This document shows, in pieces, positions 1 through 64,000 of a stretch of DNA of 64,000 nt. Origin of the DNA: an uncultured bacterium (lineage in GTDB: Bacteria > Verrucomicrobiota > Kiritimatiellia > RFP12 > UBA1067). Within the stretch, counting starts at the first letter, position 1; the number at the start of each line of letters is the position of its first letter. The position numbers and the translations under genes were made by a program. The stretch is from assembly GCA_902763655.1 (NCBI GenBank), contig CACWSW010000001.1, positions 5,172 through 69,171 on the forward strand. Reading direction: 5' to 3'. The notes below the pieces were generated by a model. The model ran no database searches, had not been told where the DNA came from, and saw nothing but the letters and a program-made list of their open reading frames with translations.

Positions 1-206
1 GCCGGACCTTTTTTCTTCGCGGTCGTCGGCTTCTTCACTGCTGCGGGCTTCTTGGAGGCGGCAGGTTTCGGCTTCGCCTCTGACTTCTTTTTCGCGCCAG
101 CAGGTGACTTCCCTGCAACGCTTTTCACGTGCGCGGGCTTCTTTGCCGATGCCGCGGCCGAACTCTTCATTTTCGATTCTTTCGTGTTTTTCGTCTTTAC
201 GGCCAT
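1..206 (-). CDS. Lys/Ala-rich histone H1-like DNA-binding protein (partial, runs off window start)
   Basis: Minus-strand ATG at 206 preceded by GGAGG RBS. Translation MAVKTKNTKESKMKSSAAASAKKPAHVKS...AKKK is KAAK-type low-complexity, typical of H1/Hc1-like tails. Confidence 0.5.
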   Translation of the reverse strand, partial: MAVKTKNTKESKMKSSAAASAKKPAHVKSVAGKSPAGAKKKSEAKPKPAASKKPAAVKKPTTAKKKGP

Positions 207-335
207 GATACCTCCAAACTATAGTTCTATCATATGCCGAAATGTCAAGAGGGATAGTATATCGTTTTTCCGTCTGAGGCGCAAGGGGGTGACGAAAAAA
301 AGAAATATTCGCTTTCCGGAAAGTTGGCGCGGGTA

Positions 336-1487
336 TCACTTCAGGTGCAGTCTGTCGAGGACCTCCGCCAGACGCTCGCGCTTCTCCATGGCGGCAGCTA
401 GGGGCGACGGGAAGAGCGATGGCTCTGGATCGGCACGCGTCTCGGTGAAGTCGGCAACGCCGAACCCCACAAGCCGCACTGTACGTCTTCCGCCTTCAGG
501 CCACTCGCGGTCGAAGAGTTCCAGCGCGAGGTGCCGGAACGTCATGTCGTCGCGTGCCGGCAGCTCGAAGCGCGCCTGGCGCGTGATGGTGTTGAAAGCG
601 CCGTCGCGAAGCTTCAGCTTCCCCGTGCGCGCCCAGCGCGTCTCTCGCCTCATGCGCCGTCCTACCTCGCCCACAAGACGCAGTAGCGTCTCGCGCACGG
701 CGGTGCGGTCAGTCTCGTCCTCGGGAAACGTATGTTCGCGCGATACGCTCTTCTCCTCCTCTTCGCAAACGACCTCCGAGAAGTCGATGCCGTTGGCATG
801 GCGACGTATGGACTCTGCCGCAGAGTCCCCGAGTATCTTCTGCAGGAAGCGAGGATCGGCCGCCTGCAGGTCGCCGCACGTGCGGTAGCCGTATTTGGCC
901 AATGTCTCGTTCGTCTTCTTGCCGACGCCCCAGAGTATCTTCACGGGGCGTGGTGCGAGCCACGCCCGCACCTCGTCATCCGCGAACGGCATGACGTAGA
1001 GGCCGTCCGGCTTCGCCTCCTCGCTTCCGATCTTGGCGAGCAGGCGGTTCGGCGCCAGCCCTACCGAGCAGGTGAGACGGCATTTCTCCCGCACCTCCGT
1101 CCGCAGCCTCTCGCCCAGCGTGCGCGGATCTCCGAACAGGTGAACCGTCCCCGTCACGTCCAGGAACGCCTCGTCGACGGACACCCCCTCCACGAAAGGC
1201 GAATAGTGCTCCAATATCTCGAAAACCTGCGCCGAAACGGCCGAATACGCCTTCATGCGCGGCTTCACGAAGATGCCATGCGGACACAGGCTGCAGGCCG
1301 TACGGCTCGGCATCGCCGAATGGACGCCAAACTTTCGCGCCTCGTAGGAGCACGTGGAGACCACTCCGCGCTCGTGCGGCCCTGCGCCGACAATTACCGG
1401 CTTGCCGCGCCATTCGGGATGGTCGCGTTGCTCCACGGCCGCGAAGAACGCGTCCATGTCCACGTGCAGTATGACTTTCTTTTCCAC
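336..1487 (-). CDS. dinB: DNA polymerase IV (Y-family translesion polymerase)
   Basis: 383 aa. N-terminus MEKKVILHVDMDAFFAAVEQRD and motifs SIDEAFLDVTG / GLAPNRLLAKIGSE are characteristic of the DinB/UmuC family. Confidence 0.85.
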   Translation of the reverse strand: MEKKVILHVDMDAFFAAVEQRDHPEWRGKPVIVGAGPHERGVVSTCSYEARKFGVHSAMPSRTACSLCPHGIFVKPRMKAYSAVSAQVFEILEHYSPFVEGVSVDEAFLDVTGTVHLFGDPRTLGERLRTEVREKCRLTCSVGLAPNRLLAKIGSEEAKPDGLYVMPFADDEVRAWLAPRPVKILWGVGKKTNETLAKYGYRTCGDLQAADPRFLQKILGDSAAESIRRHANGIDFSEVVCEEEEKSVSREHTFPEDETDRTAVRETLLRLVGEVGRRMRRETRWARTGKLKLRDGAFNTITRQARFELPARDDMTFRHLALELFDREWPEGGRRTVRLVGFGVADFTETRADPEPSLFPSPLAAAMEKRERLAEVLDRLHLK

Positions 1488-1636
1488 AGCTTTCCGATCT
1501 TACGGCCTTTCGGCGCCAACAGTATACACTCTCCCATACGGCCAAGCAACATGGCAATTGGCGAAGTGGGAGCCAGACACTAGGCACGAAGGGCCGAAAG
1601 ATGGTAAAATATCCGCACCTCACAAGGATCAATGTC

Positions 1637-2641
1637 ATGAAACTGCGGAAATGCAAGTCATATGCCATTGGCAGGATTGCCGCCTTTCTTGCCATGCTTT
1701 ACGCATGCGTTGCCCTAGGCGTGCATGCGGAAGCGAACATGCCGCTCATTGCGACGGCGGCGACGATGCAGGGCGCCGAACTCGCGAATGAAGACAAGGC
1801 ATACGGGAAGCTCCACGAGCGGATCGTCGGGCGCATCCAGCTGTGGCCGGAACTGGCGCCGCACGAGACCGGTGCGAATCCTGGGAAGTACGTGTTCGAC
1901 GAGAAGAGGAAGGTCTGGCGCAGGGTTGACGTGTCGCGCCCGGAGCTGATAATACTGAAGCCGGACAAGCCGGTCCGCGACACGCTCGTCGTCGTGATGC
2001 CGGGCGGCGGCTACCAATCACAGCACCTTGGGCACGTCTGCCGCGAGAGCCTGCCGATCCTCCAGTCTGGCCGTTGGGTGGCAGTGCTCCACTACCGCAT
2101 CCCGCGCAGGAAGGGGCGGAAGATCTACGACGCGCCGCGCGAAGACGCGGCGAGAGCGATACGGCACTTGCGCGCCGACGCGGCGAAGTTCGGCTGGTCG
2201 CCAGAGAAGATCGGCGCCGTCGGCTTCTCGGCCGGCGCGCACTTGGCGGCAGTCTCTGCCACATCGTCGCAGGACGCGCTCTACGGTCGTGTCGACGCGC
2301 TGGACGACATCTCGCCGCACCTCAACTTCTCGGTGCCGGTCTATCCAGCTTACGTGGCCGCCGACGGGCCGGAGGGCCCGAACAAGAACGGCGGCGACGG
2401 CGCGGCGATCCAGCCCGAGTTCAAGTTCGACTCGAAGACGCCACCCATGTTCCTCGTGCACGGCGACAAGGACTACTACTCGCCCATGGGATCCGTGCTG
2501 CTCTACGCGGAACTCCACAAGCGGAAGATCCCCGCGCAGCTGTTCGTCTACGCGAACGTGAGCCACGGCCTTGGCGACACCGTCAACGCGCGGGGCTGGC
2601 AGAAGCGGATCGTGGACTGGATACAGAGCATAGGATTTTGA
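1637..2641 (+). CDS. secreted alpha/beta-hydrolase fold esterase/lipase
   Basis: Signal-peptide-like N-terminus (MKLRKCKSYAIGRIAAFLAMLYACVALGVHA). HGGGY oxyanion-hole motif and GFSAGAHLA (GxSxG) nucleophile elbow. Confidence 0.65.
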   Translation: MKLRKCKSYAIGRIAAFLAMLYACVALGVHAEANMPLIATAATMQGAELANEDKAYGKLHERIVGRIQLWPELAPHETGANPGKYVFDEKRKVWRRVDVSRPELIILKPDKPVRDTLVVVMPGGGYQSQHLGHVCRESLPILQSGRWVAVLHYRIPRRKGRKIYDAPREDAARAIRHLRADAAKFGWSPEKIGAVGFSAGAHLAAVSATSSQDALYGRVDALDDISPHLNFSVPVYPAYVAADGPEGPNKNGGDGAAIQPEFKFDSKTPPMFLVHGDKDYYSPMGSVLLYAELHKRKIPAQLFVYANVSHGLGDTVNARGWQKRIVDWIQSIGF

Positions 2642-2651
2642 GGCACGCGCA

Positions 2652-3467
2652 ATGAAGGACGACTACGAGCTGATCGATTCAGGCGACGGACGAAAGTTCG
2701 AGCGCTTTGGAGCCTACACGCTAGTCCGCCCATGCTCGCAGGCGATGTGGCGTCCGCGCGACGCCGCAGCGTGGCGGACCGCTTCGGCCACTTTCGACCG
2801 CGAGGACGGCAACCGCTGGCATGGGCGCAGCGCGCTGCCAAAGGAATGGAACATCGAGACGGCCGGCATCCGATTCAGGCTCAGCGGAACGGACTTCGGC
2901 CACCTCGGCATATTCCCCGAGCAGCGCGAGCAGTGGAAGTGGATCAGGGGGAAGGTTGGGGAACGGGAAACGGTGAGCGTGCTGAATCTGTTCGCATACT
3001 CGGGGGGCAGCACGATCGCGGCGGCGCAAGGCGGGGCGGAGGTGTGCCACCTGGACGCTGCGAAGGGGATGGTGCAGTGGGCGCGCGAGAACGCCGCCCT
3101 GAACGGTCTGCAGGACCACCCCATCCGCTGGATAGCGGACGACGCCCACAAGTTCCTCCGGCGCGAGGTTCGGCGCGGGCGGCGATATGACGCCGTGATC
3201 CTCGATCCGCCGACGTTCGGGCGCGGGGCGAACGGCGAACTGTACAAGATCGAACGCGACCTGCAGGAGACTTTGGGACTCGTGAGGGATGTCCTCTCCG
3301 CGAAGCCGCTCTTCGTGCTCTTCTCCTCGCACACGCCTGGACTCTCGTGCCGCGTGGCGGAGAACGTCATCCGCCAGGCGTTCCCCGCGTGCCGCTCGGT
3401 CGAGGCCGGCGAGATGCTTCTTGGAGACGATTGTCCTTCTGGTGTTTATTGTCGGGGCGTTTTTTGA
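2652..3467 (+). CDS. class I SAM-dependent methyltransferase (RlmI/YccW-like catalytic domain)
   Basis: 271 aa. Rossmann-fold motifs VLNLFAYSGGSTIAAA and VILDPPTFGR typical of the rRNA m5C methyltransferase family. Confidence 0.6.
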   Translation: MKDDYELIDSGDGRKFERFGAYTLVRPCSQAMWRPRDAAAWRTASATFDREDGNRWHGRSALPKEWNIETAGIRFRLSGTDFGHLGIFPEQREQWKWIRGKVGERETVSVLNLFAYSGGSTIAAAQGGAEVCHLDAAKGMVQWARENAALNGLQDHPIRWIADDAHKFLRREVRRGRRYDAVILDPPTFGRGANGELYKIERDLQETLGLVRDVLSAKPLFVLFSSHTPGLSCRVAENVIRQAFPACRSVEAGEMLLGDDCPSGVYCRGVF

Positions 3468-3482
3468 TAGAATATTGGCGCC

Positions 3483-5213
3483 ATGAGGCAGATTCTAAAA
3501 TCGAAGAGGACAATCCTGTTCCTTGCCACGGTCGCGTTCATGCTGTACGGCTTCGGCGGCATGTTCATGCGCTTGCGCCACGTGTTTGCCGATCCGCTAG
3601 AGGACATGTCTTTCGGTTGGCTCGTGCCCGTGTTCTCGCTATATGTCCTGTGGACGTCGCGGCGCGAGCTCAAGGAGTCGGCAGGAAAGCCGTCCGTCCT
3701 CGGGTTCCTGGCATGCCTGCCGTGCATCGCCGTGGCGCTCATAGGCACACGCGGACTGCAGTTGCGGCTGGAGCAGGCGGGCTTTGTTGGCCTTTGCATA
3801 TCCTTGCCTTGGGCGTTCTACGGATGGCGCGTGGCGAAGCTTTGCATGTTTCCGGCGATCTACCTTCTCTTTACCGTGCCGCTGGCCACGTTCCTTGACG
3901 TCGTGACGATTCATCTGCGTCTTCTTGCGAGCGGCACGGCATTCGCGGTTCTGAAGGGCTTCGGCGTTGAGGTGGCGCAGCATGGCACGGCCATCATCGC
4001 GCAGGGCGCCCATGCATTCAACATAGACGTGGCCGAGCCGTGTTCGGGGCTGCGTTCGCTTTTCGCGCTCATGGCGCTAACTGCGGCATACTCGTGGTAC
4101 ACGCAGCCGACATGGCTGCGACGCATCGCGCTCTTTGCCTGCTCTATCCCGCTGGCGGTGCTTGGGAACGTCGTGCGCATCCTCACGATCTGCATGTGCG
4201 CGGCATGGGGATCGGCAGACTTCGCCATGGGGTTCTACCACGACTATTCCGGATACGTCATCTTCATCGTCGCCATCTCGCTCATGGTGGCGTGCGGAGA
4301 GGTCGTAGGACGATTTGCCGACAGCTGGAACAATTCGCACGGCTTGAGGGGCGTGAAGCTTACGAAGGGAGAAAACGAGGGAAGTGCATTCAGGAATCTC
4401 GGCTGCGTCAGGAACCTTGACACTCACACGGACCTCAACGGCAAACAAGTGCGGGGGCCGTTCGTCCCGGGAACAGCGGCAACGGAGGATGCTGGGAACC
4501 GCACCTGGTTGGCGTTGGCGACTGCCGTAATCCTCGCGCCCATCTTCGTGTTCCAGGCGATGACGCCAGTGTCGATGATCATGAGTCCGCCGGAGTTCGA
4601 GCTCCCCCAGAAGATCGCCGGATGCCAAACGGACGGTATCTTGTTCTGCACCAACGAGCAGTGCGCCCGCTCGGTGCTGGCGTCGCGCATGGGAGATGGG
4701 CAGGCTAACTGCCCGGCATGCGGCAGCGAGCTGTCGTCGCACTCGCTCGGGGAGACGAAGGTGCTTCCGGCGGACACCAAGATAATCAAGCGCGTCTATC
4801 GGATGTCGGAAGTGCAGTTCATCGTGTCCGCAGTTATCGGAGGGCAGTCGAAAAGCTCTCTGCACCGTCCGGAACTGTGCATGCCTGCGCAGGGATACGT
4901 GATGAGCAATCCGTGCTCTTTCGACGTGGCGGGACGTCCGTTCCATGCCATCCATCTTTCCGGAGCGAACTCCTCGCCGAGCGTGCTGGCGTACACGTTC
5001 TTCAACCAGGCAGGCGTGAGGACAGCCTCGCACACGCAGCGTATCCTGATCGACACTTGGGACAGGTCAGTGCACAATCGGATCGACCGTTGGGTGATGG
5101 TGACGGTCAACGCCTCCGTCCCGATGGACAGCGCCGGGTTCGATCTCATGCACGAGGCTGACCGTCTCCAGCTGGAGGAGTTCCTGGCGCGACTCTCGGA
5201 GGTGCTGCCATGA
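3483..5213 (+). CDS. exosortase (multi-TM transpeptidase) fused to a C-terminal EpsI-like domain with an inserted Cys4 zinc ribbon
   Basis: 576 aa. N-terminal polytopic region with exosortase signature residues (AEPCSGLRS cysteine motif, GNVVRIL Asn/Arg). C-terminal ~200 aa is EpsI-like with CTNEQC...CPAC. Confidence 0.6.
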   Translation: MRQILKSKRTILFLATVAFMLYGFGGMFMRLRHVFADPLEDMSFGWLVPVFSLYVLWTSRRELKESAGKPSVLGFLACLPCIAVALIGTRGLQLRLEQAGFVGLCISLPWAFYGWRVAKLCMFPAIYLLFTVPLATFLDVVTIHLRLLASGTAFAVLKGFGVEVAQHGTAIIAQGAHAFNIDVAEPCSGLRSLFALMALTAAYSWYTQPTWLRRIALFACSIPLAVLGNVVRILTICMCAAWGSADFAMGFYHDYSGYVIFIVAISLMVACGEVVGRFADSWNNSHGLRGVKLTKGENEGSAFRNLGCVRNLDTHTDLNGKQVRGPFVPGTAATEDAGNRTWLALATAVILAPIFVFQAMTPVSMIMSPPEFELPQKIAGCQTDGILFCTNEQCARSVLASRMGDGQANCPACGSELSSHSLGETKVLPADTKIIKRVYRMSEVQFIVSAVIGGQSKSSLHRPELCMPAQGYVMSNPCSFDVAGRPFHAIHLSGANSSPSVLAYTFFNQAGVRTASHTQRILIDTWDRSVHNRIDRWVMVTVNASVPMDSAGFDLMHEADRLQLEEFLARLSEVLP

Positions 5214-7126
5214 CTGGATTCTGGCAGAATCTCATGGCGTTCTTCGCCAAGACGTCTCCGTACTGGGGACTGTTGCTCGGATCGCTTTTCCTTTCGCTCT
5301 TCCTCACTCCCATTTGCCGTGCTTGCGCGGTGAGGCTCGGGATGGTGGACCTGCCTTCTTCTCGGCGCATCAACACGGTTCCGGTGCCGCGAGGTGGGGG
5401 ACTCGCGATCTTCCTCTCGATGGCGGCGACGCTGTACGTAGGAGCCGACGTATTGGACCTCTTCTCTGTCGTATCGGCCAACGTGCCATCGCTCTCCACC
5501 ATCCATCGCATCATGGCGCTTTCTGGAATGCTCTGCCTTCTTGGACTCGCGGACGACAAGTTCTCCCTGCCGCCTCTGGTCAAGCTGGGAGGGCAGGTGG
5601 CCGTTGCGCTTGGCGCGTACTTCTGGGCGCACGTCTCGTTTGGCGCCCATTATCCGATGCTTCCGATTTGGCTCGATTGCCCGTTCACGGTGTTCTGGAT
5701 CGTGGGGGCGATCAACGCATTCAACCTGATCGACGGACTGGATGGCCTCGCGACGGGGCTGGCCAGCATCGCCGCCATTGGCATGGCTGGCGCACTGTTC
5801 TTCAGCGGACGTCCGGAATGCACGCTTGTGCATTTCGCCTTTCTCGGCGCATGCCTAGGATTCCTGCGCTACAACTTCAATCCCGCGTCTGTGTTTCTCG
5901 GCGACACCGGCTCGATGTTCATCGGGTTCACGCTTGCGACGATACCGCTCGCTAGCGGCGGATCGGACTCGCTCTTCGTCAGTCTGGGCGTGCCTATCCT
6001 AGCGATGGGAGTGCCGATCTTCGACACCGCTCTGGCGATCATGAGGCGCGTGGTAAGGGCATTGCTGCGGCAGATGTCCGGCGCGGAGACCGGAAACACG
6101 CACGTCATGGAGGCTGACACGGACCATCTGCACCATCGCATCCTGCGCCAGCTCGTCACGCAGCGCAAGGCGACGTTGGCGCTTTATTGCCTTGCGGTTT
6201 TCTTTGTCCTCATCGGGCTTGGCGGACTCGCGCTCAAGGGGCGAGCGGTAGCGCTCTACATCGTCGGGTTCATGGTCGCCGTCGTCGTCCTGTTCCGAGA
6301 CATGCGGCGCATCGAGCTATGGGACACGGGACGACTCCTGAACGCCGTCGCCCGCGAGAAGCGGCCGACCGTCTCGCGCCGCCGTCAGATGCTGCGCGTG
6401 CCTTTCCGCCTCACCTTGGACATCATCGTGCTGATCGGCGTATGGGTCATGTCGGCGCTGACGCTCTCCAAGCCTTTGACCGAGGCGGCGCTGCGAAGGG
6501 GACTGGCAACGTACACGATTCCCGTGTTCCTCTGTCTCGTGTTCTTCAGGGCGTACATGACTGTATGGAGCCGCGCACAGCTTTCAAACTACGTGCGCCT
6601 GGTGCTGGCGGTGCTTATCGGCGTGGGAATCGCTGTGGCGACCGTGGAGTTTGCGCAACTGCCACATACCCATCTTTTCATGTTCTCGTGCCTCTACGCT
6701 GCGCTCGCGATCCTCGGCCTTATCGTCACCCGCGTCATGAGGGCAGTCGTGCGCGACTTCTTCTACGCTCTCGACAGCGGGCACCTGTCTGACGCGTCCG
6801 GCTCCGTGCGTACAGTTGTCTATGGTGCGGGCCTGCGGTACCGCGCTTTCCGCCGCGAGCTCGTGCGCTCGGTCGGGTCGGACACCAACAGACGCGTGAT
6901 CGTAGGCCTGCTCGACGACGACGTCCTCCTGCGCGGCCAGTACATCGGCGGCATCAAGATATTCGGCACACTCGAGCAGGCCCCCGCGATACTTCCGCGA
7001 CTGAAGGCTGACCTTGTGGTGGTTGCCTGCCAGATGACTCCTGAACGCCGCGAGGAAGTCAGGCGCATCCTCTCCACCTGCGCCGTCCAGGTCGTGGAAT
7101 GGACGTTCGAGGAGAAGGCGTGGTAG
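5210..7126 (+). CDS. polyprenyl-phosphate glycosyl-1-phosphate transferase (WecA/MraY family) with extra C-terminal domain
   Basis: 638 aa. ATGA overlap with the exosortase gene. PRGGGLAIF motif and multi-TM architecture of GT4 WecA/MraY enzymes. The C-terminal ~250 aa is an additional soluble domain. Confidence 0.6.
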   Translation: MTGFWQNLMAFFAKTSPYWGLLLGSLFLSLFLTPICRACAVRLGMVDLPSSRRINTVPVPRGGGLAIFLSMAATLYVGADVLDLFSVVSANVPSLSTIHRIMALSGMLCLLGLADDKFSLPPLVKLGGQVAVALGAYFWAHVSFGAHYPMLPIWLDCPFTVFWIVGAINAFNLIDGLDGLATGLASIAAIGMAGALFFSGRPECTLVHFAFLGACLGFLRYNFNPASVFLGDTGSMFIGFTLATIPLASGGSDSLFVSLGVPILAMGVPIFDTALAIMRRVVRALLRQMSGAETGNTHVMEADTDHLHHRILRQLVTQRKATLALYCLAVFFVLIGLGGLALKGRAVALYIVGFMVAVVVLFRDMRRIELWDTGRLLNAVAREKRPTVSRRRQMLRVPFRLTLDIIVLIGVWVMSALTLSKPLTEAALRRGLATYTIPVFLCLVFFRAYMTVWSRAQLSNYVRLVLAVLIGVGIAVATVEFAQLPHTHLFMFSCLYAALAILGLIVTRVMRAVVRDFFYALDSGHLSDASGSVRTVVYGAGLRYRAFRRELVRSVGSDTNRRVIVGLLDDDVLLRGQYIGGIKIFGTLEQAPAILPRLKADLVVVACQMTPERREEVRRILSTCAVQVVEWTFEEKAW

Positions 7127-7150
7127 TCACGCCTTCTCCGGAGCGCTGAA

Positions 7151-8269
7151 TCAGGAGTGCTCCCTGACGAAGCGCATCATGTCGTCGTAGCACTCGTCCA
7201 GCTCGGCCTTCTGCAGGTCGGTCAGCGACAGCTTCTCCAGACGCCACTTGCGGTTGTCGCCGACGGCGGTAGTGCCTTCCTCTCCCTTCTTTGCCTTGAA
7301 GTACTGCCGCGAGACGGTCGTCTTGAAGAGGCCGAGCCGCTGGAAGTAGTAGAGGGAGTAGCCGCGCAGTCCGCTGGGCATGTTGCGCTGGTCGATCAGC
7401 AGGCGGAGGAGCGCGTAGGACTCCGTAAGAGTTCCCTTGGCGTCGCGCGACTCCATCTCACGCCAGATGTGCGCGAGAAGGGGTGCGTAGGCGCAACGCT
7501 CGGTGACAAGCCCCTCCGAGCCGCAGCGACGGCTCTGGTATAGCCATTGCCAGCCGCCCCACGCGCTGAAGACGGTGTGGATGACTGGCTTCGCCTTGTT
7601 CTCCTCGATCATCCTGTCGTTCGCGGCAGCGCCGCCGCTCTCCTCCTTGATGTAGCCGTAGATTGCGGGATGTTTCTTCGCAAGCTCGACGAGAAGCGCA
7701 ACGGACGGATCGGGGCAGGTCTTGTTCACGTGGGTCTGGATGATGACGGGGCGTTTTGCAACAGTGGCGAGCGCCTCGAAGTAGGCGCGCAGGTCCGCCT
7801 CCGTCTTGCCGTCGTCCGGAGGGCGCGAGATCATGGCGACGTTCGCGCGCGGATACCTGGCGGCAACCTCCTCTATGGCCTTCGCCTCGCGCAGCATCGT
7901 CTCGCGCGTGCCGTTGCAGCCGAACGTCATCATGGCGGACTTGCCCTGCATGGCCTTGGCGCACGCCTCGTAGCCCTTGACCTTCTCCTCGAACGTGAGC
8001 AGGTCCACGGCGTCGTTCGACTGGCACCAGATGACGCCAGGGCAGCCGTTGTCGGAGACCCACGCGACGGCCTTGCCGAGGGACTCGTAGTCGACGGACC
8101 CGTCCTCGTTGAACGGGGTGGACATGATCGGGAACGGTCCGCGCATGCGCGGGTCCCCGCCGCCAGGGGCCTTCGCGACGGCGGTGGTGGTGCGCGACTG
8201 GCGCGTGGCGGTGCATCCTGCAAGGGCCGCGCCTGCGGCGCCGAGCGCAAGGAACTGTCTTCTGTTCAT
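7151..8269 (-). CDS. DapA/NanA-family class I aldolase (dihydrodipicolinate synthase family) with TAT signal and lipobox
   Basis: Start taken at MNRRQFLALGAAGAALAGC (twin-arginine motif followed by L-A-G-C lipobox). The rest of the protein aligns to the DHDPS/N-acetylneuraminate lyase fold by my recognition. Confidence 0.55.
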   Translation of the reverse strand: MNRRQFLALGAAGAALAGCTATRQSRTTTAVAKAPGGGDPRMRGPFPIMSTPFNEDGSVDYESLGKAVAWVSDNGCPGVIWCQSNDAVDLLTFEEKVKGYEACAKAMQGKSAMMTFGCNGTRETMLREAKAIEEVAARYPRANVAMISRPPDDGKTEADLRAYFEALATVAKRPVIIQTHVNKTCPDPSVALLVELAKKHPAIYGYIKEESGGAAANDRMIEENKAKPVIHTVFSAWGGWQWLYQSRRCGSEGLVTERCAYAPLLAHIWREMESRDAKGTLTESYALLRLLIDQRNMPSGLRGYSLYYFQRLGLFKTTVSRQYFKAKKGEEGTTAVGDNRKWRLEKLSLTDLQKAELDECYDDMMRFVREHS

Positions 8270-8436
8270 GCTAATCCTTCTTTTGCGGTGAAATCGACAG
8301 CAACATTCTACCATAGCGCCGTTCCGTTGGCAACGAGGCGATCGATGCGCTTGTCGATCGCCGATCGCACGAAGGTTGGTAGGCCCCTTCGCCAGAAATA
8401 TGGTATAATTACGTCCGCTGAAAGGACAGCATAAGA

Positions 8437-9339
8437 ATGAAATACGACAAAAACCATGCGTTGCTCGAGACGAGCATTCCTGGGCTGCCGCCTCCATCGA
8501 GCGGCAAGGTGCGCGATGTCTTCGACCTCGGCGACAAGCTACTTATGGTGGTAACGGACCGCATAAGCGCGTTCGACGTGATCCTCCCAGGCGGCATTCC
8601 GGACAAGGGCAAGGTCCTCAACCAGCTATCTCTGTTCTGGATGGAGTTCCTGGGCGTGCCGAACCATCTCGTGACCGCCGACGTGGCCGAATATCCAAGC
8701 TTCCTCAAGTCCGTCGCTGAGGACCTGCGCGGACGCTCGATGCTGGTGAAGAAGGTGGACATGGTCCCGTTCGAGTGCATCGTGCGCGGCTACCTCACGG
8801 GTTCCGGCTGGAAGGAGTACCAGCGGTCGCAGACCGTTAACGGCCAGCCGCTTCGCATGGGCTACCAGAACGCCTCCAAGCTCGACGAGGTCCTCTTCAC
8901 GCCGACCACAAAGGCGGCGATCGGCGACCACGACGAGGCGATCACCGTGGAGGAGATGGCGCGCGAGACCGGCGCAGAGTTGGCAAACGCCCTCAAGGAC
9001 GCGTCAATATCCTGCTACACGAAGGCGGCGGATTACGCCGCCGGTCACGGCATCATCATCGCGGACACGAAATTCGAGTTCGGCCGCGCCGCGGATGGTT
9101 CGCTGATCCTGGCGGACGAGGTGCTCACGCCAGACTCGTCGCGCTTCTGGCCGCAGAAGTCCTACGCGGTAGGCAAGAACCCGCCGTCGCTCGACAAGCA
9201 GTTCGTGCGCGACTGGCTGGACGAGATCGGCTTCAACCGCCAGCCCCCAGCCCCGGAGCTGCCGGACGAGGTTGTACGCAAGACGCACGAAATCTACGTC
9301 AAGGCATACGAGGAGCTTAGTGGAAAGAAGCTGGTCTAG
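8437..9339 (+). CDS. purC: phosphoribosylaminoimidazole-succinocarboxamide synthase (SAICAR synthetase)
   Basis: 300 aa. GKVRDVFDLGDKLLMVVTDRISAFD and the other PurC hallmark motifs are present. Confidence 0.85.
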   Translation: MKYDKNHALLETSIPGLPPPSSGKVRDVFDLGDKLLMVVTDRISAFDVILPGGIPDKGKVLNQLSLFWMEFLGVPNHLVTADVAEYPSFLKSVAEDLRGRSMLVKKVDMVPFECIVRGYLTGSGWKEYQRSQTVNGQPLRMGYQNASKLDEVLFTPTTKAAIGDHDEAITVEEMARETGAELANALKDASISCYTKAADYAAGHGIIIADTKFEFGRAADGSLILADEVLTPDSSRFWPQKSYAVGKNPPSLDKQFVRDWLDEIGFNRQPPAPELPDEVVRKTHEIYVKAYEELSGKKLV

Positions 9340-9709
9340 GGAGGCGAGCGAGGCGCTAGACGCGTATCCGTGGAATTCGCCGGCCGAGAAGGCGAAGGCT
9401 CGTGCGGAGGCCGAGCTGGTGTCGTTCGGGGCGGAGGTGGAGTGCGACGACCTGCCGCTTCCCGTGCGCCGCTGGTTGAAGCGCCAGGCGCGTCCCAGGT
9501 ACGTATGGCGCGGCGAGAGCCTGAAGGTGGCCACCGCGGCGTTCGAGGCGGACCTGCTCTCGCAGGCGCTCGCGGCGAACGGCGGCAGCGTTGCCGCGGC
9601 GGCAAGAGCCCTGGGGTCCACTCCGCGCATCGTCGCCTACAAGGCCAGGAAATACGGCTTAAAGAAAACAACAACACACAAAGGAGCAAGCAGAAATGGG
9701 AATCTTTGA
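9316..9709 (+). CDS. Fis-type helix-turn-helix DNA-binding protein
   Basis: C-terminus GGSVAAAARALGSTPRIVAYKARKYGL is a Fis/NtrC-type HTH. The start is uncertain; I chose the GTG near 9316 just after purC. Confidence 0.4.
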
Positions 9710-10013
9710 CCAGGTAAAGCAGGCGATGCAGATGCGCAGCCAGGCGAAGCGGCTTCAGGCCGAGATCGAGAAGATCCAGTGCGAATACTCGAACGGCGGC
9801 ATCACGGTGACGGCACGCGGCGACTTCACGATCGCATCGATCAAGATCGCCCCGGAGACTTGGAGCGAAGTCGCTTCCGGCAAGACCGAGCGTTTCGAGA
9901 CGATGCTCTTCAACGTCGTCAACGGCGCACTCAAGAGCGTCAAGAAGACGACGCAGGAACAGATGGCTAAACTGATGCAGGACGGCGGCATGAACGGCCT
10001 GTTCGGCAAGTAA
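9696..10013 (+). CDS. ybaB: nucleoid-associated protein YbaB/EbfC
   Basis: 105 aa. Typical YbaB sequence (MQMRSQAKRLQAEIEKIQ...GGITVTARGDFTI) and conserved position upstream of recR. Confidence 0.8.
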   Translation: MGIFDQVKQAMQMRSQAKRLQAEIEKIQCEYSNGGITVTARGDFTIASIKIAPETWSEVASGKTERFETMLFNVVNGALKSVKKTTQEQMAKLMQDGGMNGLFGK

Positions 10014-10018
10014 AGGTC

Positions 10019-10633
10019 GTGCTTGCGCCACTGGACACGCTAGTCGGCACGCTTTCACGCCTGCCAGGACTCGGGCGCCGCAGCGCGGGACGGGCTGCGC
10101 TCGCTCTCTTGCGCGAACCGGAACGCCTTCTCGACCCGCTTGTCCTCGCCTTGCGCGAGGCGCGTGCGGAGGTCACGTGCTGCTCGCGGTGCGGCGCGTT
10201 CACGGTCCGTTCCAAGAACCCGTGCTCGTTCTGCTCTGACGCCACGCGCGACGGATCGTCCGTCTGCGTGGTGGAGGAACCTGCGGACCTGCTGACGATC
10301 GAGTCCTCCGGCGCGTTCCGCGGCCGCTACCACGTGCTGGGCGGCAAGCTCTCGCCCGTTCGCCATCTTGGTCCGGAACGCCTTCGCATCGCCGAGCTCA
10401 AGGACCGCGTAGCGCGCGAAGGCTTCACCGAGATACTGCTGGCGCTATCCACGGACATGGAAGGTGACGCCACTGCCGGATACCTTGCGGAGGTGTTGCG
10501 CGAATGGCCGTCCGCCGATGCGCCTGTGCGCCTAACGCGACTCGCCTTCGGCCTGCCTGCCGATTCCGGCGTATCCTATTCCGATCCTCTCACGCTCCGC
10601 CGCGCGATCGTGCACCGCTGCTCGGTCACGTGA
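10019..10633 (+). CDS. recR: recombination protein RecR
   Basis: 204 aa. HhH N-terminus, Cys4 zinc finger (CSRCGAF...CSFCSD) and Toprim C-terminal region. Confidence 0.85.
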   Translation: MLAPLDTLVGTLSRLPGLGRRSAGRAALALLREPERLLDPLVLALREARAEVTCCSRCGAFTVRSKNPCSFCSDATRDGSSVCVVEEPADLLTIESSGAFRGRYHVLGGKLSPVRHLGPERLRIAELKDRVAREGFTEILLALSTDMEGDATAGYLAEVLREWPSADAPVRLTRLAFGLPADSGVSYSDPLTLRRAIVHRCSVT

Positions 10634-10635
10634 CC

Positions 10636-11796
10636 CTAGCGGGCGCGGAAGGTGCCGGGCGTGTAGCCGAATGCGGCCTTGACCGCTCGCGAGAAGTGGC
10701 TCGCGTTGCAGAAGCCGCATCGCTCGGCAATCGCCGCGACGGGAAGCGCCGTGTTGGAGAGCAGGCTTATGCCCTCGGAGAGGCGTATGCGCCGGATCTC
10801 TTCGCGGAATGTGTGCCCCAGATGCCGCAATGCCTTCATCTCGATAGTTCGGACCGATATGCCGAGCGCGTCGGCCATGACGGATATCTGCACGGACTCG
10901 CCGATATGCGCACGCACGTAGGCGACGGCGCGCGCGAGAATGGGATCCTCTATCGCGAACGCGTCTGTTGACCTGCGCGTCACGATGCGCGGGTAGGCGA
11001 TGTCCACGAGCGGCTCCACGGGACGCCCGTGAAGGAGGTTGTCGAGGATGTGCGCGCAGAGGCGGCCCGTGTTCTCGCCGTCGAGGGCGATCGAGGACAG
11101 GGGAGGAGTGGTCGTCTCGCAGAGGATGGCGTCGTCGTCCGTGGAGAGGACGGACACGCCCTCCGGCACGCGTATGCCGGCGTCCATGCACGCGGCGAGT
11201 ATCTGCTGGCCGCGCATGTCCTTTACAGTGTAGAGGGCCGTGGAGTTGGGAAGGGCGGCAAGCCAGGCACCGAGTCGAGGCGCCTCGATGGCGAAGTCGG
11301 CCACTTCCTCCGGCGAGGGGTCGGGGTACACTGCGCATGGAAGACCTTCCTTCGCGAGACGCGCCGTGAATCCCTCGCGCCGACCGTCGGACCAGTCTGC
11401 CGTGCGCACGGCGCCCACGAACGCGAAAGAGCGATACCCGCGCGCTAGGAAGTACTCGGCGGCGAGCCGGCCGAGGTTCTGGTGGTCGCGGCGGACGAAC
11501 ACGCAGCCCTTTGGCGGACGGCGCTTGCCCTGCGGAGGATTGATGAACACCGCCGGCCGCTTGAGTGCGGCCAGTCGGGAGATAAGCTCGGGATGCGCAG
11601 AGAGGGCGATGACGCCGGAGCACTTCCAGTCCGCTATCCGGCGGAGTCCCTGCCCGGCTATGTCGCCGGTGTTAAGGTGGAACATCCACGGACCGTGGTC
11701 GCGGGCGTACGACAGCACACCTTCAAGGATGCGGCGCTGCGTGAAGTTCGCCGTCGGGAGCGTCACGAGTATCTTCGGAATCGATGACATGCGCAT
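10636..11796 (-). CDS. XylR-like transcriptional regulator (periplasmic-binding-fold sensor + AraC-type HTH)
   Basis: 386 aa. N-terminal LacI/PBP-like sugar-sensor fold and C-terminal AraC HTH (YVRAHIGESVQISVMADALGISVRTIE...FGYTPGTFR). Confidence 0.7.
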   Translation of the reverse strand: MRMSSIPKILVTLPTANFTQRRILEGVLSYARDHGPWMFHLNTGDIAGQGLRRIADWKCSGVIALSAHPELISRLAALKRPAVFINPPQGKRRPPKGCVFVRRDHQNLGRLAAEYFLARGYRSFAFVGAVRTADWSDGRREGFTARLAKEGLPCAVYPDPSPEEVADFAIEAPRLGAWLAALPNSTALYTVKDMRGQQILAACMDAGIRVPEGVSVLSTDDDAILCETTTPPLSSIALDGENTGRLCAHILDNLLHGRPVEPLVDIAYPRIVTRRSTDAFAIEDPILARAVAYVRAHIGESVQISVMADALGISVRTIEMKALRHLGHTFREEIRRIRLSEGISLLSNTALPVAAIAERCGFCNASHFSRAVKAAFGYTPGTFRAR

Positions 11797-11855
11797 AGTG
11801 TACCATAATGGCGGCGTGTCACATCGGGCGGCAATGTGATATAATTACGACCGCC

Positions 11856-13349
11856 ATGAAGATGCTGTCGTCCATATGCCTGGCGGCTGGACTCGCCGCG
11901 CAGGCCGTGCCGGTCACGAACCTGTCCTGGTCGCTTTCGCGCTTTGCGCGGATCGAGGGCAAGTTCCTTGTTGTCGACGTGCCGCCCGAGAAGGCCCGCG
12001 AGGGCGGTCGCGGCGTGGCGTACGTGGACCTGTCCAAGTTCGACGGCAAGTGCATCAAGGCCGAGATCGTGGCGAGAGGCGAGAACATCAGCAAGCCGCG
12101 CGACTCGTGGAACGGACTCAAGTTCATGTTCCATTACAAGGATGCAGAGTCCGGAATCGACTACTGGCCGAACACGAGGACCCGCCTCGGCAGCTTCCCG
12201 ACGCAGACGATCACGGTCTCCGACTCGCGTCACGGAAGGAAGGCGGGCCGCGCAGAGCTGTCGCTCGGCCTGCAGGATTCCAGCGGCAAGGTCGTGTTCG
12301 ACCTTTCGACTCTGCGGATCGACCAGGAGGAGGATCTCTATCCGGTCACGAACCAGAGCTACCGCGTCTCCTACCCGGACCGCGTGCGCAACCGTCCCGT
12401 GCTGCGCGGCGTGATGCTGCCTGGAGGTCGGTGCAGGGAGGATGACTTCCGCACGCTCCGCGAATGGGGCGCGACGCTTGCGCGCTACCAGATGACGCGC
12501 AACTTCTCCGCCATCGGCAAGGACCGCGATCTCGACGAGTACGACCGCTGGCTTGACGGCAAGCTCGACCACCTCGAGCGCGACGTGCTCCCGTGGGCCG
12601 CGAAGTACGGCATCAAGATCGTCGTGGACATGCACTGCCCGCCTGGCGGGCGCGATCCCGACAAGGACTGGACGATGTACCACGACGCGAAGTACGCAGA
12701 CCATTTCATCGCGTGCTGGCGGCGGATCGCGACGCGCTTCAGGTGCAGGCCAGAGATCTACGGCTTCGACCTCATCAACGAGCCGACGCAGACGCGCCGC
12801 GCGGTCTGCGACTACTGGACCATCCAGAAGCGCGCCGCCGAGGCCATCCGCGCTATCGACCCGGAGACGACGATAATAATCGAGTCGAACGGCTGGGACT
12901 CGGCAGACACGTTCAGCTATCTCTCGCCGCTCGCGATGGACAACGTGATCTACCAGGTGCACATGTACCAGCCCGGCGAGTACACGCACCAGGGTGTCCA
13001 CTGCGCCGACGACAACTATCCGAAGTTCGCTTACCCGAACGCGAAGAAGGGCTGGAACCGCGACTTCATCCGCAAGAGGCTCGCGCCCGTGCGCGCGTTC
13101 GAGAAGCGCCACAACGCGAAGATCTACGTGGGCGAGTTCAGCGCGATCACATGGGCCGAGGGCGCGGGACAGTACATCGCGGACTGCATATCGCTGTTCG
13201 AGGAATACGGATGGGACTGGACCTACCACGCGTTCCGCGAGTGGCCGGGATGGAGCGTGGAACACGAGGTGGACGGCAAGCGCGGCAAGTACAAGCCGTC
13301 CGCCGACAACCCGCGCCGCAGGGCGCTTCTCGAGGGCTTCGCGCGCTGA
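11856..13349 (+). CDS. secreted glycoside hydrolase family 5 (cellulase/mannanase-like) with N-terminal accessory domain
   Basis: Signal peptide MKMLSSICLAAGLAAQA. GH5 catalytic signatures FDLINEP (acid/base Glu) and YVGEFSAI (nucleophile Glu). Confidence 0.7.
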   Translation: MKMLSSICLAAGLAAQAVPVTNLSWSLSRFARIEGKFLVVDVPPEKAREGGRGVAYVDLSKFDGKCIKAEIVARGENISKPRDSWNGLKFMFHYKDAESGIDYWPNTRTRLGSFPTQTITVSDSRHGRKAGRAELSLGLQDSSGKVVFDLSTLRIDQEEDLYPVTNQSYRVSYPDRVRNRPVLRGVMLPGGRCREDDFRTLREWGATLARYQMTRNFSAIGKDRDLDEYDRWLDGKLDHLERDVLPWAAKYGIKIVVDMHCPPGGRDPDKDWTMYHDAKYADHFIACWRRIATRFRCRPEIYGFDLINEPTQTRRAVCDYWTIQKRAAEAIRAIDPETTIIIESNGWDSADTFSYLSPLAMDNVIYQVHMYQPGEYTHQGVHCADDNYPKFAYPNAKKGWNRDFIRKRLAPVRAFEKRHNAKIYVGEFSAITWAEGAGQYIADCISLFEEYGWDWTYHAFREWPGWSVEHEVDGKRGKYKPSADNPRRRALLEGFAR

Positions 13350-13371
13350 AATCACGGAAGGACGTTTCTAG

Positions 13372-14055
13372 ATGGATAGAGCGGACATCAAGGCTGTGGT
13401 GGTGCTGAGCGGAGGACAGGATTCCGCTACGTGCCTCGCGCTCGCGGTGCGGAAGTATGGCGCAGGCCACGTGGCGGCGATAACGTTCCGTTACGGCCAG
13501 CGCCACGCGCTTGAGACTAAGTTCGCGCGCGGACTCTCGCGCCACTTCGGCATCGCGAGCCACAAGGTGGTGTCTCTCGGCTTCTACCGCCAGCTCACCA
13601 CCAACGCGCTCATGGATCCCGCGCAGAAGATAGAGCGCCGGAAGGGGAGCGCCTGCCCTACCACGGTGGTCGAAGGACGCAACGCCTTCTTCCTGCTGGC
13701 GGCGGCGGTTTGGGCGAAGTCGCTCGGGGCCAAGGAGATATACACTGGGGTGTCGGAGGCCGACTACTCCGGCTATCCGGACTGCCGCGCCGCGTTCATC
13801 CGCGCACAGCAACGCATGCTGCGCCTTGCTCTAGAGTGGCCCGTGCGGATAGTCACGCCTTTCATCCGCATGACAAAGGCCGAGGAGTGGGCGCTCGCGG
13901 ACCGGCTAGGCATATTCGAACTCGTGCGCGACCGCACGCTCACCTGCTACAACGGCATCCCGGGCGCGGGCTGCGGCAAGTGCCCGGCCTGCCGGCTGCG
14001 CAACAACGGACTCAAGGAGTACAATGCTCACCGTCACGAAAAGCATAAAGTTTGA
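13372..14055 (+). CDS. queC: 7-cyano-7-deazaguanine synthase
   Basis: 227 aa. VVVLSGGQDSATCLA PP-loop motif and C-terminal zinc motif CYNGIPGAGCGKCPACRLR. Confidence 0.85.
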   Translation: MDRADIKAVVVLSGGQDSATCLALAVRKYGAGHVAAITFRYGQRHALETKFARGLSRHFGIASHKVVSLGFYRQLTTNALMDPAQKIERRKGSACPTTVVEGRNAFFLLAAAVWAKSLGAKEIYTGVSEADYSGYPDCRAAFIRAQQRMLRLALEWPVRIVTPFIRMTKAEEWALADRLGIFELVRDRTLTCYNGIPGAGCGKCPACRLRNNGLKEYNAHRHEKHKV

Positions 14056-14437
14056 CGCGGCGCACGTCCTGACGAACCATCAGGGGCTCTGCAAGAACCT
14101 CCACGGACACACGTACCGCGTGGAGGTGTCGGTCACTCAGCCGCCGGAATCCACTGCGGACATGGTGATCGACTTCAAGGACCTGAAGCATATATGCGAG
14201 GAGACGATCATCGCGCGCTTCGACCACGCGTTCATTTACGACAGCACTTCGGAGGGGGAGAGCGAGATAGCGGCCGTCGTCACGAAGCACGGCATGCGCG
14301 CCGTGGCGCTTCCGTTCCGGTCGACGGCCGAGAACCTCGCGCGGCACTTCTACGAGCAGCTTTCCACCAGCGTGCCCGGCCTCAGCGCCGTGCGCGTCTG
14401 GGAAACACCTGATTCATGTGCGGAGTACAAGAAATGA
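14024..14437 (+). CDS. queD: 6-carboxy-5,6,7,8-tetrahydropterin synthase
   Basis: 137 aa. KFDAAHVL...CKNLHGHTYRVEV QueD/PTPS signature. Overlaps the queC 3' end. Confidence 0.8.
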   Translation: MLTVTKSIKFDAAHVLTNHQGLCKNLHGHTYRVEVSVTQPPESTADMVIDFKDLKHICEETIIARFDHAFIYDSTSEGESEIAAVVTKHGMRAVALPFRSTAENLARHFYEQLSTSVPGLSAVRVWETPDSCAEYKK

Positions 14438-15060
14438 GCGTATACCACCTGCGTTCCATATTTTCGTCGTTGCAGGGCGAAGGCCGAAATTCTGGCCGCC
14501 CCGCCACGTTCGTGCGTTTCGCCACCTGCAACCTGAACTGCAAATGGTGCGACGCGCACAAGTCCGAACGCCTTGCGCTGACCGTCACGGAAGTGATGAA
14601 GGAAGTCGAGAAGCGAAACAACCGCTCGGTCGTTATCACGGGCGGAGAGCCGACTATCCAGCATGGCCTGACCGACCTCGTGCGAGCGCTGAAGGGCTCT
14701 GGATACTGGGTGGCCCTGGAGACGAACGGCGTCAACAGGCCGCACCATCCCGAGCTGTTCGACTACATCTCGGTATCGCCGAAGAGCGAATACTCCGCCC
14801 GCTACTCTGACGAGCGCATGCTCCACCAGGCTAACGAGGTGCGCATAGTGGCGGTGACGGACGAGATCTCCGCCTTCTGCCGCAACATGCGCGAGCGCAT
14901 CACGGCGACGGACTACTACATCTCGCCGCTGGAACAGGACGGCAAGATACACTACCGCCGCGCGCTCAACCTGCTGGTGAAGCTGAACAAGCTCACGCCT
15001 GGCATCACGCCTCCGTGGTCACTGTCGATCCAGATGCACAAGGTCCTCGGCATCCGCTGA
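14434..15060 (+). CDS. queE: 7-carboxy-7-deazaguanine synthase (radical SAM)
   Basis: Start at MSVYHLRS. RFATCNLNCKWCD radical-SAM cysteine motif of QueE. Confidence 0.8.
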   Translation: MSVYHLRSIFSSLQGEGRNSGRPATFVRFATCNLNCKWCDAHKSERLALTVTEVMKEVEKRNNRSVVITGGEPTIQHGLTDLVRALKGSGYWVALETNGVNRPHHPELFDYISVSPKSEYSARYSDERMLHQANEVRIVAVTDEISAFCRNMRERITATDYYISPLEQDGKIHYRRALNLLVKLNKLTPGITPPWSLSIQMHKVLGIR

Positions 15061-15125
15061 CGGCGGTTGACTGCGCGGCCTAGGATATGCTATCCTTTTC
15101 GCAACCACAACCAAGGAGTAAAAAA

Positions 15126-15485
15126 ATGGCATGCTTCACAGTTCCCCTCGCGACGGCCGTAGTGGCCAGCGCCGCGAAGACAGCTCTGCCCGCATCGGCG
15201 CAGAAGAACCCATTTGTCGCCAAGCTGGGCTGGCTTGGCAAGATGATGTTCGGTGGCAGCTTCCTGCTGGCCATCGAGCACGTCTACCACGGAGAGATCA
15301 TATTCACGCCGCCGTTCCTCACCGCGGTGAAGGAAGGTCCCGAGGCTACCTCGGACATGCTGCACGAGATGGCCACGCGCGGCGTCGCCATGGCGGTGCT
15401 GCTGGGCGTGGTGTGGGTGGCCATGGTCGGAATCAGCACGTGGCTTGAACGTTCGAAGGCGGCCGTGCCGCAGCAGGAGGCCTAA
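15126..15485 (+). CDS. small membrane protein, unknown function
   Basis: AAGGAG RBS before the ATG at 15126. Two predicted TM segments. Confidence 0.4.
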   Translation: MACFTVPLATAVVASAAKTALPASAQKNPFVAKLGWLGKMMFGGSFLLAIEHVYHGEIIFTPPFLTAVKEGPEATSDMLHEMATRGVAMAVLLGVVWVAMVGISTWLERSKAAVPQQEA

Positions 15486-15488
15486 GCC

Positions 15489-15770
15489 ATGTGCGAGATC
15501 ATGACCATTGTCGCCGCGCTCGCGTTCACGGCGCTCTACTACTTCGGTAAGAAAAAGGGCAAGCCCAGCAAGGCCATCTTCACGACGATGCTGATGTTCT
15601 GGGGCGCGGCGCTCATGTGGAGCGTCGACTGCATCGCCAACAAGCTTGACGGCGAGGAGCTCTTCGACATCAGCCGCGAGGACACGGTCCTCGGCTTCAT
15701 CATTCTCGGCGCCGGCCTGCTCGTGTTCGGGGCTCTCAGCCTCTTCGGCCGCCGCCAAGTGCAGGTCTGA
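15489..15770 (+). CDS. small membrane protein, unknown function
   Basis: 93 aa. Three hydrophobic helices. Tightly linked to the preceding gene. Confidence 0.4.
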   Translation: MCEIMTIVAALAFTALYYFGKKKGKPSKAIFTTMLMFWGAALMWSVDCIANKLDGEELFDISREDTVLGFIILGAGLLVFGALSLFGRRQVQV

Positions 15771-15787
15771 AGCAAAAGGAATCAGCG

Positions 15788-16843
15788 ATGGGCAACTCAA
15801 TCGAATCGATGCCTTGGGGCAGCTTCGAGGGACGCGATGTGCGCCTGTGGCGCCTCGTGAACGCTAACGGCATGGAGCTTGACTTCACCGACTACGGCGG
15901 TCGCCTGATCAAGGCGATCGTTCCCGACCGCGACGGCAAGCTCGACAACGTGACGCTAGGCTGGAACACCCTGGACGAGTATGTGGTGGAGCACGGCGGC
16001 ACCTACTACGGCGCGCTCGTGGGCCGCTACGGCAACCGCATACGCGACGGCAAGTTCACGCTCGGCGGCAAGGAGTACGTGCTTGAGTGCACTAACGCGC
16101 CGGGCGGCATCCCGTGCGCGCTGCACGGCGGAACGCGCGGCTTCTCCCTGCGTTGCTGGGACGTGGTCGAGGAGATCCATACCGACGACAAGGTCGGCCT
16201 CGTCATGGAAATAACCTCTCCTGACGGCGAGGGCGGATATCCGGGCAACGTGAAGGTGCGCGCCACCCTCACGCTCGACAACGCGAACGTCTGGCGCATC
16301 GGCTGGGAGGCCACCACCGACCAGGCGACGCCGCTCTCCCTCACCGAGCACGCCTACTGGAACCTGAACGGCGCGGCGAGCGGCACGACCATCATGGATC
16401 ACACGATGCAGATCAGCGCCGACCGCTTCACGCCCTACAACGTGGGCATGATCCCGACCGGCGAGCTGCGTTCCGTGGAAGGCACGCCGTTCGACTTCCG
16501 CCAGCCGCACGCGATAGGCGCGAACCACGACGCGGACGACGACTGCCTGAAGTACGGCGCGGGCTACGACATCAACTGGGTGGTGAACGGCTGGGACGGC
16601 ACTACTCTCCGCCACGCCTGCACTCTCGCCTCCGCGGCGACGGGCAGGAAGCTGGAGGTGTGGACCACCGAGCCCGGCATGCAGGTGTACGACGGCTACT
16701 ACCTGCCTGTCCGCAACTCTGGCGTTGCGCTGGAGACGCAGCACTTCCCTGACTCGCCGAACAAGCCGGAGTTCCCGACGACCATCGTGCAGCCGGGCCA
16801 GACGCTGCGCACGGCGACAGAATACCGTTTCTCGGCGAGCTGA
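15788..16843 (+). CDS. galM: aldose 1-epimerase (galactose mutarotase)
   Basis: 351 aa. GWNTLDEY / YYGALVGRYGNRI / HGG motifs of the GalM family. Confidence 0.8.
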   Translation: MGNSIESMPWGSFEGRDVRLWRLVNANGMELDFTDYGGRLIKAIVPDRDGKLDNVTLGWNTLDEYVVEHGGTYYGALVGRYGNRIRDGKFTLGGKEYVLECTNAPGGIPCALHGGTRGFSLRCWDVVEEIHTDDKVGLVMEITSPDGEGGYPGNVKVRATLTLDNANVWRIGWEATTDQATPLSLTEHAYWNLNGAASGTTIMDHTMQISADRFTPYNVGMIPTGELRSVEGTPFDFRQPHAIGANHDADDDCLKYGAGYDINWVVNGWDGTTLRHACTLASAATGRKLEVWTTEPGMQVYDGYYLPVRNSGVALETQHFPDSPNKPEFPTTIVQPGQTLRTATEYRFSAS

Positions 16844-16904
16844 GGATGCCGACGGTTGCCAGCGGGAAGGGGATTTGGTATCATATACGCCCGTTCCCGC
16901 GAGT

Positions 16905-16981
16905 TGCGACTGTAGCTCAATTGGATAGAGCGTTGGCCTCCGAAGCCGAAGGTTGCTGGTTCGATCCCAGTCAGTCGCACC
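16905..16981 (+). tRNA. tRNA-Arg (anticodon CCG)
   Basis: Manual cloverleaf: acceptor GCGACTG/CAGTCGC, D-stem GCTC/GAGC, anticodon stem TTGGC/GCCGA with loop CTCCGAA, T-arm GCTGG-TTCGATC-CCAGT, discriminator A plus CCA. Confidence 0.8.
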
Positions 16982-16983
16982 AA
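16957..16983. repeat. attL core: 27-bp direct repeat GGTTCGATCCCAGTCAGTCGCACCAAT (3' end of tRNA-Arg)
   Basis: Exact 27/27 match with 63486-63512. Flanking bases differ on both sides. Confidence 0.7.
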
Positions 16984-16997
16984 TAGACAAAGCAAAA

Positions 16998-17024
16998 AAG
17001 CACTGCAAAACCAGTGCTTTTTTT
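16998..17024 (+). terminator. rho-independent terminator after tRNA-Arg
   Basis: Stem AGCACTG / CAGTGCT with loop CAAAAC, followed by TTTTTTTG. Confidence 0.5.
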
Positions 17025-17043
17025 GTTTCGTTCGGCTATTGAG

Positions 17044-17110
17044 TTATGATACAGAATATGATACAATTCCTGCCAGAGAAAAAGAACGCAATAAGGGAAA
17101 TGAGCGAAAA
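17044..17110. repeat. att-proximal repeat block (ATGATACAGAAT ATGATACAAT ... AACGCAATAAGGGAAATGAGCGAAAA); second copy at 63395-63450
   Basis: 24-bp near-identical segment (1 mismatch) plus a 26-bp related segment in the same order. It lies just inside both prophage ends. Candidate integrase arm-type sites. Confidence 0.45.
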
Positions 17111-18243
17111 TGCTTTATAAAAACAACGGCGGAAAGAACTGGTGGGTGATGTTCCGGGACCCTCGTCGGCCAGGAAAATTCATCCGCCAATCGACCGGCA
17201 CGTCCTCCATCGAGCATGCGCGGTCGATCGAGGAGGCCATGCACCTGTCGATCAAGGGCAAGATAGACGACAAGAAGATGAAATCCATCCTCGACGCAAT
17301 CTTCCCTAGGGAGCGCGAGGGATCCGGTCTGCCGATCGGCCAGCTGTGGGCGACGTACGAGCGGTTCATGTCGATGCGCGATCGCAAGCCGGGCGAACGG
17401 CTCGTAAAGCAGCGGAAGAAAAACCTCGAGGACTTCATCGAATGGACGAAGACAGAATTCCCGGTCACGACGGTCGAGGAGGTGACGTTCGACTGCGCGA
17501 TGGCGTACGCCGAATTCCTGAAGAAGAAGTCGAAGCCGAAGGACAAAAAGCACAAGGCGAAGCTGAAGGACAAGAGCCGGAAGGAATACATCGGAAACCT
17601 GTCCACGATCTGGAAGGCTGCCGAGGCGCTGTACGACGTCCGCAACCCGTGGAAGGATCTCCGTCCGGCCGTGCGCGACGGGCAGCGCCACGCCGCTTTC
17701 TCGCGCGCCCAGGAGCGCGCCGTGCTGGAGGCCGCGAAAGCGAGCGCCGTGCCGCATTGGTACGAGGCGTGCCTAATCGCCCGGTGGACCGGACTCCGTA
17801 AACACGATGTCGTGTTCCTGGAATGGAGCAAGGTGGATTTCGAAAAGGGCGTCATTCGCACGAAGCCGATCAAGACGCAAGGCTACAACATCGAGGTCGA
17901 AGTGCCGATGGTGGCCGTTCTGCGCGACGCCCTGAAGGGCCTGTTCGTGAAGGGCAGGAAGTACGTGCTTCCGGAGTTCGCGAAAGTCTATCCGGGCGAT
18001 CCGGAAGACTGCGCCTTCGCCGGGATCCTGAAGGCCGCCGGCGTGACCGATCCGACGATCACGTTTCACAGTTGGCGGCACACCTTCAGGACACGCCTTG
18101 CGGAGGCCGGAGTCAGCAACGACCTCGCAAAGCGCCTCGGCGGATGGACGCAGGACGCGACCGTGCAACGGTACGACCACGCCGACAAAACGGAGGAGAT
18201 TCGCCAGGCGCTCGAGTCTACTTCTTCTGCGGCTCGTCCTTGA
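17110..18243 (+). CDS. int: tyrosine recombinase / phage integrase
   Basis: 377 aa. C-terminal catalytic region HSWRHTFRTRLAEAGV...LGGWT...VQRYDH (R..HxxR..Y). Immediately adjacent to the tRNA attL. Confidence 0.85.
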   Translation: MLYKNNGGKNWWVMFRDPRRPGKFIRQSTGTSSIEHARSIEEAMHLSIKGKIDDKKMKSILDAIFPREREGSGLPIGQLWATYERFMSMRDRKPGERLVKQRKKNLEDFIEWTKTEFPVTTVEEVTFDCAMAYAEFLKKKSKPKDKKHKAKLKDKSRKEYIGNLSTIWKAAEALYDVRNPWKDLRPAVRDGQRHAAFSRAQERAVLEAAKASAVPHWYEACLIARWTGLRKHDVVFLEWSKVDFEKGVIRTKPIKTQGYNIEVEVPMVAVLRDALKGLFVKGRKYVLPEFAKVYPGDPEDCAFAGILKAAGVTDPTITFHSWRHTFRTRLAEAGVSNDLAKRLGGWTQDATVQRYDHADKTEEIRQALESTSSAARP

Positions 18244-21200
18244 CGCGGTAGCGGTATATCTTCCGCAAGTCGCGCACGACCGAATTGCTGTCGCTCATCC
18301 AGCGACCGGCGGCGTCGAGCATGTTGTCCCAGGTGTCGCCGTCTGAGTCGAATATCGCCTCTAGCAGCTTCGCGCCGTCGTTCACTTGGTTCTTCAGCCA
18401 CGATTCCATCGGCAGCATCGAGGAGCCGCCCTTGATCGAGTAGCCCTTGATGGCACGTTCGAGCGTGTACTTGCAGCAGAAACCGGCGACGAAGAGCGAT
18501 CCGTACGGTCCCAGGAGACACGTGATTATCCAGTCATTCAGCTCGTCTTCCGGCGGTTCCTGTCCGAGACACGCTTTGTACAGTTCCCCCATCCAGAAAT
18601 AAGCTGACGAGAGGATGAAGTGATTAAGGAGGATTGCGCGTCCCAGGCTGCCCCAGCGCTTCACCGAGTCCGGACGCGCGATCACCTCGCGGATCGCTCG
18701 CACTTCGTACTGTAGGTACTGCTGTTGCGTGGAGAGGAACTGGAACATGATGCGCCCGAGCTTGTTGCGCCGCTGGATCGAGGTCTGGTTTTCCATGCGG
18801 CCAGACTGCTGCGTCCGTTCGATGATGCTCCACGTCTCGGCCATGGCGTCGTCCTCGGACATGCCGCGATCCAAGCAGTCGCGGTAGATGCCCTGCCCGA
18901 CGACGAGAGCCGGCACGACGTCGCCCAACTTGGTCGTGATCATCGACTTCTGGAGCATACGCTTCAGCCAGCCCGCGTTCTGCTGGCTGAGCGCGTTGCG
19001 GACGGCCTCGGAGGATCCCAGGTTCCAGCGTGTGCGCCTCTGCTCGGAATCCCATATCTTGCCCATCGCGGCCATACCCTCCGGCGTGAATGCGCTCACC
19101 ATGTACTTTGCCGTGTTGACAAGCCCGATCTCGAAGCCGAACGCCGGGATCGAGGTCGTCTGCTTGGCCATGACGCCGATGTTTCCGCCGAGCGCGCACA
19201 GCGCAGTCCAGCCGCGTATCTGGTCGGAGAAATACTGGACGCCCGCCGTGGATCTGTCGTACGCGCCGTGTCCGGCCAGAATGTCCGTGATAAAGCCCTG
19301 CATGAGGTCGTCCACGGACGCGCCGTGGTTCGCCCTGACGGTCTCGCGGAGTTCGGACCGGCCGAAGATGCCGCGCATTTCCAGTCCCAGCTGCGCGTGG
19401 TGCTTCCACTGCGCGGCCTCTTCCATGCGGGACGCCCACATCGAGAAGATGTCGGCCGACGTGTCGAAGTCGCGCTCGTTCCGGACGCGCGGCGTGAGCG
19501 CCTTTGGGAATATCGTCCAGCCGACACCCTGTCCTTTCTCGAGTCCCTGCGTCTCGAGCATCATCTTGACCGGGAAGTAGTTCGGCAGCTCCGCGTACAC
19601 GCCGATCCCGAAGAGCGAATGGCATACGCCGGAGAGGTCGGAGCGGTTGTTCTCGTACCACTGGCCAAGCCATTTCAGCATGTTCATGTCAGCCGGATCG
19701 AGGAGACGCATTATCTCGGCCGCCTGTCCCTCGCGGTGGTGCTTCACGATGTTGTCGTGGTAGCCACCCTCCCAGACGGTCTTCGTCTGGCCGGGATTCT
19801 CCTCGTCCTCGACCTGAACTTTGCGGCCCTCCTGGAGGAGCGAGACGAGCAGCTGGAGCGCGCGGCCCTTGGTGGGCGTGACGCGCTTTCCGCCGACGAC
19901 GCCCATGTACTGCGTGAAGCGCTCGTCCGGAGCCATCATGTCCTTCATGACGGCGTTGAAGCTCTTGCCGTAGATTCCCTCGACCGCGGAGTGAAAGGCG
20001 TCGTTGTGGCGGCGCTTTTCGGCTTCTGACCTGTCGCCGGCCTTCTGCACCTCGCGGGCGATGTAGTCCACGATGTCCTTCACGGCTGCGGCGTCAGCGT
20101 CGGACGCGTGGCGCATGCAGTCCTGCAAAAGCGATATGAAGCCCATGTGGCCGGTGATGAAGCGGTTCAAGGCGTCCGCCTTGCCGCCCTCGCGGATGGT
20201 CGTGCGCTTCGGATCGGCGAACGCGACGGCCAGCAGGTGCGCGGCCTTCTTCGTGCGGATGTCGCGATCTGACATTTCGCGCACGATGTCGTCCGACTCG
20301 CCGCGCGCGAAGTCCTGCCACCATTGGACGGCGGCCTCTATCTCGCCGACGGGCTTGTAGCGGAGCGCGCCGAACTCCCGCAGGACATTCAGCTTGCGGA
20401 TCGTCTCGACGAACTCGCGGCTCTGGTCGCGGTCGCGCCCGGCGTCCGCGAAATCGACGGAGAGCGCGTCAAGCGTCTCTTGGAGCTGTCGGGCTTCTTC
20501 CGCCGCCGCGTCCGGAGTAAGCCACATCGCGTGGCGCATGTAGCGCGCGCGGAGTTCCGCTTCGGCCGAAACCTTGCGCTTGCCCTCTTCCTTGTCGGGC
20601 TTGAACCGTCCCTGCGCACTAAAGCTCTCCCGCAGGAACAGGTCGAGCTTTTCGCACATCTGCTTCTGCGTGTCGCGGATGCGCTGCGCGTTTATGAGCG
20701 CGCCCAGGAACTCCATCTCGGAGATTAGCCCCTGCACGGTCGGCACAGAGTCGAGCTTTGCAATGCCACGCATGGCCGTCTCGCGGCTGCGGGAGTATGT
20801 GAGGTCGCGGCAAAGCTTCGCGTAGACGCTCTGCGCCGTCTTGCGCAGGAACTGCACGGCCACGAGGTCGCGCCACACGTCGGCGTCCTTCGCAAGTCCG
20901 TGTTCCTTGATCCACTGCCGGCGGGCCAGCTCGGCGACAAAGCGCGCAAGGTGGCGCGGGTTCTCCAGGTTGAGCGCGGATTTCTTCACGGCCTCGGCCA
21001 GCGCGTCGCCCTCGGTGCCTTCGCCGGAGGAATCGCCTTCGGCCTCGAGAGCTTCCTCGCCCTCGCCCATGGCGGCCTCGTTCTCGGCGTCGCGCCCGGC
21101 GGCCGCCTTGCGGTTCTTGCGGTTCTGCTCGTCCACGCCTGTCTGTCGTCCGGACGCGGACACGATGTCGTCCACGACGGCCTTCACCTTGGCGTCGATC

Positions 21201-24200
21201 TCGACGGCCGCCTCTTCCGATTCCTCGGCGGACGCCGCACCTTCCTCGTCGGCCGTTCCCTCTCCCTCGCCGGACGTGCCCTGCGGCGCGTCCTTCTCCG
21301 TGAGAGGGTTGTCCGCAAGGTGCATGATCGTCTCGGAGAGGTTGATGCCGTAGGCGTTCTCGATCGCGCCGGAGTCCAGGCCGGTCTGGACGCGCACGGC
21401 GTCCTCCACGATCTGCGCCTGACGCTCCTCGAGCGCCGTGTTCGCCCTCGCCCCGAACGCGCCCAGGCGTGCGCCCTCGCGGGCTTCCTGACGCATCTCG
21501 CGCCCGAACTGCTCGCGCATCGTGTCGGGCAGGTGCTCGAGGACGAGGGAATCGCTCACGCCGCGCCCGATGTCGTCGCGGATGCGCCTTGCGAGCTTCT
21601 GCGCGCCGGACATGACGCGCTGCGACTCTACGCCGATCTTCGTTGTGTCCCATTCGGGATGCAGCCGGCGCATCATCTTCTGCACCGTTGTCACCTTGAC
21701 GGACCTGTCGGACACCTTGTCCGACTTCCCGAGCGCGATCCTGGCGGCGACGGCGGCGGAAAGCAGTTCCTCGTCGCTCATGCCGCGAAGCTGCGGATAG
21801 ACGAGGCCGGAGCGCGGCGCCTCCGTGGAGAAAAGAGTGCCCTGCGTAGCAGGCCAGCTCTTACCCTCTAGAAGCCCAGGCCGCCCCAGTCGTCCCGCAG
21901 CTCCTGTTCCGTCGGACGCTTCGACCAATCTATCCTCTCCACCGGGTGCCCTGCGGACTTCTCCGTAGGCGGGATCGAGGTAGTTGCCGTCTTCCCAGAT
22001 CGGCTTTTGTCCGATGGTGACGTCGTTTGAGAACTGGTCATAGTAGTCAGCCTCCTTCTTCACTAGATTATATGCGCGCGTAGGATTGTCCTGACACGCA
22101 CGTATCACGACAGGGTTGATCCAGCGGCCTGTGGCGAGCGTCCGCAGGAGCGCGCGTCCGAACGCATGGAGTATCGGGACGCGGTTGTTGTGCAGGTACA
22201 CCGTGTACCCTGCGGCATGCCAGTCCGCGATCTTCTTGCGTAGTCCCTCCGCGTCGTCCCCCAGGACGGGCAGCACGACGTTCTCGCCGCGCCGCGGATC
22301 GCCCTCTGCGCGGTTCTGGATGTCGCGGATCATCTGCTTGTTCAACATCGAGCTTTCGGCGTGGACATAGTTCGCGCCGTTACCGTCGTTGAATCCCGGC
22401 AGCTCCTTCTTGCAGGCGTCGCAGTCTAGGACGCGCGAGCGGTACCACACCGAGAGCGCGTTCGCGAACACCGACGACTTGCCCGCAGCCGGCGGCCCGA
22501 CGATGATGTCGATGCGGAAATCCCTCTGCGTCTCGTAGGACGGGTTCTGGAGCGGGATAGGTGGCAAGTCCGGACGGCCCTCGTTCGCCGCGACTATCAA
22601 CGCCTCCTCCTTTGCCGTGCCGTCCTTGCGCGTTTCCAGCGCCTCGTTGTTTTTGCCGGTGATCGAGTCCGCCATCAGCAAGTCGTATATTTTCCGGTGG
22701 ACGGCAAGGCGTTCCGGCGTCGGGTGAGGCTTGCCGTCCTCGCCGGTCACAAAAGCCGTCGGATCGTCCAGTGCCGAATCCTTGCGGAAGTTCGGAAGGA
22801 CGCCGTTCAGTATCTCGTCGGTCGCCTCGGCGGACGTTATGAGCCGATCAAGCAGCGCTGCGGTTTCTTCCGCAGACAAGTCTCCGGCGTTCAACGCCTC
22901 GTCGATTATTGCATTCAGCTCGCGCCCGATCGGACGCTGGAACTGCTTGGCCCTCGCCCATCGAGTTCCCGTTTCCGTGGACGTGCCGTCGGGCTTCAGG
23001 TAGTCCTTCAGCCCAGGCAGCAGGTCGGTGGCACCGCTTACACCGCTGCGCTCGAGTAGTCCTCTCCGAACATTTCGCAGTAGTGCTTCATCGTTGCGAC
23101 GGAGTCTTGCCGCAGCGAGACGATCTCGGAGGGTGTCAGCTCGTAGCTTGCGGAGTTCGCGGGCTTGCGACTGGGTAAGCTCGGCGACGCCGTTTGCGAT
23201 TCCTGCTTCTTTGAGTTCTTCATCGAGGTTGTTCCCGAATTTAGCATACAACGCCTGCATGGCATCGCTGCTGATTGCTATGGTATCAGAAAACTGGCTG
23301 GCCGTCAACGTGGAAATTGCGACAATTTTTCCGCCGCGCGACTGTATGTACTTGCGCAGTTCGTTCAACGTGCCGCCCTGCGTCACGTGGTCGTCCACGA
23401 GAATGTATTCGGCGCCGCGCTGGACGGGGCCAGAGAACGTAGCCACGCGCATCATGCGCTCTACGGCGTTCGCGCCGGTGTGGTTCGCCCGCACCGTCTG
23501 CACGATCCCGTCTGCGAAGCGAAGCCCTGTGATCCTGTGGATCATGAATGCGTACGCGGCGGGAATCTTGTTGCGTCCCGTTGCCTCTTCGGCGTGGACG
23601 TAGGCGACGATCGCGCGCGGATGCTCTGCGGCGAGCGCGCGAAGCTTCTCCCATTTCGGATTTTTCTTCTTCCCGTCCGTCGCCTCTCCCAGGATGTTCC
23701 GGACAAGCTCGAGCGCGGCACCTTCGCTTCCGGCCTTGGCCCGCGTGTGCAGGTCGAGCCACTTCTGCTTGACGCTGGCGAGCGTGGTCTGGATCATCAC
23801 CTTCGGGAAGTTCGCCGGCCACGGCTGGACGGCGCCCTCGACGGGAATGCCCTGCATGATCTCGCGCTTGCGCATCGCGTCGGTTAGTTCCCTCGAGACG
23901 GAGTAGCGCGCTTCTCCAAGATCGACGCGGCTGGTTCGGCTGTCTGTGAGACGGTTGACCTTCTTGTTGTCAACGATGAGGGGATCGTAACTCCTGACGC
24001 TACCCCATTTCCCCGACGCATCCTGCCAGAGAACGTCCGTCACGTTTCCGTTCTCTATTTGGCGGTATATCGCTTGCTGCGCGGCCATGCCGTAGTCGTC
24101 CATCGACTGGTCGCCGACTACGAACAGGAACGCTCCGCCTGTTGCGCCGCGATAGTCGGCCAGGATGTCCGTGATCCTCTTGTCGTCGGCACCGTCGAAC

Positions 24201-27200
24201 GTTTCCGTCGGGACGTTGGCGACCGACGTTACGAAATTCGCCTTGCTGTCAACGGTTATGAACGTCAGCATCTTGCCGCGTTCGGATGCCATGCGCTGGA
24301 GTCGGGCGTAGAACACGGCGATGTTGTCGAGGCCGAACTTCTCCCCGCTCTCTCTCAACGAGTCATGGAACGCGGCATTGTCCTTTGTTGGCTTCTCGAA
24401 CGGATTGCCATGGAAGGACGCCTCCAAATCCGCTGCGCTCATGCGGCGGATGTTGTAGTCGCCCCATTGGTTCATTTCGGCGTATTGGTCATGGTCGATG
24501 ATGACATGCCCGTCGAGAAAGACGCCCTGCCGGTCGAAGTACGTGCGAAGCTCTCCCGTCACGTTTATGTCCGCCCGCGAAGGGAACACATTCCCGGACG
24601 GGTGGTTGTGGAGAAGCCACACGCCGTCCGGCTTCACCTTGGCGATCATGCGCTCGATCTCGGCGTAGGTGTTCTCGCGCGGCGTGTGCACCGTCGTCGC
24701 GGACGCGCCAGGAAGCCGCGCCGTCACGCCGGTCTGCCAGACAACCTCGCCGTTCCTGGTGAAGATGTAGCGGAAAGTCTCGAAGCACGGGTTCCTGTAC
24801 ACCTGCGCGAGCGCGGCCAGGTCTTTTGCCGTCCTTATGGTCTTTCCTATGAGCGTCGTCCGCGCCTCGCCGTGGAAGTCGCGGTTTATCGAGTTTCCCA
24901 GCTCCGTTCCGCCGATCTGGTCGAGGACGCGCTGCGCCTCGGTCTGCGCGGCGCGGAGGTTCGTCTTCTCGGTCTCGGAAAGCCCCTCGGTCGAGACGGA
25001 GTAGCGCACGTCGGGGTTGCCGGAAAATTCGCCGTTGTTGTCGGTGGCTGACTTTACCTGCGCGCCGCCGTCAAGCGGCACGTAGCTGACGCCTCGCAAA
25101 GTATAGCCCTGCTCGTTTTCCGCTGGGTCGCCGCCCTCGTCGTAGACGATGCCGTCGTACTTGTCGCCGAAATTGTCCTTCAGGAACTCTCCGTCCACGA
25201 CCGACGCCTCTCCCCAATCAAGCGCGCCAGATTTGCCGGTCTGGAATTCGTGGTCGGGATAGGCCTTCTTCAGGTCTGCGAGGCATTTCGGATCGCGGAT
25301 GTCGAACGGACGGCGAATGTCCAGATAGTATGCGCGGACATTGCCATATCTCTTGGCATACTCCTGATCGCCAGTGAAGTACGCCTCGGGCATCACGACG
25401 CCCTTGCCGGTTTCCTGTGCCAGAGGATCGAACGCTGCGCCCCGGTAGACGACAAGCGGCTCTCCGTTGGCGTCTACTATTTTTGAACAATCTTCATTGC
25501 CCGGATTGACGCCCGAAAGGAAATATGATATCTTACGGTCCGCATGAGGCTTACGGCCCGTGCTTCCAGCGCCAAGGCTACCGGTCTGACTTCCGGCAAG
25601 ATTGGCGCTTGCATTATATACGAAGACGTCCGACACTTCGGCAGCATGCACCAGATTCTTGTCCGCCACCGTAGAGGTTTTGCTCTCCCGCACGGTGAAG
25701 TGTACGAAAAACTCTCCTTCGGCGCTCTTGAACTTGTTGACGTAATGGTGATAGTTCTCGATGTTAGAGGTGTGGTCCTTGTGTCCTTCGACCGGGTTTT
25801 CCTTTTCGCTCCAGCATCTGATCGCGCTCTCGAAGAGTTTCTTGTATGCAGCGACATACTTGCGCTGATAGACCATCTTTCCCGCCGTGTTCCCCGGGAA
25901 ACGCACCTTGCGCCCGTCACGGCCGTTGGTGACAATGCCGAAGTCCACAAACGCCTCGGCTATTGCGTCCTTGTTCGCCAAGGGCTGTACGCTTGAAATG
26001 TCTACCGTGGCGATTCCATCCAATATGCCTGACGCTTCTATGTCGAACCAGCGTTTCGTTATCTCAGCCTTCTCCCAGTCGCCGAACCACTTCTTAAACG
26101 TGGGCGTCCTGACCATCACCCACTGGCTTTCGTTGAGCCGCGTAGGTTTCCCGTTCGGAGCCTTCATCCAGCCGCGCTTCTTCGTGCCGTCCTCGTTTGT
26201 GTAGCGGGCGACAACTTCGTCATATTCGAGTTGCGCCTGCGGCGACAGGCTGAACCGCGCGCCGCCCTCGCCGGCGGCCCTCTGCGCGGCCATGACCTCG
26301 GCGCGGGTGGCTGGCGTCCCGCCGAACATGTCCTCCGTCTCGGTGTTGACTGCGCGGGCGTTCTTGATGTAGTCCGCCAGGTAGCCGGAAATGAGGTCGA
26401 TGACACGCTTCTTCCCCGCCTCGCTCTCCACGTCCTCGCGGTCGAACGAGCGCAGCTGTTCGGATTTTGCGAACAGGTCGCCCAGGATTCGCGCCTCGTC
26501 CGACGGCGCGCGAAACATGTCGCCCTGCGACATGAACGCCTCCCATGAGAGGCCTCGCTTGCGCGTCCCGTCCTTGGCCGTCTCGCGCCAGTCGTGGCGC
26601 GTCTTGCCTTTCTCGGTTCTGGCCGTCTCGTCCTTGTCGCGCCATTCCGTGAAGAGCTGCAAGGCCTCCGCGAGCGGAGCGCGCAGGTCGTAGGCTGGCT
26701 TCGCGTCCGCGAGCGCCATCAGCTCAGGCGTCATCTTCATCAGCGCGCGCAGCTCGCTCTGCATGTCGAGACGTCCGGCGTTCGACATGATCTTGTTCAA
26801 GAGCGCGTTGTTCCCCTCGCCGCCCAGCAGCACGGCGAGCGCGGCGTTCTGGATGCGCGTCTGCCCCTCTTCGGTGAGCGATCCGTCTTCCGCGACCATG
26901 CCCTGCGCGCCGGTCTCCTGGCGGAACTTCCCGATGGCGTCGCCGCTCTTCGTCTCGTCGATCCGTCCGTCGGCCCGGAACTCCATGCGCGGCAGGAGGT
27001 TGTTGTCGATCAGGATCTTCGCGTCGTTCGACGCCTGTTCGCGGACGTTGAAGCCCCGGTTCTGCGACTCGTTCGCGAGCCGCACGACCTCGTGGACGTC
27101 CGCCTTTCCGTCCGGAGACTCGATGCGCTCGAGCACGAACACCAGAAGCGGCTTCTTCACGTCGTCGCCGATCTCGATGCCGCGCCTGGCTGCATCCTCG

Positions 27201-30200
27201 CGCACGAACTTCTCGAGCTCGCCCGCTGTCCCTTTCGCATACGCGAGCCTGGCACCGTTCACGCGGTGGTTACCGATGATGACGTTTGAGTTATTCAAAA
27301 GCCACACAATCCCGTTATTTGCTATCGGCTGCACGGTCCCGATCTGGAGCGGATCGGGATTCGCGCCGATCTTCTCGACGAGCGCGCGGCTTTCCTCGCT
27401 CTTGTCGTCGCGGTTCTGGTTGCCTCGGTCGTGGTAGTCGGCGTCGGTCGAAGTGATTACGCCCGTCTCAACGTCGCGCACTTCCAGCCGTCCGACGAGC
27501 TTCACTGGGCTGTTCGGAAGTCCGACCTTGTAGTACCGCTGGTTCGGCGTGGCGGCGTCCGCAGGGTGTTCTGCGGTGGCGGCCTGTACGGGCGCCGCTG
27601 TCGGCGCGGGAGTGACGGTAGGAGCAGGACTCGCAGGAGCTGGGGACGGCTCTTCCTCTTTGATTTCGGCCTGTGCCTCGGCCTCCGCCTCCGCGCGGTC
27701 GGCGTCCGTCACTTCAACCGGCATTGAGGATTTCGGCGTGGCCGTGGGTTCCGCCGTCTGCTGCGGCACTTTGCGAAGCTCCACGCCCAGGGTTCCGCTT
27801 CCAAGTTCGCCGCGCAGGATTCTGTCGTAGAGTCCTTTCAGCTGGTACGGCTTGCCGGTCTTGGGATCCGTCACCTCGTCGGAAGGGCCGAACTGACCGA
27901 AGAATTTGATGATCTTCCCAGCCCAGGAGTCGAGCATCTTGTCGAAGCGGGAGGAAACGGCGTGGGAAACGTAGTGGCCGCTCGCGTAGCGTTCCATTTC
28001 GTGCGCCATGCGCTCGTCGAGCTTGCGTTCCCAGTTGTCCGCCGTCACGTCGATGCCGAGCGTCTTTGCGAGCTGCTGCACGTCCGCGTCGGCCAGAGTC
28101 CCCCGGACGAACTGCCAGAGCGAGTGGAAGGTTTCATGGCGCACGGTCGCCTGTGTCGCCGCCGGGCCGTAGCCGATGTCGGCGATGTGACCGTTGGCAA
28201 GGCGTATCACGCTGTCGGCGTTCACGCGCACCTTTTGCCCCTTGGAATCGGTCAGCTCGAACACGCCGCTTCCCATTCTCGCGGCGTTGGACGCGAAAAG
28301 CGCCTCCTGATACCGCTGGGCGTCGGAGAGCATTTCCCACCTTATGCCGTCGCCCAGCTCCTCGTGCCGCTCGTTGAAAGAGTCGCCGAACGCGCTGCCG
28401 ATCTTGGCGTTCTCGTCCGCCTCTGCACGCAGCTCGTCCGAGAAGTCGCCCACGCGGTAGGCGATCGTCTTCTCCGTGCCATCGTCCATCCTGACGCGAC
28501 CGGAGTAGATGCCGTTTTCCGGATCGGACGCGAAGCTGCCATCGACATAGCCGGGAAGGACGGTCTTGATCGTCGCCTCGTCGATGTCCGCGAGCGACAT
28601 GTTCAAGGACGTCCACGCCCGCGCCTGCGGAGAGAACGCCGTCGCCTCGGCCTCGGTCTGGAGGTACTGCGCCATCACTTCGGCCGTCTTCACGTCCACG
28701 CCGGCGGCGTCCGCGATCTCCTGAACGGCGTCGCCGGTCTGCGGATCGCGCCAGGCGCGCCGTGCCGCCGTGATCGCCTCCTCGAAGCGGTGCGGGTTCT
28801 CGGCCTCGTCGCCGTCCTCCTCGCCCTGCCAGTGCTTCTCGACGGCGGCGCGGACGTTCACGGCCTGCTGGATCACGTCAACGAGTCCGGCGTCGTAGTC
28901 GAATGCCTTGGAAGGGTCTTCGCCTCTCTGGTCGAGGCTGAGCATCGTGTCCTCGGCTGTTGCACCGGCGCGACGGTTCGCGTGGCGCGTCATGGCGTTG
29001 TGGATGTGCTGCCGCCGCGTCATGTTGCCGATGGTCGTCACGCCGAATCCGAGCGACGACGGCACCATGTCGGCAGCCGTGTCGATGAAAGTTGCGTAGT
29101 CGTTCGGAAGGGTGGCGGCGAAGCTGTCCCAGAGCGCCTTGGCCTCGTTCGCCAGCGTGGCGTTGCCGTCCTTGCGGAGTTCCTGGCAGAGCTTGTCGAA
29201 CGCCTTGCCGTGTTCGATCGCCATCTGCTGGAGAGGTTCTTCGACAGCGCCCTCGGTGAGCGTGACCTTCACGCCCTCGGTGAAGCCTTTCGAGACGCGG
29301 TTCGCGAGCCACTTCCTGAAGCCCGCCGCGCCGTCCGTCTTGATCGCCTGTGCCATCGCCGCGAACGTGAGCGACTTGATCTGCGCGGGCGCAAGCGACG
29401 ATTCGAGTCCGGGCACGTAGAGCTGTTCGATCTTGGCGTTTATGAGTCCGATCGCCGCAGCGGTCAAGATGGATTCCTCACGGCTGATGCCCGCCGCGTC
29501 CGCATTGGCGATGTACTCCGACGCGAACGCGCTGAACGCCGACGCTTCGCCGGCGGCCCACATTCCGGCGCCCGCCGCGTCCTTCCACTTCGCCGCCTTG
29601 ACGACGTTCGGGATCTCGCGGAGCGCCGCCGTGTACTGATCGACCGCCGCAAGCTGCCGCCTCATGGCGATGGCGGATGCAAACTCGCTGACCTTCTTCG
29701 CGCCCTTGCCCGCCTTGACCGCTCCCTCCACGTCCGCGAGCCAGCGCGTACGGGATGCCTCGGCGGCCGCCTTCGCGAGCGTAAGCCCGCCCTCGGCGAC
29801 TTCCTTCTGCAACTTGGCTCGGACGATCGTGGCCTGTGCGCCCTTGGCCAGCTTGCCGCCCTTGCCGATCATCGAGTAGGGAATGAACCAGTGCATGTTC
29901 TCCGCGAGTCCCTGGAACGCTTCGCCAAAAAGCGAGTCGGCTTCAGGAAGGTTCTGCTTCATCGCCTGTTCGGCGCGCGCGATCGCGTCCCATCCCTTGA
30001 AGAACGCCTTGCGCTCGTCCTCGTCCATCGCGCACTTCGCGTATGTCCACATGGCCGCGTCTCTGGCCATTTCGCCAGTGTCCGTGACGAGTCCGACGAC
30101 AGACTGCTGGAAGCCGTAAAGCCCCAGCTGGAAGCGGTTCATCCAAGTGTCGTCCGTGAAGTCCGTCTGGATTCCGAGGATGCGTCCCTTCTTCTGGTCG

Positions 30201-31060
30201 CCGCGCATCAGCGAGAACGCGGCGTACACGCGGTCGCGCTCGTCCTCCGGCAGTCCTTCGATGTTCGCCGCGTCCGGCGTTCCGTCGCTGAACGACTTGG
30301 CGAGGAGGTAGCCCGCGCGGTCGCTCAGGCCGTGGGCGAACTGGAGGAACGTCGCGAGCGTCTGGCGGCGGGAGAGCTTCGTGTCGTAGTCGGCGATCAC
30401 GTCGGCGCGGTAGGCGGCCTTCTTCTCCTCGTCCATCGAGTCGTAGAACGAGTTGCGGATCGCGTCTTCGCGCCATTCCCTGTCGATCTCCTGTCCCTTG
30501 CGCTGTTCCTCGGTCCATGGAATCGCGAATGCCGACATGTCGCCGGCGGCCATGGCGACAAGCGGATTCGTGCCGCGTTCGCCTTTCATCTTTGACTTGA
30601 CCATGTTCCCGGTCGTCTCGTGCTCGAGCGCGTACTTGAACTTGGCCTCGTCGTCCATCTGCCGCCACTTGGTGTACTCCGGGTCTTCGATCAGCGTGTA
30701 GTCGCCCTTGACGAACTTCCGCAGCATGTCGATGTTCGCGCACGGATCCTTCGACGCGCGCTTGCCGAACGCGACGGATCCGTCCTCGTCCGGAAGGCCA
30801 AACATTCCTTCCGTGACGCTCTGGTAGAGCGCGGACGCGCCCGCGTCGTCGAGCTTGGAGACGTCCGTGGAGAAGAGCATGTCGGCGCTGGCCTTGAATC
30901 TGGCCTTGCGCTCATTCTTCGTACGGTCGTCGAAGTCGTCCGTGCCGCCGGCGAACGACGGCGGGCGGACGAACGTGCCGCCGCCCGTCTTCCGCTCGCC
31001 CATCCCGAGGAAATCAGTCACGTCACTTGGCAGTCTTTCCGTCTTCTCTTCTTCCGCCAT
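18218..31060 (-). CDS. giant multidomain 'polyvalent' virion protein (~4280 aa) with JAB/RadC, PRTase, P-loop kinase, HExxH and ParB-like motifs
   Basis: Single uninterrupted 12.9-kb reading frame. The ATG at 31060 has a GGAG RBS. Recognisable motifs are listed in the findings. Sits at the end of the structural module, like ejection proteins. Confidence 0.75.
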   Translation of the reverse strand: MAEEEKTERLPSDVTDFLGMGERKTGGGTFVRPPSFAGGTDDFDDRTKNERKARFKASADMLFSTDVSKLDDAGASALYQSVTEGMFGLPDEDGSVAFGKRASKDPCANIDMLRKFVKGDYTLIEDPEYTKWRQMDDEAKFKYALEHETTGNMVKSKMKGERGTNPLVAMAAGDMSAFAIPWTEEQRKGQEIDREWREDAIRNSFYDSMDEEKKAAYRADVIADYDTKLSRRQTLATFLQFAHGLSDRAGYLLAKSFSDGTPDAANIEGLPEDERDRVYAAFSLMRGDQKKGRILGIQTDFTDDTWMNRFQLGLYGFQQSVVGLVTDTGEMARDAAMWTYAKCAMDEDERKAFFKGWDAIARAEQAMKQNLPEADSLFGEAFQGLAENMHWFIPYSMIGKGGKLAKGAQATIVRAKLQKEVAEGGLTLAKAAAEASRTRWLADVEGAVKAGKGAKKVSEFASAIAMRRQLAAVDQYTAALREIPNVVKAAKWKDAAGAGMWAAGEASAFSAFASEYIANADAAGISREESILTAAAIGLINAKIEQLYVPGLESSLAPAQIKSLTFAAMAQAIKTDGAAGFRKWLANRVSKGFTEGVKVTLTEGAVEEPLQQMAIEHGKAFDKLCQELRKDGNATLANEAKALWDSFAATLPNDYATFIDTAADMVPSSLGFGVTTIGNMTRRQHIHNAMTRHANRRAGATAEDTMLSLDQRGEDPSKAFDYDAGLVDVIQQAVNVRAAVEKHWQGEEDGDEAENPHRFEEAITAARRAWRDPQTGDAVQEIADAAGVDVKTAEVMAQYLQTEAEATAFSPQARAWTSLNMSLADIDEATIKTVLPGYVDGSFASDPENGIYSGRVRMDDGTEKTIAYRVGDFSDELRAEADENAKIGSAFGDSFNERHEELGDGIRWEMLSDAQRYQEALFASNAARMGSGVFELTDSKGQKVRVNADSVIRLANGHIADIGYGPAATQATVRHETFHSLWQFVRGTLADADVQQLAKTLGIDVTADNWERKLDERMAHEMERYASGHYVSHAVSSRFDKMLDSWAGKIIKFFGQFGPSDEVTDPKTGKPYQLKGLYDRILRGELGSGTLGVELRKVPQQTAEPTATPKSSMPVEVTDADRAEAEAEAQAEIKEEEPSPAPASPAPTVTPAPTAAPVQAATAEHPADAATPNQRYYKVGLPNSPVKLVGRLEVRDVETGVITSTDADYHDRGNQNRDDKSEESRALVEKIGANPDPLQIGTVQPIANNGIVWLLNNSNVIIGNHRVNGARLAYAKGTAGELEKFVREDAARRGIEIGDDVKKPLLVFVLERIESPDGKADVHEVVRLANESQNRGFNVREQASNDAKILIDNNLLPRMEFRADGRIDETKSGDAIGKFRQETGAQGMVAEDGSLTEEGQTRIQNAALAVLLGGEGNNALLNKIMSNAGRLDMQSELRALMKMTPELMALADAKPAYDLRAPLAEALQLFTEWRDKDETARTEKGKTRHDWRETAKDGTRKRGLSWEAFMSQGDMFRAPSDEARILGDLFAKSEQLRSFDREDVESEAGKKRVIDLISGYLADYIKNARAVNTETEDMFGGTPATRAEVMAAQRAAGEGGARFSLSPQAQLEYDEVVARYTNEDGTKKRGWMKAPNGKPTRLNESQWVMVRTPTFKKWFGDWEKAEITKRWFDIEASGILDGIATVDISSVQPLANKDAIAEAFVDFGIVTNGRDGRKVRFPGNTAGKMVYQRKYVAAYKKLFESAIRCWSEKENPVEGHKDHTSNIENYHHYVNKFKSAEGEFFVHFTVRESKTSTVADKNLVHAAEVSDVFVYNASANLAGSQTGSLGAGSTGRKPHADRKISYFLSGVNPGNEDCSKIVDANGEPLVVYRGAAFDPLAQETGKGVVMPEAYFTGDQEYAKRYGNVRAYYLDIRRPFDIRDPKCLADLKKAYPDHEFQTGKSGALDWGEASVVDGEFLKDNFGDKYDGIVYDEGGDPAENEQGYTLRGVSYVPLDGGAQVKSATDNNGEFSGNPDVRYSVSTEGLSETEKTNLRAAQTEAQRVLDQIGGTELGNSINRDFHGEARTTLIGKTIRTAKDLAALAQVYRNPCFETFRYIFTRNGEVVWQTGVTARLPGASATTVHTPRENTYAEIERMIAKVKPDGVWLLHNHPSGNVFPSRADINVTGELRTYFDRQGVFLDGHVIIDHDQYAEMNQWGDYNIRRMSAADLEASFHGNPFEKPTKDNAAFHDSLRESGEKFGLDNIAVFYARLQRMASERGKMLTFITVDSKANFVTSVANVPTETFDGADDKRITDILADYRGATGGAFLFVVGDQSMDDYGMAAQQAIYRQIENGNVTDVLWQDASGKWGSVRSYDPLIVDNKKVNRLTDSRTSRVDLGEARYSVSRELTDAMRKREIMQGIPVEGAVQPWPANFPKVMIQTTLASVKQKWLDLHTRAKAGSEGAALELVRNILGEATDGKKKNPKWEKLRALAAEHPRAIVAYVHAEEATGRNKIPAAYAFMIHRITGLRFADGIVQTVRANHTGANAVERMMRVATFSGPVQRGAEYILVDDHVTQGGTLNELRKYIQSRGGKIVAISTLTASQFSDTIAISSDAMQALYAKFGNNLDEELKEAGIANGVAELTQSQARELRKLRADTLRDRLAAARLRRNDEALLRNVRRGLLERSGVSGATDLLPGLKDYLKPDGTSTETGTRWARAKQFQRPIGRELNAIIDEALNAGDLSAEETAALLDRLITSAEATDEILNGVLPNFRKDSALDDPTAFVTGEDGKPHPTPERLAVHRKIYDLLMADSITGKNNEALETRKDGTAKEEALIVAANEGRPDLPPIPLQNPSYETQRDFRIDIIVGPPAAGKSSVFANALSVWYRSRVLDCDACKKELPGFNDGNGANYVHAESSMLNKQMIRDIQNRAEGDPRRGENVVLPVLGDDAEGLRKKIADWHAAGYTVYLHNNRVPILHAFGRALLRTLATGRWINPVVIRACQDNPTRAYNLVKKEADYYDQFSNDVTIGQKPIWEDGNYLDPAYGEVRRAPGGEDRLVEASDGTGAAGRLGRPGLLEGKSWPATQGTLFSTEAPRSGLVYPQLRGMSDEELLSAAVAARIALGKSDKVSDRSVKVTTVQKMMRRLHPEWDTTKIGVESQRVMSGAQKLARRIRDDIGRGVSDSLVLEHLPDTMREQFGREMRQEAREGARLGAFGARANTALEERQAQIVEDAVRVQTGLDSGAIENAYGINLSETIMHLADNPLTEKDAPQGTSGEGEGTADEEGAASAEESEEAAVEIDAKVKAVVDDIVSASGRQTGVDEQNRKNRKAAAGRDAENEAAMGEGEEALEAEGDSSGEGTEGDALAEAVKKSALNLENPRHLARFVAELARRQWIKEHGLAKDADVWRDLVAVQFLRKTAQSVYAKLCRDLTYSRSRETAMRGIAKLDSVPTVQGLISEMEFLGALINAQRIRDTQKQMCEKLDLFLRESFSAQGRFKPDKEEGKRKVSAEAELRARYMRHAMWLTPDAAAEEARQLQETLDALSVDFADAGRDRDQSREFVETIRKLNVLREFGALRYKPVGEIEAAVQWWQDFARGESDDIVREMSDRDIRTKKAAHLLAVAFADPKRTTIREGGKADALNRFITGHMGFISLLQDCMRHASDADAAAVKDIVDYIAREVQKAGDRSEAEKRRHNDAFHSAVEGIYGKSFNAVMKDMMAPDERFTQYMGVVGGKRVTPTKGRALQLLVSLLQEGRKVQVEDEENPGQTKTVWEGGYHDNIVKHHREGQAAEIMRLLDPADMNMLKWLGQWYENNRSDLSGVCHSLFGIGVYAELPNYFPVKMMLETQGLEKGQGVGWTIFPKALTPRVRNERDFDTSADIFSMWASRMEEAAQWKHHAQLGLEMRGIFGRSELRETVRANHGASVDDLMQGFITDILAGHGAYDRSTAGVQYFSDQIRGWTALCALGGNIGVMAKQTTSIPAFGFEIGLVNTAKYMVSAFTPEGMAAMGKIWDSEQRRTRWNLGSSEAVRNALSQQNAGWLKRMLQKSMITTKLGDVVPALVVGQGIYRDCLDRGMSEDDAMAETWSIIERTQQSGRMENQTSIQRRNKLGRIMFQFLSTQQQYLQYEVRAIREVIARPDSVKRWGSLGRAILLNHFILSSAYFWMGELYKACLGQEPPEDELNDWIITCLLGPYGSLFVAGFCCKYTLERAIKGYSIKGGSSMLPMESWLKNQVNDGAKLLEAIFDSDGDTWDNMLDAAGRWMSDSNSVVRDLRKIYRYRVKDEPQKK

Positions 31061-32894
31061 CGTCTTTACTCCGTTCTTCCATCTGATCTGCTTCCCATCT
31101 CGTACGCGTCTCGCGCTGCATGTCCATGACGTTGCGGACGGTCGCGTCGCGGTTCTTGTCAAGCCCGCCCTTCATCCACCCGGTCTTCAGGCGTGTTATC
31201 TCGCGCTCGACGACGCCCTCGCGGTTCATGTCCGGCCCCAGGGCGCGGAGCGTCCTGAGAAGCGTGTCGCCGTAGGCCAGCAGGTCGGAAGCCGAAATGG
31301 TTTCCGGCTTTTCCTGGGCGAGCATGTCGGCCAGTGTAATCGGATCGGCAAACATCTTCTCGAAGAATCCAAACTGTCTCGGAGCGGATCGATCGGGCGC
31401 ATAGTAGCCCGTCGTGTCGTTTCCCGCGTCCTTCCGCGCGGTCGCGGTCGGCTCGCCGCCCTTGTCGAGGTCAGCGCTGTAGCCGAACGCCAGGTAGAAC
31501 TTGCGCATGGCGTTCGCCTCCTGGTCGGAGAGCTGTCCGGAAAGGCGCGTCTCGAAGCTCCGCATGAAGGAAGGGGAGAGCTGCTTGCCGAGCGAAAGCG
31601 CGCGGAACTTCCGCCAGATGGCGGCCTGCGCGTCGTTCGCGTCGTCCTGCGAAAGCGATCCGTCCATTTTCAGGAGGTCGAGCGTCGCAAGCGAGCGCGC
31701 AAGGTTCTCCTCGTTTCCCTTGATCGCGTCGGCGGACGCCTTCTCCTTGGCCTTGGACGCGGCCGTGCGCATTTCGCTCGCGGCGTCCATGTATGCCATG
31801 GCCCGCTTGGGGTCTGTCATGCGCAGCGTCGGGTCGCGGCCCATCGCTTCGTAGGCCTCGGCCCAAAACTCCTGCGGCACGTCGCGAAGCTTCAGCTCGC
31901 GTTCCGTGAAGTCCCTGCCGACGGCCTGGCGCGCCTCGCGCTCTTCGGCCTCCTTCTGGGCGAGAAACAGACGCTTCTCCTTCTTCACCTCTCCGATGAG
32001 CGTCTTGCGGTACTCCCCGTCCACCGTACGCGATCCGCCGGGAAGGTTGTCGGCTATGAGGTCGGGAAGGGCGTCCTTCAAGCCGCCCTTGACGGCCTCC
32101 TCCACCTTGTCGAAGTCCTCTGCTGACGTGCATCCCTGTAGCGAGTTGTCGATGAAGTCGGCGGCGAGCTGGACGGCCAGCGCCTCGCGGTTCGCCTTTC
32201 GCGTCTCTGGCGTGGCGAGCGTGAGCGTGTCCACGCGTTCCTGCTGGGCAAAGATGTCGGGCAGGACCTCGGTGCGTCCGTTCTTCCAGATCATGCGCTG
32301 CGTGGCGAGGTTCCCCTTGGCGGAGTCGAGTTCCATGCGCCGGTACTCTCTGGCCTGATGGTCGGCGAGTCGCGATACGGTGGCGCGCCGGTAGTTCGCG
32401 AGCTTGTCCATCGTGCGCTCGCGCACACGGTCGTTCGCGTCGATGGAGTCGCCGATCTTCCTGAACGTGTCCGCGAAGGCCTTGTCCCATTCGTCCACGA
32501 GGGTCTTTGTGCCCTCGCCGGTGCGTAGGTAGAAGCCGCGTTTCTGGCCTTCGAGGTGCTTCCGGTCGGGCGCGTTCCAGTCGGTGATCTCACGGTCGTC
32601 GCGGCCCATCTTCTCCATGTTGTCCATCATGGCGTTCGCGTAGTCGTCAACCTTGCGGTCCTCCTCGCGCTGCTGGATGGCGCCTATCGCGCCTGCGACC
32701 GCTCCGAGCGCGCGCACGCCCGCACCGATGGCGTCGCCCATCATCATTCCGGGGCGTGCCATGTGCGGCGCGTATATGCCGGGGCGATGGTGCTGGACGG
32801 TGCCGATGTCCGTGCTTGTCGCGCCGTGTGCCATGCTCGTGGAACCAAGGTTTCCGAGCCGTTCGCTTCTCTGCGTTATGTTGATCACGCCCAT
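31023..32894 (-). CDS. phage internal virion/structural protein, unknown function
   Basis: 623 aa, charged, coiled-coil-rich. Lies between the tail genes and the giant ORF. Confidence 0.4.
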   Translation of the reverse strand: MGVINITQRSERLGNLGSTSMAHGATSTDIGTVQHHRPGIYAPHMARPGMMMGDAIGAGVRALGAVAGAIGAIQQREEDRKVDDYANAMMDNMEKMGRDDREITDWNAPDRKHLEGQKRGFYLRTGEGTKTLVDEWDKAFADTFRKIGDSIDANDRVRERTMDKLANYRRATVSRLADHQAREYRRMELDSAKGNLATQRMIWKNGRTEVLPDIFAQQERVDTLTLATPETRKANREALAVQLAADFIDNSLQGCTSAEDFDKVEEAVKGGLKDALPDLIADNLPGGSRTVDGEYRKTLIGEVKKEKRLFLAQKEAEEREARQAVGRDFTERELKLRDVPQEFWAEAYEAMGRDPTLRMTDPKRAMAYMDAASEMRTAASKAKEKASADAIKGNEENLARSLATLDLLKMDGSLSQDDANDAQAAIWRKFRALSLGKQLSPSFMRSFETRLSGQLSDQEANAMRKFYLAFGYSADLDKGGEPTATARKDAGNDTTGYYAPDRSAPRQFGFFEKMFADPITLADMLAQEKPETISASDLLAYGDTLLRTLRALGPDMNREGVVEREITRLKTGWMKGGLDKNRDATVRNVMDMQRETRTRWEADQMEERSKDDGGRREDGKTAK

Positions 32895-32910
32895 CCGTCA
32901 GCCTCCTTCC

Positions 32911-33744
32911 TCACCAGAACGCCCAACCCGATCCGCCGCCGGAGCCTCCCGATCCGCTTGATCCGCCGGAGCTGCCTGTGCTGCCGTATTTCGAGTCCCA
33001 TGACGTGTAGGCGCTTGCGCCGCCGCCAAGCAGTCCGGAGATGAGCGCCAGCCGCCCGGCCTTCTTTGTCGCCCGCGCCGCCTTTCTTCCGTAGGCAAGC
33101 GTCTCCGCCGCAGACTGTCTCGCGTTCTCCAGCGTGAGCGCCGCAGCCTTTCGCGCGTCGGCGGCCGACTCGGCGTCGCTCTGCGCCTTGAACACGAGGT
33201 TGTTTGCGCCCTGGAGCGAGTTGGCTGCGTTCCGTTGCTGGGTGCGCTTCTCCTCCTCGAACGTCCACTGGTTCATCTTGGCGTTATCGAGGATGGTGCT
33301 GATGTCGGCCTGCCCCTCCGTGGCGGAGGACTGGATGATGTAGCCGAACGTGTCGTTCGGGTTCGCGTCCACGGCGAAGCCGTTGCCGGCGAACTGGGCG
33401 TACTGCTGGCCGATCTCCTGCGCGAGGATGCGCGATCGGCGTGCGGCCTCGCGCTCGCCCTTCAGCTGCTCGATGTTCGCCTTCTCCTGCGCGATCTCGC
33501 CCTGCCGCAGCTCCTCGTCGGCATGAAACTTCTCCTTGTTGGCCTCCAGCATGTCCATGAGGGACCGTCGGTCAAGCGCACGCGCCTCGGCGTTCTGCGC
33601 CTCCGCCGCGGCGGCGGCCTCTCGCTGTATCTGCTGCGCCTGTATCTGCGACTGCTGCCGGATGAGCTTCGCCTCCTCGCCCGAGTTGATGTACGACGTT
33701 ATGCCGGAGGCGACGCTGTTGACCGCTGCTGCTATGAATGACAT
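32911..33744 (-). CDS. phage structural protein with Gly/Ser-rich C-terminus
   Basis: 277 aa. Q/A/E-rich coiled-coil N-terminus and a GSSGGSSGSGGSGGGSGW tail. Confidence 0.4.
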   Translation of the reverse strand: MSFIAAAVNSVASGITSYINSGEEAKLIRQQSQIQAQQIQREAAAAAEAQNAEARALDRRSLMDMLEANKEKFHADEELRQGEIAQEKANIEQLKGEREAARRSRILAQEIGQQYAQFAGNGFAVDANPNDTFGYIIQSSATEGQADISTILDNAKMNQWTFEEEKRTQQRNAANSLQGANNLVFKAQSDAESAADARKAAALTLENARQSAAETLAYGRKAARATKKAGRLALISGLLGGGASAYTSWDSKYGSTGSSGGSSGSGGSGGGSGWAFW

Positions 33745-34277
33745 GACCGCTCCTTCCTTTTGCCTAACGCCTCGATTTCGCGCCGAGTCGTTTCAAGCAA
33801 GACCAGAAAATCGTCCTTCACCGGCACGCGGCCGATCTCGCGCATGCCGAGCATGCGCTTCTGCCACGCGACCGACCTCTCGAACGAGGCCGGAGGCCAT
33901 GACCTGAACGTGTCCACCCATGGCGGCATCTGCTCCACCATCCACCGGAATCCTTCGAGCGTTCCCTTGACGAACGAGAACGCATGCCTGTCCACGTTCT
34001 CGCACGACATGTAGGATATTCCGCGCAAGTTGCTCATGTACGAATTGTCGGGCATCGTCAGCACGCCAAGATAGCCGAGGATGTCGCCGTTTTCCGCGCG
34101 CACGGTCCAGCACTGGTCGTGTTCCGCCAGAAGCGTCCGTCTGCCTTCCGCGTCCGCGAGCATCTGTCCTCTGCGCTCGCCCTCCCGGAAGTGGCTTTCC
34201 ACGTAGTCTATGTCTTCCTGGGTGGCCTCGCTCAAAGTCATGCCGCCGGGAAGCCGTTTCAGTATCCTGAAGCTCAT
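33732..34277 (-). CDS. hypothetical phage protein
   Basis: Start at MSFRILKRL, in an ATGA overlap with the upstream tail fibre stop. Confidence 0.35.
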   Translation of the reverse strand: MSFRILKRLPGGMTLSEATQEDIDYVESHFREGERRGQMLADAEGRRTLLAEHDQCWTVRAENGDILGYLGVLTMPDNSYMSNLRGISYMSCENVDRHAFSFVKGTLEGFRWMVEQMPPWVDTFRSWPPASFERSVAWQKRMLGMREIGRVPVKDDFLVLLETTRREIEALGKRKERSCHS

Positions 34278-37200
34278 TGCTGCCCGTTCCCTCCGTTCTC
34301 GTATTCGACCTGGTACGTGGTGCTGACGGAAAGGATCGTGAGCGGCCACGGCTCGACGTGCTTCAGGTGCACGCGCCCGTCGCGGCTGTTGGAGCCGGTC
34401 ATGAGCTTCTTGCAGTCCTTCGACGAGAGCGCGACCGAGGTGCCGTCCCGAAGGGCGGGAAGGGCTACCTCGCGCCATCCGGACGACGCGCCGTAGGGCT
34501 TGACGCTGAACGTCGTCGCGTCCGTGACGCGGATCTCCGTCTCGGTCGCGTTCTTGATCTCCATCTGCGCCGTCTGGCCCTTTTCCGGCTCTGGCCGCAC
34601 CGAAACGAACTCCGACTCGACTGGCCAGCCGATCGCGTACGTACCGTCCCCGAGCGCGACTCCTTGCTCGCCGGTTCCGGTCGGCGCCGAATCGGTTTCG
34701 ATGTGCATGCCGTCAAGGACAACCTGGCTCGCGTCCGTCATTGCGTCGTCGTCGTCGCGCACCTTCCACAGCTGGAACACGCCCGACTTCTCGACGAGCA
34801 GCATCATCTCCGTCGTGCCGTTGACGATGCACTTGGGGCTGACGATCTCCTTGGCCTTCCACCCGCCGCCCAGCTCCTGGACGCTCCACGCGGCGACCTC
34901 CTGCTCCTTCATGTACACGAGCGTCGCCACGCGCCCGTCCGCGAGGACGCACTCGACGATGGAGTCCGGATGCTGCTTGTAGGCCATCGAGACGATGGGG
35001 TTTGCGCGGAAGACGCTCTGCGCGATGACGGATAGGTCTTCAGACTGGTAGCTGTCGGAGGTGTAGTTGTAGTTGATCGACCGGAGGCACGTGCCGCCGC
35101 GCTCGGCGAACAGCGTCTCGTCCGCGAGCTGCAAGGGCTGGAGCGCACGGTCGCTCCCGACCATCGACTGGAGCTTCGCGGATGCGGTCTTGTAGGTGAG
35201 GGCGTTGCCGCTCACCGGCGATATGAGCCATTCCCCGCCGTCGCCGAAGAGCATCAGGTCGCGGCCCATGACGAGGTGGTTGATGTTCGGGAACTCCGTC
35301 GCGGCAAGCGTCAGCTCGAGCGCGTCGTCCTCCCGGATCGACTCGTGCGCCGTGAAGTTGTAGAGGTCTGCGATCCGGCTCATCCAGATAGTGGACGGGC
35401 TGTTGCGCGTCGAGGCGAACACAAGCCGCTGTTCGTAGATGCCCACGCAACCGGGATATTCGTCCGCAGCTGAGAAGTGCGCGTCCTGCGTGTCGTCCGG
35501 CGGCGTGACGGTCATGTCCGGGTTTATGTAGTCGTCCTGGACGATGCCGGAGTCGGACGTGCCGCCGCTGTAGAAGTGGATCGCGTGTATGCAGCCCTGC
35601 TGGTTGTTCGTCCAGTAGGAGTACACGGATTCGGAGAATGTGAACTTGATCGACTTGACGTTGCCGAAGTCGGCGATTCCGTCGAACGTGCTCTTGAAGT
35701 CGAAGTCCAGGCGGCGGAGGTGCGCGTTGAACTCTTCCTTGCAGTCGCCCTTGCCGTAGAGGTGGCCGTACACCGTGTCGCCGTTCGGCGCGGTGAACGC
35801 CTTGCGCTGGAGACCGATCCAGTCCTCGTAGATACCGTAGTAGGATCCTCCCGAGATTCCCCCGAACGAAAAACCCTGCGGCGCGTCGGCGGTCTTCGAG
35901 GTCGTGCCGGTGGTGCCGTCCGTCTTGCGGTAGGTGACAGTGCAGGTGACGCGGTTCGTCGAGACGATCAGGTACGACGAGTTGCTTTCCTTGTCGTAGA
36001 TTCGCCCGTCGAGCATGAGCCGGATGCGGTCAAAGCGCGTGGACGCGGGGAAGTCGAATACGATGCCGTGCGACTGGTTCGCCGCCGTGCTGATGAGGCA
36101 GATGTCGTTCGCAGGGCTGGAGGTGAACGAGTCCTTTCCGGACGAGACCATCTTGCGGAGGATGTCGCCCGTCGCCCAGCCCTTGTTCTCCTCGAAGTCC
36201 GCAGCGCAAACGAGCATTCCGGTCGGCTTCGTGTTGTCCGGCATGAAGAGCGGGTAGGTGTCAACGGCGCCGGAAACGCCGCCGGCGATCCTGTCCACGC
36301 CGACGGTGGCGATGAGGCCGTAGCCGTTGCCGTTGTCTTTGTAGACGTTGTAGTAGTCCGGCTCGTCATCGTTCGCGCCCTTGGCGATGGTGATGTTCAC
36401 GACGGCGTTGTTCGCCCATGGCATGTCGTAGTCCACGGCGTATGGGGAGGACGGGCGCGACTCCTTGCCGTCCTTGATGTAGGTCGCCACGTAGCGGACT
36501 GTGCGCGTGACGATGACAGACGTCGCGCTCGCGGAGTTTTCGGCCGATCCGTCCGTCGTGACCGTATTCATGGTCGAGCCGGTCGCGAGGCCATTGTTGT
36601 AGGTGACAGTCTCCTCCTTGGTGATCGACTTGGTGAACGACTTGACGGACACGGTGGTCGTCTTCTTGCCAGTCGAGCGGTTCACGCTGACTGACGTGCA
36701 GGTGTAGGAGCATGCGTACGAGCAGGAACCGTCCGATCCGTCGGCCTTGTTCCCGCTGAAGCCCGCGTCTGTCACCGTTCCGAGCGCCTTGCAGGCGTTC
36801 TTGAACGTTGTGACGGCCGCTTTCTGCGTGTTCGTGAGCCAGGACGGCGGCGTCGTGAACTCGGCGGGCCAGTTGTCGGTCTCCTTCGGGTCGTTTCCAA
36901 CCATCGTCGCCGATTCGACGACAGGCGGGGAGAAGTCGGTGTTGTCAAGCTGAAGCTCCTCGAAGTAGGCCTTGCCGTGCGTGTCGAAGTAGATCTTCGC
37001 GGGCGGGTAGTCGCGGTGCGCGATGAAGAGCGTGTCGCCGGACTGCCGGATGCAGAGGTCGGAAAGGTCGGCATCGGCGTATGGGATGGCGAAACGGTAC
37101 GGGATCAGGTCGTGCGACGATCCGTCCCAGGCGTAGTCGCCCTCGCCGTTCTGTTTGAATCCGTGGTAGCCGTCGGACGTCGGATCCGTCTGGTTTGCCA

Positions 37201-39037
37201 CAGTTCCCTCTTCGCCGTACATGTCGAGCGTGTTGTACGTGTTCGAGGATGTGTCCTTAAGATCGGCAAAGGAAAACTCGCCGCGCACAACGCGAAACTT
37301 CTCTTGTGACCACAATGTGCCGCCACGGCGGTAGATGTATCTCGTGAAATGGTCGCGGTCGCAGATGAACCGTCCGCCGTTCAGCAAAAGTTTCGCAGAG
37401 GCGTCCTTGTTGAAGACGTAAGACCAGTATTCCGTGAAGGACGGCGGCGCGTATGTGCTTGCGTTGAAGAACTCGCCCCCGTTCACGGTGCAGACTCCAG
37501 AGAAGGAAAAGAGCGTCTTTCCCGTGCTGTCGTTTATCTCGTTGACGACTCTGCCGCCGTTCACGATTATGTTGCAAGCACCGGAAGACGCGAACATCGT
37601 CACGCCATGCGTGCTGCTCGAGGAGAAGTTCTCGAAGCTTCCGTCGTCTATCGTGATGTCCGCCAGCGTGGCGCGGACAAAAGTTGACGCTGCGGCGTAG
37701 TTGGTGTACTCAATGTTGCCCTTGAACACCATGTTTCCGGACGGTACGTTGCTGATTCTGCTGGACGAAAAGAACGCGCAAGGGTTCCCGACACCTATCA
37801 GCGACACTTTTCCGCCTACACGTGCGGAATCGACTACAAGCGTGACGGATGAGTTCTGAACCACAAATCCGCCCTCAACGCCGTTCACGGTGACCTTATA
37901 GCCGTAAAGGTCGAGAGTGACGGTCTTCGCGTCCTGCGTCGCTGTCGTCACGGTGGAGACGACATCGACCGTCGCAGAGTAGGACGGCGAGTAAACCGTG
38001 CCGCTCCACGTCGTCGAGCCGTCAGTCGCCTTCATGCGCCAGTAGCCGTTTTCAAGAACCATCGTGTAGGTCTTGGACGAGTCGTAGTCCGTACCGGAGA
38101 ACGACCACGTGCAGGTGGCCGTGACGCTTGCGCCGTTGTCTGTGAAAGTGACGGTCTTCGCGTCCTGCGTCCCGTTCTTCGTGGCCGTCACCGTCGTTCC
38201 GTTGTCGTCGCGGGTGAACGTCCAGACGTTCCCGCTCCAAGCGACGCTCCAAGCGTTCCCGTCTGAGAACGACCAGTTGCGCGTCGCCGTGACGAACCGC
38301 TCGTTGAAGGTGAGAGTCGAGCGCGTGCCGTAGTAGTCCGTCTCGCGCGACCAGAACGTCGAGCTGCCCTTGACGATCCGGTACTGGCGCGCGTGATTTG
38401 TCGTGTCGGCGTTGTACGTCACGCTGACGGCGGTTTCGCCGCAATGCCAGGACGAGGAGGGCGTGACGACGACCGACGACGAGATATGGAGATTGCTGTG
38501 CAACCGCACCGTGTCGCCGTCCACGGCGGCGTTGAACGCGGCCTGAAGCGTTGCGTGGCGTGTGACGGTGTAGTTTCCTGCAGAAACGCGGTGAATGAGG
38601 TCAACGGGCGTTTCCGTGCTTTGGCGCATGTCCTTTCCGGCGATGACGACGGCCTTGCCGTCCTCGTCGATTGCGACGTATGGGCTGACAGTGCGGACAT
38701 GCCGGTTGTCGGACGTGAGAATGCCCTCGCGGCTGGCGACGAATCCTATGCCGCCGGAAAGGATGACGTACCGTCCGTCGTCGCCGTTGGTGACGGGCAC
38801 GAGGCGCATCTTGCCTGGCGTTATCGGCGTTCCGTCGTACGTAGTCCCGAGCAGGCCGTCCAGATCCGCCGTGAGGTCTGTGCCGCGCCTCTTGGAGATG
38901 CAGCCCTGCCGCTTGACGAGGAAGTTCTTCAGGAGCGTCGCGCCCTTGAAGTACCTGTCCATGTCCTGGCGGCCCATGACGTTCGCGTCGAGCTGTCCGG
39001 CGATGAAGGCGTGCTGCGTGTTCTTCCAGAGCGGCAT
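34274..39037 (-). CDS. tail fibre / tailspike-like host-recognition protein (1587 aa), probable parallel beta-helix region
   Basis: Very long Thr/Ser/Asn/Gly-rich protein with repetitive ~20-25 aa beta-strand-like units (VNGG..., NGGRVVN..., FSFSGVCTVNGG...). Position after the tail genes. Confidence 0.5.
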   Translation of the reverse strand: MPLWKNTQHAFIAGQLDANVMGRQDMDRYFKGATLLKNFLVKRQGCISKRRGTDLTADLDGLLGTTYDGTPITPGKMRLVPVTNGDDGRYVILSGGIGFVASREGILTSDNRHVRTVSPYVAIDEDGKAVVIAGKDMRQSTETPVDLIHRVSAGNYTVTRHATLQAAFNAAVDGDTVRLHSNLHISSSVVVTPSSSWHCGETAVSVTYNADTTNHARQYRIVKGSSTFWSRETDYYGTRSTLTFNERFVTATRNWSFSDGNAWSVAWSGNVWTFTRDDNGTTVTATKNGTQDAKTVTFTDNGASVTATCTWSFSGTDYDSSKTYTMVLENGYWRMKATDGSTTWSGTVYSPSYSATVDVVSTVTTATQDAKTVTLDLYGYKVTVNGVEGGFVVQNSSVTLVVDSARVGGKVSLIGVGNPCAFFSSSRISNVPSGNMVFKGNIEYTNYAAASTFVRATLADITIDDGSFENFSSSSTHGVTMFASSGACNIIVNGGRVVNEINDSTGKTLFSFSGVCTVNGGEFFNASTYAPPSFTEYWSYVFNKDASAKLLLNGGRFICDRDHFTRYIYRRGGTLWSQEKFRVVRGEFSFADLKDTSSNTYNTLDMYGEEGTVANQTDPTSDGYHGFKQNGEGDYAWDGSSHDLIPYRFAIPYADADLSDLCIRQSGDTLFIAHRDYPPAKIYFDTHGKAYFEELQLDNTDFSPPVVESATMVGNDPKETDNWPAEFTTPPSWLTNTQKAAVTTFKNACKALGTVTDAGFSGNKADGSDGSCSYACSYTCTSVSVNRSTGKKTTTVSVKSFTKSITKEETVTYNNGLATGSTMNTVTTDGSAENSASATSVIVTRTVRYVATYIKDGKESRPSSPYAVDYDMPWANNAVVNITIAKGANDDEPDYYNVYKDNGNGYGLIATVGVDRIAGGVSGAVDTYPLFMPDNTKPTGMLVCAADFEENKGWATGDILRKMVSSGKDSFTSSPANDICLISTAANQSHGIVFDFPASTRFDRIRLMLDGRIYDKESNSSYLIVSTNRVTCTVTYRKTDGTTGTTSKTADAPQGFSFGGISGGSYYGIYEDWIGLQRKAFTAPNGDTVYGHLYGKGDCKEEFNAHLRRLDFDFKSTFDGIADFGNVKSIKFTFSESVYSYWTNNQQGCIHAIHFYSGGTSDSGIVQDDYINPDMTVTPPDDTQDAHFSAADEYPGCVGIYEQRLVFASTRNSPSTIWMSRIADLYNFTAHESIREDDALELTLAATEFPNINHLVMGRDLMLFGDGGEWLISPVSGNALTYKTASAKLQSMVGSDRALQPLQLADETLFAERGGTCLRSINYNYTSDSYQSEDLSVIAQSVFRANPIVSMAYKQHPDSIVECVLADGRVATLVYMKEQEVAAWSVQELGGGWKAKEIVSPKCIVNGTTEMMLLVEKSGVFQLWKVRDDDDAMTDASQVVLDGMHIETDSAPTGTGEQGVALGDGTYAIGWPVESEFVSVRPEPEKGQTAQMEIKNATETEIRVTDATTFSVKPYGASSGWREVALPALRDGTSVALSSKDCKKLMTGSNSRDGRVHLKHVEPWPLTILSVSTTYQVEYENGGNGQQ

Positions 39038-39049
39038 GGTCCTCTCCCG

Positions 39050-40054
39050 TTAAACGAGTCCGTGGAACGAGTGGCGCGGCAGGTGCGGGCCGTCCGGGCG
39101 GATGCCGTGCATGGCGTCCACGTAGTGGTTGCGTCCCCAGGCGTCCTTTGGCGTGGACGACTCGCGGGCGTCCTCCGCCTTGGCGTCGCGGAGCGCGGCG
39201 GCGTACTTCCCCTCCAGCAGCTCAACGAGGTTCGGCACCTCGGTCTGCGCGGTGTCTGCGGCGAGACGGTAGAGGTAGAGGCGGCGGATCGCGGACGGCC
39301 ACCTGTCCGGCCTCTTGTCGTCGCGGACGTACACGGCCTTGACGACCGGCGCGCGCGCGACGATGGACGAGCCGAACACCTTCCAGTCGTCGAGCCGCCC
39401 GCCGTGGGCGTACACGGCCAGCAGACGGGCGCATCCCGCAGGAACTTCGCTCGCGAAGGCGTACGGGTCGCAGCCGTGCGGAACCTTGCAGGAGGGAGTC
39501 GGCTCCTCCGCCTTGGCGAAGTTCCAAGGATGGACGGAGAGGACGACGTGGCGAACGCCGTCCGCGAGCGCGGAGGCCCTGTCCGTGATCGTCTTGATCG
39601 ACCGCGGAAGGTGCCCGTCGGTCGGATCGAAGCGCGGCACGAGAAGGGCCAGGAGGTCGCGCGTCAGCGCGTCCGTGACGGCCTTGCGCTCCTTCTCCAG
39701 CTCCTCGACGCGCGCCTGAGCGAGCTTCTGCGCGGCGAGCGACGCCCAGAGCTTCAGGTCTTCCATGCGGCCAGCAAGCGGAATGGCCAGCTCGCGGGCG
39801 ATGGCGTAAGCGAGCGCGGCCCGCATGGCCTGTGTCCAGTTCGTCGTGTCCGCGTCCGTCGCGGCCGAGGCTGTCACTGTCCAGTCGTGGGCCGCCCACA
39901 CTTCGGCGATGGCCGTGCCGAACGACACCTGGCTCTTGCGCCATTCAAGCGAATCGTCCGTAGCCGCGTTCGCGACCGTCGGAAGATCGACGTCCTGCCG
40001 CAGGAGGTAAAGCGCCTCCTGGCAGACGGCTATGTTGCTCGCGTTGATCGTCAT
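39050..40054 (-). CDS. phage tail-associated protein, unknown function
   Basis: 334 aa ORF immediately upstream of the tail fibre gene, co-oriented. Confidence 0.4.
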   Translation of the reverse strand: MTINASNIAVCQEALYLLRQDVDLPTVANAATDDSLEWRKSQVSFGTAIAEVWAAHDWTVTASAATDADTTNWTQAMRAALAYAIARELAIPLAGRMEDLKLWASLAAQKLAQARVEELEKERKAVTDALTRDLLALLVPRFDPTDGHLPRSIKTITDRASALADGVRHVVLSVHPWNFAKAEEPTPSCKVPHGCDPYAFASEVPAGCARLLAVYAHGGRLDDWKVFGSSIVARAPVVKAVYVRDDKRPDRWPSAIRRLYLYRLAADTAQTEVPNLVELLEGKYAAALRDAKAEDARESSTPKDAWGRNHYVDAMHGIRPDGPHLPRHSFHGLV

Positions 40055-40076
40055 GGCCTCGCCCTCCGTTGGATTG

Positions 40077-40640
40077 CTACTTCACCGTGCAGTCCGTGCA
40101 GTTGCCCGCCGTGTCGCACTGTACGCTGGTGGTCCCGTCCGTCACCTTGACCGTGTTGTCGGCGGTGTTCGCCGTGACCGTCGCCTTAGACACGTCGCCG
40201 CCCTTGTCGCTGAAGTAGCTGATCACTTTCTTGGCCGTGGCAAGCGCGACGTCTGCCTGCGCTCCTCCGCCGGCGACTTTCGTATAAGCCTCGGCGGCGG
40301 TCGCGATCAGCTGCGTCACGCCATCGAGCGAGGTGTGCACGAGCGCGGTGAGGTTGGTCGCGTCGGCGCCTCCGCGATAGTTGTTGATCGCAAGCTCGGC
40401 GGAACCGGCTTTCGCTGACAACGAATCGAATTCTTGCCAGTTCCAGTGTTGAAAGTAATCCACTGACCATCCGCCGTCCAGGACCAGGGGATTGCCAGCA
40501 GCGTCCTTTACGACAGAGACCGTGCCGTCCGCGTTCTGGACGGTCGCGAGAGACTGGGCTTTGCGGTCAACCTCGATCGACTTGCAGCCCGTAATGGCCG
40601 CCGCACACGCGGCGAGCGCGATTATCATCATTCTTTTCAT
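40077..40640 (-). CDS. phage-encoded lipoprotein
   Basis: MKRMMIIALAACAAAITGC signal peptide with lipobox Cys. Confidence 0.55.
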   Translation of the reverse strand: MKRMMIIALAACAAAITGCKSIEVDRKAQSLATVQNADGTVSVVKDAAGNPLVLDGGWSVDYFQHWNWQEFDSLSAKAGSAELAINNYRGGADATNLTALVHTSLDGVTQLIATAAEAYTKVAGGGAQADVALATAKKVISYFSDKGGDVSKATVTANTADNTVKVTDGTTSVQCDTAGNCTDCTVK

Positions 40641-40683
40641 TGTTACTCCTTTGTTTTCCGAGGCGGCACCATGTCGCCCGAAA

Positions 40684-41334
40684 TCACTTGCTGATTATCA
40701 GCTGCACGCGTCCGCCGTTGAACGCCGTGCCGCTCGCGTAGATGAAGTCGCCGGGCGCGAACACGCCGCTGACGGCGTTCGTCTTGAAGCCGCCGGAGAG
40801 CGTCACGTTGCAGATGTCGTTCGTGACGTACTTCGCCGCCTGGCGCTGGACCGTGTAGGGCATGACGCGGCGCGACGACTCGACCTTGTACGGGATGTTC
40901 GTGTACACTTCGACGCCAACTAGCTTGTTCGTCGTGATCAGCAGGTCGGGCCACGGATAGACGGACGGCATGGCGTTCATCGCCCGCACAAGGAAGTTGG
41001 TCACGACCACCGTGTTCGTCGTCCCCGCGACCGTGACGGCATTCGTGCGCCACGCGCTCACCATGTCGTTTGTGACGGTGTGCGTGAGGTTGCTCCACGC
41101 GGTCGTGTAGATGATGTTCGTCACCGTCCGCGTCTCGTTCCACGTGATCGAGAGCGCCGTCACCTTCTTCAGGACGACGGTTCCGCTCGCATTCGTGCTG
41201 ACGGCATGCAGCATCACGCCGGCGCAAGGCGTAGGCACGGCGTTGTCGCCGGATCCCAGAGGAACGGCGTCGTAGGCAGCCCATGCGGACACGGCCAGCG
41301 CTGCGGCCGCGCAAAACCAGATGATTTTCTTCAT
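40684..41334 (-). CDS. secreted phage protein
   Basis: Start at MKKIIWFCAAAALAVSAWA signal peptide. Thr/Asn/Val-rich beta-type sequence. Confidence 0.4.
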   Translation of the reverse strand: MKKIIWFCAAAALAVSAWAAYDAVPLGSGDNAVPTPCAGVMLHAVSTNASGTVVLKKVTALSITWNETRTVTNIIYTTAWSNLTHTVTNDMVSAWRTNAVTVAGTTNTVVVTNFLVRAMNAMPSVYPWPDLLITTNKLVGVEVYTNIPYKVESSRRVMPYTVQRQAAKYVTNDICNVTLSGGFKTNAVSGVFAPGDFIYASGTAFNGGRVQLIISK

Positions 41335-41792
41335 TTGTCTTTTCCTTTGTAGTGGCGCGCGCCGAACAGCCGGAGCACGCTGTATTCGATGTTGGCGCGC
41401 CACGCGGCGATGCCAAAATGCCTGAGAAGGGCGTAGTAGCACTCGTCCGCCTCCCTGCGGGTGAGGTCAGACGGAAGCGCATAGCAAAAGTATCTGCTAT
41501 CATGGATCTGGGCGGCGTTCGGCTCGAAGTCGCCGTAAAGCCAGTCGTGCAGCACGGCCGCGTAGACGCGCGGGGCCTGCAAGGGATGTCCGCACAGCCG
41601 CCACAGGAAACGGGGGATGCTCGCGCCGTCCGTACGCGTCCCGGCTGGCACCGTGAAGCGGAAGCCACACACCTCGTCGATGTGCCAGTCCTCCATGAGA
41701 ACGGCATCGGTCTCTCCGAGCGGCGTTATCGGGAGCCGGATTATCGGCGCCGCGCATGATGCCCATTTGGTCGTCATCAGCCGCCTCCCCAC
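41331..41792 (-). CDS. DUF1353-like phage protein
   Basis: FTVPAGTRTDGASIPRFLW ... LHDWLY resembles the DUF1353 conserved core. Confidence 0.45.
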   Translation of the reverse strand: MGRRLMTTKWASCAAPIIRLPITPLGETDAVLMEDWHIDEVCGFRFTVPAGTRTDGASIPRFLWRLCGHPLQAPRVYAAVLHDWLYGDFEPNAAQIHDSRYFCYALPSDLTRREADECYYALLRHFGIAAWRANIEYSVLRLFGARHYKGKDK

Positions 41793-41938
41793 ACTTTAGC
41801 GAGTGCCCAGCCGAACAGGCCTCCGCTCGGAAACAGCAGCCACATGAAACGCTGGATCCAGACGATGTTCGTCTTCACAGACGCCAGTTCGGTCTCGACC
41901 TTGCCGAGTCTCTGGTAGATTTCCGCGTTGTCGCCCAT
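41777..41938 (-). CDS. small single-TM protein (possible holin-like)
   Basis: 53 aa, MGDNAEIYQRLGKVETELASVKTNIVWIQRFMWLLFPSGGLFGWALAKVW. The start abuts the upstream gene's stop. Confidence 0.3.
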   Translation of the reverse strand: MGDNAEIYQRLGKVETELASVKTNIVWIQRFMWLLFPSGGLFGWALAKVWGGG

Positions 41939-42417
41939 CACCTGTCGCCTCCCGCCGTGACCGTCACCGTGACGTTCGACACGCTCGCCTTCTCCTGCTG
42001 GCGCCTGAGCCTCGCCTTGGCAAGCTCCCTCGGGACGCCCTTGACGAGCGTTGTCTTCAGCCGCGAGTTCGCGTTGCTGACGGACACGGACGGCGGGACG
42101 TACGGCGCCTCGAACGTGAACTCGGTTCCGTCCTCGTGGCGTTCCGTCTTTACGAGCGTCGTGCCGTTCGTCGTGACGGTCTGTAGCATCAGCTTCCCGT
42201 GCCAGGCCCTCCGGCCGTTGCCGTTCTCGCAGTCGCGGTGGTACTTGCGGTTGATGAGCTGCAATGCGGCGATCAGGTCTGCCTGAGTCCACGTGTTCGT
42301 CGATCCGTCCGAGAAGAGCGTCTGGGCGACGACCTGCGAGAGGTTGCCTTCGGGACGGAGCGCGAGAGGCGCGAGCGCCGCCAGGGCGAGCGCGAAGAGT
42401 GCTGCTGTCTTATTCAT
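41938..42417 (-). CDS. secreted phage protein
   Basis: MNKTAALFALALAALAPLALR signal peptide. Confidence 0.4.
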   Translation of the reverse strand: MNKTAALFALALAALAPLALRPEGNLSQVVAQTLFSDGSTNTWTQADLIAALQLINRKYHRDCENGNGRRAWHGKLMLQTVTTNGTTLVKTERHEDGTEFTFEAPYVPPSVSVSNANSRLKTTLVKGVPRELAKARLRRQQEKASVSNVTVTVTAGGDR

Positions 42418-43063
42418 CGTCTGGTTCTCCTTCTTCTTCCGGCAGGATGAACACCGGCGGTGCGATCTTCTCGCCGTCGGCCTCGATCGCCGTTCGGATC
42501 GGGATCAGGTCGAGGTTGTAGAGCCTGTCCGTCATCCAAATCGTCTGCCAGACGCCGTTCGTGTGTACGGCCGGTCCTGGCGTCCATGTGGTGTAGCAGT
42601 ACCAACGGTTCGAGATGGCGTTCTCGAAGGCGAAGTCAAGCGGGTTCGGGAAGTCCGCGAGCGTCGCCGCGTAGGCGGTCACCATTTCTTCCTCGTTCGT
42701 CGATCCGTCCGGCCAGTACGAAAGGACGATCGGCGCGGACGACGGGATCAGGTACGAGTGGAAGGCGACGTGAACGAGGTCATTGGTGACGTACGATCCC
42801 GCGTCCACCAGATACGCGATCTCGATGTCCGTGCGAGGGAAGCTGACGTTGCGAGTGGCCTTGCTCCCGCCGTACAGCACCGCGCAGACGACGGCGACAG
42901 TGGCCATGACGCCCTGCACCTTCGACTTGCCGAACATCGTCCGCACGCGCGAGAGCATGTCCCTCGCGAAAGGAACGCATACGGCTCCCGCGATGATCGC
43001 GAGCGCGCAAGCGCAGAGCCAAAGGACGGACGCACCGAATCCCGCTATGAGCGCCTCGGTCAC
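42410..43063 (-). CDS. membrane-anchored phage protein
   Basis: GTG start overlapping the upstream stop (GTGA). N-terminal TM segment ALIAGFGASVLWLCACALAIIAGAV. Confidence 0.35.
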   Translation of the reverse strand: MTEALIAGFGASVLWLCACALAIIAGAVCVPFARDMLSRVRTMFGKSKVQGVMATVAVVCAVLYGGSKATRNVSFPRTDIEIAYLVDAGSYVTNDLVHVAFHSYLIPSSAPIVLSYWPDGSTNEEEMVTAYAATLADFPNPLDFAFENAISNRWYCYTTWTPGPAVHTNGVWQTIWMTDRLYNLDLIPIRTAIEADGEKIAPPVFILPEEEGEPDDE

Positions 43064-44511
43064 TGCACGACCTCCCACGTGATCGAACCGTTGTTGTATA
43101 CCGGCCTCACCTTGTGGATGCCGTCGGTGCAGAGGATCCCGCCCTCCGTGGATATGGGCGCGGAGTTCTTGATGTACGTCTCGCCGCCAACCTCGTACTC
43201 CGCATTTACGAACATCTTTGGCAGCGCGGTCTTTCCCCACACCTCTGCCACCCAGGCACCGCTAGAACCTGTCCATTCCACGTTCGCCACGCAGTCGCCG
43301 GCCGTCTCGGCCTTCCAGTCAGCCGTCGAGAGGTTGGCACAGACCTTGACGGTCGGATGCGACTCGCTCACGACGGCGTAGGTGATGTGCATGTGGGTGA
43401 TTCCCATCACGCTTGTCGTCGTGATGGATCCCGCCTGCGCGCCGACGGTGCGCTTGTTCCCCTTGACGATCTCGAAAAGCGAATTGCCCTCGTCGTCGCT
43501 GATCCGGAAGAAGCCGTTTGTCATGTTGCCGCCAGTCTCGGTGACAAGCCCGTTCGACACGAGCACCCATATCGCGCCCTCGGACGTGATCGTTCGCTGG
43601 TAGGCAAGCCCTGCGGCGATGGCGATCTTCGGGCTGCTGATCCACGTGTAGCCGTCAGGCGCGTAGTTCCCCGTGTGGCTCTCGTAGAAGCCCCAGGCGC
43701 GGTCTGCCTTTTCGTCCATGAGAGCGGCGATCTGCGCCTTGTCGTGGTAGTTCGTCGGCAGGTAGGTGCCGAAGAGCCAGTTCCAGCGCGTCATCTCGTT
43801 CCAGACGATCTTCCAGTAGTTCGATCCGCCTTCGTCCACGCGCTGCTGGAAGCTCATGGACGGCATCGTGACGGTGGAGTCGTAGTTCGTTATTACGACC
43901 TTCGCGTCGTCGCCCTGTAGGTAGGCGATGGCCGTTGTGGCCTTGCCGTCCGCCGTTGCCGCGAGGTTCGACGAGGCGTTGTACTGGGCCATTGTCGGCG
44001 CGCCCACGTCCGACGCCGAAAGCGTTATGTCGGACGAGAGCGCCTTGCCGTTCACCGTGCGGCTCGTCGGCACGTCGCCCGAAAGGTGCGTCGGCGTGTT
44101 GGTTATCTCGTGCCATCCGTAGACCGGCTTGTTCGCGCCCTTCGCCCATGCCGGGACGTGCGGATCGGTTTCGCCGGTCAGGAAGTCGTTCCATCCGATG
44201 TCCTGCATCGACCAGTAGCCGCCCGAGCCGTACGTCGTGAACTTCCAGAACGAGACGCCGTTGGACGATATGGTCGTGGACATGTCGAGGCCGCCCTGCG
44301 ACTTCGGGAAGCGCAGCGGCCCGTACATGTCGCCGCCCTGCTGCGTGAACTGCGAGAAGTACGGATCCTCCTCGGACATGGAGAGTCCGGAGAGGTCAAC
44401 GTTCGTCACCACGTTGTCGTTCAGCCCCAGGATGCCGTACTTGGCCGTGCTGACGCTGGCGCCGTGCGCCGCGAACGCCGCGAGGATCGCGAGAAAAGCG
44501 AGTCGTCTCAT
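43060..44511 (-). CDS. secreted tail-associated protein
   Basis: Start at MRRLAFLAILAAFAAHGASVS signal peptide. 483 aa, Thr/Ser/Gly-rich. Confidence 0.4.
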   Translation of the reverse strand: MRRLAFLAILAAFAAHGASVSTAKYGILGLNDNVVTNVDLSGLSMSEEDPYFSQFTQQGGDMYGPLRFPKSQGGLDMSTTISSNGVSFWKFTTYGSGGYWSMQDIGWNDFLTGETDPHVPAWAKGANKPVYGWHEITNTPTHLSGDVPTSRTVNGKALSSDITLSASDVGAPTMAQYNASSNLAATADGKATTAIAYLQGDDAKVVITNYDSTVTMPSMSFQQRVDEGGSNYWKIVWNEMTRWNWLFGTYLPTNYHDKAQIAALMDEKADRAWGFYESHTGNYAPDGYTWISSPKIAIAAGLAYQRTITSEGAIWVLVSNGLVTETGGNMTNGFFRISDDEGNSLFEIVKGNKRTVGAQAGSITTTSVMGITHMHITYAVVSESHPTVKVCANLSTADWKAETAGDCVANVEWTGSSGAWVAEVWGKTALPKMFVNAEYEVGGETYIKNSAPISTEGGILCTDGIHKVRPVYNNGSITWEVVQ

Positions 44512-45143
44512 GATACGGTTCCTCCCATCGCCTCGAATATCGTCTTGATCGCGTCCGCCATCTTTATGGCGTTGACCGTGGAGAACTCGAACGTCTTGCC
44601 CTGGAGCGTCACGGTCACGCGCTCCGACTTCAGCCACTCCTCCAGCGTCCCCTCGTAGCCGTTCTCGACCGCGAGCTGGTAGGCGCTCTTGCCGTCCTGC
44701 CCGGGCGTTCCGGGCGGGCCTTTGAGCGTGGCCATCCCGAACGCGGCCCGGTCAAGCTCGAACACCTCCGGCGACCAGTCGATGAATATTGCGCCGACTG
44801 CCTCCACATCCGGCTTCCACGTCCACGTGTCGCCGTCGTTTTCCGTCACCTGCTGGTTGAGGTAGAGTCCGAATTGATGACGCGCGGCCTCACCGTGGAA
44901 CGCCTTGCGGAGTTCCGCGCCGGTGAGGTCGAGCGTAAGCGCGCCGTCGTCGTAGGACGACTGCGCGAGCGGAAGGGTCGAGCCTTGCGCGAAGACGGTC
45001 AGCACCGGCCTGTGGTTCGCGCTGTCCGGCTCCCAGCCGTCCAGCTCCACCGCAGTCCTCGTCCCGAGGAACATCTTCCCCGATACGATCCTGAGCGACG
45101 ACCTTTCGGCGTCAACCTCTATCGTGACCTTCTTCGCCATGGC
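44508..45143 (-). CDS. phage structural protein with short collagen-like motif
   Basis: Start at MAKKVTIEV. Contains GPPGTPGQDGKSAYQLAVENGYEGTLEEWL, a Gly-X-Y motif recurrent in tail-fibre proteins. Confidence 0.4.
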   Translation of the reverse strand, partial: AMAKKVTIEVDAERSSLRIVSGKMFLGTRTAVELDGWEPDSANHRPVLTVFAQGSTLPLAQSSYDDGALTLDLTGAELRKAFHGEAARHQFGLYLNQQVTENDGDTWTWKPDVEAVGAIFIDWSPEVFELDRAAFGMATLKGPPGTPGQDGKSAYQLAVENGYEGTLEEWLKSERVTVTLQGKTFEFSTVNAIKMADAIKTIFEAMGGTVS

Positions 45144-45153
45144 CCGTCCTCCG

Positions 45154-45615
45154 TCAGTCGATGTCCTGTCCCTGCGCGCGCAGGAGCTTCTTGGCCAGTT
45201 CCTCGCAGGTGTCTTTGGCCTTGTACGCGGCGCCGCAAGCGTCAAGCGCAGCCGTCAGCTTCTCCTTGCCGAGCGCCGCAGTCCTCTTCAAGAGTTCGTC
45301 CTGGGCGATCTTCTCGGCGCGGGCCTGTTCGGCAGCAGCTTCCTCGAGCGTGGGCTGACGCGTTCCAACGGCTTCGCCGTTCTGCGGTAGCGCGTCGCGG
45401 GCGTCTGGATCGTTCGCCGGTGGCGGTGTCGGCTTGTCGCCGTCGCCATCCTTCGGAAGCTCGACGTTCGCGATCGGAAGCTCCGTTTCGGCCTCGACGA
45501 AATTGCCGAGCATGTGCGGCGGGAAGGGCATCCCGTTCGGCCATTCGATCGTCTGTCCCTTGTCAACGATTCCGCGTCCGGGCACCTGCGTCGCGGATTT
45601 GCAAAGTATCTTCAT
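45154..45615 (-). CDS. hypothetical phage protein
   Basis: 153 aa, Pro/Asp-rich middle. Lies between the capsid and tail genes. Confidence 0.35.
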   Translation of the reverse strand: MKILCKSATQVPGRGIVDKGQTIEWPNGMPFPPHMLGNFVEAETELPIANVELPKDGDGDKPTPPPANDPDARDALPQNGEAVGTRQPTLEEAAAEQARAEKIAQDELLKRTAALGKEKLTAALDACGAAYKAKDTCEELAKKLLRAQGQDID

Positions 45616-45697
45616 TGTCGTTCCTTTCGGGATTGCCCCGCCGTCCGCGAGAGCGTAGTAGACGCGGACGGCGGAGCGGTTTTACGCATTGCCTTGG

Positions 45698-46138
45698 CTA
45701 CGCCTCGACGACGGCGCGGACGGCGTCGCCCTGCTTGGCGACGTCCTCGGTGCCCTGGACGCGAGCGGTGTCCAGGTCGTGCTCGAGCGCGTCCGTGATC
45801 TCGGCGAACACGGTGGTCGCCGCGTCGATCGCGGTCAGGACCTTCACCTCGGCCTTGAGGTAGCGCTTCAGCCCGAGCGGGAGACGTCCCTCGTAGAGCT
45901 TCGCGCCGACGTTCGTCGCCGTGATGACGTCGGACCAGTCGCTGCCGTTGGCGGACGTGAGCACCTTGAAGCGCACGTAGCCGTCGGACGCCGAAGCGCC
46001 GAGCTGCGCCTTGATGAAGAGACGCCCGTCGATGTCGTCCCCGTTGTAGCGGGTGTCGATCAGCTTGGACGTGATCTCCGTGTTCTGCGTGGCGGCGAGC
46101 GCCTTGTTCAGGAAGAACATGAGCATTTTGTCGTGCAT
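45698..46138 (-). CDS. hypothetical phage head-associated protein
   Basis: 146 aa ORF immediately downstream of the capsid gene. Confidence 0.35.
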   Translation of the reverse strand: MHDKMLMFFLNKALAATQNTEITSKLIDTRYNGDDIDGRLFIKAQLGASASDGYVRFKVLTSANGSDWSDVITATNVGAKLYEGRLPLGLKRYLKAEVKVLTAIDAATTVFAEITDALEHDLDTARVQGTEDVAKQGDAVRAVVEA

Positions 46139-46156
46139 TGTCTTTCCCTCCTTGGA

Positions 46157-47206
46157 TTAGGCGGAGAACGCGGGCACTTCGGCCTCGTTCGCCTTCATCG
46201 GGTCCATGATGCGGACGGGGATGCCGAAGAGGCGCTTCTCCTTCCGGGCTTCGACGTGCTGGAACGTGATCGCGTTCCCGCGCGTGAGGCGGCTGAACAA
46301 CACGCAGACCTTCTCCCACATCAGCTTGTCCATGTAGAAGCACTGCTTCACGTCGTCGTCCATGACGCGCTGCGACAGACGGTCGATCAGCTCGACGTAG
46401 GACGCCTCGTAGCCCTTGGTGAGCATGAGGTCGCGCTGGATGTTGCAGATGCGCCCGCCGTAGCGGTAGTCGCGCACCGCGAGGCCGAGCTTCCAGTAGA
46501 TGTACTGGATGTAGGCTTCGTAGGTGGCGTCGCCGCCAATGTCGGGGTCGGGGATGTCCGTCACGCGCTTGTCGCTCTTCTCGATGCCGCCCGTGCCGGA
46601 CTTCTCCGGGTGGAAGCAGGTGATCGTGTTGGGCGACCAGCCGACGAGCGCGATGGAGCCGAGCTTCGTCTTGGCGCCGGTGTTGCCGGTGAGGCCGAGC
46701 GCGTTGAACACGTAGTGCGCCGATTCCGTGTCGTCCGCCGTCTCGCTGCCATACGCGCTGTAGTGCTTGAAGAGGCCGTTGATGCCGAGCGGGTTGTCGG
46801 CGATCAGGCCGTACACGAGCGCGTTGGCAAGCTCCTCCTTCATGCCCGTGATGTTGGCGCGGATCTCGTCCTCGAGCACCGCGTCCTTGTCGTCGGATTC
46901 GTCGTAGAGCTTCTTGTCCACGAGGATCTTCGTGGCCATGCGCCCGCACGACACCTTGATCTTGGCCTTGCTCCCCTTGTTGGAGGGGATGCCGCCGTAG
47001 TATGTGGTCCACACCGGCTTCGGCGTTTCCGTGCGCACCGTCGTCTGGAGCGCGGAGCCGTCGTTCGCGGGGATGACCGTGATGTCGTCCAGCATCTCGA
47101 TTTTCTTCGCGACGAGCTCGACGATCCGGTGGGCGAAGTTGCCCTTCGGGTCGAGGCCCTTCACGAAGTCAAGGTATGTCAGGACTCTTGTTCCGTTTAC
47201 CTGCAT
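46157..47206 (-). CDS. putative major capsid protein
   Basis: 349 aa. Position after the scaffold-like gene in the terS-terL-portal-scaffold-capsid order. No motif-level proof. Confidence 0.5.
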   Translation of the reverse strand: MQVNGTRVLTYLDFVKGLDPKGNFAHRIVELVAKKIEMLDDITVIPANDGSALQTTVRTETPKPVWTTYYGGIPSNKGSKAKIKVSCGRMATKILVDKKLYDESDDKDAVLEDEIRANITGMKEELANALVYGLIADNPLGINGLFKHYSAYGSETADDTESAHYVFNALGLTGNTGAKTKLGSIALVGWSPNTITCFHPEKSGTGGIEKSDKRVTDIPDPDIGGDATYEAYIQYIYWKLGLAVRDYRYGGRICNIQRDLMLTKGYEASYVELIDRLSQRVMDDDVKQCFYMDKLMWEKVCVLFSRLTRGNAITFQHVEARKEKRLFGIPVRIMDPMKANEAEVPAFSA

Positions 47207-47294
47207 TTTCCGATTCCTTGTTTTCGGTTTGCACGGTGCGTCCGTGCCCGTCCGCCGCCTTGTGTCGCACCCGCGAACCCGACGGCAAAATCAT

Positions 47295-48071
47295 TTACTT
47301 CCAGCTGCTCGCGATACCCTCGAACCCTGCGGACTGTCCGGTCGTGCCTCCGCCGCCACCGCCGCCCGCCGGCTGCATGTTCGTCGGATGATGCGCGCCG
47401 TACCACTTCATCAGTTCCAGGAACTCGGGATCGTTCCCGATCTCGGAGTTGCGGACGATGTAGTTCATCACGCCGTCCTTCGCGAAGGCGGCGTCGATTC
47501 CGGCGTTGATCTGCTCGAAGTCGGCCTTGCTGTACTTCTGGATCGCGGCATCGTGCATCCGCTTGTTGTCGGCAAAGCGCTCGGCGTTGCGCTCCTTGAA
47601 CTGCTCAACCTGGTAGCGCGCGAGCGCGTTGACGAGCTTCCCTGCCGTTTCGACCGAGATGCCCGCCTCCTTCAGGATCGGGGCGACGGCCTTCATCGCG
47701 CCCTGGTCAACCTCGACGTCCTTGGCGATCTCCGCGTCGATCGTCACCTTCGTCGCATAATCCTCGACGTTTATCTCCGTCGGCGGCGTGGTCGTCGCTG
47801 GCGGCGTGGTGGTTGCGGGCGGCGTGGTGGTCGCTGGCGGCTCTCCCGCCGCAACAGGAATGGTCGGCTCCTCGCCAGCAGGCGGAGTAGTCGTAGCCGG
47901 CGGCGTAGTGGTCGCGGGCGGCGTGGTGGTCGCGGGCGGCGTGGTCGTAGTCGGCGGCGTGGTTGTTGCCGGTGGCGTGGTCGTCGCCGGTGGCGTTGTC
48001 GTCGTCGCCGGTGGCGTGGTCGTCGCTGGCGGCGTGGTTGTTGCCGGTGGCGTGGTCGTCGTATCTTCCAT
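47295..48071 (-). CDS. putative scaffolding/head protein with N-terminal (TTPPATT)n repeats
   Basis: 258 aa. The first ~100 aa are ~13 tandem 7-aa TTPPATT units. The C-terminal half is alpha-helical and charged. Located between portal and capsid. Confidence 0.45.
   Translation of the reverse strand: MEDTTTTPPATTTPPATTTPPATTTTPPATTTPPATTTPPTTTTPPATTTPPATTTPPATTTPPAGEEPTIPVAAGEPPATTTPPATTTPPATTTPPTEINVEDYATKVTIDAEIAKDVEVDQGAMKAVAPILKEAGISVETAGKLVNALARYQVEQFKERNAERFADNKRMHDAAIQKYSKADFEQINAGIDAAFAKDGVMNYIVRNSEIGNDPEFLELMKWYGAHHPTNMQPAGGGGGGGTTGQSAGFEGIASSWK
47775..48068. repeat. 21-bp tandem repeat array (coding TTPPATT)
   Basis: ggcggcgtggtggtcgctggc-type units repeated ~13 times, visible directly in the sequence. 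Confidence 0.6.
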
Positions 48072-48073
48072 TG

Positions 48074-48424
48074 CTAGTCCTCGTTCTTGTCGTTGCCCAG
48101 CTTCGCCTTGGCCCTTGCCTTGGCTATGGCTGCGAAATGCTTTCGGGTGAGTTCGCCCAGAAACTCTGGGCCGCCGTCCGCGATGGCGAGCGAGCGCTTC
48201 AGGAATCCGACAACGCTGCGCTTGCCCTGCGTGAATGCGTCAAGCTCGTCCGGCGGGATCGACTCGCCGAACAGATTCCAGTTGACGTACTGGAACCACT
48301 GGCGGAAGTCTTCGTTCGCGACGAGGCGCGAGAGGGATTCGCGGAGTTCCGAGAACCGGTGTGCCTCCAGCTCCTTCTGCTCTCGCTCCTCGTTGGGCGA
48401 TGCGGCTGCGAACGGATTGTTCAT
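48074..48424 (-). CDS. hypothetical phage protein
   Basis: 116 aa. ATGA-type coupling with the portal gene. Confidence 0.4.
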   Translation of the reverse strand: MNNPFAAASPNEEREQKELEAHRFSELRESLSRLVANEDFRQWFQYVNWNLFGESIPPDELDAFTQGKRSVVGFLKRSLAIADGGPEFLGELTRKHFAAIAKARAKAKLGNDKNED

Positions 48425-50166
48425 GCCGCGCCTCCGTTCTGCGCCATCGCCGCCGCCAGCTGGCTGCCGGCGTGGTCTTCGTCGAGAGGTATGCTGCCGA
48501 CGTTCTTGGCCGTGTCCGCCGCGACCTGCGCCTTCGCAAGCTGCGCCTGCTCCTCCGCCGCCTGCCTTTCGGCCTCTTCCGCCTCCGCGACCTCCTCGTC
48601 GCTCTTCAGGCAGGATTCCGGACAGCCGATCAGCTCGGCAAGCGTGGTGAGCATCTTGTCGGCGTTCACGCGGTGGAGCGCGCCAGGCACTCCGCCCTTG
48701 GCCATCGTCGCCGCCGTGTCGAAAATCTGCTGGATGCCGACGATGACGCTCTGCTTCTGCGCAAGGTGGATCGCGGAGACGTACTCCACGTCCACGCTCG
48801 CCAGCTGCCTGGCCTGTTCCGGCGTGAGCGGCTGCGGCATCGCCGCGACCGTGTACTTCGCCATGATCGAGACGAGCGGATCGAGAAGTTCCGTGTCGAA
48901 GAGCGTTGCGACCGGCGCCAGGCGCTGCATGGCCTCGCGGACGTGCGCCTCCACCTCTGTTGCCGTCATGCGGCCCGTCTCGCCCCTGCGCACCGCGTCG
49001 ATCACGCTGAAGGCGTCGTTGTAGAAGAGACGCGCGATCTCCTGCGTGGCGTCTGCGCGCTCCTCCCTCGCCCCCTCCGGCCCAGGCGGATTCGGAAACA
49101 CCGGCACGACCGGCGCGGCCCTCTGCTCGCCGAAGCGCGCGTAGTTGACGGCTCCGCGATAGAGACGTAGGCCCTCGTCCTTCATCTCGTCCGCCGCGAC
49201 GACGGCCGGCTCAGACTGCCGCCCGACGATATTCAGCTCGTCGAACTTGAACGACTGGCATCCTCTCGCCAGGTCTAGCGCGTCGATCCCGGGTCCCAGC
49301 CCGTACACGTCTCCGTCCTCGCACTCCATCCTCGGCGCCACGATGGGCTTGATCGAGAATCCGATCGCCCGCAGGAAGCCGTCGTTCTTGTGGCCGGCGG
49401 CCTTCTTCAGCCAGAAGATGGAGCGGTAGACCGTCTCGTCCGACATCTTCAGCTCGCGGGCGATCTCGTCGTCCTTCTTCGCGTCGCCGGTCGCGTTCGG
49501 CTCGATGAGGTTGCACACCTCGAAGCGCGCCGTCGGGTTCTTCTCCGCGTCGATGACGTACTGCGGGCAGGTCTCGCGCCCGAAGTTCTGGATGATCTGC
49601 GCCGCCGTCCACGCGAAACGCCTTACGCACGTGTCAACCTGCCCGTCATCGCCGACTCCGAGCGCGTATGTGCCCACGCGCAGGGTCGTCATGCGCGCGA
49701 TCCGCGCCTTGTCCGCCGTCACGACCGCGCAGCTGAATCCGAACGAGAGCAGCTGCTTGTACATCCGGTTCAGCATCGGATAGGCGTTCGAGCGCGAGAA
49801 CGTCCATCGCGTCGCCTGGGTCATGTTGTCGAGAAGCTTCCTCTGCTCGTGCGTGGTCTCGCCGTCCGGCGTCATGAAGTCGGGCAGCTTGAACCTGAAC
49901 CACGGCGTCGTCGGGCTGGTGAGGTTGCCGTGAAATCCGGCCGCGCCACGGCGCATGCAGTCCATCGGAACCGTGGTCAGCATCCGGTGGTCGTCGTCGT
50001 GCTGGTAGCCGTCGGCCATCTCCTCCACGCCCTTTGCGAGGCCAGGTATCGCTGCGGGATAGAACTCGCGCGCGACGTCCAGCAGAAGCGGCCTGCGCTT
50101 CTCGAACGCGTTGAAGAGCTGCGTCTCGACGTGACGGCAGTGCTTGGCTATGAGCGCGTAGTCCAT
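48421..50166 (-). CDS. putative portal protein
   Basis: 581 aa ORF directly downstream of terL. Acidic C-terminal tail. Assigned by position and size. Confidence 0.55.
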   Translation of the reverse strand: MDYALIAKHCRHVETQLFNAFEKRRPLLLDVAREFYPAAIPGLAKGVEEMADGYQHDDDHRMLTTVPMDCMRRGAAGFHGNLTSPTTPWFRFKLPDFMTPDGETTHEQRKLLDNMTQATRWTFSRSNAYPMLNRMYKQLLSFGFSCAVVTADKARIARMTTLRVGTYALGVGDDGQVDTCVRRFAWTAAQIIQNFGRETCPQYVIDAEKNPTARFEVCNLIEPNATGDAKKDDEIARELKMSDETVYRSIFWLKKAAGHKNDGFLRAIGFSIKPIVAPRMECEDGDVYGLGPGIDALDLARGCQSFKFDELNIVGRQSEPAVVAADEMKDEGLRLYRGAVNYARFGEQRAAPVVPVFPNPPGPEGAREERADATQEIARLFYNDAFSVIDAVRRGETGRMTATEVEAHVREAMQRLAPVATLFDTELLDPLVSIMAKYTVAAMPQPLTPEQARQLASVDVEYVSAIHLAQKQSVIVGIQQIFDTAATMAKGGVPGALHRVNADKMLTTLAELIGCPESCLKSDEEVAEAEEAERQAAEEQAQLAKAQVAADTAKNVGSIPLDEDHAGSQLAAAMAQNGGAA

Positions 50167-50175
50167 CGCGGCCCC

Positions 50176-50439
50176 TTACGATCCGAGCTTGGACGACTTT
50201 CCGCCGAACGACGACCAGGTGGAGCGGATGCCGGTGAGGCGGCTGCGCGCGAGCGCCTGGTTCTGCTGCGCGGTCTGCGTATCGACGCTGATGTCACGCG
50301 CGACCGCAGGCGTCACGACATCGGTTGTCGGCGACTGCACCGTCGGCGCGATCGGCGCGGACGACGCCGCAGCCCTTGTCACGGTCTGCTGTGACCTGAC
50401 AGGTGCTGAAGCTGCTTTGCTGCTCGATTTGTGTCCCAT
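50176..50439 (-). CDS. small hypothetical phage protein
   Basis: Start at MGHKSSSKAASAPV. Ser/Thr/Ala-rich, 87 aa. Confidence 0.3.
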   Translation of the reverse strand: MGHKSSSKAASAPVRSQQTVTRAAASSAPIAPTVQSPTTDVVTPAVARDISVDTQTAQQNQALARSRLTGIRSTWSSFGGKSSKLGS

Positions 50440-50623
50440 GGTTTCGCTCCTTGCTGGTTGTCTCGTGTACGCGTAGATCATACACCACGCTACGAAAAAA
50501 TCTTTCTGCGCGCGGAAGGGCGAAAAGTTAAAAGGGCGCAAGGGAACGCAATAAGCGATATGAGCGCGTCGCGCCCGCAAAAAAAAGATTAAAAACGCCT
50601 CTTTTTCGCTTGACAGGTTTTCG

Positions 50624-52192
50624 TCAGCGCGCAAAGAGCCGGTTCGACGCTTCCCGTCGGCCGGCCTTCTCGCCCTGCGCCCCCGTCGGCGCTCCTCCCT
50701 CCGGAGGCGTGAAGTCGCGAAGCACCTCCTCGTCCGTGAGGTCGGCCATGCAGTCGATCATGTCGTCGTGCGGGATGCTCGCCTGGTCGCCCGTGTAGAG
50801 AAGAAGTTCCTCTTCGACCATCTCCTGCACGAGGTCGTATATCTGCGCTTCCGGCGGGCGTCCGTCGCCCGGTTCCACTATGCGGGTGCGCACCATTCTA
50901 AGCGGAAGCACGATGTCCCTCTTCGCGAACGGAACGACAAGCCGCATGATTCGGAAGTCCTTGTTCGTGTTGTGCCGAAGCTCTCGGACGGTGAAGTGGT
51001 AGAGCCGTCTGTCCATCTCGATCCGCAGCGCTTCCACGTCGCTCATCGGCCCGACTTGCTCCCACCAGACGCAATCGACCTTGCGCGGCCCGCCGAAGCG
51101 TTCGACCAGGCGAAACAGTTCCTTAATTTTTTCGTCCAGGTTGAGCCGCGCATGCACTCCGTCCAGCAGATACGAGCGTCCGTCACGGTTCTTCCCCCAC
51201 ACCTGGATGCCGGTGTAGTCGCTCGTCTTCTTCTTCGACTTCGCGCCGTCCACGAGGATGATGATGCGCATCTGCCGCCAGTCGATTTCCCCGGAGTAGT
51301 ATTCGAGCCATTCGCGCCTGAACACCGTCTTGCCAGCCCGCCTCGGATCGCAGTCGAGAAGGGCGGCCGCCTGGTACGGCCCAAGCTGTGAACGCTGCAT
51401 GGCGTACCACGAATCGCGGTAGTGTTCGGGAAAGAGCGTATTCCAGCCGTCCGGCCCGTCCTTGTGCGCCGGATAGATAAGCGACTCGTAGCGCGGATAG
51501 TCGGGATTCTTCTTCATTTCCTCGTAGATTCGTCCCACGAGGTCGTCAACATGCCAGCGCGTGGCGCACACGATGATGATGTGCGCGGGCGCGTTCGTGC
51601 GGGTGCAAAGGTCTGTCTTGAACGATTCCCATGTCTTGTCGCGCGTGGTCTGGCTCTCGGCCTCCTCCGCGTTCTTGCAGTAGTCGTCGATGATGATAAG
51701 ATTGCCGCCCTTGCCGGTGATCGAACCTCCAAGGCCCTGCGCGTAAACCGACGAAACGGAGTCCTTGATGCGCCATTCGTCCGTGGCGTTCTTCTCCGGG
51801 TCGATCCTCATGCCAGGAAACAGCCGTCCGTACGCCTCGCCCTCGACGATGTTCTGCACGTTTGAGCTGAAGCCCTTGACAAGCGAGGATCCGTAGCCGG
51901 ACATGATGACGTTCGGCTGCATGTCGCGGCACCGTCCGAGGAAGTATGCCGGCAACGCGCGCGAAACGAGGTCGCTCTTGCCGTGGCGGAAGGGCATGTT
52001 CACGATGAGGTATGTGTCTATCCCACGCCGGAAGTCCTCGACGGCCCGCGTCAGCCGTGCGCAAAGCTCGCGCGTGTGCCGTCCGATATGCAGCGGCGAC
52101 GGCATCCACCAGACGTATTGCAGGAACGCCAGCAGGTTTCCCTGCGCGGCCCTGCGCAAAAGCTCTATCCTCGCTTCCCTCGGCCCGATCAT
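50624..52192 (-). CDS. terL: terminase large subunit
   Basis: 522 aa. Walker A-like FRHGKSDLVS, ATPase and nuclease regions. ATGA overlap with terS. Confidence 0.8.
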   Translation of the reverse strand: MIGPREARIELLRRAAQGNLLAFLQYVWWMPSPLHIGRHTRELCARLTRAVEDFRRGIDTYLIVNMPFRHGKSDLVSRALPAYFLGRCRDMQPNVIMSGYGSSLVKGFSSNVQNIVEGEAYGRLFPGMRIDPEKNATDEWRIKDSVSSVYAQGLGGSITGKGGNLIIIDDYCKNAEEAESQTTRDKTWESFKTDLCTRTNAPAHIIIVCATRWHVDDLVGRIYEEMKKNPDYPRYESLIYPAHKDGPDGWNTLFPEHYRDSWYAMQRSQLGPYQAAALLDCDPRRAGKTVFRREWLEYYSGEIDWRQMRIIILVDGAKSKKKTSDYTGIQVWGKNRDGRSYLLDGVHARLNLDEKIKELFRLVERFGGPRKVDCVWWEQVGPMSDVEALRIEMDRRLYHFTVRELRHNTNKDFRIMRLVVPFAKRDIVLPLRMVRTRIVEPGDGRPPEAQIYDLVQEMVEEELLLYTGDQASIPHDDMIDCMADLTDEEVLRDFTPPEGGAPTGAQGEKAGRREASNRLFAR

Positions 52193-52695
52193 TCCTTGAC
52201 CTCCTCGGATTCAACGTCGATCGTCTGCGCATCCTGGTCGATGATGGCTTGCAGGTCGGCGTCGCTCATGCCCTCGACGCCGCGCGGCGTGTAGCTGTCC
52301 GCCTTGCCGCCGTCCTTCAAGATCGTCTCCTCCGGCGCGTTCAGGCCTTTCAGCTTCGCCAGAACCTCTATTCCCTTCAGGGCGCCCTTGGAAAGCAGCA
52401 GCCCGGCCTGGTCCGCTTCCATGACGCGCTCGTACAGCTTGTCGGCCAGGTCTTCTCCGCGCCTCTCCCACATTTCGCGGTTCTTGCGTTTCGCTTCCCC
52501 GGCAAGCTCCGCGATCCGGCTGATGATGTCGGCCCGCTTCGTCAAGCGGCTCGCACGGTTGTCTATCGTATGGACGCGCCTCTTGTCTGACGTTATCGCA
52601 AGCGAGAACGCTTCGGAATAGGCCTCGCGGGCAGTCGATCCGAGCGCCGAGAGCTGGCAGAACCGCTCCTCCATCAGTGTCAGGCCTTGTTTCAT
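52189..52695 (-). CDS. terS: terminase small subunit
   Basis: 168 aa. N-terminus LTLMEERFCQLSALGSTAREAYSEAFS...ASRLTKRADIISRI matches the Terminase_2 small-subunit pattern. Confidence 0.7.
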   Translation of the reverse strand: MKQGLTLMEERFCQLSALGSTAREAYSEAFSLAITSDKRRVHTIDNRASRLTKRADIISRIAELAGEAKRKNREMWERRGEDLADKLYERVMEADQAGLLLSKGALKGIEVLAKLKGLNAPEETILKDGGKADSYTPRGVEGMSDADLQAIIDQDAQTIDVESEEVKE

Positions 52696-52769
52696 CCCTC
52701 GTCACTCCCGATAACTCCCGAAAACACCCTGTTTTTCAAGCGCCTTGCGGCGTTTGAAGCCAAACGGAC

Positions 52770-52787
52770 GATCACTTCGAAGTGATC
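52770..52787. promoter_or_regulatory. 18-bp perfect palindrome GATCACTTCGAAGTGATC between replication and packaging modules
   Basis: Exact reverse-complement symmetry. Located ~75 bp upstream of the terS start and right after the primase stop. Confidence 0.4.
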
Positions 52788-52788
52788 A

Positions 52789-55782
52789 CTAAAAATCCCA
52801 GTTGAAATCATCCGTTTCATTTTCTACGTTCCCTTCTTCTTCTTGCAAGGGGAGCGGGGAAGGCGCGCGCGCGCGTGCTGGCGCCTGGTACGCCCCCGCG
52901 CCCCGCGTGGCCGTGGTTTCCGCGTCCGGTGGGTTAGGTGGATTAAAAAGGCGATTTTCCACAAACCCGTGCGCGTTCGCGCTCTCATGGGTTTTGGCAA
53001 AAGTGGCTTCGGAATCCACCAAACCCACCGACATTCGACCGAGCGCGGTCATGCCGCGAAACGCATAGACGCTCCGGCCCTCGCGCAATTTCGGCTCGTC
53101 CATGCGGAAAACGATGGAAAACTGGCGCATATACTTGTTTAGCGCCTTGCCGACACGACGGGACGAGAAGATGACCTTCGTCTTGTCGTCCTCGTCGTCG
53201 CCCTGCTTGGCGATTATAAGCTCCGACATTTCGCCAGCCGTGCCGGTCCACTCGTAGCCCTTGTCGCTCAGCACGGCCATGATCTCCTTGGTCACGGCGT
53301 CGTTCATCAAGGGGAGAATGGCCTTGTCGGCCTCCGCAGCGCCTAGGGCCTGGATGACTCCTTCCTCGTCACCGATCGCGCGGCCGACGCGCACGGAGAA
53401 CTCGCCGTAGTCCGGATGACGCCGGTTGATCGACTTGTCCACCGGCTCCTTGTCGAGCAGGACCTTCGCGAGCGTCCGCGCGATCCACGTCAGGTACTCG
53501 TCGCGGTTCGCTGCGATCTCGGCCGAAAGCTCCGCGTCCTGGCTGACGTTCCGGTTCAAGGTGAGCGGGATCGTGATAAGCCGGTCGGCAAGTCCGCCGT
53601 TGCCCTCAGTCGAGAAGATGGGGTTGTTCGACGTGAGGATGATGTGCGCGTTCGCGCGGAGGATCGAGACGCCGAACGTCGTGTAGAGCGTCCTGCGCTT
53701 CGTCTGGCCGTCCGTGGCCGCCGTCTGTAGGGTGTCGCTGGCCCACTTGACCTTGGTGTCGAAGTTGTCGAAGACTTCGAGCTTGCCGTCGTTGACCGTC
53801 GCCCAGAACGCGTCGAGGCCCTTGTCGCCGTCCTCTATCTGCTGCACGGAGAGGTCGAGCGCGCCGTCCTGGCGCATCCCGAGGATTTCCTTTATCCCCT
53901 TGGCCATGCGCGTTTTGCCCGATCCGGCGCCGCCTGTGATTAGAAGGGGCGGCTTCGTCGCGTGGCAAGCGAGGAGGTTCATCGTCCAGAGCCGCACGTT
54001 CATGAGGCCGTTCGCGTCCGCGAAGCTCGCGCCGGTGAATATCTTGGCCGTCGCGAACGGATCCTTCCCGTCGCCCTCGAGGAGCTTCCAGGGCGCGAGC
54101 GTCTTGCCCCGGAGGAACACAACTCCGTCCGTCCCGTTTTGCACGATCTCGCACTTGCCGTCCTTCACGCGGCACATCGAGGTGTCGCCTGATGAAATGT
54201 ACACCGCGTCGCCGCGCCTCTCCCAGCTGTTGCCGGGCCTCACGCCGCGCGAATAGTCCTCGTTTACCGCTATCTGCTTCACAAGCCCCAGCACCTTCGC
54301 GAGGTCGCCTTTCTTCGGATCGACGTCCTCGAGCTTGGCGTTCCTGGCGACGAACGCGAAGAACTCGTCGCTCATGATCCGCATCAGGGTGCAGCTCTTC
54401 GCGTCCCGGTCCAGGAACATGCACGTCGCGAAGTCCCGGTAGTCGCTGTGCCAGAAGAAGCTGCCGCGCATGATGAGCCATATCGCCGCGCTCCACGCCT
54501 TCAGGCGCACGGGAACGCCCTTCGGAAGCTCGTTGTTCGGGCATTTGCGGCTCACGGCGTACACCGAGGCCGCGAAAACGCGCTCGACCGTCCAGCCGTA
54601 TTCAAGCGTGATCGTCGCGAAGCGGCCTCCGCCAATGTCGAAATCCACCGCGTACTTTTCCACGTCTTCGTCGGGGGCGCGGGGGACGGGCGCGCCGAAC
54701 CTGCCGCGCGCCGGCTTGTCTGGTGTATCTGATGCGGTATCGCCGCCGCCGTTTCTCTGGCCGCTGGCGCGGCCTTCGGCGGCGGCAACATCCGTAGATG
54801 TGCGCTCCGCGAACGTCCGTCCGTCGTCCTTCGCCGCAAGCTCGAGCGTCGCCGCGTCGAAGTTCCACTCGTCCGGCCAGGGCGCGGCCTCCTTCACCGC
54901 TTCCATGAACGCGGCCCTGTCCGCCTTCAGCCCGGCCTTTCGCCTCGCCTCCACCCAGTCCGTGAAGTCCTTCGGATGCTCCTCCCCGACCGGCGGCATG
55001 ACCATCAGCTTGATCTTGCCCTCGAAACCTGCCGCCAGGAACTGGCGCCGCACGTCCGCCGCATGCTTCTGTCCGCGCCAGTGTTCGATCTCCTCCTCCA
55101 CCGTCTCGCCCCGGACGTGCTTCGTCACCTTCTTCGTCCTGGGGTCGTTGTCCGCTATGATGATGATCCCGCCCGCGCCCTTGAACCAGTCGATCCAGTC
55201 CTTCGGGAACTTGAAGCCCCACTTCATCGCGCCGGCGACGTTGCAGGTCGCCGCGCATCCGCAAACCTCCTCGACCGTCATCACGTCCTTCTCGCCCTCG
55301 ACGACGACGATTGTCTTGCCGGCCTTCGCCGCCGCGACGACGCGCGGAAGACGGAAGGGGACGCGGGCGATGTTCTTCTTGGAGAGTCCGAAGCTCCATC
55401 CGAACTTCGCCTCCGGATCGGGCGTCTTGATGATGAACGTCTTCTTGCCGTCCTCCTTCACGTACCGGCAGCTCTTGTAGAGGACGGTTCCCTGTTCGTC
55501 CGTGTAGAGGTAGTCGCACACCCACTTGCCCCAGCGGCCCTTGATCGTCCGCTGCGGCCTGTCGTTCGACGGCATCAGGTCCGCCATCTTCAGCCCGACG
55601 GCGCTGACGACCGCATCCGCGCTGCATCCGACGTGGCAGTGTACGAGCCAGCGCCCGTCCTCGCCGCGCGCGATCGAGAGCGACGGATTGTCGTCGCCGT
55701 GCGCGGGACACCGGGCGATCCATCCGCCGCCCGTCTGCCGCACACCCTCGAACTTTCCCAGAAACTCGCTTTCGGAAATCAT
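52789..55782 (-). CDS. DNA primase-helicase (CHC2 zinc finger + Toprim + P4-type P-loop NTPase)
   Basis: Start at MISESEF. CPAHGDDNPS...HCHVGC zinc finger. Toprim VVVVEGEKD / IIIADNDPRTKK. Walker A LLITGGAGSGKTRMA. Confidence 0.75.
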   Translation of the reverse strand: MISESEFLGKFEGVRQTGGGWIARCPAHGDDNPSLSIARGEDGRWLVHCHVGCSADAVVSAVGLKMADLMPSNDRPQRTIKGRWGKWVCDYLYTDEQGTVLYKSCRYVKEDGKKTFIIKTPDPEAKFGWSFGLSKKNIARVPFRLPRVVAAAKAGKTIVVVEGEKDVMTVEEVCGCAATCNVAGAMKWGFKFPKDWIDWFKGAGGIIIIADNDPRTKKVTKHVRGETVEEEIEHWRGQKHAADVRRQFLAAGFEGKIKLMVMPPVGEEHPKDFTDWVEARRKAGLKADRAAFMEAVKEAAPWPDEWNFDAATLELAAKDDGRTFAERTSTDVAAAEGRASGQRNGGGDTASDTPDKPARGRFGAPVPRAPDEDVEKYAVDFDIGGGRFATITLEYGWTVERVFAASVYAVSRKCPNNELPKGVPVRLKAWSAAIWLIMRGSFFWHSDYRDFATCMFLDRDAKSCTLMRIMSDEFFAFVARNAKLEDVDPKKGDLAKVLGLVKQIAVNEDYSRGVRPGNSWERRGDAVYISSGDTSMCRVKDGKCEIVQNGTDGVVFLRGKTLAPWKLLEGDGKDPFATAKIFTGASFADANGLMNVRLWTMNLLACHATKPPLLITGGAGSGKTRMAKGIKEILGMRQDGALDLSVQQIEDGDKGLDAFWATVNDGKLEVFDNFDTKVKWASDTLQTAATDGQTKRRTLYTTFGVSILRANAHIILTSNNPIFSTEGNGGLADRLITIPLTLNRNVSQDAELSAEIAANRDEYLTWIARTLAKVLLDKEPVDKSINRRHPDYGEFSVRVGRAIGDEEGVIQALGAAEADKAILPLMNDAVTKEIMAVLSDKGYEWTGTAGEMSELIIAKQGDDEDDKTKVIFSSRRVGKALNKYMRQFSIVFRMDEPKLREGRSVYAFRGMTALGRMSVGLVDSEATFAKTHESANAHGFVENRLFNPPNPPDAETTATRGAGAYQAPARARAPSPLPLQEEEGNVENETDDFNWDF

Positions 55783-55988
55783 ATCCCGCCTTCCTCTTCG
55801 CGCCTGACTTCGATCACTTCGATGTCGCGCATTTCCGCAAGGTCGCTCGGCGTGGGCCGGTTGTAGCTGCGGTCGTCCATGACGAGCCGGTACTTGACGT
55901 TCCTGGCCGCCTTCGCCCTCGAGACGGCGAACGTCCTGCGCGTCCCGCAGTCCGTCCTCACCGTCCACCAGCATTTGTCCCGTTCCAT
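55779..55988 (-). CDS. small hypothetical phage protein
   Basis: 69 aa. ATGA overlap with the primase start. Confidence 0.3.
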   Translation of the reverse strand: MERDKCWWTVRTDCGTRRTFAVSRAKAARNVKYRLVMDDRSYNRPTPSDLAEMRDIEVIEVRREEEGGI

Positions 55989-56003
55989 GCCTTGCTCCTT
56001 TCC

Positions 56004-56141
56004 TTAGAACGTCACCGTGGCCGTCAGCGTCGCCGCCGCGATCCAGTAGATGAACCTGCGCCAGTCGCCGCAAGCGGCGTACACTACCGCCGCAGCGACG
56101 TCCAGGACGATCAGCGCGACCGGAAATATCTTCGCAATCAT
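56004..56141 (-). CDS. small membrane peptide
   Basis: 45 aa hydrophobic peptide (MIAKIFPVALIVLDVAAAVVYAACGDW...). Confidence 0.25.
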   Translation of the reverse strand: MIAKIFPVALIVLDVAAAVVYAACGDWRRFIYWIAAATLTATVTF

Positions 56142-56320
56142 TTCTTGCGCTCCTTCCTTGGCTTGTAGCGCTTGCGCATGTACCCGGCCATGTACGCGTT
56201 GTACATCATGCGTTTCCCCCATTCGCAGCTCGGCGCGTCCGGCGGGCGCATCTCGGCCCGATGGACGCACCAGCCGCGATCGAACTTCGGGCATCGCCCG
56301 CATGTCCGCTTCCGCTTCAC
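56138..56320 (-). CDS. small Cys-rich basic protein (zinc-ribbon-like)
   Basis: MKRKRTCGRCPKFDRGWCVHR... Its stop overlaps the downstream start (ATGA). Confidence 0.3.
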   Translation of the reverse strand: MKRKRTCGRCPKFDRGWCVHRAEMRPPDAPSCEWGKRMMYNAYMAGYMRKRYKPRKERKK

Positions 56321-57864
56321 GCCGCCTTCCTCCTTGGCACATTGAACAGACCGGCCTTACGATGCCGCTTGTGTTCCTTCTTAAGGAACGCCGCGATCCG
56401 ATCCGCGAACTCGCGCACTTCTTCGGGCGGTGTTGTATTGCCTTTGAGATAGCATTGGCTCACGCGCCAGTTCCTGCGGTCGATCTCGATGTCGCAGTAG
56501 CTCTTCCCTCCGAGGCCCAGCATCACGATCAGCCTGTCGCCCTCGACGATGCCGCGACCGTAGGTGCCGTTGCCGACGCAGTTGCCCATTCGCCGCCCCT
56601 CGGCGCGAAGTTCCTTCTGCGTCTTCGCCAGGACGAGCGTATAGCCGCAACCCCTGAGCGTCGCCGTGCGCTTCAGCGACTTCTGGAACGCCTCGATCTC
56701 CTCGAAGCGCACCTTCATCGTCTTTGCGATCCATTCCCTCTCGGCCTTTTCCTCCGCCTTGCGGCGCTTCTTCTCGGCCCGTTCGCGTATTTCCTCCAGC
56801 CGCGCACACTCGCGTTCCAGTTCCTCCAGGCGCGCCATGAACGCCTTACGGCCGCCGCGCGTCGGAGGGTAGAGGGTGCCGTCGTTCTTGAGGTCAAGCC
56901 CGGCGTCGAAGGCATGCTGGATGTAACGCCCGTACTCGTAGCCGTCCACATGCCATTTCTTCAGCAGCCCCGCGAGCCGTTCGTAGTCGAGTTTGAGCCT
57001 GACGCCTGTACGGTCGTTCCCGGGATATTTAAGATGCCAGCGCATGCTGTCCAGCTCGTGGGAAAGGTTGTGTACGACGATTTCGTAATGATGGCGCGCA
57101 TCTTCCAGCGTCGTGTCGTGACGCGCCGCCCAAAGGACGTACTTGATCGGCAGATGGCTGTGTTTCCGCAGCATCGCCATGTTGTCCTTCGCCCATTGGA
57201 ATATGCGTTTTTGCTTCAGCGCCTTCAGCCCGGCCGGGTTTATGAAGCAGTAAAGCCCGCACTTCGCCAGCAGCTCGACCTTCGGCTCCCGACGGTAGAG
57301 AGCAAGCCACTCCATCAGACCTGTGTTGCATGGCACGTCGTCGTCGTACTGGCAGTATTGGTACCGTGTTCCCTCCAACGCCTGTGGGTTCACGGTTTCG
57401 TCGAATGTGCGGTTGAATCCAGGGCGACCGTGCTTGAAGTCCATGTGGTAGGACCTGTCGTCAACCCGCCTCCCTATCCGGAACTTCTCGCCCGCGCGCG
57501 GCTTCCGCTTGCGGTAGTCGCTTTTCGCCCACCGGACCGTCCATCCGGCAATCCCGTAATAGGACATGTCGCGGTATTCCTGCCAGCCTGTTTCCGGACG
57601 CATCCACATGACTTCCTTGACGATCGGCACGTAGTTCACGTCCAGACGCACGGCCACGTTCACGATGCAGACCTCTTTCTTCGTCGGCTTGTCGTAACCT
57701 AACACCTCCGCAAGGCTCTTTTCCTTGCGTTCGCATGGCACGATGTAGTTGTACCTGATCGTCCGCCGGTTGAATTTCTTCATCCGGTCGATCCGCCGGT
57801 AGAATTCCCTGTACTGGCGGTCGAACTCCACGACCTCCGCATACTGTTCGTTGGTAAGCATCAT
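56317..57864 (-). CDS. PcfJ-like protein (tentative)
   Basis: 515 aa. The C-terminal region containing GRRMGNCVGNGTYG resembles PcfJ-family proteins, as I recall them from conjugative elements and phages. Confidence 0.35.
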   Translation of the reverse strand: MMLTNEQYAEVVEFDRQYREFYRRIDRMKKFNRRTIRYNYIVPCERKEKSLAEVLGYDKPTKKEVCIVNVAVRLDVNYVPIVKEVMWMRPETGWQEYRDMSYYGIAGWTVRWAKSDYRKRKPRAGEKFRIGRRVDDRSYHMDFKHGRPGFNRTFDETVNPQALEGTRYQYCQYDDDVPCNTGLMEWLALYRREPKVELLAKCGLYCFINPAGLKALKQKRIFQWAKDNMAMLRKHSHLPIKYVLWAARHDTTLEDARHHYEIVVHNLSHELDSMRWHLKYPGNDRTGVRLKLDYERLAGLLKKWHVDGYEYGRYIQHAFDAGLDLKNDGTLYPPTRGGRKAFMARLEELERECARLEEIRERAEKKRRKAEEKAEREWIAKTMKVRFEEIEAFQKSLKRTATLRGCGYTLVLAKTQKELRAEGRRMGNCVGNGTYGRGIVEGDRLIVMLGLGGKSYCDIEIDRRNWRVSQCYLKGNTTPPEEVREFADRIAAFLKKEHKRHRKAGLFNVPRRKAA

Positions 57865-58289
57865 TCCACCTCGCCTTTCTGATAAAGAGCATGTGCCGAT
57901 GCTTCTGGGTCTTGCTCATATTGCAGAATCACTCGCTCGCCGATAAACAACACATATCGGTTCTTCGGGAACTCGCCCAGCTCTTTGGCCCGCACCGGAA
58001 CATTCGCTCCGAGGAACAGATATACCGCGCCCTCGTCACGACCGGCAATGAAAGCCATCCTTGGCGAGAATCTTCCATATCCGTTCTGGAACTCTATGAC
58101 TGGTGTCTTGCCTTCGCACATACGCTTCTCCCAGTTCTCGATGCGCTTCTCCCAGTACGGCGTTGCCTCGCGGAACTCGACCTTCTTCATGCCGGAGTCG
58201 ATCATCCTGTACCAGTGGCTCTTCAGTCCAAGGTGCAGGACGGCGCACTCGCTTCGCTTCAGCCTTCTGTTCTGCGCCCCAGGTATCAT
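57861..58289 (-). CDS. ASCH-domain protein (tentative)
   Basis: GMKKVEFR fits the GxKxxExR ASCH signature. 142 aa. Confidence 0.4.
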   Translation of the reverse strand: MIPGAQNRRLKRSECAVLHLGLKSHWYRMIDSGMKKVEFREATPYWEKRIENWEKRMCEGKTPVIEFQNGYGRFSPRMAFIAGRDEGAVYLFLGANVPVRAKELGEFPKNRYVLFIGERVILQYEQDPEASAHALYQKGEVE

Positions 58290-58504
58290 ACCGCACCACC
58301 TTTCTCTTCGTTGTCTTCTTCTTCGTCCTCTTCGACATCTTCGTCACACTCGAGCACGTCGGCTATCCGCTCTAGCGCATCCGCCGCGCGCGAAATCGAA
58401 TGGATGACATGGAACAGCCATGCAATGCCGACACCGGCAACACAAACGACCGTAAACAGACCAAAGGCCGGGAACAGAAATTCTTTCAGGAACTGCATCA
58501 TCAT
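58286..58504 (-). CDS. small membrane protein with acidic tail
   Basis: 72 aa. One TM segment and a DEDVEEDEEEDNEE tail. Confidence 0.3.
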   Translation of the reverse strand: MMMQFLKEFLFPAFGLFTVVCVAGVGIAWLFHVIHSISRAADALERIADVLECDEDVEEDEEEDNEEKGGAV

Positions 58505-58785
58505 CCTTCCACCTCGCCTTCGTTCTGAGTTGCACTTGCGCCAGGGACAGTCCTCGGAGGTCTTAGGCTACCCGCACAGACTGTCCCCGGCGTAAGATTA
58601 TTTCCGCTATTGTCGGCGCCATGCCCCCTCCGCAAAAGCGTCCTGGCCCCATCGAGCCAGTTGTCGCAGTCGTCGATGAACTCCTTCATCTGGCCCTCGT
58701 CGCAGTTCTGCTTGATGATTTCGCGCAACGTCGCAATCATCGGCTGCGCCTTAAACACCAGGTCTATCGCTTTAACCGGCTTCAT
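58501..58785 (-). CDS. small hypothetical phage protein
   Basis: Start at MKPVKAIDLVF. ATGA overlaps on both sides. Confidence 0.3.
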   Translation of the reverse strand: MKPVKAIDLVFKAQPMIATLREIIKQNCDEGQMKEFIDDCDNWLDGARTLLRRGHGADNSGNNLTPGTVCAGSLRPPRTVPGASATQNEGEVEG

Positions 58786-59009
58786 GACTTCACCTCGCCT
58801 TCGCATATCCGCTGGAATATGTCTGAGAGCACAAGCCATTCCTTATCCCATTTGGCCGACGCATCTACGCAATTCATTACGCGCGCGAAATACATTCTCT
58901 TCAAGCCGTCAAGCAGATCATGGAAACAATTTTCGCTCAGCTCTCTTATGGGGATCTTCCCGGACAGAACATTGTCGATCAGTTCCTGTTTCTCTTTGTC
59001 GTCCATCAT
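58782..59009 (-). CDS. small hypothetical phage protein
   Basis: 75 aa (MMDDKEKQELIDNVLSGKIP...). Confidence 0.3.
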   Translation of the reverse strand: MMDDKEKQELIDNVLSGKIPIRELSENCFHDLLDGLKRMYFARVMNCVDASAKWDKEWLVLSDIFQRICEGEVKS

Positions 59010-59539
59010 TCCACCTCCCGCTCGTCCACCTCTGCGGCATACCAGTCCGCCGTGTGTGCGGCGATGATCTGCTGCGCGAAAGCCTTCATCGCCGCCCGGA
59101 ACTCGCTCTCGGAATACTCCTTGCCGACTCCCCACGGCCCCATGTGGAACATGATAGCAGCGATCTCCTCGCGCATCAGCTGGATTCCCAGTTCCGCCGC
59201 GATCGCAACGGAGCATGCCCCGTGCCCGTGATACTCCGGCTGCACATACTCCCACTTCTCTTCCTCGCCAGGCACGGCGCGGTAGCACCGACACTTCACG
59301 AGGTCGTGAAGCATCCCCACGAGATACGGCGATTCCTTGCGCGGCCAGTACACGCACAGCGCACCCGTGAGCGCGAGCAGCCGCCGAGTCACATTCACGC
59401 TGTGCCGCATCAGCCCACCGTGCTTCGCCAGGTGGTGTCCCTTGCTGGCCGGCTGCGAGAAATATCCCATTCCACGCATCGCTGTCGTGACCGGTGCGCC
59501 GATTCCCGCAAACGCAAGATAGGTTTCAGCGTCGCTCAT
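59006..59539 (-). CDS. HD-domain phosphohydrolase
   Basis: Start at MSDAETYLAF. H..H (KGHHLAKHGG) and HD (MLHDLVK) metal-binding motifs. Confidence 0.55.
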   Translation of the reverse strand: MSDAETYLAFAGIGAPVTTAMRGMGYFSQPASKGHHLAKHGGLMRHSVNVTRRLLALTGALCVYWPRKESPYLVGMLHDLVKCRCYRAVPGEEEKWEYVQPEYHGHGACSVAIAAELGIQLMREEIAAIMFHMGPWGVGKEYSESEFRAAMKAFAQQIIAAHTADWYAAEVDEREVE

Positions 59540-59680
59540 TTCTCCGTCCCTCCTTCCGACGACTTCTGATCTTGTTCGTCTTTGTCGTTCCATGGCCAGA
59601 AGGCCAAGAGAAGCATTGAGATAAACACGCCCGTCGCGATGTTTGCCGCAAGTATGTTATACCCATTTTCAAACATCCTT
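59537..59680 (-). CDS. small membrane peptide
   Basis: 45 aa, MFENGYNILAANIATGVFISMLLLAFWPW... Its stop overlaps the HD gene start. Confidence 0.25.
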
Positions 59681-60358
59681 CACCTCGCTTTCCTGTTCCG
59701 GCGTTTCCAGCATCTCGAAGAAGAAGCCCTGCTGCTGTTTCGGCTTCTTCGCCTTGGCCTTGGCTTTCGCCTTGGCCTGGCGCTCTTTCTCCTTCCTTAT
59801 CTCGGAAGGCGTCTCGGCCGTCTTCTTCGGCTTCGCCTTCTTCTCGGTCTTCGTCTTCGCTTGCCGCGCCGGAGCCTTTGCGGGCGCGTCCCAGTCCGCC
59901 GGCACGTCCTCGAACCAGTGCATCGCGATCGCGTACACCACGGCCGGGTCGATGTGGCCGCTCGATCCATGCAGCGCTTTCCTTGCCACGGCCTCTATGA
60001 ACTTCCAGCAGCCCTTGGCGTCCTTGCCCTCGGCCTTGCATCGGGCCTTCAGCTCGTCGGTCGCGTTCTTCCGGAAGTATGCCTCGACCGCTTTCACGGG
60101 ATCCGTCGGGTCGATGTCGCCAGCGTCCTTGATGAAACACTTCCAGGCTTCCTCCACCCAGTCGCGCTTCTTTGTTTCCGTTTCCGGCTTTTCCGTTTCC
60201 GAATCAGGCTTTTCCGTTCCCGAATCAGCCTTTCCCGTTTCCGAATCAGCCTTTCCCGTTTCCGTTTCGCCGGGCCTGTTCGCGGCCCGCTCCTTTTCCG
60301 AGAATCCTTCGGCCTCCAATGGCACACCGTCACCATCCAATTCTACCTTTTCGCTCAT
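59669..60358 (-). CDS. hypothetical phage protein with acidic repeat N-terminus and Lys/Ala-rich C-terminus
   Basis: 229 aa. ETGKADS tandem repeats encoded by three copies of a 21-bp DNA repeat (~60199-60262). Confidence 0.4.
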   Translation of the reverse strand: MSEKVELDGDGVPLEAEGFSEKERAANRPGETETGKADSETGKADSGTEKPDSETEKPETETKKRDWVEEAWKCFIKDAGDIDPTDPVKAVEAYFRKNATDELKARCKAEGKDAKGCWKFIEAVARKALHGSSGHIDPAVVYAIAMHWFEDVPADWDAPAKAPARQAKTKTEKKAKPKKTAETPSEIRKEKERQAKAKAKAKAKKPKQQQGFFFEMLETPEQESEVKDV

Positions 60359-60361
60359 ACC

Positions 60362-61471
60362 TCAGCCCTCCTTCCTGTAGGGCATGACGACCGCCACCCA
60401 CGGCAGCGCGCATGTCAGCTTAATCGGCTTCCCGTCGCCCTCGTCGAAATGGAGCGTGAAGTCGTCCTCGTCGATAGACTCCAACGCGTCCTTCATCAGG
60501 CGCGGATTCACGCGGAACTCGCCTTTCACGCCCTCGTCCATCTTGCATGCCGCCATGCTCGCGTTCGCCGCCGTGATGTCGTTCTTCGCCTCGAACACGG
60601 CGCTCGTGTTCTTCAGCGTGATCTTGACGCCGCTCGCCTCGTCGCTCGCGAGAGCGGCCCGGCCCATCGCTTCCAGGAACGCTCCGCGCTTCAGCTCCGC
60701 GCGGTGCTTCTGGTTCTTCGGCACGACCTGGCGCCAGTTCGGGTACTTGTCCGCCAGAACCTTCGCCGTCATTATCCACGTGTCCCCGACGATCTGCACG
60801 GCCGATCCGTCGAACACCACATCGACGTCGTTCTCCTCGTCCATGCGTTCCAGAAGCCCGTAGAGGATCGCGACCGTCTTTGTCGGCAGGGTGATGTTCA
60901 TTCCAGGCTGCGCCGCGTCCGCCACGTCTTCCTTCTCGACATGCGCAAGCCTCCGTCCGTCGGTCGCGGTCATTCCGAGCATGCCGTCCTTCAGGTCGAT
61001 GTTCACGCCTTCCAGGTTCTTCCGCGTCGTGTCCGTAGAGACGGCGAACTTCACCTTCCGCAGCATTTCGCGAAGGGTCATGCACGGAAGGCTCAGCTTC
61101 GCGCGCGCCTCGGCCTTCGGACCGGCCATCACCGGGAAGTCCATCGCATCGCCGGCCGCGAGCTTGAACTTCACGCCGTTTGCCTCTATGGCCAGCCTGT
61201 GGTTGGCCGATTCCATTTCCACCTTGCCCTCCGGCATCGCGCCGACGAACGACGCGAACGCCGTGCCGGGAACCGTCACCGTCCCCTTGTCGCGAATGTC
61301 GCCGTCCATGCGCCATTCGACCTGGACGTCGCCGTTCGAGCCTGTCACCGACAGGCTTCCGCTCGCGTCCAGCCTGATCTTGCTGAACGCGCTAAGGCCG
61401 TCTTTCGTGACAAGCCCCTTGACTGCTTGGGCCGCCTCCGCAAGTGCGGCCCTCGTTATCGTAGCTTTCAT
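60362..61471 (-). CDS. dnaN: DNA polymerase III beta sliding clamp (phage-encoded)
   Basis: 369 aa. Three-domain clamp pattern and typical N-terminus MKATITRAALAEAAQAVKGLV...IRLDASGSLSVTGSNGD. Confidence 0.8.
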   Translation of the reverse strand: MKATITRAALAEAAQAVKGLVTKDGLSAFSKIRLDASGSLSVTGSNGDVQVEWRMDGDIRDKGTVTVPGTAFASFVGAMPEGKVEMESANHRLAIEANGVKFKLAAGDAMDFPVMAGPKAEARAKLSLPCMTLREMLRKVKFAVSTDTTRKNLEGVNIDLKDGMLGMTATDGRRLAHVEKEDVADAAQPGMNITLPTKTVAILYGLLERMDEENDVDVVFDGSAVQIVGDTWIMTAKVLADKYPNWRQVVPKNQKHRAELKRGAFLEAMGRAALASDEASGVKITLKNTSAVFEAKNDITAANASMAACKMDEGVKGEFRVNPRLMKDALESIDEDDFTLHFDEGDGKPIKLTCALPWVAVVMPYRKEG

Positions 61472-61666
61472 CTATTGTTTCTCCGTTTGATTCGCCAGCT
61501 CCGTCTGGCGTCCGTCCTGGCGTTCCGCCAGAAGTCCTTTGCGTTCCAGCCGCTCGCGGATCGCAAGCCGCGTCTGCTGGTTTATCGTTCCCTCGGAATC
61601 GTCCGCGAGAGTCTTAAGCCCCGCGTACCATACCTCCGGCACCTTGACATGTATCACCGCGTCCAT
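61472..61666 (-). CDS. ribbon-helix-helix (Arc/CopG-type) DNA-binding protein
   Basis: 64 aa. Beta-strand IHVKVP, then helix / GT loop / helix (INQQTRLAIRERLER). AGGAAGGAAG RBS. Confidence 0.45.
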   Translation of the reverse strand: MDAVIHVKVPEVWYAGLKTLADDSEGTINQQTRLAIRERLERKGLLAERQDGRQTELANQTEKQ

Positions 61667-61679
61667 GATTCTTCCTTCC

Positions 61680-62072
61680 TCAAACCATCCCGCTCCTCGG
61701 CAACGGCGCGAAGCCGTCCTTCCGGAGCTGCGGGCCTCTGCGCCCGCTCCGCGCGTACGGCCCGTCCGGCGTCTTCTCCTCGAGCGCGGCGATCGTCTCG
61801 TCCGTCCACCACCTTTTCGCGTACGCCTCGCTAACCTTGTGCGCGACACGTTCCAGCCAGCCGTGGATGTCCTCGAAGCAATAGACGGTCTGCGTACGCT
61901 TCTCGTCGCTCTCCCAGTTTCCCTGCCGCGCGCGCACCCAGCCGCGCTTCCATACCGCCTTCAGCACGGCGACGTTTATGCCGAACTGGTCCTTGACCTG
62001 ATCCGGCGTCCCCCAGCGCATGTCGTAGGGCCTTTCGCGCTGGCCGAATATCTCGCTCGCCGTCTCGCTCAC
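61680..62072 (-). CDS. hypothetical early phage protein
   Basis: 130 aa ORF in the early leftward operon. Confidence 0.35.
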   Translation of the reverse strand: MSETASEIFGQRERPYDMRWGTPDQVKDQFGINVAVLKAVWKRGWVRARQGNWESDEKRTQTVYCFEDIHGWLERVAHKVSEAYAKRWWTDETIAALEEKTPDGPYARSGRRGPQLRKDGFAPLPRSGMV

Positions 62073-62452
62073 AGTAGCCTCCCTTGTTCCATCGGATCGG
62101 CCGCCCGCGCCGGTGCGACTGGCTGCATCGGCGCGGCGGGCTTCTGCACCGGCTCCGCCGGCTTGTCAGGAATCACCTGCTTCTCGGCCTTCCGCCAAAT
62201 CTCCCTCACGCGCTCGGGCACCTTCGGCGGGGTCGGCGCCTCGCCCCGCTCCTCCGCTTCCTTCGCGGACACCGCGAAGTCGTCGATCAGTTTCCACATC
62301 AGCGCGTCTCCGACATGAGGCGCCTGGAACGTCAGCCACTCGGTGACGGCCTTCCAGTAGTCCGGGAAGGGGAGGTCGCTGGCCTTCGTCACGTTCGGCC
62401 AGCACCTCCTCGCCGCCTTCGCGAGCGACGTCTTTACCTCGCCAGCCGTCAC
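62069..62452 (-). CDS. hypothetical early phage protein
   Basis: 127 aa. ATGA overlap with the neighbouring gene. Confidence 0.35.
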   Translation of the reverse strand: MTAGEVKTSLAKAARRCWPNVTKASDLPFPDYWKAVTEWLTFQAPHVGDALMWKLIDDFAVSAKEAEERGEAPTPPKVPERVREIWRKAEKQVIPDKPAEPVQKPAAPMQPVAPARAADPMEQGRLL

Positions 62453-62661
62453 GGCCTCGCCTCCGTGCCAACTTCTTCGAGGTCGTTGATCGCGCTCGAC
62501 TGCGGCGGCGTCGCGGCGAGATACAGCCAGAAGAGAACGACGCCGAAGATGGCCAGCAGGATCCCGCCGATCACCTCCAAGATCGCCTGACGCCTCAGCT
62601 TCCGGCGAAGCTCGCGCTCCTCCGGCCGCTCGGTTTCCCTGTACCAGTCTTCAAGATTCAT
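62449..62661 (-). CDS. small membrane protein (first gene of leftward early operon)
   Basis: 70 aa. One TM segment ILLAIFGVVLFWLYLAA. Confidence 0.35.
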   Translation of the reverse strand: MNLEDWYRETERPEERELRRKLRRQAILEVIGGILLAIFGVVLFWLYLAATPPQSSAINDLEEVGTEARP

Positions 62662-62681
62662 TCATGCCTCCCATCTTCGGA

Positions 62682-62764
62682 TGTGCGCACACCCAAGGTG
62701 TGCAAAAAAAATTAGGTGTTATCACGCAAGCGCGGACATGCCCGCCTTGCGGGATGTGCGCACA
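62682..62764. promoter_or_regulatory. early control region: two ATGTGCGCACACCC operators (62681-62694, 62754-62767) flanking a hairpin
   Basis: Core TGTGCGCACA is a perfect 10-bp palindrome. There are two copies here plus a third at 63173-63186, all with the identical 14-bp sequence ATGTGCGCACACCC. Confidence 0.5.
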
Positions 62765-62869
62765 CCCTACGGCCAGAAGAAATCGTGCGTATTCTGCGCA
62801 CGTATTCCTCCGGAGAAAAGCCGCGTTTTGCAGCCACGCGTTCGAGCTTGCTTCTGAATGATTCTTGAT

Positions 62870-63136
62870 TCATCCGTTCACCTCACTTTTCTTGACTATT
62901 TCCTCGACTACTTCTACCGCTTCCTTGTGCTCAGGCGTGACCTTCCCTTTGGAGTCGATGACGCCCATGCCCAAGGCAAGAGATTCGATGCCGCGCCAGA
63001 TGACGTCGGTCAAGGTCATGTTCTTCTGCTCGGCGATGTAAACCGCGATCGCTTTCTTGTGCGGTTCGACATAGACGCCGATGCGGACTTTGCCCTGTTT
63101 GTGTCTTCCTTTGCGAGTTGTTTTTTTCTGATTCAC
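62870..63136 (-). CDS. RHH-type (CopG/Arc-like) phage repressor
   Basis: GTG start with AGGAG RBS. KVRIGVYVEPHKKAIAVYIAEQKNMTLTDVIWRGIESL matches the beta-strand, helix, loop, helix RHH pattern. Operators lie on both sides. Confidence 0.5.
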   Translation of the reverse strand: MNQKKTTRKGRHKQGKVRIGVYVEPHKKAIAVYIAEQKNMTLTDVIWRGIESLALGMGVIDSKGKVTPEHKEAVEVVEEIVKKSEVNG

Positions 63137-63173
63137 GATTCTACTCCTGATGACGGCGTAAAGTATATCAAAA

Positions 63174-63183
63174 TGTGCGCACA
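63174..63183. promoter_or_regulatory. third TGTGCGCACA operator upstream of the repressor gene
   Basis: Identical 14-bp ATGTGCGCACACCC ~40 bp upstream of the repressor start. Suggests autoregulation. Confidence 0.45.
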
Positions 63184-63485
63184 CCCGTCAACCACAAATT
63201 TACACTTTTTTACACGCCCCAAAAATGCTATAATATGGGGCGTGACGGTGAAGCATATTCTCTGCGCCATGTCGATTGGCTTGATACTCTGGTCTGTACA
63301 CGACCAGAGCTACTACGTCGCCGTCGTGGGCTGCCTTTGTCTATTGGGGTCTGCGTTCTACAAGGGGTAAGTCATGGCTATAGCCCGCTGGTTTTTATGA
63401 TACGGAATATGATACAATGAAAGAAAACAATAAGCGAAATGAGCGAAAAACCCCCGAAAAACCACCCCCAGAACCCCGGGGCCTC

Positions 63486-63512
63486 GGTTCGATCCCAGTC
63501 AGTCGCACCAAT
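63486..63512. repeat. attR core: 27-bp direct repeat GGTTCGATCCCAGTCAGTCGCACCAAT
   Basis: Exact copy of 16957-16983. Only the tRNA 3' portion is present here, so this is not a second tRNA. Confidence 0.7.
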
Positions 63513-63528
63513 CAAGGAAGGTGGTGAC

Positions 63529-64000
63529 ATGAAGAAAGTGCATTTCACGAAGATGCATGGCGCGGGAAACGATTTCGTGCTGATAGACGATCGCGAGGAG
63601 ACTTTCCCCGTACATGACCATCTGCGCCTTGCGGCTCTGGCAACGGCGCACACTGGCATCGCCTGCGAGGGCGTGATACTCGTCCAGCCGTCCAAGGTGG
63701 CCGATTTCCACATGGCGTTCTTCAATCCCGACGGGACCGAAGCGGACCTCTGCGGGAACGGCGCGCGCTGCGTTGCGGCGTTTGCGCGGGAGATCGGCGT
63801 GGTGCGCTCGCCTGCCATGACGTTCCACACGCGCGCCGGACTGGTGGACGCGGAGATCGTCGGGCCGGGCAGCGTGAAGGTGTGGATGCCGGAGCCCCGG
63901 CACCGCCGCTACAACATGCAGGTGCAGCTGCCGGGACAGGCGGTCACGGGCGACTTCGTCGAGGCGGGAGTGCCGCACTTCATCGTGCAGTGCACGAGCG
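63529..64000 (+). CDS. dapF: diaminopimelate epimerase (partial, runs off window end)
   Basis: N-terminus MKKVHFTKMHGAGNDFVLIDDRE and the CGNGARC active-site motif of DapF. Confidence 0.8.
   Translation, partial: MKKVHFTKMHGAGNDFVLIDDREETFPVHDHLRLAALATAHTGIACEGVILVQPSKVADFHMAFFNPDGTEADLCGNGARCVAAFAREIGVVRSPAMTFHTRAGLVDAEIVGPGSVKVWMPEPRHRRYNMQVQLPGQAVTGDFVEAGVPHFIVQCTS

Follow-up and report, generated by a model that had tools for sequence, protein, structure and literature searches.

The window (the whole 64,000-nt stretch of DNA that was analysed) contains an insert of 46,528 bp, measured from one copy of a 27-bp repeat to the other, and the overall explanation that we favour, at a probability of about 90%, is that it represents a complete temperate podovirus inserted by its integrase at the host gene for tRNA-Arg(CCG). 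Judged from its sequence, the insert is apparently an intact-looking prophage whose boundaries are precise to the base. In the mechanism we envisage, the phage attP would hold a 27-bp copy of the 3' end of tRNA-Arg(CCG), the host tRNA gene would be its partner site, and the tyrosine integrase would insert the phage by site-specific recombination in such a way that the tRNA is regenerated. The features at the two ends of the insert are as follows.

16856-16884: sigma70-like promoter of the tRNA-Arg gene, TTGCCA-17-TATCAT
16906..16982, + strand: host tRNA-Arg(CCG), intact at attL after regeneration (ARAGORN and Rfam)
16958..16984: attL core, the 27-bp identity segment, made up of the final 25 tRNA nucleotides and then AT
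16994..17023, + strand: phage-borne terminator (hairpin and T-run) right behind the tRNA
17044..17113, + strand: P' arm repeat module, TTATGATACAGAATATGATACAAT ... AATAAGGGAAATGAGCGAAAA, candidate arm-type integrase sites
17110..18243, + strand: tyrosine integrase, 377 aa (PF00589, 6.4e-20; phrog_1, 1.5e-36)
63395..63452, + strand: P arm repeat module, TTATGATACGGAATATGATACAAT ... AATAAGCGAAATGAGCGAAAA
63486..63512: attR core, exact second copy of the 27-mer
63531..64000, + strand: host dapF, which extends past the end of the window

The 27-mer GGTTCGATCCCAGTCAGTCGCACCAAT was found exactly twice with up to three mismatches allowed (16958-16984 and 63486-63512), 100 shuffles gave 0 matches, so that none is expected by chance, and outside these 27 bp the sequences of attL and attR diverge at once on both sides. 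An earlier note on this DNA had claimed just such an exact duplication, comprising the final 25 nt of the tRNA and the two bases after it, and the claim is borne out. The tRNA-Arg(CCG) that it described is also present, but it had been placed at 16905-16981, one base off the position given by ARAGORN and Rfam. The same note had set an integrase beside attL and host dapF right after attR, and both are indeed there, the PF00589 gene lying 126 bp from attL and the dapF ATG (63531) 18 nt beyond attR. The translation of the integrase retains the motif residues TGLR, HSWRH, GGW and QRY, the P' arm module overlaps a promoter-like sequence for int (TTGAGT-17-TACAAT), and two relatives have in their attP, at the same place, the terminator that lies close to the tRNA here.

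Empty sites, with the gene order epimerase, tRNA-Arg and dapF, were found in eight independent rumen metagenome contigs (L002-L004 and L006-L010), which encode an epimerase identical to the host epimerase of the window. In all eight the attB is exactly the left flank of attL, the core and the right flank of attR, base for base, so that both the precision of the boundaries and the prediction that an empty site should show tRNA-Arg directly followed by dapF hold. Is the insert instead a part of the host core genome, the outcome that the earlier note named as speaking against a prophage? Counts of exact proteins among the contigs say otherwise: the host protein occurs on 27 contigs, the integrase on only 3 and the portal on 4. 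Host populations are mostly without the prophage, and the occupied site is found in a minority of contigs.

A free form is demonstrated for relatives only. The sister phage IMGVR_UViG_3300033463_000243 has a 127-bp terminal overlap that closes its 46,519-bp assembly into a circle, and it possesses an attP with the identical 27-bp core; a second attP junction is present on metagenome contig L028, with 90.5% identity across 1,272 nt of its integrase region. The attP of this exact phage is absent from IMG/VR and the JGI metagenomes, where a shorter pattern retrieved only the attP of a relative. Two further relatives (L018 and L023) are lysogens in tRNA-Arg(CCG) in other assemblies. From int to the regulator the insert is colinear, gene for gene, with the circular sister at 40-94% amino-acid identity and no major gene is truncated, in keeping with the intact look that had been ascribed to it.

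Could the insert be a cryptic or defective prophage, one that integrated by the same mechanism and has since lost excision or particle formation? We consider this improbable. The missing attP of the exact phage would fit such a history, as would the fact that no ORF matched an excisionase or recombination directionality factor in Pfam or PHROGs (a small and diverse class, so that absence is weak evidence) and that no endolysin or holin was recognised among the ORFs of the insert in the same two collections. However, unrecognised lysis and Xis genes are to be expected because the closest cultured relatives are less than 30% identical, the circular 46.5-kb sister of equal size is colinear, the large genes are all full length, both att cores are exact and the integrase has kept its motif residues. 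Point mutations that disable the phage may nonetheless be present. Far less probable still is a chimera of the metagenome assembly, in which phage and host contigs would have been joined falsely via the shared 27-bp tRNA fragment. The window does derive from a metagenome scaffold, and one host contig (L005) ends at the tRNA, but the attL and attR junctions both lie inside one 113-kb scaffold and two more similar places are recorded. In addition, 27 bp is far shorter than the assembler k-mers indicated here by the 127-bp overlap, and the independent lysogens L018 and L023 occupy the same tRNA in other assemblies.

The complete temperate podovirus that we prefer to both of these alternatives is, to judge by its genes, a BPP-1/epsilon15-like short-tailed phage with a T7-type portal. 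Its predicted virion module follows the plan of BPP-1, epsilon15 and T7 (TerS, TerL, portal, scaffold, capsid, tail fibres, tail tubular A/B and internal virion proteins), and the genes concerned, together with those for replication, are listed here.

31023..32894, - strand: 623-aa protein occupying the place of T7 gp15 and BPP-1 Bbp11, no family match
32911..33744, - strand: internal virion protein-like, 277 aa (phrog_418, 1.4e-9)
33732..34478, - strand: internal virion protein-like (phrog_308, 7e-4, weak); start uncertain, probably the ATG at 34277
34274..39037, - strand: tail tubular protein B, oversized at 1,587 aa (phrog_376, 9e-85; BPP-1 Bbp13, 6.6e-40)
39050..40054, - strand: tail tubular protein A (phrog_394, 9e-17)
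40077..45615, - strand: tail accessory and fibre block, with a lipoprotein, secreted proteins, a DUF1353-like protein (phrog_1158) and fibre-like proteins of 525 and 245 aa
45698..46138, - strand: 146-aa protein, placed where BPP-1 has its cement protein Bbp16 (phrog_427; Pfam Bbp16 weak, E = 0.036)
46157..47206, - strand: major capsid protein, 349 aa (phrog_212, 5e-32; Bbp17, 1.7e-33)
47295..48071, - strand: scaffold/protease-like, with an N-terminal run of TTTPPA repeats
48421..50166, - strand: portal of the T7 gp8 type (PF12236, 1.5e-81)
50624-52192, - strand: terminase large subunit
52189-52695, - strand: terminase small subunit
52789..56073, - strand: primase-helicase, 1,094 aa
56317..62661, - strand: block of early/replication genes with small ORFs
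56317-57864, - strand: PcfJ-like gene
59006-59593, - strand: HD-domain protein
60362-61471, - strand: DNA polymerase III beta-clamp homologue

The podovirus set is complete, comprising the gp8-type portal, the HK97-type capsid protein and tail tubular proteins A and B, with blastp matches to Bbp21, Bbp17 and Bbp13, and the internal virion proteins matching phrog_418 and phrog_308 lie behind the tail tube genes, as expected by position. An ORF at 45612-47012 was rejected as the capsid gene, since it is in the wrong frame and both GC3 analysis and phrog_212 put the capsid at 46157-47206. The tail accessory/fibre block is where divergence from the sister phage is greatest, and a search for viral contigs related to the 623-aa protein returned none. 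Replication genes are limited to the primase-helicase and the beta-clamp, and no ORF matched the hallmarks of the Autographiviridae (a single-subunit RNA polymerase and a T7-type DNA polymerase).

BPP-1 (Rauchvirus) and this phage are both temperate with a tyrosine integrase, and the attP of BPP-1 is a 27-nt copy of the 3' end of a tRNA, tRNA-His in its case as against 27 bp of tRNA-Arg here. They have in common the order TerS, TerL, portal, scaffold, capsid, cement, tail tubular A/B and then an internal virion protein, and the order in BPP-1 likewise ends with a mid-size protein followed by a very large one. Homology by blastp extends to the portal (1e-41), capsid (1.7e-33) and tail tubular B (6.6e-40), with identities to the BPP-1 proteins of only 25-30%. 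Unlike BPP-1, this phage has no DNA polymerase, diversity-generating retroelement, CI/Cro pair or recognisable endolysin, and its tail-fibre genes precede the tail tube genes. The large proteins also differ, having 4,280 aa here and 2,052 aa in BPP-1 Bbp10, with no match between the two by blastp or phmmer and with polyvalent-protein enzyme domains only here. Finally, the host of BPP-1 is a proteobacterium, whereas that of this phage is probably a Kiritimatiellae bacterium.

At the right end of the insert the following features adjoin attR.

62679-94, 62752-67 and 63173-87: three copies of a 16-bp near-palindrome, GGATGTGCGCACACCC, operator candidates
62870..63133, - strand: conserved 88-aa candidate regulator, with SD and GTG start
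63199-63236, + strand: outward-facing promoter-like sites
63269-63370, + strand: 33-aa hydrophobic ORF in a variable 'moron' slot adjoining attR

A repressor had been reported next to attR, and here the earlier note is not upheld, as no recognisable repressor is found there. The gene that was meant is likely the 170-aa + strand ORF at 62858-63370, which we rejected as a repressor: it has no Pfam or PHROG match and is antisense to the conserved 88-aa gene. What, then, might control lysogeny? The context, namely the operator-like sites and a promoter (TTGACG-18-TATACT, 63191->63162) that overlaps the third palindrome, favours the 88-aa protein as a candidate regulator. Nothing in Pfam matches this protein, its best sequence match in the PDB is pRN1 protein ORF56 (E = 0.36), which we take to be a ribbon-helix-helix protein, and Foldseek found no match below E = 2 in the PDB for its AF2 model (pLDDT 75.8). 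Lysogeny is probably controlled from the right end, where the 88-aa protein would act through the palindromes, which lie both at the promoter of its gene and where the long leftward early operon starts.

Integration would also bring the phage terminator immediately after the tRNA gene and shift dapF 46.5 kb from the tRNA promoter that it normally follows. Because there are outward promoter-like sites and no + strand terminator between them and attR, the phage right end probably drives dapF in the lysogen. The promoters at this end are divergent, and the placement of the terminator is conserved in relatives. The insertion would in that case swap the tRNA promoter of dapF for phage-derived transcription signals and leave the expression of this gene for diaminopimelate epimerase dependent on the right end of the phage.

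The feature that we judge the most interesting, and that the earlier note had not flagged, is a single gene which accounts for more than a quarter of the insert.

18218..31060, - strand: giant polyvalent protein, 4,280 aa, 27.6% of the insert
Residues 1-~1610: N module, including ddrB-ParB at 1210-1307
Residues ~1708-2012: LPD3 and ART-PolyVal
Residues 2135-2196: RadC/JAB
Residues 2437-2656: PRTase-like
Residues 2847-3004: Zeta-toxin kinase
Residues 3076-4280: C module, predicted to be all-alpha

The gene is a single ORF with a GC3 of 0.83, its 4,280 aa were also called by an independent pipeline, and its full ORF amounts to 4,314 aa. Four domains score above their Pfam cut-offs, given here in brackets: ART-PolyVal with 45.6 bits (31.2), ddrB-ParB with 37.5 (27.6), RadC with 35.7 (22.1) and Zeta_toxin with 27.7 (22.3); LPD3 falls below, with 23.5 versus 27. 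Among relatives the N and C modules are 70-94% identical and the central modules are swapped, such that LPD23, MuF_C, MutS_I or a second ART is present where the window carries its own cassettes. The array that is swapped includes LPD3-ART, JAB, PRTase-Zeta, MuF_C RNase, MutS_I and LPD23 cassettes, and exchange takes place at a few recurrent junctions (at about residues 1610, 2385 and 3075) between phages that are otherwise 80-95% identical. A word-based search of segments of the N and C modules against a 5.8-billion-protein set returned 19 and 6 homologues, respectively, all from this phage lineage. The two modules have no Pfam, PHROG or PDB match and no similarity to T7 gp16 or BPP-1 Bbp10, tblastn against GenBank phages was empty, and the AF2 model of the C module, which is mediocre (pLDDT 60.7), had no neighbour in the PDB by Foldseek (best E-value 0.2).

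In its central part the giant protein resembles the polyvalent proteins (Iyer et al., 2017; PMC5512222), which likewise combine unrelated enzyme domains in one polypeptide, among them ART-PolyVal, ddrB-ParB, RadC/JAB, Zeta toxin and LPD3, and as with them it is encoded by a phage with portal/terminase DNA packaging and its architecture varies between homologues. It differs from them in that its array sits between an N module of ~1,600 aa and a C module of ~1,200 aa, and in that it fills the podovirus gp16 slot and lacks any fusion to MuF or a portal. The published analysis takes polyvalent proteins to be carried in the virion and injected together with the DNA, and it lists the N4 virion RNA polymerase among its exemplars of packaged proteins (PMC5512222). 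Because of this published reading and of the position of the gene, we propose that the giant protein is packaged and ejected. The two conserved terminal modules, N and C, would fix the protein within the capsid core and guide it through the ejection channel, and the central enzymes (ART, JAB, PRTase-like, Zeta kinase and ParB) would then act on the host as the DNA enters.

Does the giant protein instead act within the cell that produces the phage, or serve as a toxin or an external part of the tail, the place of its gene being incidental? We regard this as rather unlikely, although it would account for the want of any sequence or fold tie to known ejection proteins, for the lytic transglycosylase domain that was searched for and not found in the protein, and for a mass of 470 kDa, which is very large relative to a T7-sized capsid. 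T7 gp16 itself is only a third as long, and the giant protein, having no transglycosylase domain, shows no detected sequence or fold similarity to it. Yet the two are alike in that each is the last gene after tail tubular A/B and small internal virion proteins, and in the all-alpha prediction for the C module; the giant gene comes directly after tail tubular A/B and the two PHROG matches to internal virion proteins, in the slot of T7 gp16 and of the 2,052-aa Bbp10. As regards size, the N4 virion RNA polymerase, at about 3,500 aa, would be a precedent for the ejection of a similar-sized protein. Moreover, the Pfam domains of the giant protein are those defined on polyvalent proteins, the class that is read as packaged and injected (PMC5512222). 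Building on packaging and ejection, which we favour, we suggest tentatively, and at slightly less than even odds, that a core or ejection protein became the carrier of a swappable array of host-targeting enzymes, in which the fixed N and C modules would give packaging and passage through the tail and the cassettes would be exchanged between them.

A prophage inserted in a tRNA gene is in itself ordinary, textbook biology. The value of this one is that of a clean, verified example, with attL, attR and attB plus the attP of a relative, and that of a complete temperate phage whose host, going by the hosts of its relatives, is probably a rumen Kiritimatiellae bacterium. The host flanks of related lysogens have no genes in common with those of the window, and a search through the full texts of a paper library found no phage of such a kind described for Kiritimatiellae. 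The giant protein, in turn, shows cassette exchange between fixed flanking modules at a short evolutionary distance, and its cassettes form a defined candidate set of host-takeover or anti-defence enzymes. If our suggestion of a swappable carrier is true, then these phages would possess a natural plug-and-play system for delivering such enzymes at the moment of DNA entry.

The only tRNA gene in the window, tRNA-Arg(CCG) on the + strand at 16906-16982 (ARAGORN, with Rfam concurring), is the gene named in the earlier note, which had placed it one base too low. The 27-mer GGTTCGATCCCAGTCAGTCGCACCAAT, made up of the tRNA's 3′-terminal 25 nt followed by AT, occurs at 16958-16984 and again at 63486-63512, with no third copy in the window even when up to three mismatches were permitted, and identity between the copies ends sharply at either edge. 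Matches were found in 0 of 100 shuffles. The exact 27-bp att duplication reported previously is borne out; the insert it encloses measures 46,528 bp.

We compared sites by looking up in public assemblies the exact protein sequence of the host aldose 1-epimerase (15788-16843), which lies immediately upstream of the tRNA. The site is occupied in a 113-kb rumen scaffold and two similar places, where the same integrase and giant gene follow the tRNA. In eight further contigs, from different samples, it is empty: epimerase, tRNA-Arg and dapF follow one another with no intervening content, the arrangement the earlier note had proposed looking for, and the sequence equals the attL left flank, the 27-bp core and the attR right flank, base for base. 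Another contig (L005) ends at the tRNA, as would be expected of a polymorphic site. The exact epimerase has records on 27 contigs, against three for the exact integrase and four for the exact portal. Together, the empty sites and contig counts lead to the conclusion that the repeat delimits variable content and that the boundaries are base-precise. Except for the repressor, the original finding holds and its documentation is now complete.

We could not confirm that a repressor adjoins attR. The + strand ORF there (62858-63370) has no family match in Pfam or PHROGs and runs antisense to a gene of 88 aa, which is equipped with a Shine-Dalgarno sequence, a GTG start and a promoter-like sequence at 63191-63162. 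The 88-aa protein has 11 homologue clusters and is 40% identical to its sister-phage counterpart. It has no significant sequence match in Pfam or PDB, nor does its predicted fold have a significant PDB neighbour. The palindrome GGATGTGCGCACACCC is present in three copies, at the promoter of the 88-aa gene and upstream of the early operon, and the sister phage has an apparently different palindrome at the corresponding place. We regard the 88-aa gene as a candidate regulator, no more.

Does the phage have a free form? An IMG/VR search with the portal returned relatives at 82-86% identity, one of which, IMGVR_UViG_3300033463_000243 (the sister phage), was reassembled without conflict from four retrieved pieces; its termini overlap by 127 bp, which makes it a circular assembly of 46,519 bp. 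At its attP, the phage right end joins the identical 27-bp core, which leads directly into the integrase side, without the tRNA body. A second attP junction is found in metagenome contig JAEEGH010104195.1 (L028), where the 1,272 nt from the core through the integrase gene match the window at 90.5% identity, with one base different in the first ~130 nt past the core. No exact attP of the phage in the window turned up in IMG/VR or JGI metagenomes. Two further relatives, L018 (IMGVR_UViG_2799112320_000004) and L023 (from a Kiritimatiellae MAG), also occupy tRNA-Arg(CCG). In L018, whose tRNA-Arg is at 9797-9873, a second giant ORF (8-9655, +; 3,216 aa or more, including ART-PolyVal and MuF_C domains) stops just short of the tRNA on the far side from the integrated relative; an element may lie on either side of a single tRNA, or the host may have kept a polyvalent gene. 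Another relative (CAYQUI010000011.1, 12723-14000) encodes a related integrase and a giant protein whose C module is 87% identical. Its arm motif and terminator have no tRNA-Arg core beside them, and it apparently uses another attachment site.

Because spurious long ORFs are common in this high-GC genome, reading frames were chosen by third-position GC.

Gene order of the prophage, - strand, right to left
Regulatory region
Early genes: beta-clamp homologue, HD-domain protein, PcfJ-like protein
Primase-helicase, 1,094 aa
TerS, then TerL
Portal, T7 gp8-type (PF12236, 1.5e-81)
Scaffold, major capsid protein (phrog_212), protein at the BPP-1 cement-protein position
Tail-fibre block, then tail tubular proteins A and B
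Two proteins matching internal-virion PHROGs
623-aa protein, then the 4,280-aa protein as last gene

In the circular sister genome, all the larger genes have full-length, identically ordered counterparts (40-94% identity), and the integrase motif residues are retained in the prophage, so the intact appearance remarked on earlier holds. The two genomes differ in the fibre genes, small early ORFs, attP-adjacent slot and giant-gene centre. Pfam and PHROG searches of the prophage ORFs found no RNA or DNA polymerase gene, so the phage does not belong to T7 proper (Autographiviridae). The beta-clamp homologue (60362-61471, -) has all three domains of the DNA polymerase III clamp, and its presence with a primase-helicase and no DNA polymerase suggests recruitment of the host replicase. 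In the scaffold/protease-like protein (47295-48071, -), two runs of tandem TTTPPA repeats dominate the first ~100 residues, an unusual feature in a scaffold protein. Tail tubular protein B (34274-39037, -) has 1,587 aa, about twice BPP-1 Bbp13 (681 aa), and known homologues match only residues ~1125-1572 and short N-terminal stretches, leaving ~1,000 residues unexplained.

By portal, the nearest cultured phages are Cobetia Carin1, Pseudomonas AF and epsilon15, each less than 30% identical. For the tail tube, Bordetella BPP-1 matches best; it shares the gene order and has an attP of 27 nt identical to a tRNA 3′ end. BPP-1 has a 2,052-aa protein in the giant-gene slot, whereas the prophage has one of 4,280 aa. 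Judged from sequence, the prophage is a BPP-1/epsilon15-like temperate podovirus, a new member from a poorly sampled host group.

A module of ~60-70 bp is common to both att arms (17044-17113 and 63395-63452): two ATATGATAC-type repeats and, after them, AATAAGsGAAATGAGCGAAAA. The motif exceeds chance frequency and recurs in relatives, and we read the modules as candidate arm-type integrase sites. In the host tRNA promoter, the -10 region (16878-16886, -) contains GTATCATAT, the reverse complement of ATATGATAC; this could be chance, or could mark a binding site on the host side. The window and both attP relatives have a hairpin terminator directly beyond the core, towards the integrase.

In the empty site only 18 nt separate the core from the dapF start, leaving no space for a promoter of its own, and in the lysogen dapF is separated from the tRNA promoter. 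With + strand promoter-like sites at 63199-63236 and no + strand terminator found before attR at the right end, it is plausible that the phage drives dapF expression in the lysogen. The slot from the divergent promoter region to the core contains, in each relative, a different cargo gene encoding a small membrane protein, content typical of a moron (lysogenic-conversion) site.

Genes in the variable slot
Window, 63269-63370, +: hydrophobic ORF, 33 aa
Circular sister (L017), ~9070-9609: ~180 aa
L028, ~70-366: ~100 aa

The giant ORF (18218-31060, -) occupies 27.6% of the insert; its coding-frame composition is uniform and an independent pipeline also called 4,280 aa. Its domains are signature domains of polyvalent proteins (Iyer et al., 2017; PMC5512222).

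Domains of the giant protein, by residue
1210-1307: ddrB-ParB, over Pfam cut-off
About 1708-1794: LPD3, under Pfam cut-off
1863-2012: ART-PolyVal, over Pfam cut-off
2135-2196: RadC/JAB, over Pfam cut-off
About 2437-2656: PRTase-like (phrog_22413, 1.9e-44; PRTase and XopC similarity weak)
2847-3004: Zeta_toxin, over Pfam cut-off

Across five near-full-length relatives and 25 fragments, the N (1-~1610) and C (3076-4280) modules are conserved (45-95% identity), and content varies between recurrent junctions near residues 1610, 2385 and 3075. One relative is without LPD3-ART, one has a second LPD3-ART and MuF_C in place of the JAB-PRTase-Zeta region, the circular sister has LPD23 and MuF_C, and another has MutS_I, LPD23 and ART. 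In word-based searches, homologues of the N and C modules were confined to this phage lineage. GenBank phages, Pfam, PHROGs and PDB gave no match to either. The C module is predicted, with modest confidence, to be all-alpha, and no structural neighbour was found.

The window contains no marker gene naming the organism, and we found no gene sharing between its flanks and those of related lysogens. A genome scan with the giant C-terminal part found relatives in a sheep-rectum Kiritimatiellae MAG and a MAG labelled Lentisphaeraceae, and every named homologue of the giant protein's N or C module is from a Kiritimatiellae MAG; judged from these relatives, the probable host is a Kiritimatiellae bacterium of the ruminant gut. 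The host flank has a queuosine-precursor cluster (13372-15060, +; QueC, PTPS/QueD-like, radical-SAM QueE-like) a short way upstream of the insertion, at which Rfam detected no riboswitch.

What might the giant protein do? Its gene is in the slot of T7 gp16 and BPP-1 Bbp10, internal-virion PHROG matches lie just upstream, and polyvalent proteins as a class have been interpreted in this way (PMC5512222), all of which points to a carrier that would be packaged and ejected. A prophage in a tRNA gene is, as such, ordinary; the single feature of real interest in this one is its cassette-swapping 4,280-aa polyvalent protein.

Follow-up and report, generated by a model that had tools for sequence, protein, structure and literature searches.

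What does a single reading frame of 4,314 codons encode at the end of a prophage, and what becomes of the product when the phage infects a cell? The frame lies in a window of 64,000 nucleotides from the genome of an uncultured bacterium (contig CACWSW010000001.1). An original prediction, made from the letters of the window, read it as a candidate injected 'polyvalent' protein that delivers several enzyme activities in one polypeptide. Here the frame, its domains, its neighbours and its relatives are considered in turn, followed by the ways in which the protein might act.

The prophage and its host

The prophage is intact. It extends for 46.5 kb between exact 27-nt att repeats, the left one at the 3' end of a tRNA-Arg gene (Table 1), and has its own integrase. 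Host genes lie on either side: to the left, genes for an aldose epimerase and for queuosine synthesis and a GH5 gene, and to the right an ORF whose N-terminus (MKKVHFTKMHGAGNDFVLIDD) makes it a candidate DapF-like gene. The phage genes run from 62.6 kb down to 18.2 kb, all on the minus strand. In transcription order, the first of them encode a beta clamp, a PcfJ-like protein and a primase. Small and large terminase follow, then a T7-type portal (PF12236, E 1.5e-81), a protease/scaffold protein and an epsilon15-type capsid protein (PF20911, E 3e-56). Downstream of the capsid gene are those for a 525-aa protein with weak tail or tail-fibre PHROG matches, for a tail-tubular-A-like protein and for a nozzle-like protein of 1,587 aa. 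The run ends with the genes for a pair of 'internal virion proteins' (248 and 277 aa) and for a protein of 623 aa, and with the giant gene, which takes up 27.6% of the prophage. The tRNA gene, integrase, att repeats, portal and capsid agree with the prophage reading first put forward.

The names of homologues put the host in Kiritimatiellae. Related loci are found in bins of Kiritimatiellae, Lentisphaeraceae and Verrucomicrobia that come from the guts of ruminants and other animals, which bears out the PVC-type host originally suggested, and close relatives are present on IMG/VR viral contigs of 43-48 kb.

Table 1. Features of the prophage and of the giant protein, by position in the 64,000-nt window
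Feature	Residues (aa)	Window positions	Strand	Remarks
tRNA-Arg(CCG)		16906-16982		
attL		16958..16984	+	3' end of tRNA-Arg(CCG): last 25 nt and two more
Tyrosine integrase		17110..18243	+	convergent with giant gene
Giant polyvalent-protein gene		18218..31060	-	4,280 aa; frame open upstream to TTG 31162
Conserved C-module	~3060-4280	18221..21883	-	all-helical (model)
Two hydrophobic helices	4142-4160 and 4177-4195	18476..18637	-	conserved in 114 family members
Zeta-toxin-like P-loop kinase	2847-3005	22046..22522	-	E 2e-6; Walker A GPPAAGKS at aa 2855
Phosphoribosyltransferase (PRTase)	2437-2656	23093..23752	-	phrog_22413, E 2e-44; Pfam weak, E 6e-4
Motif RYSV	2385-2388	23897..23908	-	
RadC-type JAB	2135-2196	24473..24658	-	RadC, E 1e-9; HNHPSG...S..D, HNHPSG at aa 2151
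Motif RYSV	2019-2022	24995..25006	-	end of LPD3+ART cassette
ART-PolyVal ADP-ribosyltransferase	1863-2012	25025..25474	-	E 2e-12
LPD3	1708-1794	25679..25939	-	E 6e-6; 26.8 bits, just below cut-off of 27
Motif RFSL	1602-1605	26246..26257	-	end of conserved N-frame
ddrB-like ParB	1210-1307	27140..27433	-	PF18763, E 3e-10
Pro/Ala/Thr linker	1121-1160		-	
Zincin-like metallopeptidase region	761-1120	27701..28780	-	HETFH at aa 975-979 (window 28124-28138)
Helical N-module	1-760	28781..31060	-	family-conserved; mostly helical; separate ORF in relative L004
gp15-position protein, 623 aa		31023..32894	-	end overlaps giant-gene start by 38 nt
Internal virion protein, 277 aa, T7-gp14-like		32911..33744	-	phrog_418
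Internal virion protein, 248 aa		33732..34478	-	weak phrog_308 match
Nozzle/tail-tubular-B-like protein, 1,587 aa		34274..39037	-	phrog_376, E 9e-85
attR		63486..63512	+	exact 27-nt repeat of attL

The reading frame

The frame is uninterrupted from a first TTG at 31162 to the stop at 18218-18220. This gives the 4,314 codons originally counted; the end point reported with that count, 31060, is the first ATG, from which the product is 4,280 aa. A GGAG lies 8 nt upstream of this ATG, and the N-terminus that begins there (MAEEEKTERLPSDV) is kept in relatives, of which protein P0019 begins MTENEKTATLPSDV and P0020 begins MEETESKVLPSD. On the strength of the conserved N-terminus and the GGAG, 18218-31060 is taken as the gene and ATG 31060 as its likely start. 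All residue numbers of the giant protein are counted from this ATG.

The giant ORF is real and no assembly artefact. The probability of meeting no stop over 4,314 codons, estimated from base composition, is about 1e-55, which bears out the view that such a frame is not a product of chance. The GC content at codon positions 1, 2 and 3 is 0.63, 0.44 and 0.83, a typical coding pattern, and coding-type GC3 persists along the whole gene. Single frames are present at six loci in metagenome-assembled genomes of PVC bacteria (3,800-4,436+ codons) and on six IMG/VR viral contigs (3,567-4,533+ codons). In one relative, L004, the same region is split into three frames of 749, 2,951 and 833 aa. Set against the 12 single frames, this indicates that fission occurs but is exceptional.

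Domains of the giant protein

All five motifs noted in the original prediction are present: the HExxH, the ParB-like, JAB and phosphoribosyltransferase (PRTase) motifs, and the P-loop. Profile searches, which had been proposed as a check, give Pfam matches to ddrB-ParB, RadC, Zeta_toxin and also ART-PolyVal, and a PHROG match for the PRTase. ART-PolyVal and LPD3 are two domains that the prediction had missed.

The N-terminal 760 residues, a mostly helical module, have no Pfam match, and the HExxH region that follows has none either. A zincin of the polyvalent type would be expected to have a small beta sheet ahead of its HExxH helix and a Glu after it. In an alignment of 11 divergent relatives, H975, E976 and H979 of this region are invariant and E1016, downstream of HETFH, is nearly so; an AlphaFold2 model of the N-terminal part places strands at 844-869 and 933-947 before a helix at 975-986, at a poor pLDDT of 51. 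Beyond the linker, the ddrB-like ParB domain scores 37.5-40.9 bits against a cut-off of 27.6. LPD3 is preceded by a conserved 'VRTPxFKxWFGDWE' stretch (residues 1630-1666), and the ADP-ribosyltransferase (ART) domain that comes next (PF18760) scores 45.6-48.7 bits against a cut-off of 31.2. In strand 1 of this domain, an Arg (VVYRGA) takes the place of the His, a change shared with two close relatives, whereas 21 other ARTs of the family have His. The H-Y-D catalytic triad of the Tox-ART-HYD2 clade is incomplete as a result, and the Arg variant may be inactive or altered. The RadC-type JAB domain, a PRTase with the motif ILVDDHVTQGGT and the P-loop kinase complete the array.

Neither Pfam nor PHROG gave a lytic transglycosylase match, and PADLOC searches with the giant protein were negative. 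Domain scans gave no methylase or helicase domain, and no MuF head-anchor domain was found. Against the PDB, a single-sequence search returned weak RadC and PRTase matches alone, and a family-profile search returned nothing. When 50,697 phage records were searched by tblastn, the middle region gave weak single-domain matches only and the C-terminal module gave none. A DPPYY methylase motif occurs in some relatives.

How does this composition compare with what is known? The class of polyvalent proteins was described by Iyer, Burroughs, Anand, de Souza and Aravind (2017; PMC5512222) from phages and conjugative elements. Its members likewise join many unrelated enzyme domains in one polypeptide, are encoded among late virion genes or in a conjugation locus, and would enter the recipient cell with the DNA. 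At least two disparate domains define such a protein; ParB-like, ART, JAB, PRTase, zeta kinase and HExxH units are found here within 4,280 aa, in a gene that lies among late/virion genes. Zincin MPTase, ddrB-ParB, ART-PolyVal, RadC, PRTase, zeta kinase and, just under its cut-off, LPD3 are all domains named by those authors, who had already noted PRTase and zeta domains in Verrucomicrobial elements. The profile matches thus support membership in the polyvalent class, as was first proposed. Two differences stand out. No MuF head-protein domain was found in the window protein, whereas a close relative has MuF_C (MuF-C is a PBECR, RNase-fold, domain according to Iyer et al., PMC5512222), and the C-terminal module of ~1,150 aa and N-terminal module of ~760 aa match no Pfam LPD model.

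The C-terminal module and its family

The two ends of the protein were described at first as matching nothing recognizable. This holds as far as Pfam is concerned; they are not, however, unique sequences, but frames that a large family has conserved. With the last 901 aa as the query, a word-index search returned 16 proteins, among them stand-alone C-module proteins of ~1,475 aa, one of which has a PRTase ahead of the module. A HMMER scan with a profile of the C-module (~1,150 aa) matched 1,267 cluster representatives, clusters being defined at 50% identity, with 319 of them at E <= 1e-30. Among the best 150 of the 1,267, most long matches are 2,000-5,642 aa and carry the module at the extreme C-terminus; dozens of cluster representatives are 3,500-5,600 aa, and the module also occurs as stand-alone proteins of ~1,200-1,480 aa. 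By the standard of its family, then, the window protein is ordinary in size. Virion proteins of 4,515-4,602 aa are known from Burkholderia podophages as well, and the description 'unusually large' has to be dropped.

The distant relatives are all metagenome-derived. A Pfam census of 11 divergent relatives found ART-PolyVal and ddrB-ParB in 7 each, RadC in 5, LPD3 in 3, PBECR5 and PRTase in 2 each, and LPD23 and LPD1 in 1 each. Two loci, L007 and L008, look like remnants that keep the C-module and integrase only.

The C-module has no match in Pfam, PHROG, PADLOC or the PDB. AlphaFold2, run on a 15-sequence alignment, gave an all-helical model with a moderate mean pLDDT of 61.5, rising above 80 across much of residues 3370-3820. 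Foldseek found nothing for this model in the PDB (best E 0.25); in BFVD there were 49 matches at E <= 1e-3, most of them to the second or third chunk of giant phage proteins that BFVD splits. The named matches are from uncultured phages and bear the labels ART-PolyVal, LPD or MuF_C, and the podovirus Tenacibaculum phage Gundel_1 contributes a 'structural protein'. Towards the end of the module are the two hydrophobic, putative membrane helices, called solely by a Kyte-Doolittle scan, and the last 15 residues are basic, with a mean net charge of +2.5 over 114 family members.

The gp16 slot

The giant gene is the last of the structural module, as was noted at the outset, and genes for internal virion proteins lie directly upstream. 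The 'tail fibre' in the same description does not stand: the 1,587-aa protein matches phrog_376 and is nozzle/tail-tubular-B-like. The order nozzle-like, gp14-like, gp15-position and giant gene is that of T7 gp16-type modules, and a gp14-gp15-gp16 operon has been described for podoviruses (PMC8954989). Is the arrangement maintained elsewhere? On the contig of the 5,642-aa relative, genes for proteins of 978, 165, 212 and 662 aa precede the giant gene, which is followed by an integrase gene. The 212-aa protein carries the Pfam domain T7_gp14 (PF24072). The window's 277-aa protein shares 47% identity (E 2e-26) with the gp14-like neighbour of the distant relative, and the N-termini of the 623-aa and 662-aa proteins match at E 4e-8. 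Since the order is kept around this relative and the gp14-like and gp15-position proteins match, the giant gene, by synteny, occupies the slot of the large ejection protein gp16. The search of metagenomes for homologues and their synteny, suggested with the original prediction, thus agrees with the ejection-protein position that it had proposed.

The ejection proteins of T7, P22 (gp16) and epsilon15 share more than the slot after nozzle, gp14-like and gp15-like proteins. They too consist of helices throughout, hydrophobic ones towards the C-terminus and then a basic tail (PMC8954989), and putative membrane helices with a basic C-terminus are reported for gp16 homologues at large (PMC8954989). 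The likeness of the C-module to the gp16 C-terminus is a resemblance and not homology: sequence and profile searches of the PDB and Foldseek matched the module to neither gp16 nor gp15 of T7, in sequence or in fold. In contrast to these proteins, the window protein is 3-7 times longer and carries an effector array, and no transglycosylase domain was found in it. The N-terminal lytic transglycosylase of gp16 is specific to T7 and not universal.

Frames and cassettes

Comparison with eight relatives divides the protein into a conserved N-frame (residues 1-1605), a variable middle and a conserved C-frame that starts at residues 3059-3088. In five relatives, N-frame homology stops within a few residues of RFSL (1602-1605). 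P0020 lacks exactly residues 1606-2014, the LPD3+ART cassette; in P0019 residues 1606-2344 are replaced; and L004 has an extra MuF_C domain and a segment of ~485 aa and lacks the zeta cassette. By these comparisons the middle of the protein is a swappable array of enzyme cassettes between conserved frames. The GC3 of the cassettes, 0.71-0.82, is below that of the frames, 0.85-0.87, as expected if the cassettes arrived later.

What marks the seams? The homology blocks break at a short motif, R-[FYHW]-S-[VILMF], which is found in the window protein at residues 1602, 2019 and 2385 (a stricter form of the pattern would be expected 0.05 times by chance). In 102 family members of at least 2,000 aa the motif occurs 263 times against 31 expected, an enrichment of about 8-fold. 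Per 1,000 aa, the motif is densest in the variable array (2.1), against 0.41 for the N-frame and 0.10 for the C-frame. It stands just ahead of the C-module in 32 of 93 members; at this junction in the window protein it has decayed to LFST (residue 3076). Some junctions are devoid of it, for example that between the PRTase and Zeta domains. The motif is not merely the tail of the ART domain: of 270 instances, no more than 15 come after such a tail. Iyer et al. (2017; PMC5512222) use neither 'linker' nor 'processing site' in their main text, and the junction motif thus appears to be undescribed there.

The motif may be a processing site. Alternatively, it could be a structural junction or a scar of recombination at which no cleavage takes place. 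Processing of polyvalent proteins by their zincins was proposed by Iyer et al. (PMC5512222), and in the present protein, with its invariant HExxH and its junction motif, the idea takes a concrete form: a putative zincin in the N-frame might cut the chain at R-[FYHW]-S-[VILMF] junctions and free the cassettes, a step that is possible but doubtful. As a tentative generalization, and with the odds against it, the giant proteins might be regarded as phage 'polyproteins' with a chassis of zincin-bearing N-frame and membrane-directed C-frame. After ejection the zincin would cut the cassettes free as a tailored set of anti-defence enzymes, the junctions being also the seams at which phages swap them.

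How might the protein act?

Gene order, domain content and the form of the C-module point to a protein that is probably packaged and ejected in the role of gp16, bringing its enzyme cassettes into the cell as infection begins. The phage is a temperate podovirus of the T7/epsilon15 type. The giant protein would be produced late in infection, enter the capsid alongside the gp14-like and gp15-position proteins, and leave through the tail when the next cell is infected. The helical C-module, with its two hydrophobic helices and basic tail, may anchor or guide the polypeptide at the cell envelope. With the first DNA would arrive the ParB-type NTPase/nuclease, the ADP-ribosyltransferase, RadC/JAB, the PRTase and the zeta-type kinase, which might weaken host defence or condition the cell. 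Roles proposed for such domains by Iyer et al. (PMC5512222) are those of an NTP-regulated nuclease, ADP-ribosylation of host proteins, nucleic-acid processing, nucleotide synthesis or sensing, and phosphorylation of cell-wall precursors. Several copies of a protein of ~470 kDa would be a heavy load for a capsid, which counts against packaging.

Are there precedents for so large a load? The JC1 protein gp69 (4,515 aa) was detected in virions by mass spectrometry with 51 unique peptides (PMC9144972), and Bcep22 gp75 is its closest homologue. These phages, like the present one, are temperate podoviruses whose structural module closes with a giant gene that fills >20% of the genome; their 'DarB-like' proteins differ in domain content and have no detectable homology to the window protein. 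A relationship to Bcep22 gp75 was rejected after neither blastp nor a 114-sequence C-module profile gave a match with filters off. In the 933W-type Stx podovirus phi24B, gp47 (2,811 aa according to the preprint and 2,807 aa in GenBank) was found by mass spectrometry to be abundant in virions, and an ejection role has been proposed for it (preprint). It also is a polyvalent protein with LPD domains, and differs in that it matches the window protein weakly, at the HExxH region alone (E 0.006); the same 114-sequence profile, filters off, did not detect the C-module in it, and homology beyond the zincin region was rejected. With no homology to Bcep22 gp75 and a weak match to phi24B, the experimental precedents are analogues and not relatives. 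The N4 virion RNA polymerase and P1 DdrB are likewise large, capsid-carried, injected proteins with a zincin domain, for which self-processing was proposed by Iyer et al. (PMC5512222). They differ as well: no RNA polymerase module was found in the window protein, and P1 is a myovirus whose proteins are encoded by separate genes.

The same precedents could be read in another way. The protein might be capsid cargo only, an anti-restriction or effector load like DarB, with the smaller internal virion proteins forming the DNA conduit; the N- and C-frames would then serve packaging, and there would be no membrane insertion. P1 DarB/DdrB and the Bcep22/JC1 giant proteins have indeed been described as virion-carried anti-restriction factors, a ddrB-type ParB domain sits in the conserved N-frame, homology to T7 gp16 is not detectable, and there is the methylase motif of some relatives. 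This reading is unlikely, however, as no other large protein of the module could fill the role of gp16, the order of gp14-like, gp15-position and giant genes is maintained in distant relatives, and the family retains the hydrophobic helices and the basic tail at the C-terminus. Proteins classed as DarB-like have methyltransferase and helicase domains or homology to gp75, and the window protein has none of these.

It is far less probable that the protein is an unpackaged weapon of the lysogen, made from the prophage to the host's advantage, for example as an exclusion factor or a toxin against rivals. Hosts may capture polyvalent proteins for use against incoming elements (Iyer et al., PMC5512222), the gene adjoins attL and the integrase gene, a common site of lysogenic conversion, and the apparent remnants have kept just the C-module and integrase. 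Against this, the gene points the same way as the late structural operon and shares 38 nt with the virion gene ahead of it, the same gene is carried by the 43-48-kb viral contigs, and domain scans reveal no secretion signal and no secretion-system genes. As for a chance fusion of three genes, a decaying frame or an assembly chimera, to which the three frames of L004 and the many metagenome contigs that end inside the gene might point, it has a negligible chance of being right in the face of 12 independent single frames, dozens of representatives of 3,500-5,600 aa and coding-type GC3 throughout, and contig breaks are to be expected where the cassettes of strains differ.

Implications

The locus presents a polyvalent protein whole and in a precisely defined genomic setting, with complete att sites, structural genes of the T7 type and a place in the gp16 slot, in a poorly studied PVC lineage of the gut. 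To what was known of the class are added this slot, the size and uniform layout of the family, two frames that lack any model and the junction motif. At 50% identity the family comprises >1,200 clusters. Many of its proteins have 4,000-5,600 aa and account for roughly one quarter of the phage genome, or more, and its conserved frames have no Pfam model. The anatomy of frame, cassette and motif offers handles on two long-standing proposals, the injection of polyvalent proteins and their processing by zincins, and the variable arrays are a source from which new anti-defence domains may be mined.

The cassette array and its variants

The LPD3+ART cassette, one unit of the variable array between the conserved frames of the giant protein, has a GC content of 0.567 and a GC3 of 0.71. 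In the conserved frames GC3 is 0.86-0.87, and the lower value in the cassette points to its later acquisition from a source of lower GC. The ART-PolyVal domain carries arginine in place of the strand-1 catalytic histidine (VVYRGA), a change common to the close relatives P0022 and L004; the histidine is retained in 21 other ARTs of the family. The arginine variant may have an altered active site, or the domain may be inactive.

Relatives also differ in gene structure. In L004, a 91%-identical relative, the giant region has an additional MuF_C/PBECR domain, is without the zeta cassette and consists of three open reading frames (749, 2,951 and 833 aa) in three different frames. Is this a genuine gene fission? 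It could be, or the split could stem from frameshifts introduced by sequencing. In two related loci from two samples (L007 and L008), homology to the giant gene begins abruptly within the end of the zeta domain, immediately preceded by stop-rich unrelated sequence and the contig end; they may represent what is left of a truncated prophage, or an insertion may have broken the assembly there.

Coordinates of the features (window positions, or positions in the related locus named)
Feature	Position	Residues
Overlap of 623-aa gene and giant gene	31023-31060	
LPD3+ART cassette	24995-26245	
Conserved-frame stretch compared with the cassette	18221-20920	
ART-PolyVal	25025-25474	1863-2012
PRTase region	23093-23752	
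XopC/Rsp1239 match in PRTase region		2513-2604
Primase/helicase-like gene	52789-56073	
Beta-clamp gene	60362-61471	
ATGTGCGCACACCC, copy 1	62681-62694	
ATGTGCGCACACCC, copy 2	62754-62767	
ATGTGCGCACACCC, copy 3	63173-63186	
L004	1-12502	
L007	1-400	
L008	1-300	

Prophage setting and a possible effector likeness

The sequence ATGTGCGCACACCC, which contains the palindrome GTGCGCAC, is present near attR in three exact copies (0.03 expected by chance) that flank a small minus-strand ORF adjoining attR. These are probably operator sites of the prophage lysogeny switch. A DNA polymerase III beta clamp and a primase/helicase-like protein of 1,094 aa are encoded by the prophage itself; the ORFs that were scanned, a subset of those in the window, yielded no DNA polymerase gene.

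The giant gene starts within the 623-aa gene upstream of it, and the two overlap by 38 nt. Retention of a comparable 35 nt overlap in the related loci L010 and L011 suggests that translation of the two genes is coupled. Within the PRTase region there is a weak NCBIfam match, far below the cut-off (E 3.7e-5), to type III effectors of the XopC/Rsp1239 family, a hint that the same type of PRTase also acts elsewhere as a secreted effector.

Follow-up and report, generated by a model that had tools for sequence, protein, structure and literature searches.

A predicted phosphoribosyltransferase-fold module within the giant polyvalent protein of a podovirus-like prophage

The PRPP-binding loop encoded at positions 23363-23407 of the window (the whole stretch of 64,000 nucleotides that was analysed) belongs, as judged from the predicted structure, to a well-folded phosphoribosyltransferase (PRTase)-type module in a giant prophage protein. 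It is fairly probable that the loop is part of an autonomous PRTase-fold module, which would serve as a PRPP-dependent effector of a podovirus-like prophage and would be delivered along with the DNA.

The PRPP-binding loop and the predicted fold

Translation of the minus strand of 23363-23407 gives exactly YILVDDHVTQGGTLN, the canonical PRPP-binding loop reported in the preliminary description, and the plus strand of the same interval gives an unrelated peptide. The loop lies inside the minus-strand open reading frame 18218-31162. Its original numbering as residues 2586-2600 is correct if the TTG at 31162 is taken as the start; with the ATG at 31060 as residue 1, the loop occupies aa 2552-2566. 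Residue 1 in the alignment to a 91%-identical sister protein (P0068) is the ATG at 31060 (MAEEEK...), and for this reason the ATG is the likelier start and is used for numbering here. The pattern of four hydrophobic residues, DD and T-x-G-G-T was likewise recovered as described, but a single residue had been placed between DD and T, whereas the true spacing is two residues (hhhh-DD-x-x-T-x-G-G-T), as in canonical PRTases. The signature YILV-DD-HV-T-Q-G-G-T (aa 2552-2564) agrees with the hhhhDDxxTxGxT pattern of type-I PRTases, the loop comprising beta3, the pair D2556/D2557 and the 5'-phosphate-binding T-x-G-G-T turn. It aligns to the loops of APRT and of E. coli YhgH/ComF, and across 214 family sequences D2556 and D2557 are 99% conserved, G2562 98% and T2564 97%.

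The motif is found once in the whole giant protein, and it sits within approximately 250 aa of significant family-level homology. When its chance expectation was calculated analytically from the protein's own composition, the loose expression [hydrophobic]4-DD-xx-[TS]-x-G-x-[TS] gave 6e-4 expected occurrences per 4,280 aa and the exact form gave 1e-5. A chance origin of the motif is excluded, because the expectation is at most 6e-4 and the motif is embedded in those 250 or so residues of family homology.

The complete module, taken as the envelope of a family HMM, spans 23069..23827 on the minus strand (aa 2412-2664), and the BLAST homology block has median bounds of aa 2413-2653. Its N-terminal half is composed of a helical part with AKxGD, beta1, an A-x-E-x-x-G-x-N-x-I-P loop, a helix and beta2, followed by a long flexible loop carrying Q2521, T2528, R2535, F2542 and G2544. 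The C-terminal half consists of beta3 with the PRPP loop, a helix, beta4 and C-terminal helices (LT..E, R2645, R2647).

The claim that a type-I PRTase domain with a PRPP-binding loop is embedded in the giant reading frame was supported by both profile and structure checks. The family profile, searched against PDB sequences, matches the APRT of Thermus (E=9.4e-9). The AlphaFold2 model is confident (pLDDT 90.3, pTM 0.84), with strands at domain residues 101-104, 131-133, 168-176 and 195-204 and a long loop of lower confidence at 134-167; the resulting order of beta, loop, alpha, beta, long loop, beta with PRPP loop, alpha and beta is that of type-I PRTases, whose Rossmann-like core of parallel strands bears a PPi loop behind beta1, a flexible loop behind beta2 and the PRPP loop behind beta3. 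All of the top 50 Foldseek matches have the ComF/type-I PRTase fold. H. pylori ComF ranks first (7p0h; E=3.4e-6, 162 columns, rmsd 3.9 A), and matches 2-50 (PurR, APRT, OPRT, HGPRT, XPRT and ShosT) are all of the type-I PRTase fold. PRTases were also the best-ranked matches of the module in a viral structure library.

Among sequence profiles, phrog_22413 matches the module at E=1.5e-46 over 212 of its 242 positions, and the module covers positions 4-245 of the 253 in the family HMM built here. The best Pfam match is PF00156, with a score of 16.2-20.7 bits that lies below the gathering score of 26.3; the latter is passed by the same-family relatives P0066 (29.8 bits) and P0070 (34.9 bits), and PF00156 is precomputed for another relative, P0001, which is 79% identical.

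A clade signature was derived here as residue conservation over the 214 family sequences. The module retains every position conserved at 94% or above, namely K2442, E2492, G2495, N2497, P2500, Q2521, R2535, F2542 and G2544 in its first part and Y2552, D2556, D2557, G2562, T2564, G2576, G2577 and T2629 in its second, together with T2528 (89%) and R2645 and R2647 (87% each). R2535, which is 99% conserved, sits in the loop after beta2 of the AlphaFold2 model. The departures from the family are D2445 (82% D), replaced by S, and E2632 (89% E), replaced by Q. As evident from the family conservation table, near-invariant E, N, Q, R and K residues also occur outside the PRPP loop.

The giant protein and its prophage

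The element is a podovirus-like prophage integrated at tRNA-Arg. A tyrosine integrase (17110..18243, plus strand; PF00589, phrog_1) marks the prophage end and adjoins tRNA-Arg(CCG) at 16906-16982. The large terminase (50624-52192), the portal (48421-50166) and the tail-tube genes (34274-40054) are present, the last of these preceding two internal-virion-protein genes (32911..34478, minus strand; phrog_418, phrog_308, phrog_376, phrog_394), which lie immediately upstream of the giant gene. The giant gene shares its orientation with the portal, capsid, tail-tube and internal-virion-protein genes, all of which it follows, and occupies the gp16-like position of a podovirus-type prophage.

The giant gene itself extends over 18218..31060 on the minus strand (4,280 aa from the ATG at 31060, with the stop codon at 18218-18220; reading frame and Pfam evidence). 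The protein is laid out as an N-terminal scaffold (aa 1 to about 1605), variable effector cassettes (about 1606-3004) and a C-terminal scaffold (about 3100-4280). Two sisters, P0067 and P0068, are 73-91% identical to it over both scaffolds and have a different central cassette.

In addition to the PRTase module, five domains were assigned, all on the minus strand: a ddrB-like ParB domain (27140..27436, aa 1209-1307; PF18763, 40.3 bits against a gathering score of 27.6), the large polyvalent-protein-associated domain LPD3 (25676..25939, aa 1708-1795; PF18798, 27.0 bits, equal to the gathering score of 27), an ART-PolyVal ADP-ribosyltransferase domain (25025..25474, aa 1863-2012; PF18760, 49.2 bits against 31.2), a RadC-like JAB domain with HNHPSG (24470..24661, aa 2134-2197; PF04002, 40 bits against 22.1, and NCBIfam RadC) and a Zeta-toxin-like P-loop kinase domain with the Walker A sequence GPPAAGKSS (22049..22522, aa 2847-3004; PF06414, 27.6 bits against 22.3). 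In the Pfam scan of the whole protein Zeta_toxin was not picked up and LPD3 was below threshold; both were recovered on excised segments. Unrelated effector domains, together with the markers ART-PolyVal, LPD3 and ddrB-ParB, are thus combined in one protein encoded among phage late genes, and by its domain content the giant protein is a textbook case of a polyvalent protein in the sense of Iyer et al. 2017.

A junction motif, A-R-Y-S-V-S (23894..23908, minus strand, aa 2385-2389), closely precedes the PRTase module and has sister copies at aa 2019 (24992-25006) and aa 1602 (26243-26257); the junctions have the general form R-[YF]-S-[VL]-S. Homology to P0067, P0068 and P0069 breaks off at these same positions. 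At the DNA level, a repeat (family D20) links 23893-23914 with 24991-25012 at 20 of 22 nt.

The scaffolds (aa 1-1100 and 3101-4280) gave no tblastn match in 50,697 phage records, and no experimentally characterised virion protein could be linked to them.

Relatives of the module

The PRTase module is an autonomous unit of about 250 residues, as far as sequence comparison can define one: homology to approximately 200 relatives is sharply bounded at aa 2413-2653, the flanks are unrelated, and flanking sequence is common to only 2-15 of these relatives. The largest flank cluster in other giant proteins is an HExxH domain (ILHEVVGHYG; 38 partners), which has no Pfam match; it was rejected as a conserved partner here, being not homologous to the single HExxH of the giant protein at aa 975.

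The family is large: a threshold of E<=1e-30 gives at least 1,256 cluster representatives, and the looser one of E<=1e-3 gives 3,020. Its members reside mostly within proteins of 1,000-6,000 aa; among the best 145 new representatives, 87 are at least 1,000 aa long. Relatives are fused to LPD1, LPD7, LPD39, Toprim or MuF, the Toprim-primase fusions being found on conjugative elements, and in Moraxella phage Mcat8 a MuF-PRTase fusion lies directly 3' of the portal gene. The module also exists as a solo protein of about 245 aa, whose genes lie in early or moron regions of prophages or in stability modules of plasmids. The closest genomic relatives, recovered in a single-sequence genome scan (5 loci), come from Lentisphaeraceae and Kiritimatiellia MAGs. 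The bacterium that carries the prophage is probably likewise a member of the PVC group, of the Kiritimatiellia/Lentisphaerae type.

Comparative sequence analysis places the module in a mobile-element clade of ComFC-like type-I PRTases, which includes the polyvalent-protein PRTases, the KfrC N-terminal domain and phrog_22413. Polyvalent proteins of phages and plasmids with a ComFC-like PRTase clade were described by Iyer, Burroughs, Anand, de Souza and Aravind (2017, J Bacteriol 199:e00245-17; PMC5512222), who noted that the clade shares with ComFC an arginine after strand 2 and is distributed in Proteobacteria and Verrucomicrobia. The module resembles those PRTases in its setting, a very large (pro)phage protein that combines several effectors (ART-PolyVal, ddrB-ParB, LPD, RadC and Zeta domains), and in its DD motif, its ComFC-like arginine after strand 2 and its range across Proteobacteria and Verrucomicrobia/PVC; the MuF-PRTase and solo forms of Iyer et al. 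are also among its relatives. Nothing essential differs; particular to the present protein are its scaffold (1,600 aa at the N-terminus, 1,200 aa at the C-terminus), which is unmatched in cultured phages, and the gp16-like position of its gene. By homology, therefore, the module is a further instance of the clade described in 2017. Calling a PRTase domain in a virion protein unusual was an overstatement, since PRTases in virion-associated polyvalent proteins were already described in that year (PMC5512222) and the family is large.

The alignment of the module over its full length with the N-terminal domain of KfrC is, at the level of homology, a link that is absent from PMC5512222. The family HMM aligns along practically its entire length (positions 2-249 of 253) with KfrC from RA3 (E=5e-101) and with KfrC from an IncP-1 plasmid (E=1e-102), and tblastn identity of KfrC to the window module is 35-36%. 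KfrC, which shares the DD(T/H) PRPP loop, is the only clade member with experimental data (PMC8124265). Overproduction of RA3 KfrC retards growth and condenses the nucleoid, the substitution DDT141-143AAA abolishes the growth effect, and the toxicity in E. coli is observed on overproduction and is host-dependent (PMC8124265). Unlike the module, KfrC (RA3 IncU, RK2/IncP-1) is a two-domain plasmid protein of 355-448 aa that is not part of a virion protein; its gene lies in the plasmid stability/central-control region, and its own C-terminal coiled-coil part binds KfrA, KorB, VirD4 and VirB4 (PMC8124265).

Two more distant systems were compared. ShosT of ShosTA (8zvb/8zvc) is likewise a PRTase fold employed in phage-bacterium conflict (PMC11961720), and PRPP binding is indispensable for its toxicity (PMC12961424). 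Its matches to the module are, however, weak (PADLOC E=0.0065-0.007 over 55-65 residues; Foldseek E=2.6e-4), with 13% identity in the structural alignment, and ShosT is a host defence toxin of 430 aa. No DprA-like ShosA partner gene adjoins the giant reading frame, and the module is internal to its protein and gives no full-length ShosT profile match. The best NCBIfam match of the module is XopC/Rsp1239 (NF041412; E=8e-7), covering about 95 residues from the flexible loop through the PRPP loop to beta4, which is longer than any match to a canonical PRTase. XopC is also a PRTase-like domain of an injected protein, as the module is presumed to be, but the XopC proteins are T3SS effectors of plant pathogens of about 830 aa. 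Published work on the kinase XopC2 has no bearing on this PRTase-like family. Membership of the module in the XopC/Rsp1239 family was rejected, the score being 27.5 bits against a cut-off of 1000.

Candidate roles of the module

In the favoured reading, that of a PRPP-dependent effector, the gene order suggests that the giant protein is packaged in the capsid beside other internal virion proteins. By analogy to polyvalent proteins, to T7 gp14-16 and to the N4 virion RNA polymerase, it would then be ejected into the cell with the DNA. The intact motifs and the fold are consistent with binding of Mg-PRPP or a 5-phosphoribosyl nucleotide via D2556/D2557 and T-x-GGT. Phosphoribosyl transfer or another PRPP-consuming reaction may follow, because polar residues beyond the PRPP loop are under strong purifying selection and KfrC toxicity depends on the DDT motif. 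Such a reaction could perturb host nucleotide or nucleoid physiology, or neutralise a function of the host or of a rival element, in the first minutes of infection. The earlier proposal of a nucleotide-depleting or signalling-interfering effector is a plausible candidate, indirectly supported by KfrC with its DDT-dependent toxicity (PMC8124265) and by ShosT (PMC11961720). A literature search covering polyvalent proteins (after 2018), anti-defense, MuF/polymorphic toxins and leading regions returned no experimental work on the phage PRTase module.

The best-surviving alternative, unlikely but backed by several observations, is a ComFC-like helper of DNA entry, that is, an accessory that binds a nucleotide or PRPP and possibly ssDNA, without turnover, and assists in translocating or handing over the phage DNA at the membrane. 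Among solved structures ComF (7p0h) comes nearest to the module, and both would act at DNA entry into the cell. ComFC is membrane-associated, binds ssDNA and requires its PRPP site for DNA translocation, and its authors could not settle whether it catalyses or regulates (PMC9005727). The G-x-N loop and the arginine after strand 2 are common to the family and to ComF/YhgH (PMC5512222): hhalign of the family with E. coli YhgH/ComF (probability 90%, E=1.5e-6, 162 columns) pairs the G-x-N of the module with RGFNQ and R2535 with the Arg of 'SARLRKRN'. This extended alignment required hhalign at low mact, and direct searching with the family HMM aligned the PRPP loop only. Such a helper is also favoured by the recurrence of the module in proteins carried into cells alongside DNA, namely polyvalent proteins of phages and conjugative Toprim-primase fusions, and by the binding of KfrC to the coupling protein VirD4. 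The N-terminal 4-Cys zinc finger of ComF, essential in ComFC, is however lacking in the module, which has 0 Cys in aa 2384-2673 and a helical region before beta1; the module has instead a helical N-terminal part with an invariant AKxGD and extra C-terminal helices. Its scores against ComF families (TIGR00201 comF, 12.9 bits against a cut-off of 233.55; GntX NF008616, 13.1 against 304) are far too low for membership. The occurrence of solo copies in prophage early/moron regions and plasmid stability modules also argues against a DNA-entry helper, as does the DDT-dependent toxicity of KfrC, which is exerted without any DNA transfer (PMC8124265).

A more specific form of the enzymatic reading is somewhat more doubtful still. 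In this form the module would be an early-infection enzyme other than a nucleobase PRTase. With PRPP as donor, the phosphoribosyl acceptor would be a macromolecule (the end of a DNA or RNA strand, or a protein of the host) or else a nucleotide that serves as an immune signal or as the precursor of one, and the reaction would neutralise a host defence or a rival element at DNA entry. If this holds, one chemistry would account both for the toxicity of KfrC and for the need of ComFC for its PRPP site.

A regulatory sensor resembling PurR or PyrR is improbable. Such a sensor would report host metabolism by binding PRPP, an NMP or (p)ppGpp, and would gate the RadC-JAB domain, the Zeta kinase or processing of the giant protein. 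PurR chains, including ppGpp- and cPRPP-bound ones, are among the top Foldseek matches, and Iyer et al. proposed "production or sensing of a nucleotide" for the PRTase domain (PMC5512222). A sensor tied to particular partner domains is nevertheless unlikely, because the neighbours of the module vary, with so few of the relatives sharing a flank, and because solo copies exist. The near-invariant E, N, Q, R and K residues beyond the PRPP loop also look more like a catalytic or acceptor site.

Even less can be said for an ordinary salvage enzyme of the APRT/HGPRT/OPRT type, with which the phage would raise the nucleotide supply; this reading is highly improbable. APRTs are indeed the best sequence matches among solved proteins, and database names of relatives include 'hypoxanthine-guanine' and 'orotate phosphoribosyltransferase-like'; the likeness is, however, limited to about 40 residues around the PRPP loop. 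The NCBIfam PRTase equivalogs all score far under their cut-offs on the module (13-21 bits against 107-300), no APRT, HGPRT, OPRT or XPRT match extends over the hood/base-binding region, and the hood and N-terminal parts are family-specific. A single copy fixed in a virion protein would also be poorly suited to bulk nucleotide synthesis. Finally, a chance motif or a decayed, non-functional relic is effectively refuted: the sub-threshold Pfam score of the module is outweighed by the low chance expectation, the confident AlphaFold2 model, the retention of all of the most strongly conserved family positions and the 76-82% identity to the sister-prophage copies, whose boundaries are conserved.

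At the level of annotation the finding is routine: one more polyvalent prophage protein, carrying one more domain of the 2017 PRTase clade. That clade comprises at least 1,256 representative clusters, mostly in proteins of 1,000-6,000 residues that probably enter cells with DNA. The analysis joins the phage module to ComFC, in which the PRPP site is essential, and to KfrC, in which toxicity is DD-dependent. Together the three define a compact, well-behaved domain of about 250 aa for which the model is confident, and biochemical work on any one of them would bear on the other two systems as well.

The PRPP loop, fold and boundaries of the module

Minus-strand translation of positions 23363-23407 gives the peptide YILVDDHVTQGGTLN within the minus-strand ORF 18218-31162; the plus strand gives no such peptide. 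Its pattern, hhhh-DD-xx-T-x-GGT, is the canonical type-I PRPP loop of phosphoribosyltransferases (PRTases) and is present once in the giant polyvalent protein, the chance expectation per protein, calculated from its own composition, being 6e-4 for the loose and 1e-5 for the exact pattern. The type-I PRPP loop that the preliminary description placed here is thus borne out by the translation and by a chance of at most 6e-4, but one x was missing between DD and T in its pattern. Its residues 2586-2600 denote the same motif, counted from the first in-frame TTG; they become aa 2552-2566 of a 4,280-aa protein when counted from the ATG at 31060 (MAEEEK...), which is used since residue 1 of the 91%-identical sister giant P0068 aligns to that Met.

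Single-sequence searches are weak, as evident from the top Pfam match for the region, PF00156 (16.2 bits for the whole protein and 20.7 for the excised region, against a gathering score of 26.3), and from the marginal match to solved APRTs (E=0.0045). The excised aa 2384-2673 matched phrog_22413, annotated 'unknown function', at E=1.5e-46, and 15, then 64, homologues of the excised region were recovered from a collection of 5.8 billion proteins. With a profile made from these homologues, the count of cluster representatives reached 3,020 at E<=1e-3 and was still 1,256 at E<=1e-30, and the family profile matched Thermus APRT at E=9.4e-9; at the level of sequence, this family-level comparison is decisive for PRTase membership.

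The AlphaFold2 model of the module (66 sequences; pLDDT 90.3, pTM 0.84) displays, in order, beta1, a loop, a helix, beta2, a long loop of lower confidence, beta3 with the PRPP loop, a helix and beta4, with helical elements at both ends of the core. The first Foldseek match in the PDB is H. pylori ComF (7p0h; E=3.4e-6, 162 columns, rmsd 3.9 A), and the remaining 49 matches listed are all of type-I PRTase fold (PurR, APRT, OPRT, HGPRT, XPRT and ShosT). PRTases were also the top matches of the model in a viral structure library. Since the profile and structure searches, the two routes by which the preliminary description proposed to challenge its claim, both give PRTases, the identification as a type-I PRTase domain stands and is correct.

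When the giant protein was compared by BLAST with 210 family members, 139-207 subject proteins were counted per 50-aa bin over aa 2401-2650, at most 15 in the upstream flank (aa 2351-2400), and 37, then at most 9, in the downstream flank (aa 2651-2750). The median BLAST block spans aa 2413-2653 and the family HMM aa 2412-2664. In other proteins the module mostly sits between sequences unrelated to its flanks in the giant protein, and among the best 145 new representatives, 87 have at least 1,000 aa, 60 at least 2,000 aa and 17 at most 320 aa; the module is therefore a self-contained, shuffled cassette that also occurs as a solo protein.

The giant protein and its prophage

Pfam domains of the giant protein are ddrB-ParB (aa 1209-1307), LPD3 (aa 1708-1795), ART-PolyVal (aa 1863-2012), RadC-JAB (aa 2134-2197) and Zeta_toxin (aa 2847-3004), which together with the PRTase make up the hallmark architecture of 'polyvalent proteins' (Iyer et al. 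2017, PMC5512222). Over its first 1,605 aa, and again from aa ~2345-2366 to its end, the giant protein is 73-91% identical to its sisters P0067 (4,113 aa) and P0068 (3,913 aa), while the central cassettes differ: P0068 lacks the entire LPD3/ART/RadC block, and P0067 lacks LPD3/ART and carries ~190 other residues ahead of the PRTase. The GC content is 0.55 at 25400-25999, in the LPD3/ART region, as compared to 0.63-0.68 in the conserved terminal scaffolds. The differing cassettes and the GC dip are consistent with recent cassette exchange.

An R-[YF]-S-[VL]-S motif (minus strand) recurs at aa 1602 (26243-26257), 2019 (24992-25006) and 2385 (23894-23908), reading GARFSLS, VRYSVS and ARYSVS, and the three copies coincide with the homology breakpoints to P0067, P0068 and a third sister, P0069. 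Two copies bracket the RadC cassette, with 20/22 nt DNA identity between 23893-23914 and 24991-25012. In 88 giant relatives, the relaxed motif was observed 21 times against 4.9 expected, and it stands just upstream of the PRTase in only 10 of 118 modules. The motif may mark a joint at which cassettes are swapped by recombination, be a site cut by a protease, or serve in both ways.

The lone HExxH of the N-terminal scaffold, HETFH (aa 975-979, 28124-28138; ...ATVRHETFHSLWQF...), is a possible candidate for the zincin-like peptidase that polyvalent proteins are expected to carry for processing; its region gave no Pfam match at E<=0.1 and has no relation to the HExxH domain frequent in other giants with a PRTase. 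That domain, of ~200 aa and of ILHEVVGHYGLR-type (in P0078 and about 38 other giant proteins), is unannotated, has no Pfam match and is the commonest PRTase neighbour in other polyvalent proteins, its 38 BLAST partners lying upstream (24) or downstream (14) of the module. The 187-aa spacer between RadC and PRTase (aa 2198-2384, 23909-24469) likewise has no Pfam match. The sole strongly hydrophobic stretch of the protein, IITCLLGPYGSLFVAGFCC near the C-terminus (aa 4178-4196, 18470-18526; KD19=1.78), may be the part by which an ejection protein inserts into the membrane.

On the minus strand, the large terminase (50624-52192) is followed by the portal (48421-50166), a protease/scaffold-like gene, tail genes, tail-tube genes (34274-40054), internal virion proteins (32911-34478), a 623-aa ORF and the giant gene. 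Beyond it lie a tyrosine integrase (17110-18243), the adjoining tRNA-Arg(CCG) (16906-16982) and a host-like aldose-1-epimerase gene (15788-16843); the tRNA/integrase site (16906-18243) is probably the attachment site and left boundary of the prophage. The prophage is podovirus-like, the giant gene standing where the last ejection protein would be encoded, and this synteny and the polyvalent-protein literature suggest that the giant protein is packaged in the virion. Among 50,697 phage records, none matched the scaffolds. As to the likely host, the modules that come closest in other genomes (47-82% identity) belong to Lentisphaeraceae, Kiritimatiellia and Vampirovibrio MAGs.

Polyvalent-protein PRTases, KfrC and other relatives

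PRTase domains have a section of their own in Iyer et al. (PMC5512222), who found them chiefly in (pro)phage polyvalent proteins of Proteobacteria and Verrucomicrobia, with MuF fusions as the simplest architectures and solo forms too, noted a conserved arginine after the second strand common to these PRTases and ComFC, and called their role 'somewhat enigmatic', perhaps nucleotide production or sensing as DNA enters. The corresponding residue, R2535, is 99% conserved (214 sequences) and follows beta2 in the model; hhalign of the family against E. coli YhgH/ComF (probability 90%, E=1.5e-6, 162 columns) pairs it with the ComF Arg, and the family G-x-N with RGFNQ. A 579-aa 'coat protein' of Moraxella phage Mcat8, encoded directly after the portal gene, joins MuF (29.4 bits against a gathering score of 29.6) to the PRTase (family HMM E=5e-83), and other fusion partners among the relatives are LPD1, LPD7, LPD39 and Toprim. 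Because the arginine, the MuF fusion and other described features recur, the module is a further instance of the kind described (PMC5512222); with thousands of relatives, such a domain in a virion protein is an established theme rather than unusual, as had been supposed.

By tblastn, the module was found in 157 of 72,556 plasmid records, the best matches being KfrC genes of IncP-1 plasmids and the 'phosphoribosyltransferase' (KfrC) of Aeromonas plasmid RA3; the family HMM covers positions 2-249 of 253 in both (E=1e-102 and 5e-101, respectively). KfrC is absent from the text of Iyer et al., and its homology with the module is a link not drawn there (PMC5512222). In KfrC of RA3, residues 1-249 form the PRT-type-I domain and the C-terminal part has KfrA, KorB, VirD4 and VirB4 as partners; overproduction retards growth host-dependently and condenses the nucleoid, and growth retardation is lost on changing DDT141-143 to AAA (PMC8124265). 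No other member of the clade offers an experimental handle, and the KfrC data argue for a functional use of the PRPP loop. ShosT, of PRPP-dependent toxicity, is a useful functional analogue but only distant kin.

Among NCBIfam families, the module best matches none of the metabolic PRTases but the XopC/Rsp1239 type III secretion effectors (NF041412; E=8e-7 over ~95 positions; 23102-23500, aa ~2513-2604), a hit suggesting that the PRTase-like domain of these effectors of plant pathogens could be a member of the mobile-element clade too. A solo 247-aa member, P0028, occurs in Acinetobacter P2-like prophages (loci L001, at 8001-8744, and L002-L004), in the early/regulatory region, with the Ogr/tail end on one side and the Toprim primase on the other. 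An AAA_15 and DUF4435 gene pair resembling the PARIS defence system lies ~1.2 kb away in one of the genomes; in another, this variable spot is taken by an HNH_5 gene.

Likely role of the module

Among polar and glycine positions, conservation over 214 family sequences is strongest, at least 94%, at K2442, E2492, G2495, N2497, P2500, Q2521, R2535, F2542, G2544, Y2552, D2556, D2557, G2562, T2564, G2576, G2577 and T2629; T2528 (89%), R2645 and R2647 (87% each) are conserved as well. The giant protein retains all of these, its sole departures at well-conserved positions being Y2438H, D2445S and E2632Q. Since charged and polar residues beyond the PRPP loop are so conserved in a fast-shuffling module, this pattern speaks for a putative enzyme with a site for a specific acceptor rather than for a plain scaffold.

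Beyond the motif, fold, family membership, autonomy and genomic context demonstrated in this analysis, it seems fairly probable that the module acts autonomously as a PRPP-dependent effector and reaches the cell along with the DNA, perturbing the host or countering a host or rival function. The giant protein would be packaged and then ejected with the DNA; the module would bind PRPP and catalyse phosphoribosyl transfer to a putative acceptor, or a PRPP-consuming reaction, which may perturb host nucleotide or nucleoid physiology or counteract a host or rival function.

A ComFC-like helper of DNA entry, working by ligand binding, would accord with the structural and motif kinship with ComF and with ComFC biology (PMC9005727); it is rather unlikely, as the module lacks the zinc finger and KfrC is toxic without any DNA transfer. 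A PurR/PyrR-like sensor gating neighbouring domains is improbable given that the neighbours are not conserved, and an ordinary salvage enzyme, whose NCBIfam equivalogs score far under their cut-offs, is still more doubtful. A chance motif or a relic can practically be dismissed.

With the effector reading preferred, the residual interest lies in the chemistry of the large clade related to ComFC and KfrC; to its study the analysis contributes clean boundaries of the domain, a confident model, a map of conserved residues and a homologue amenable to experiment.
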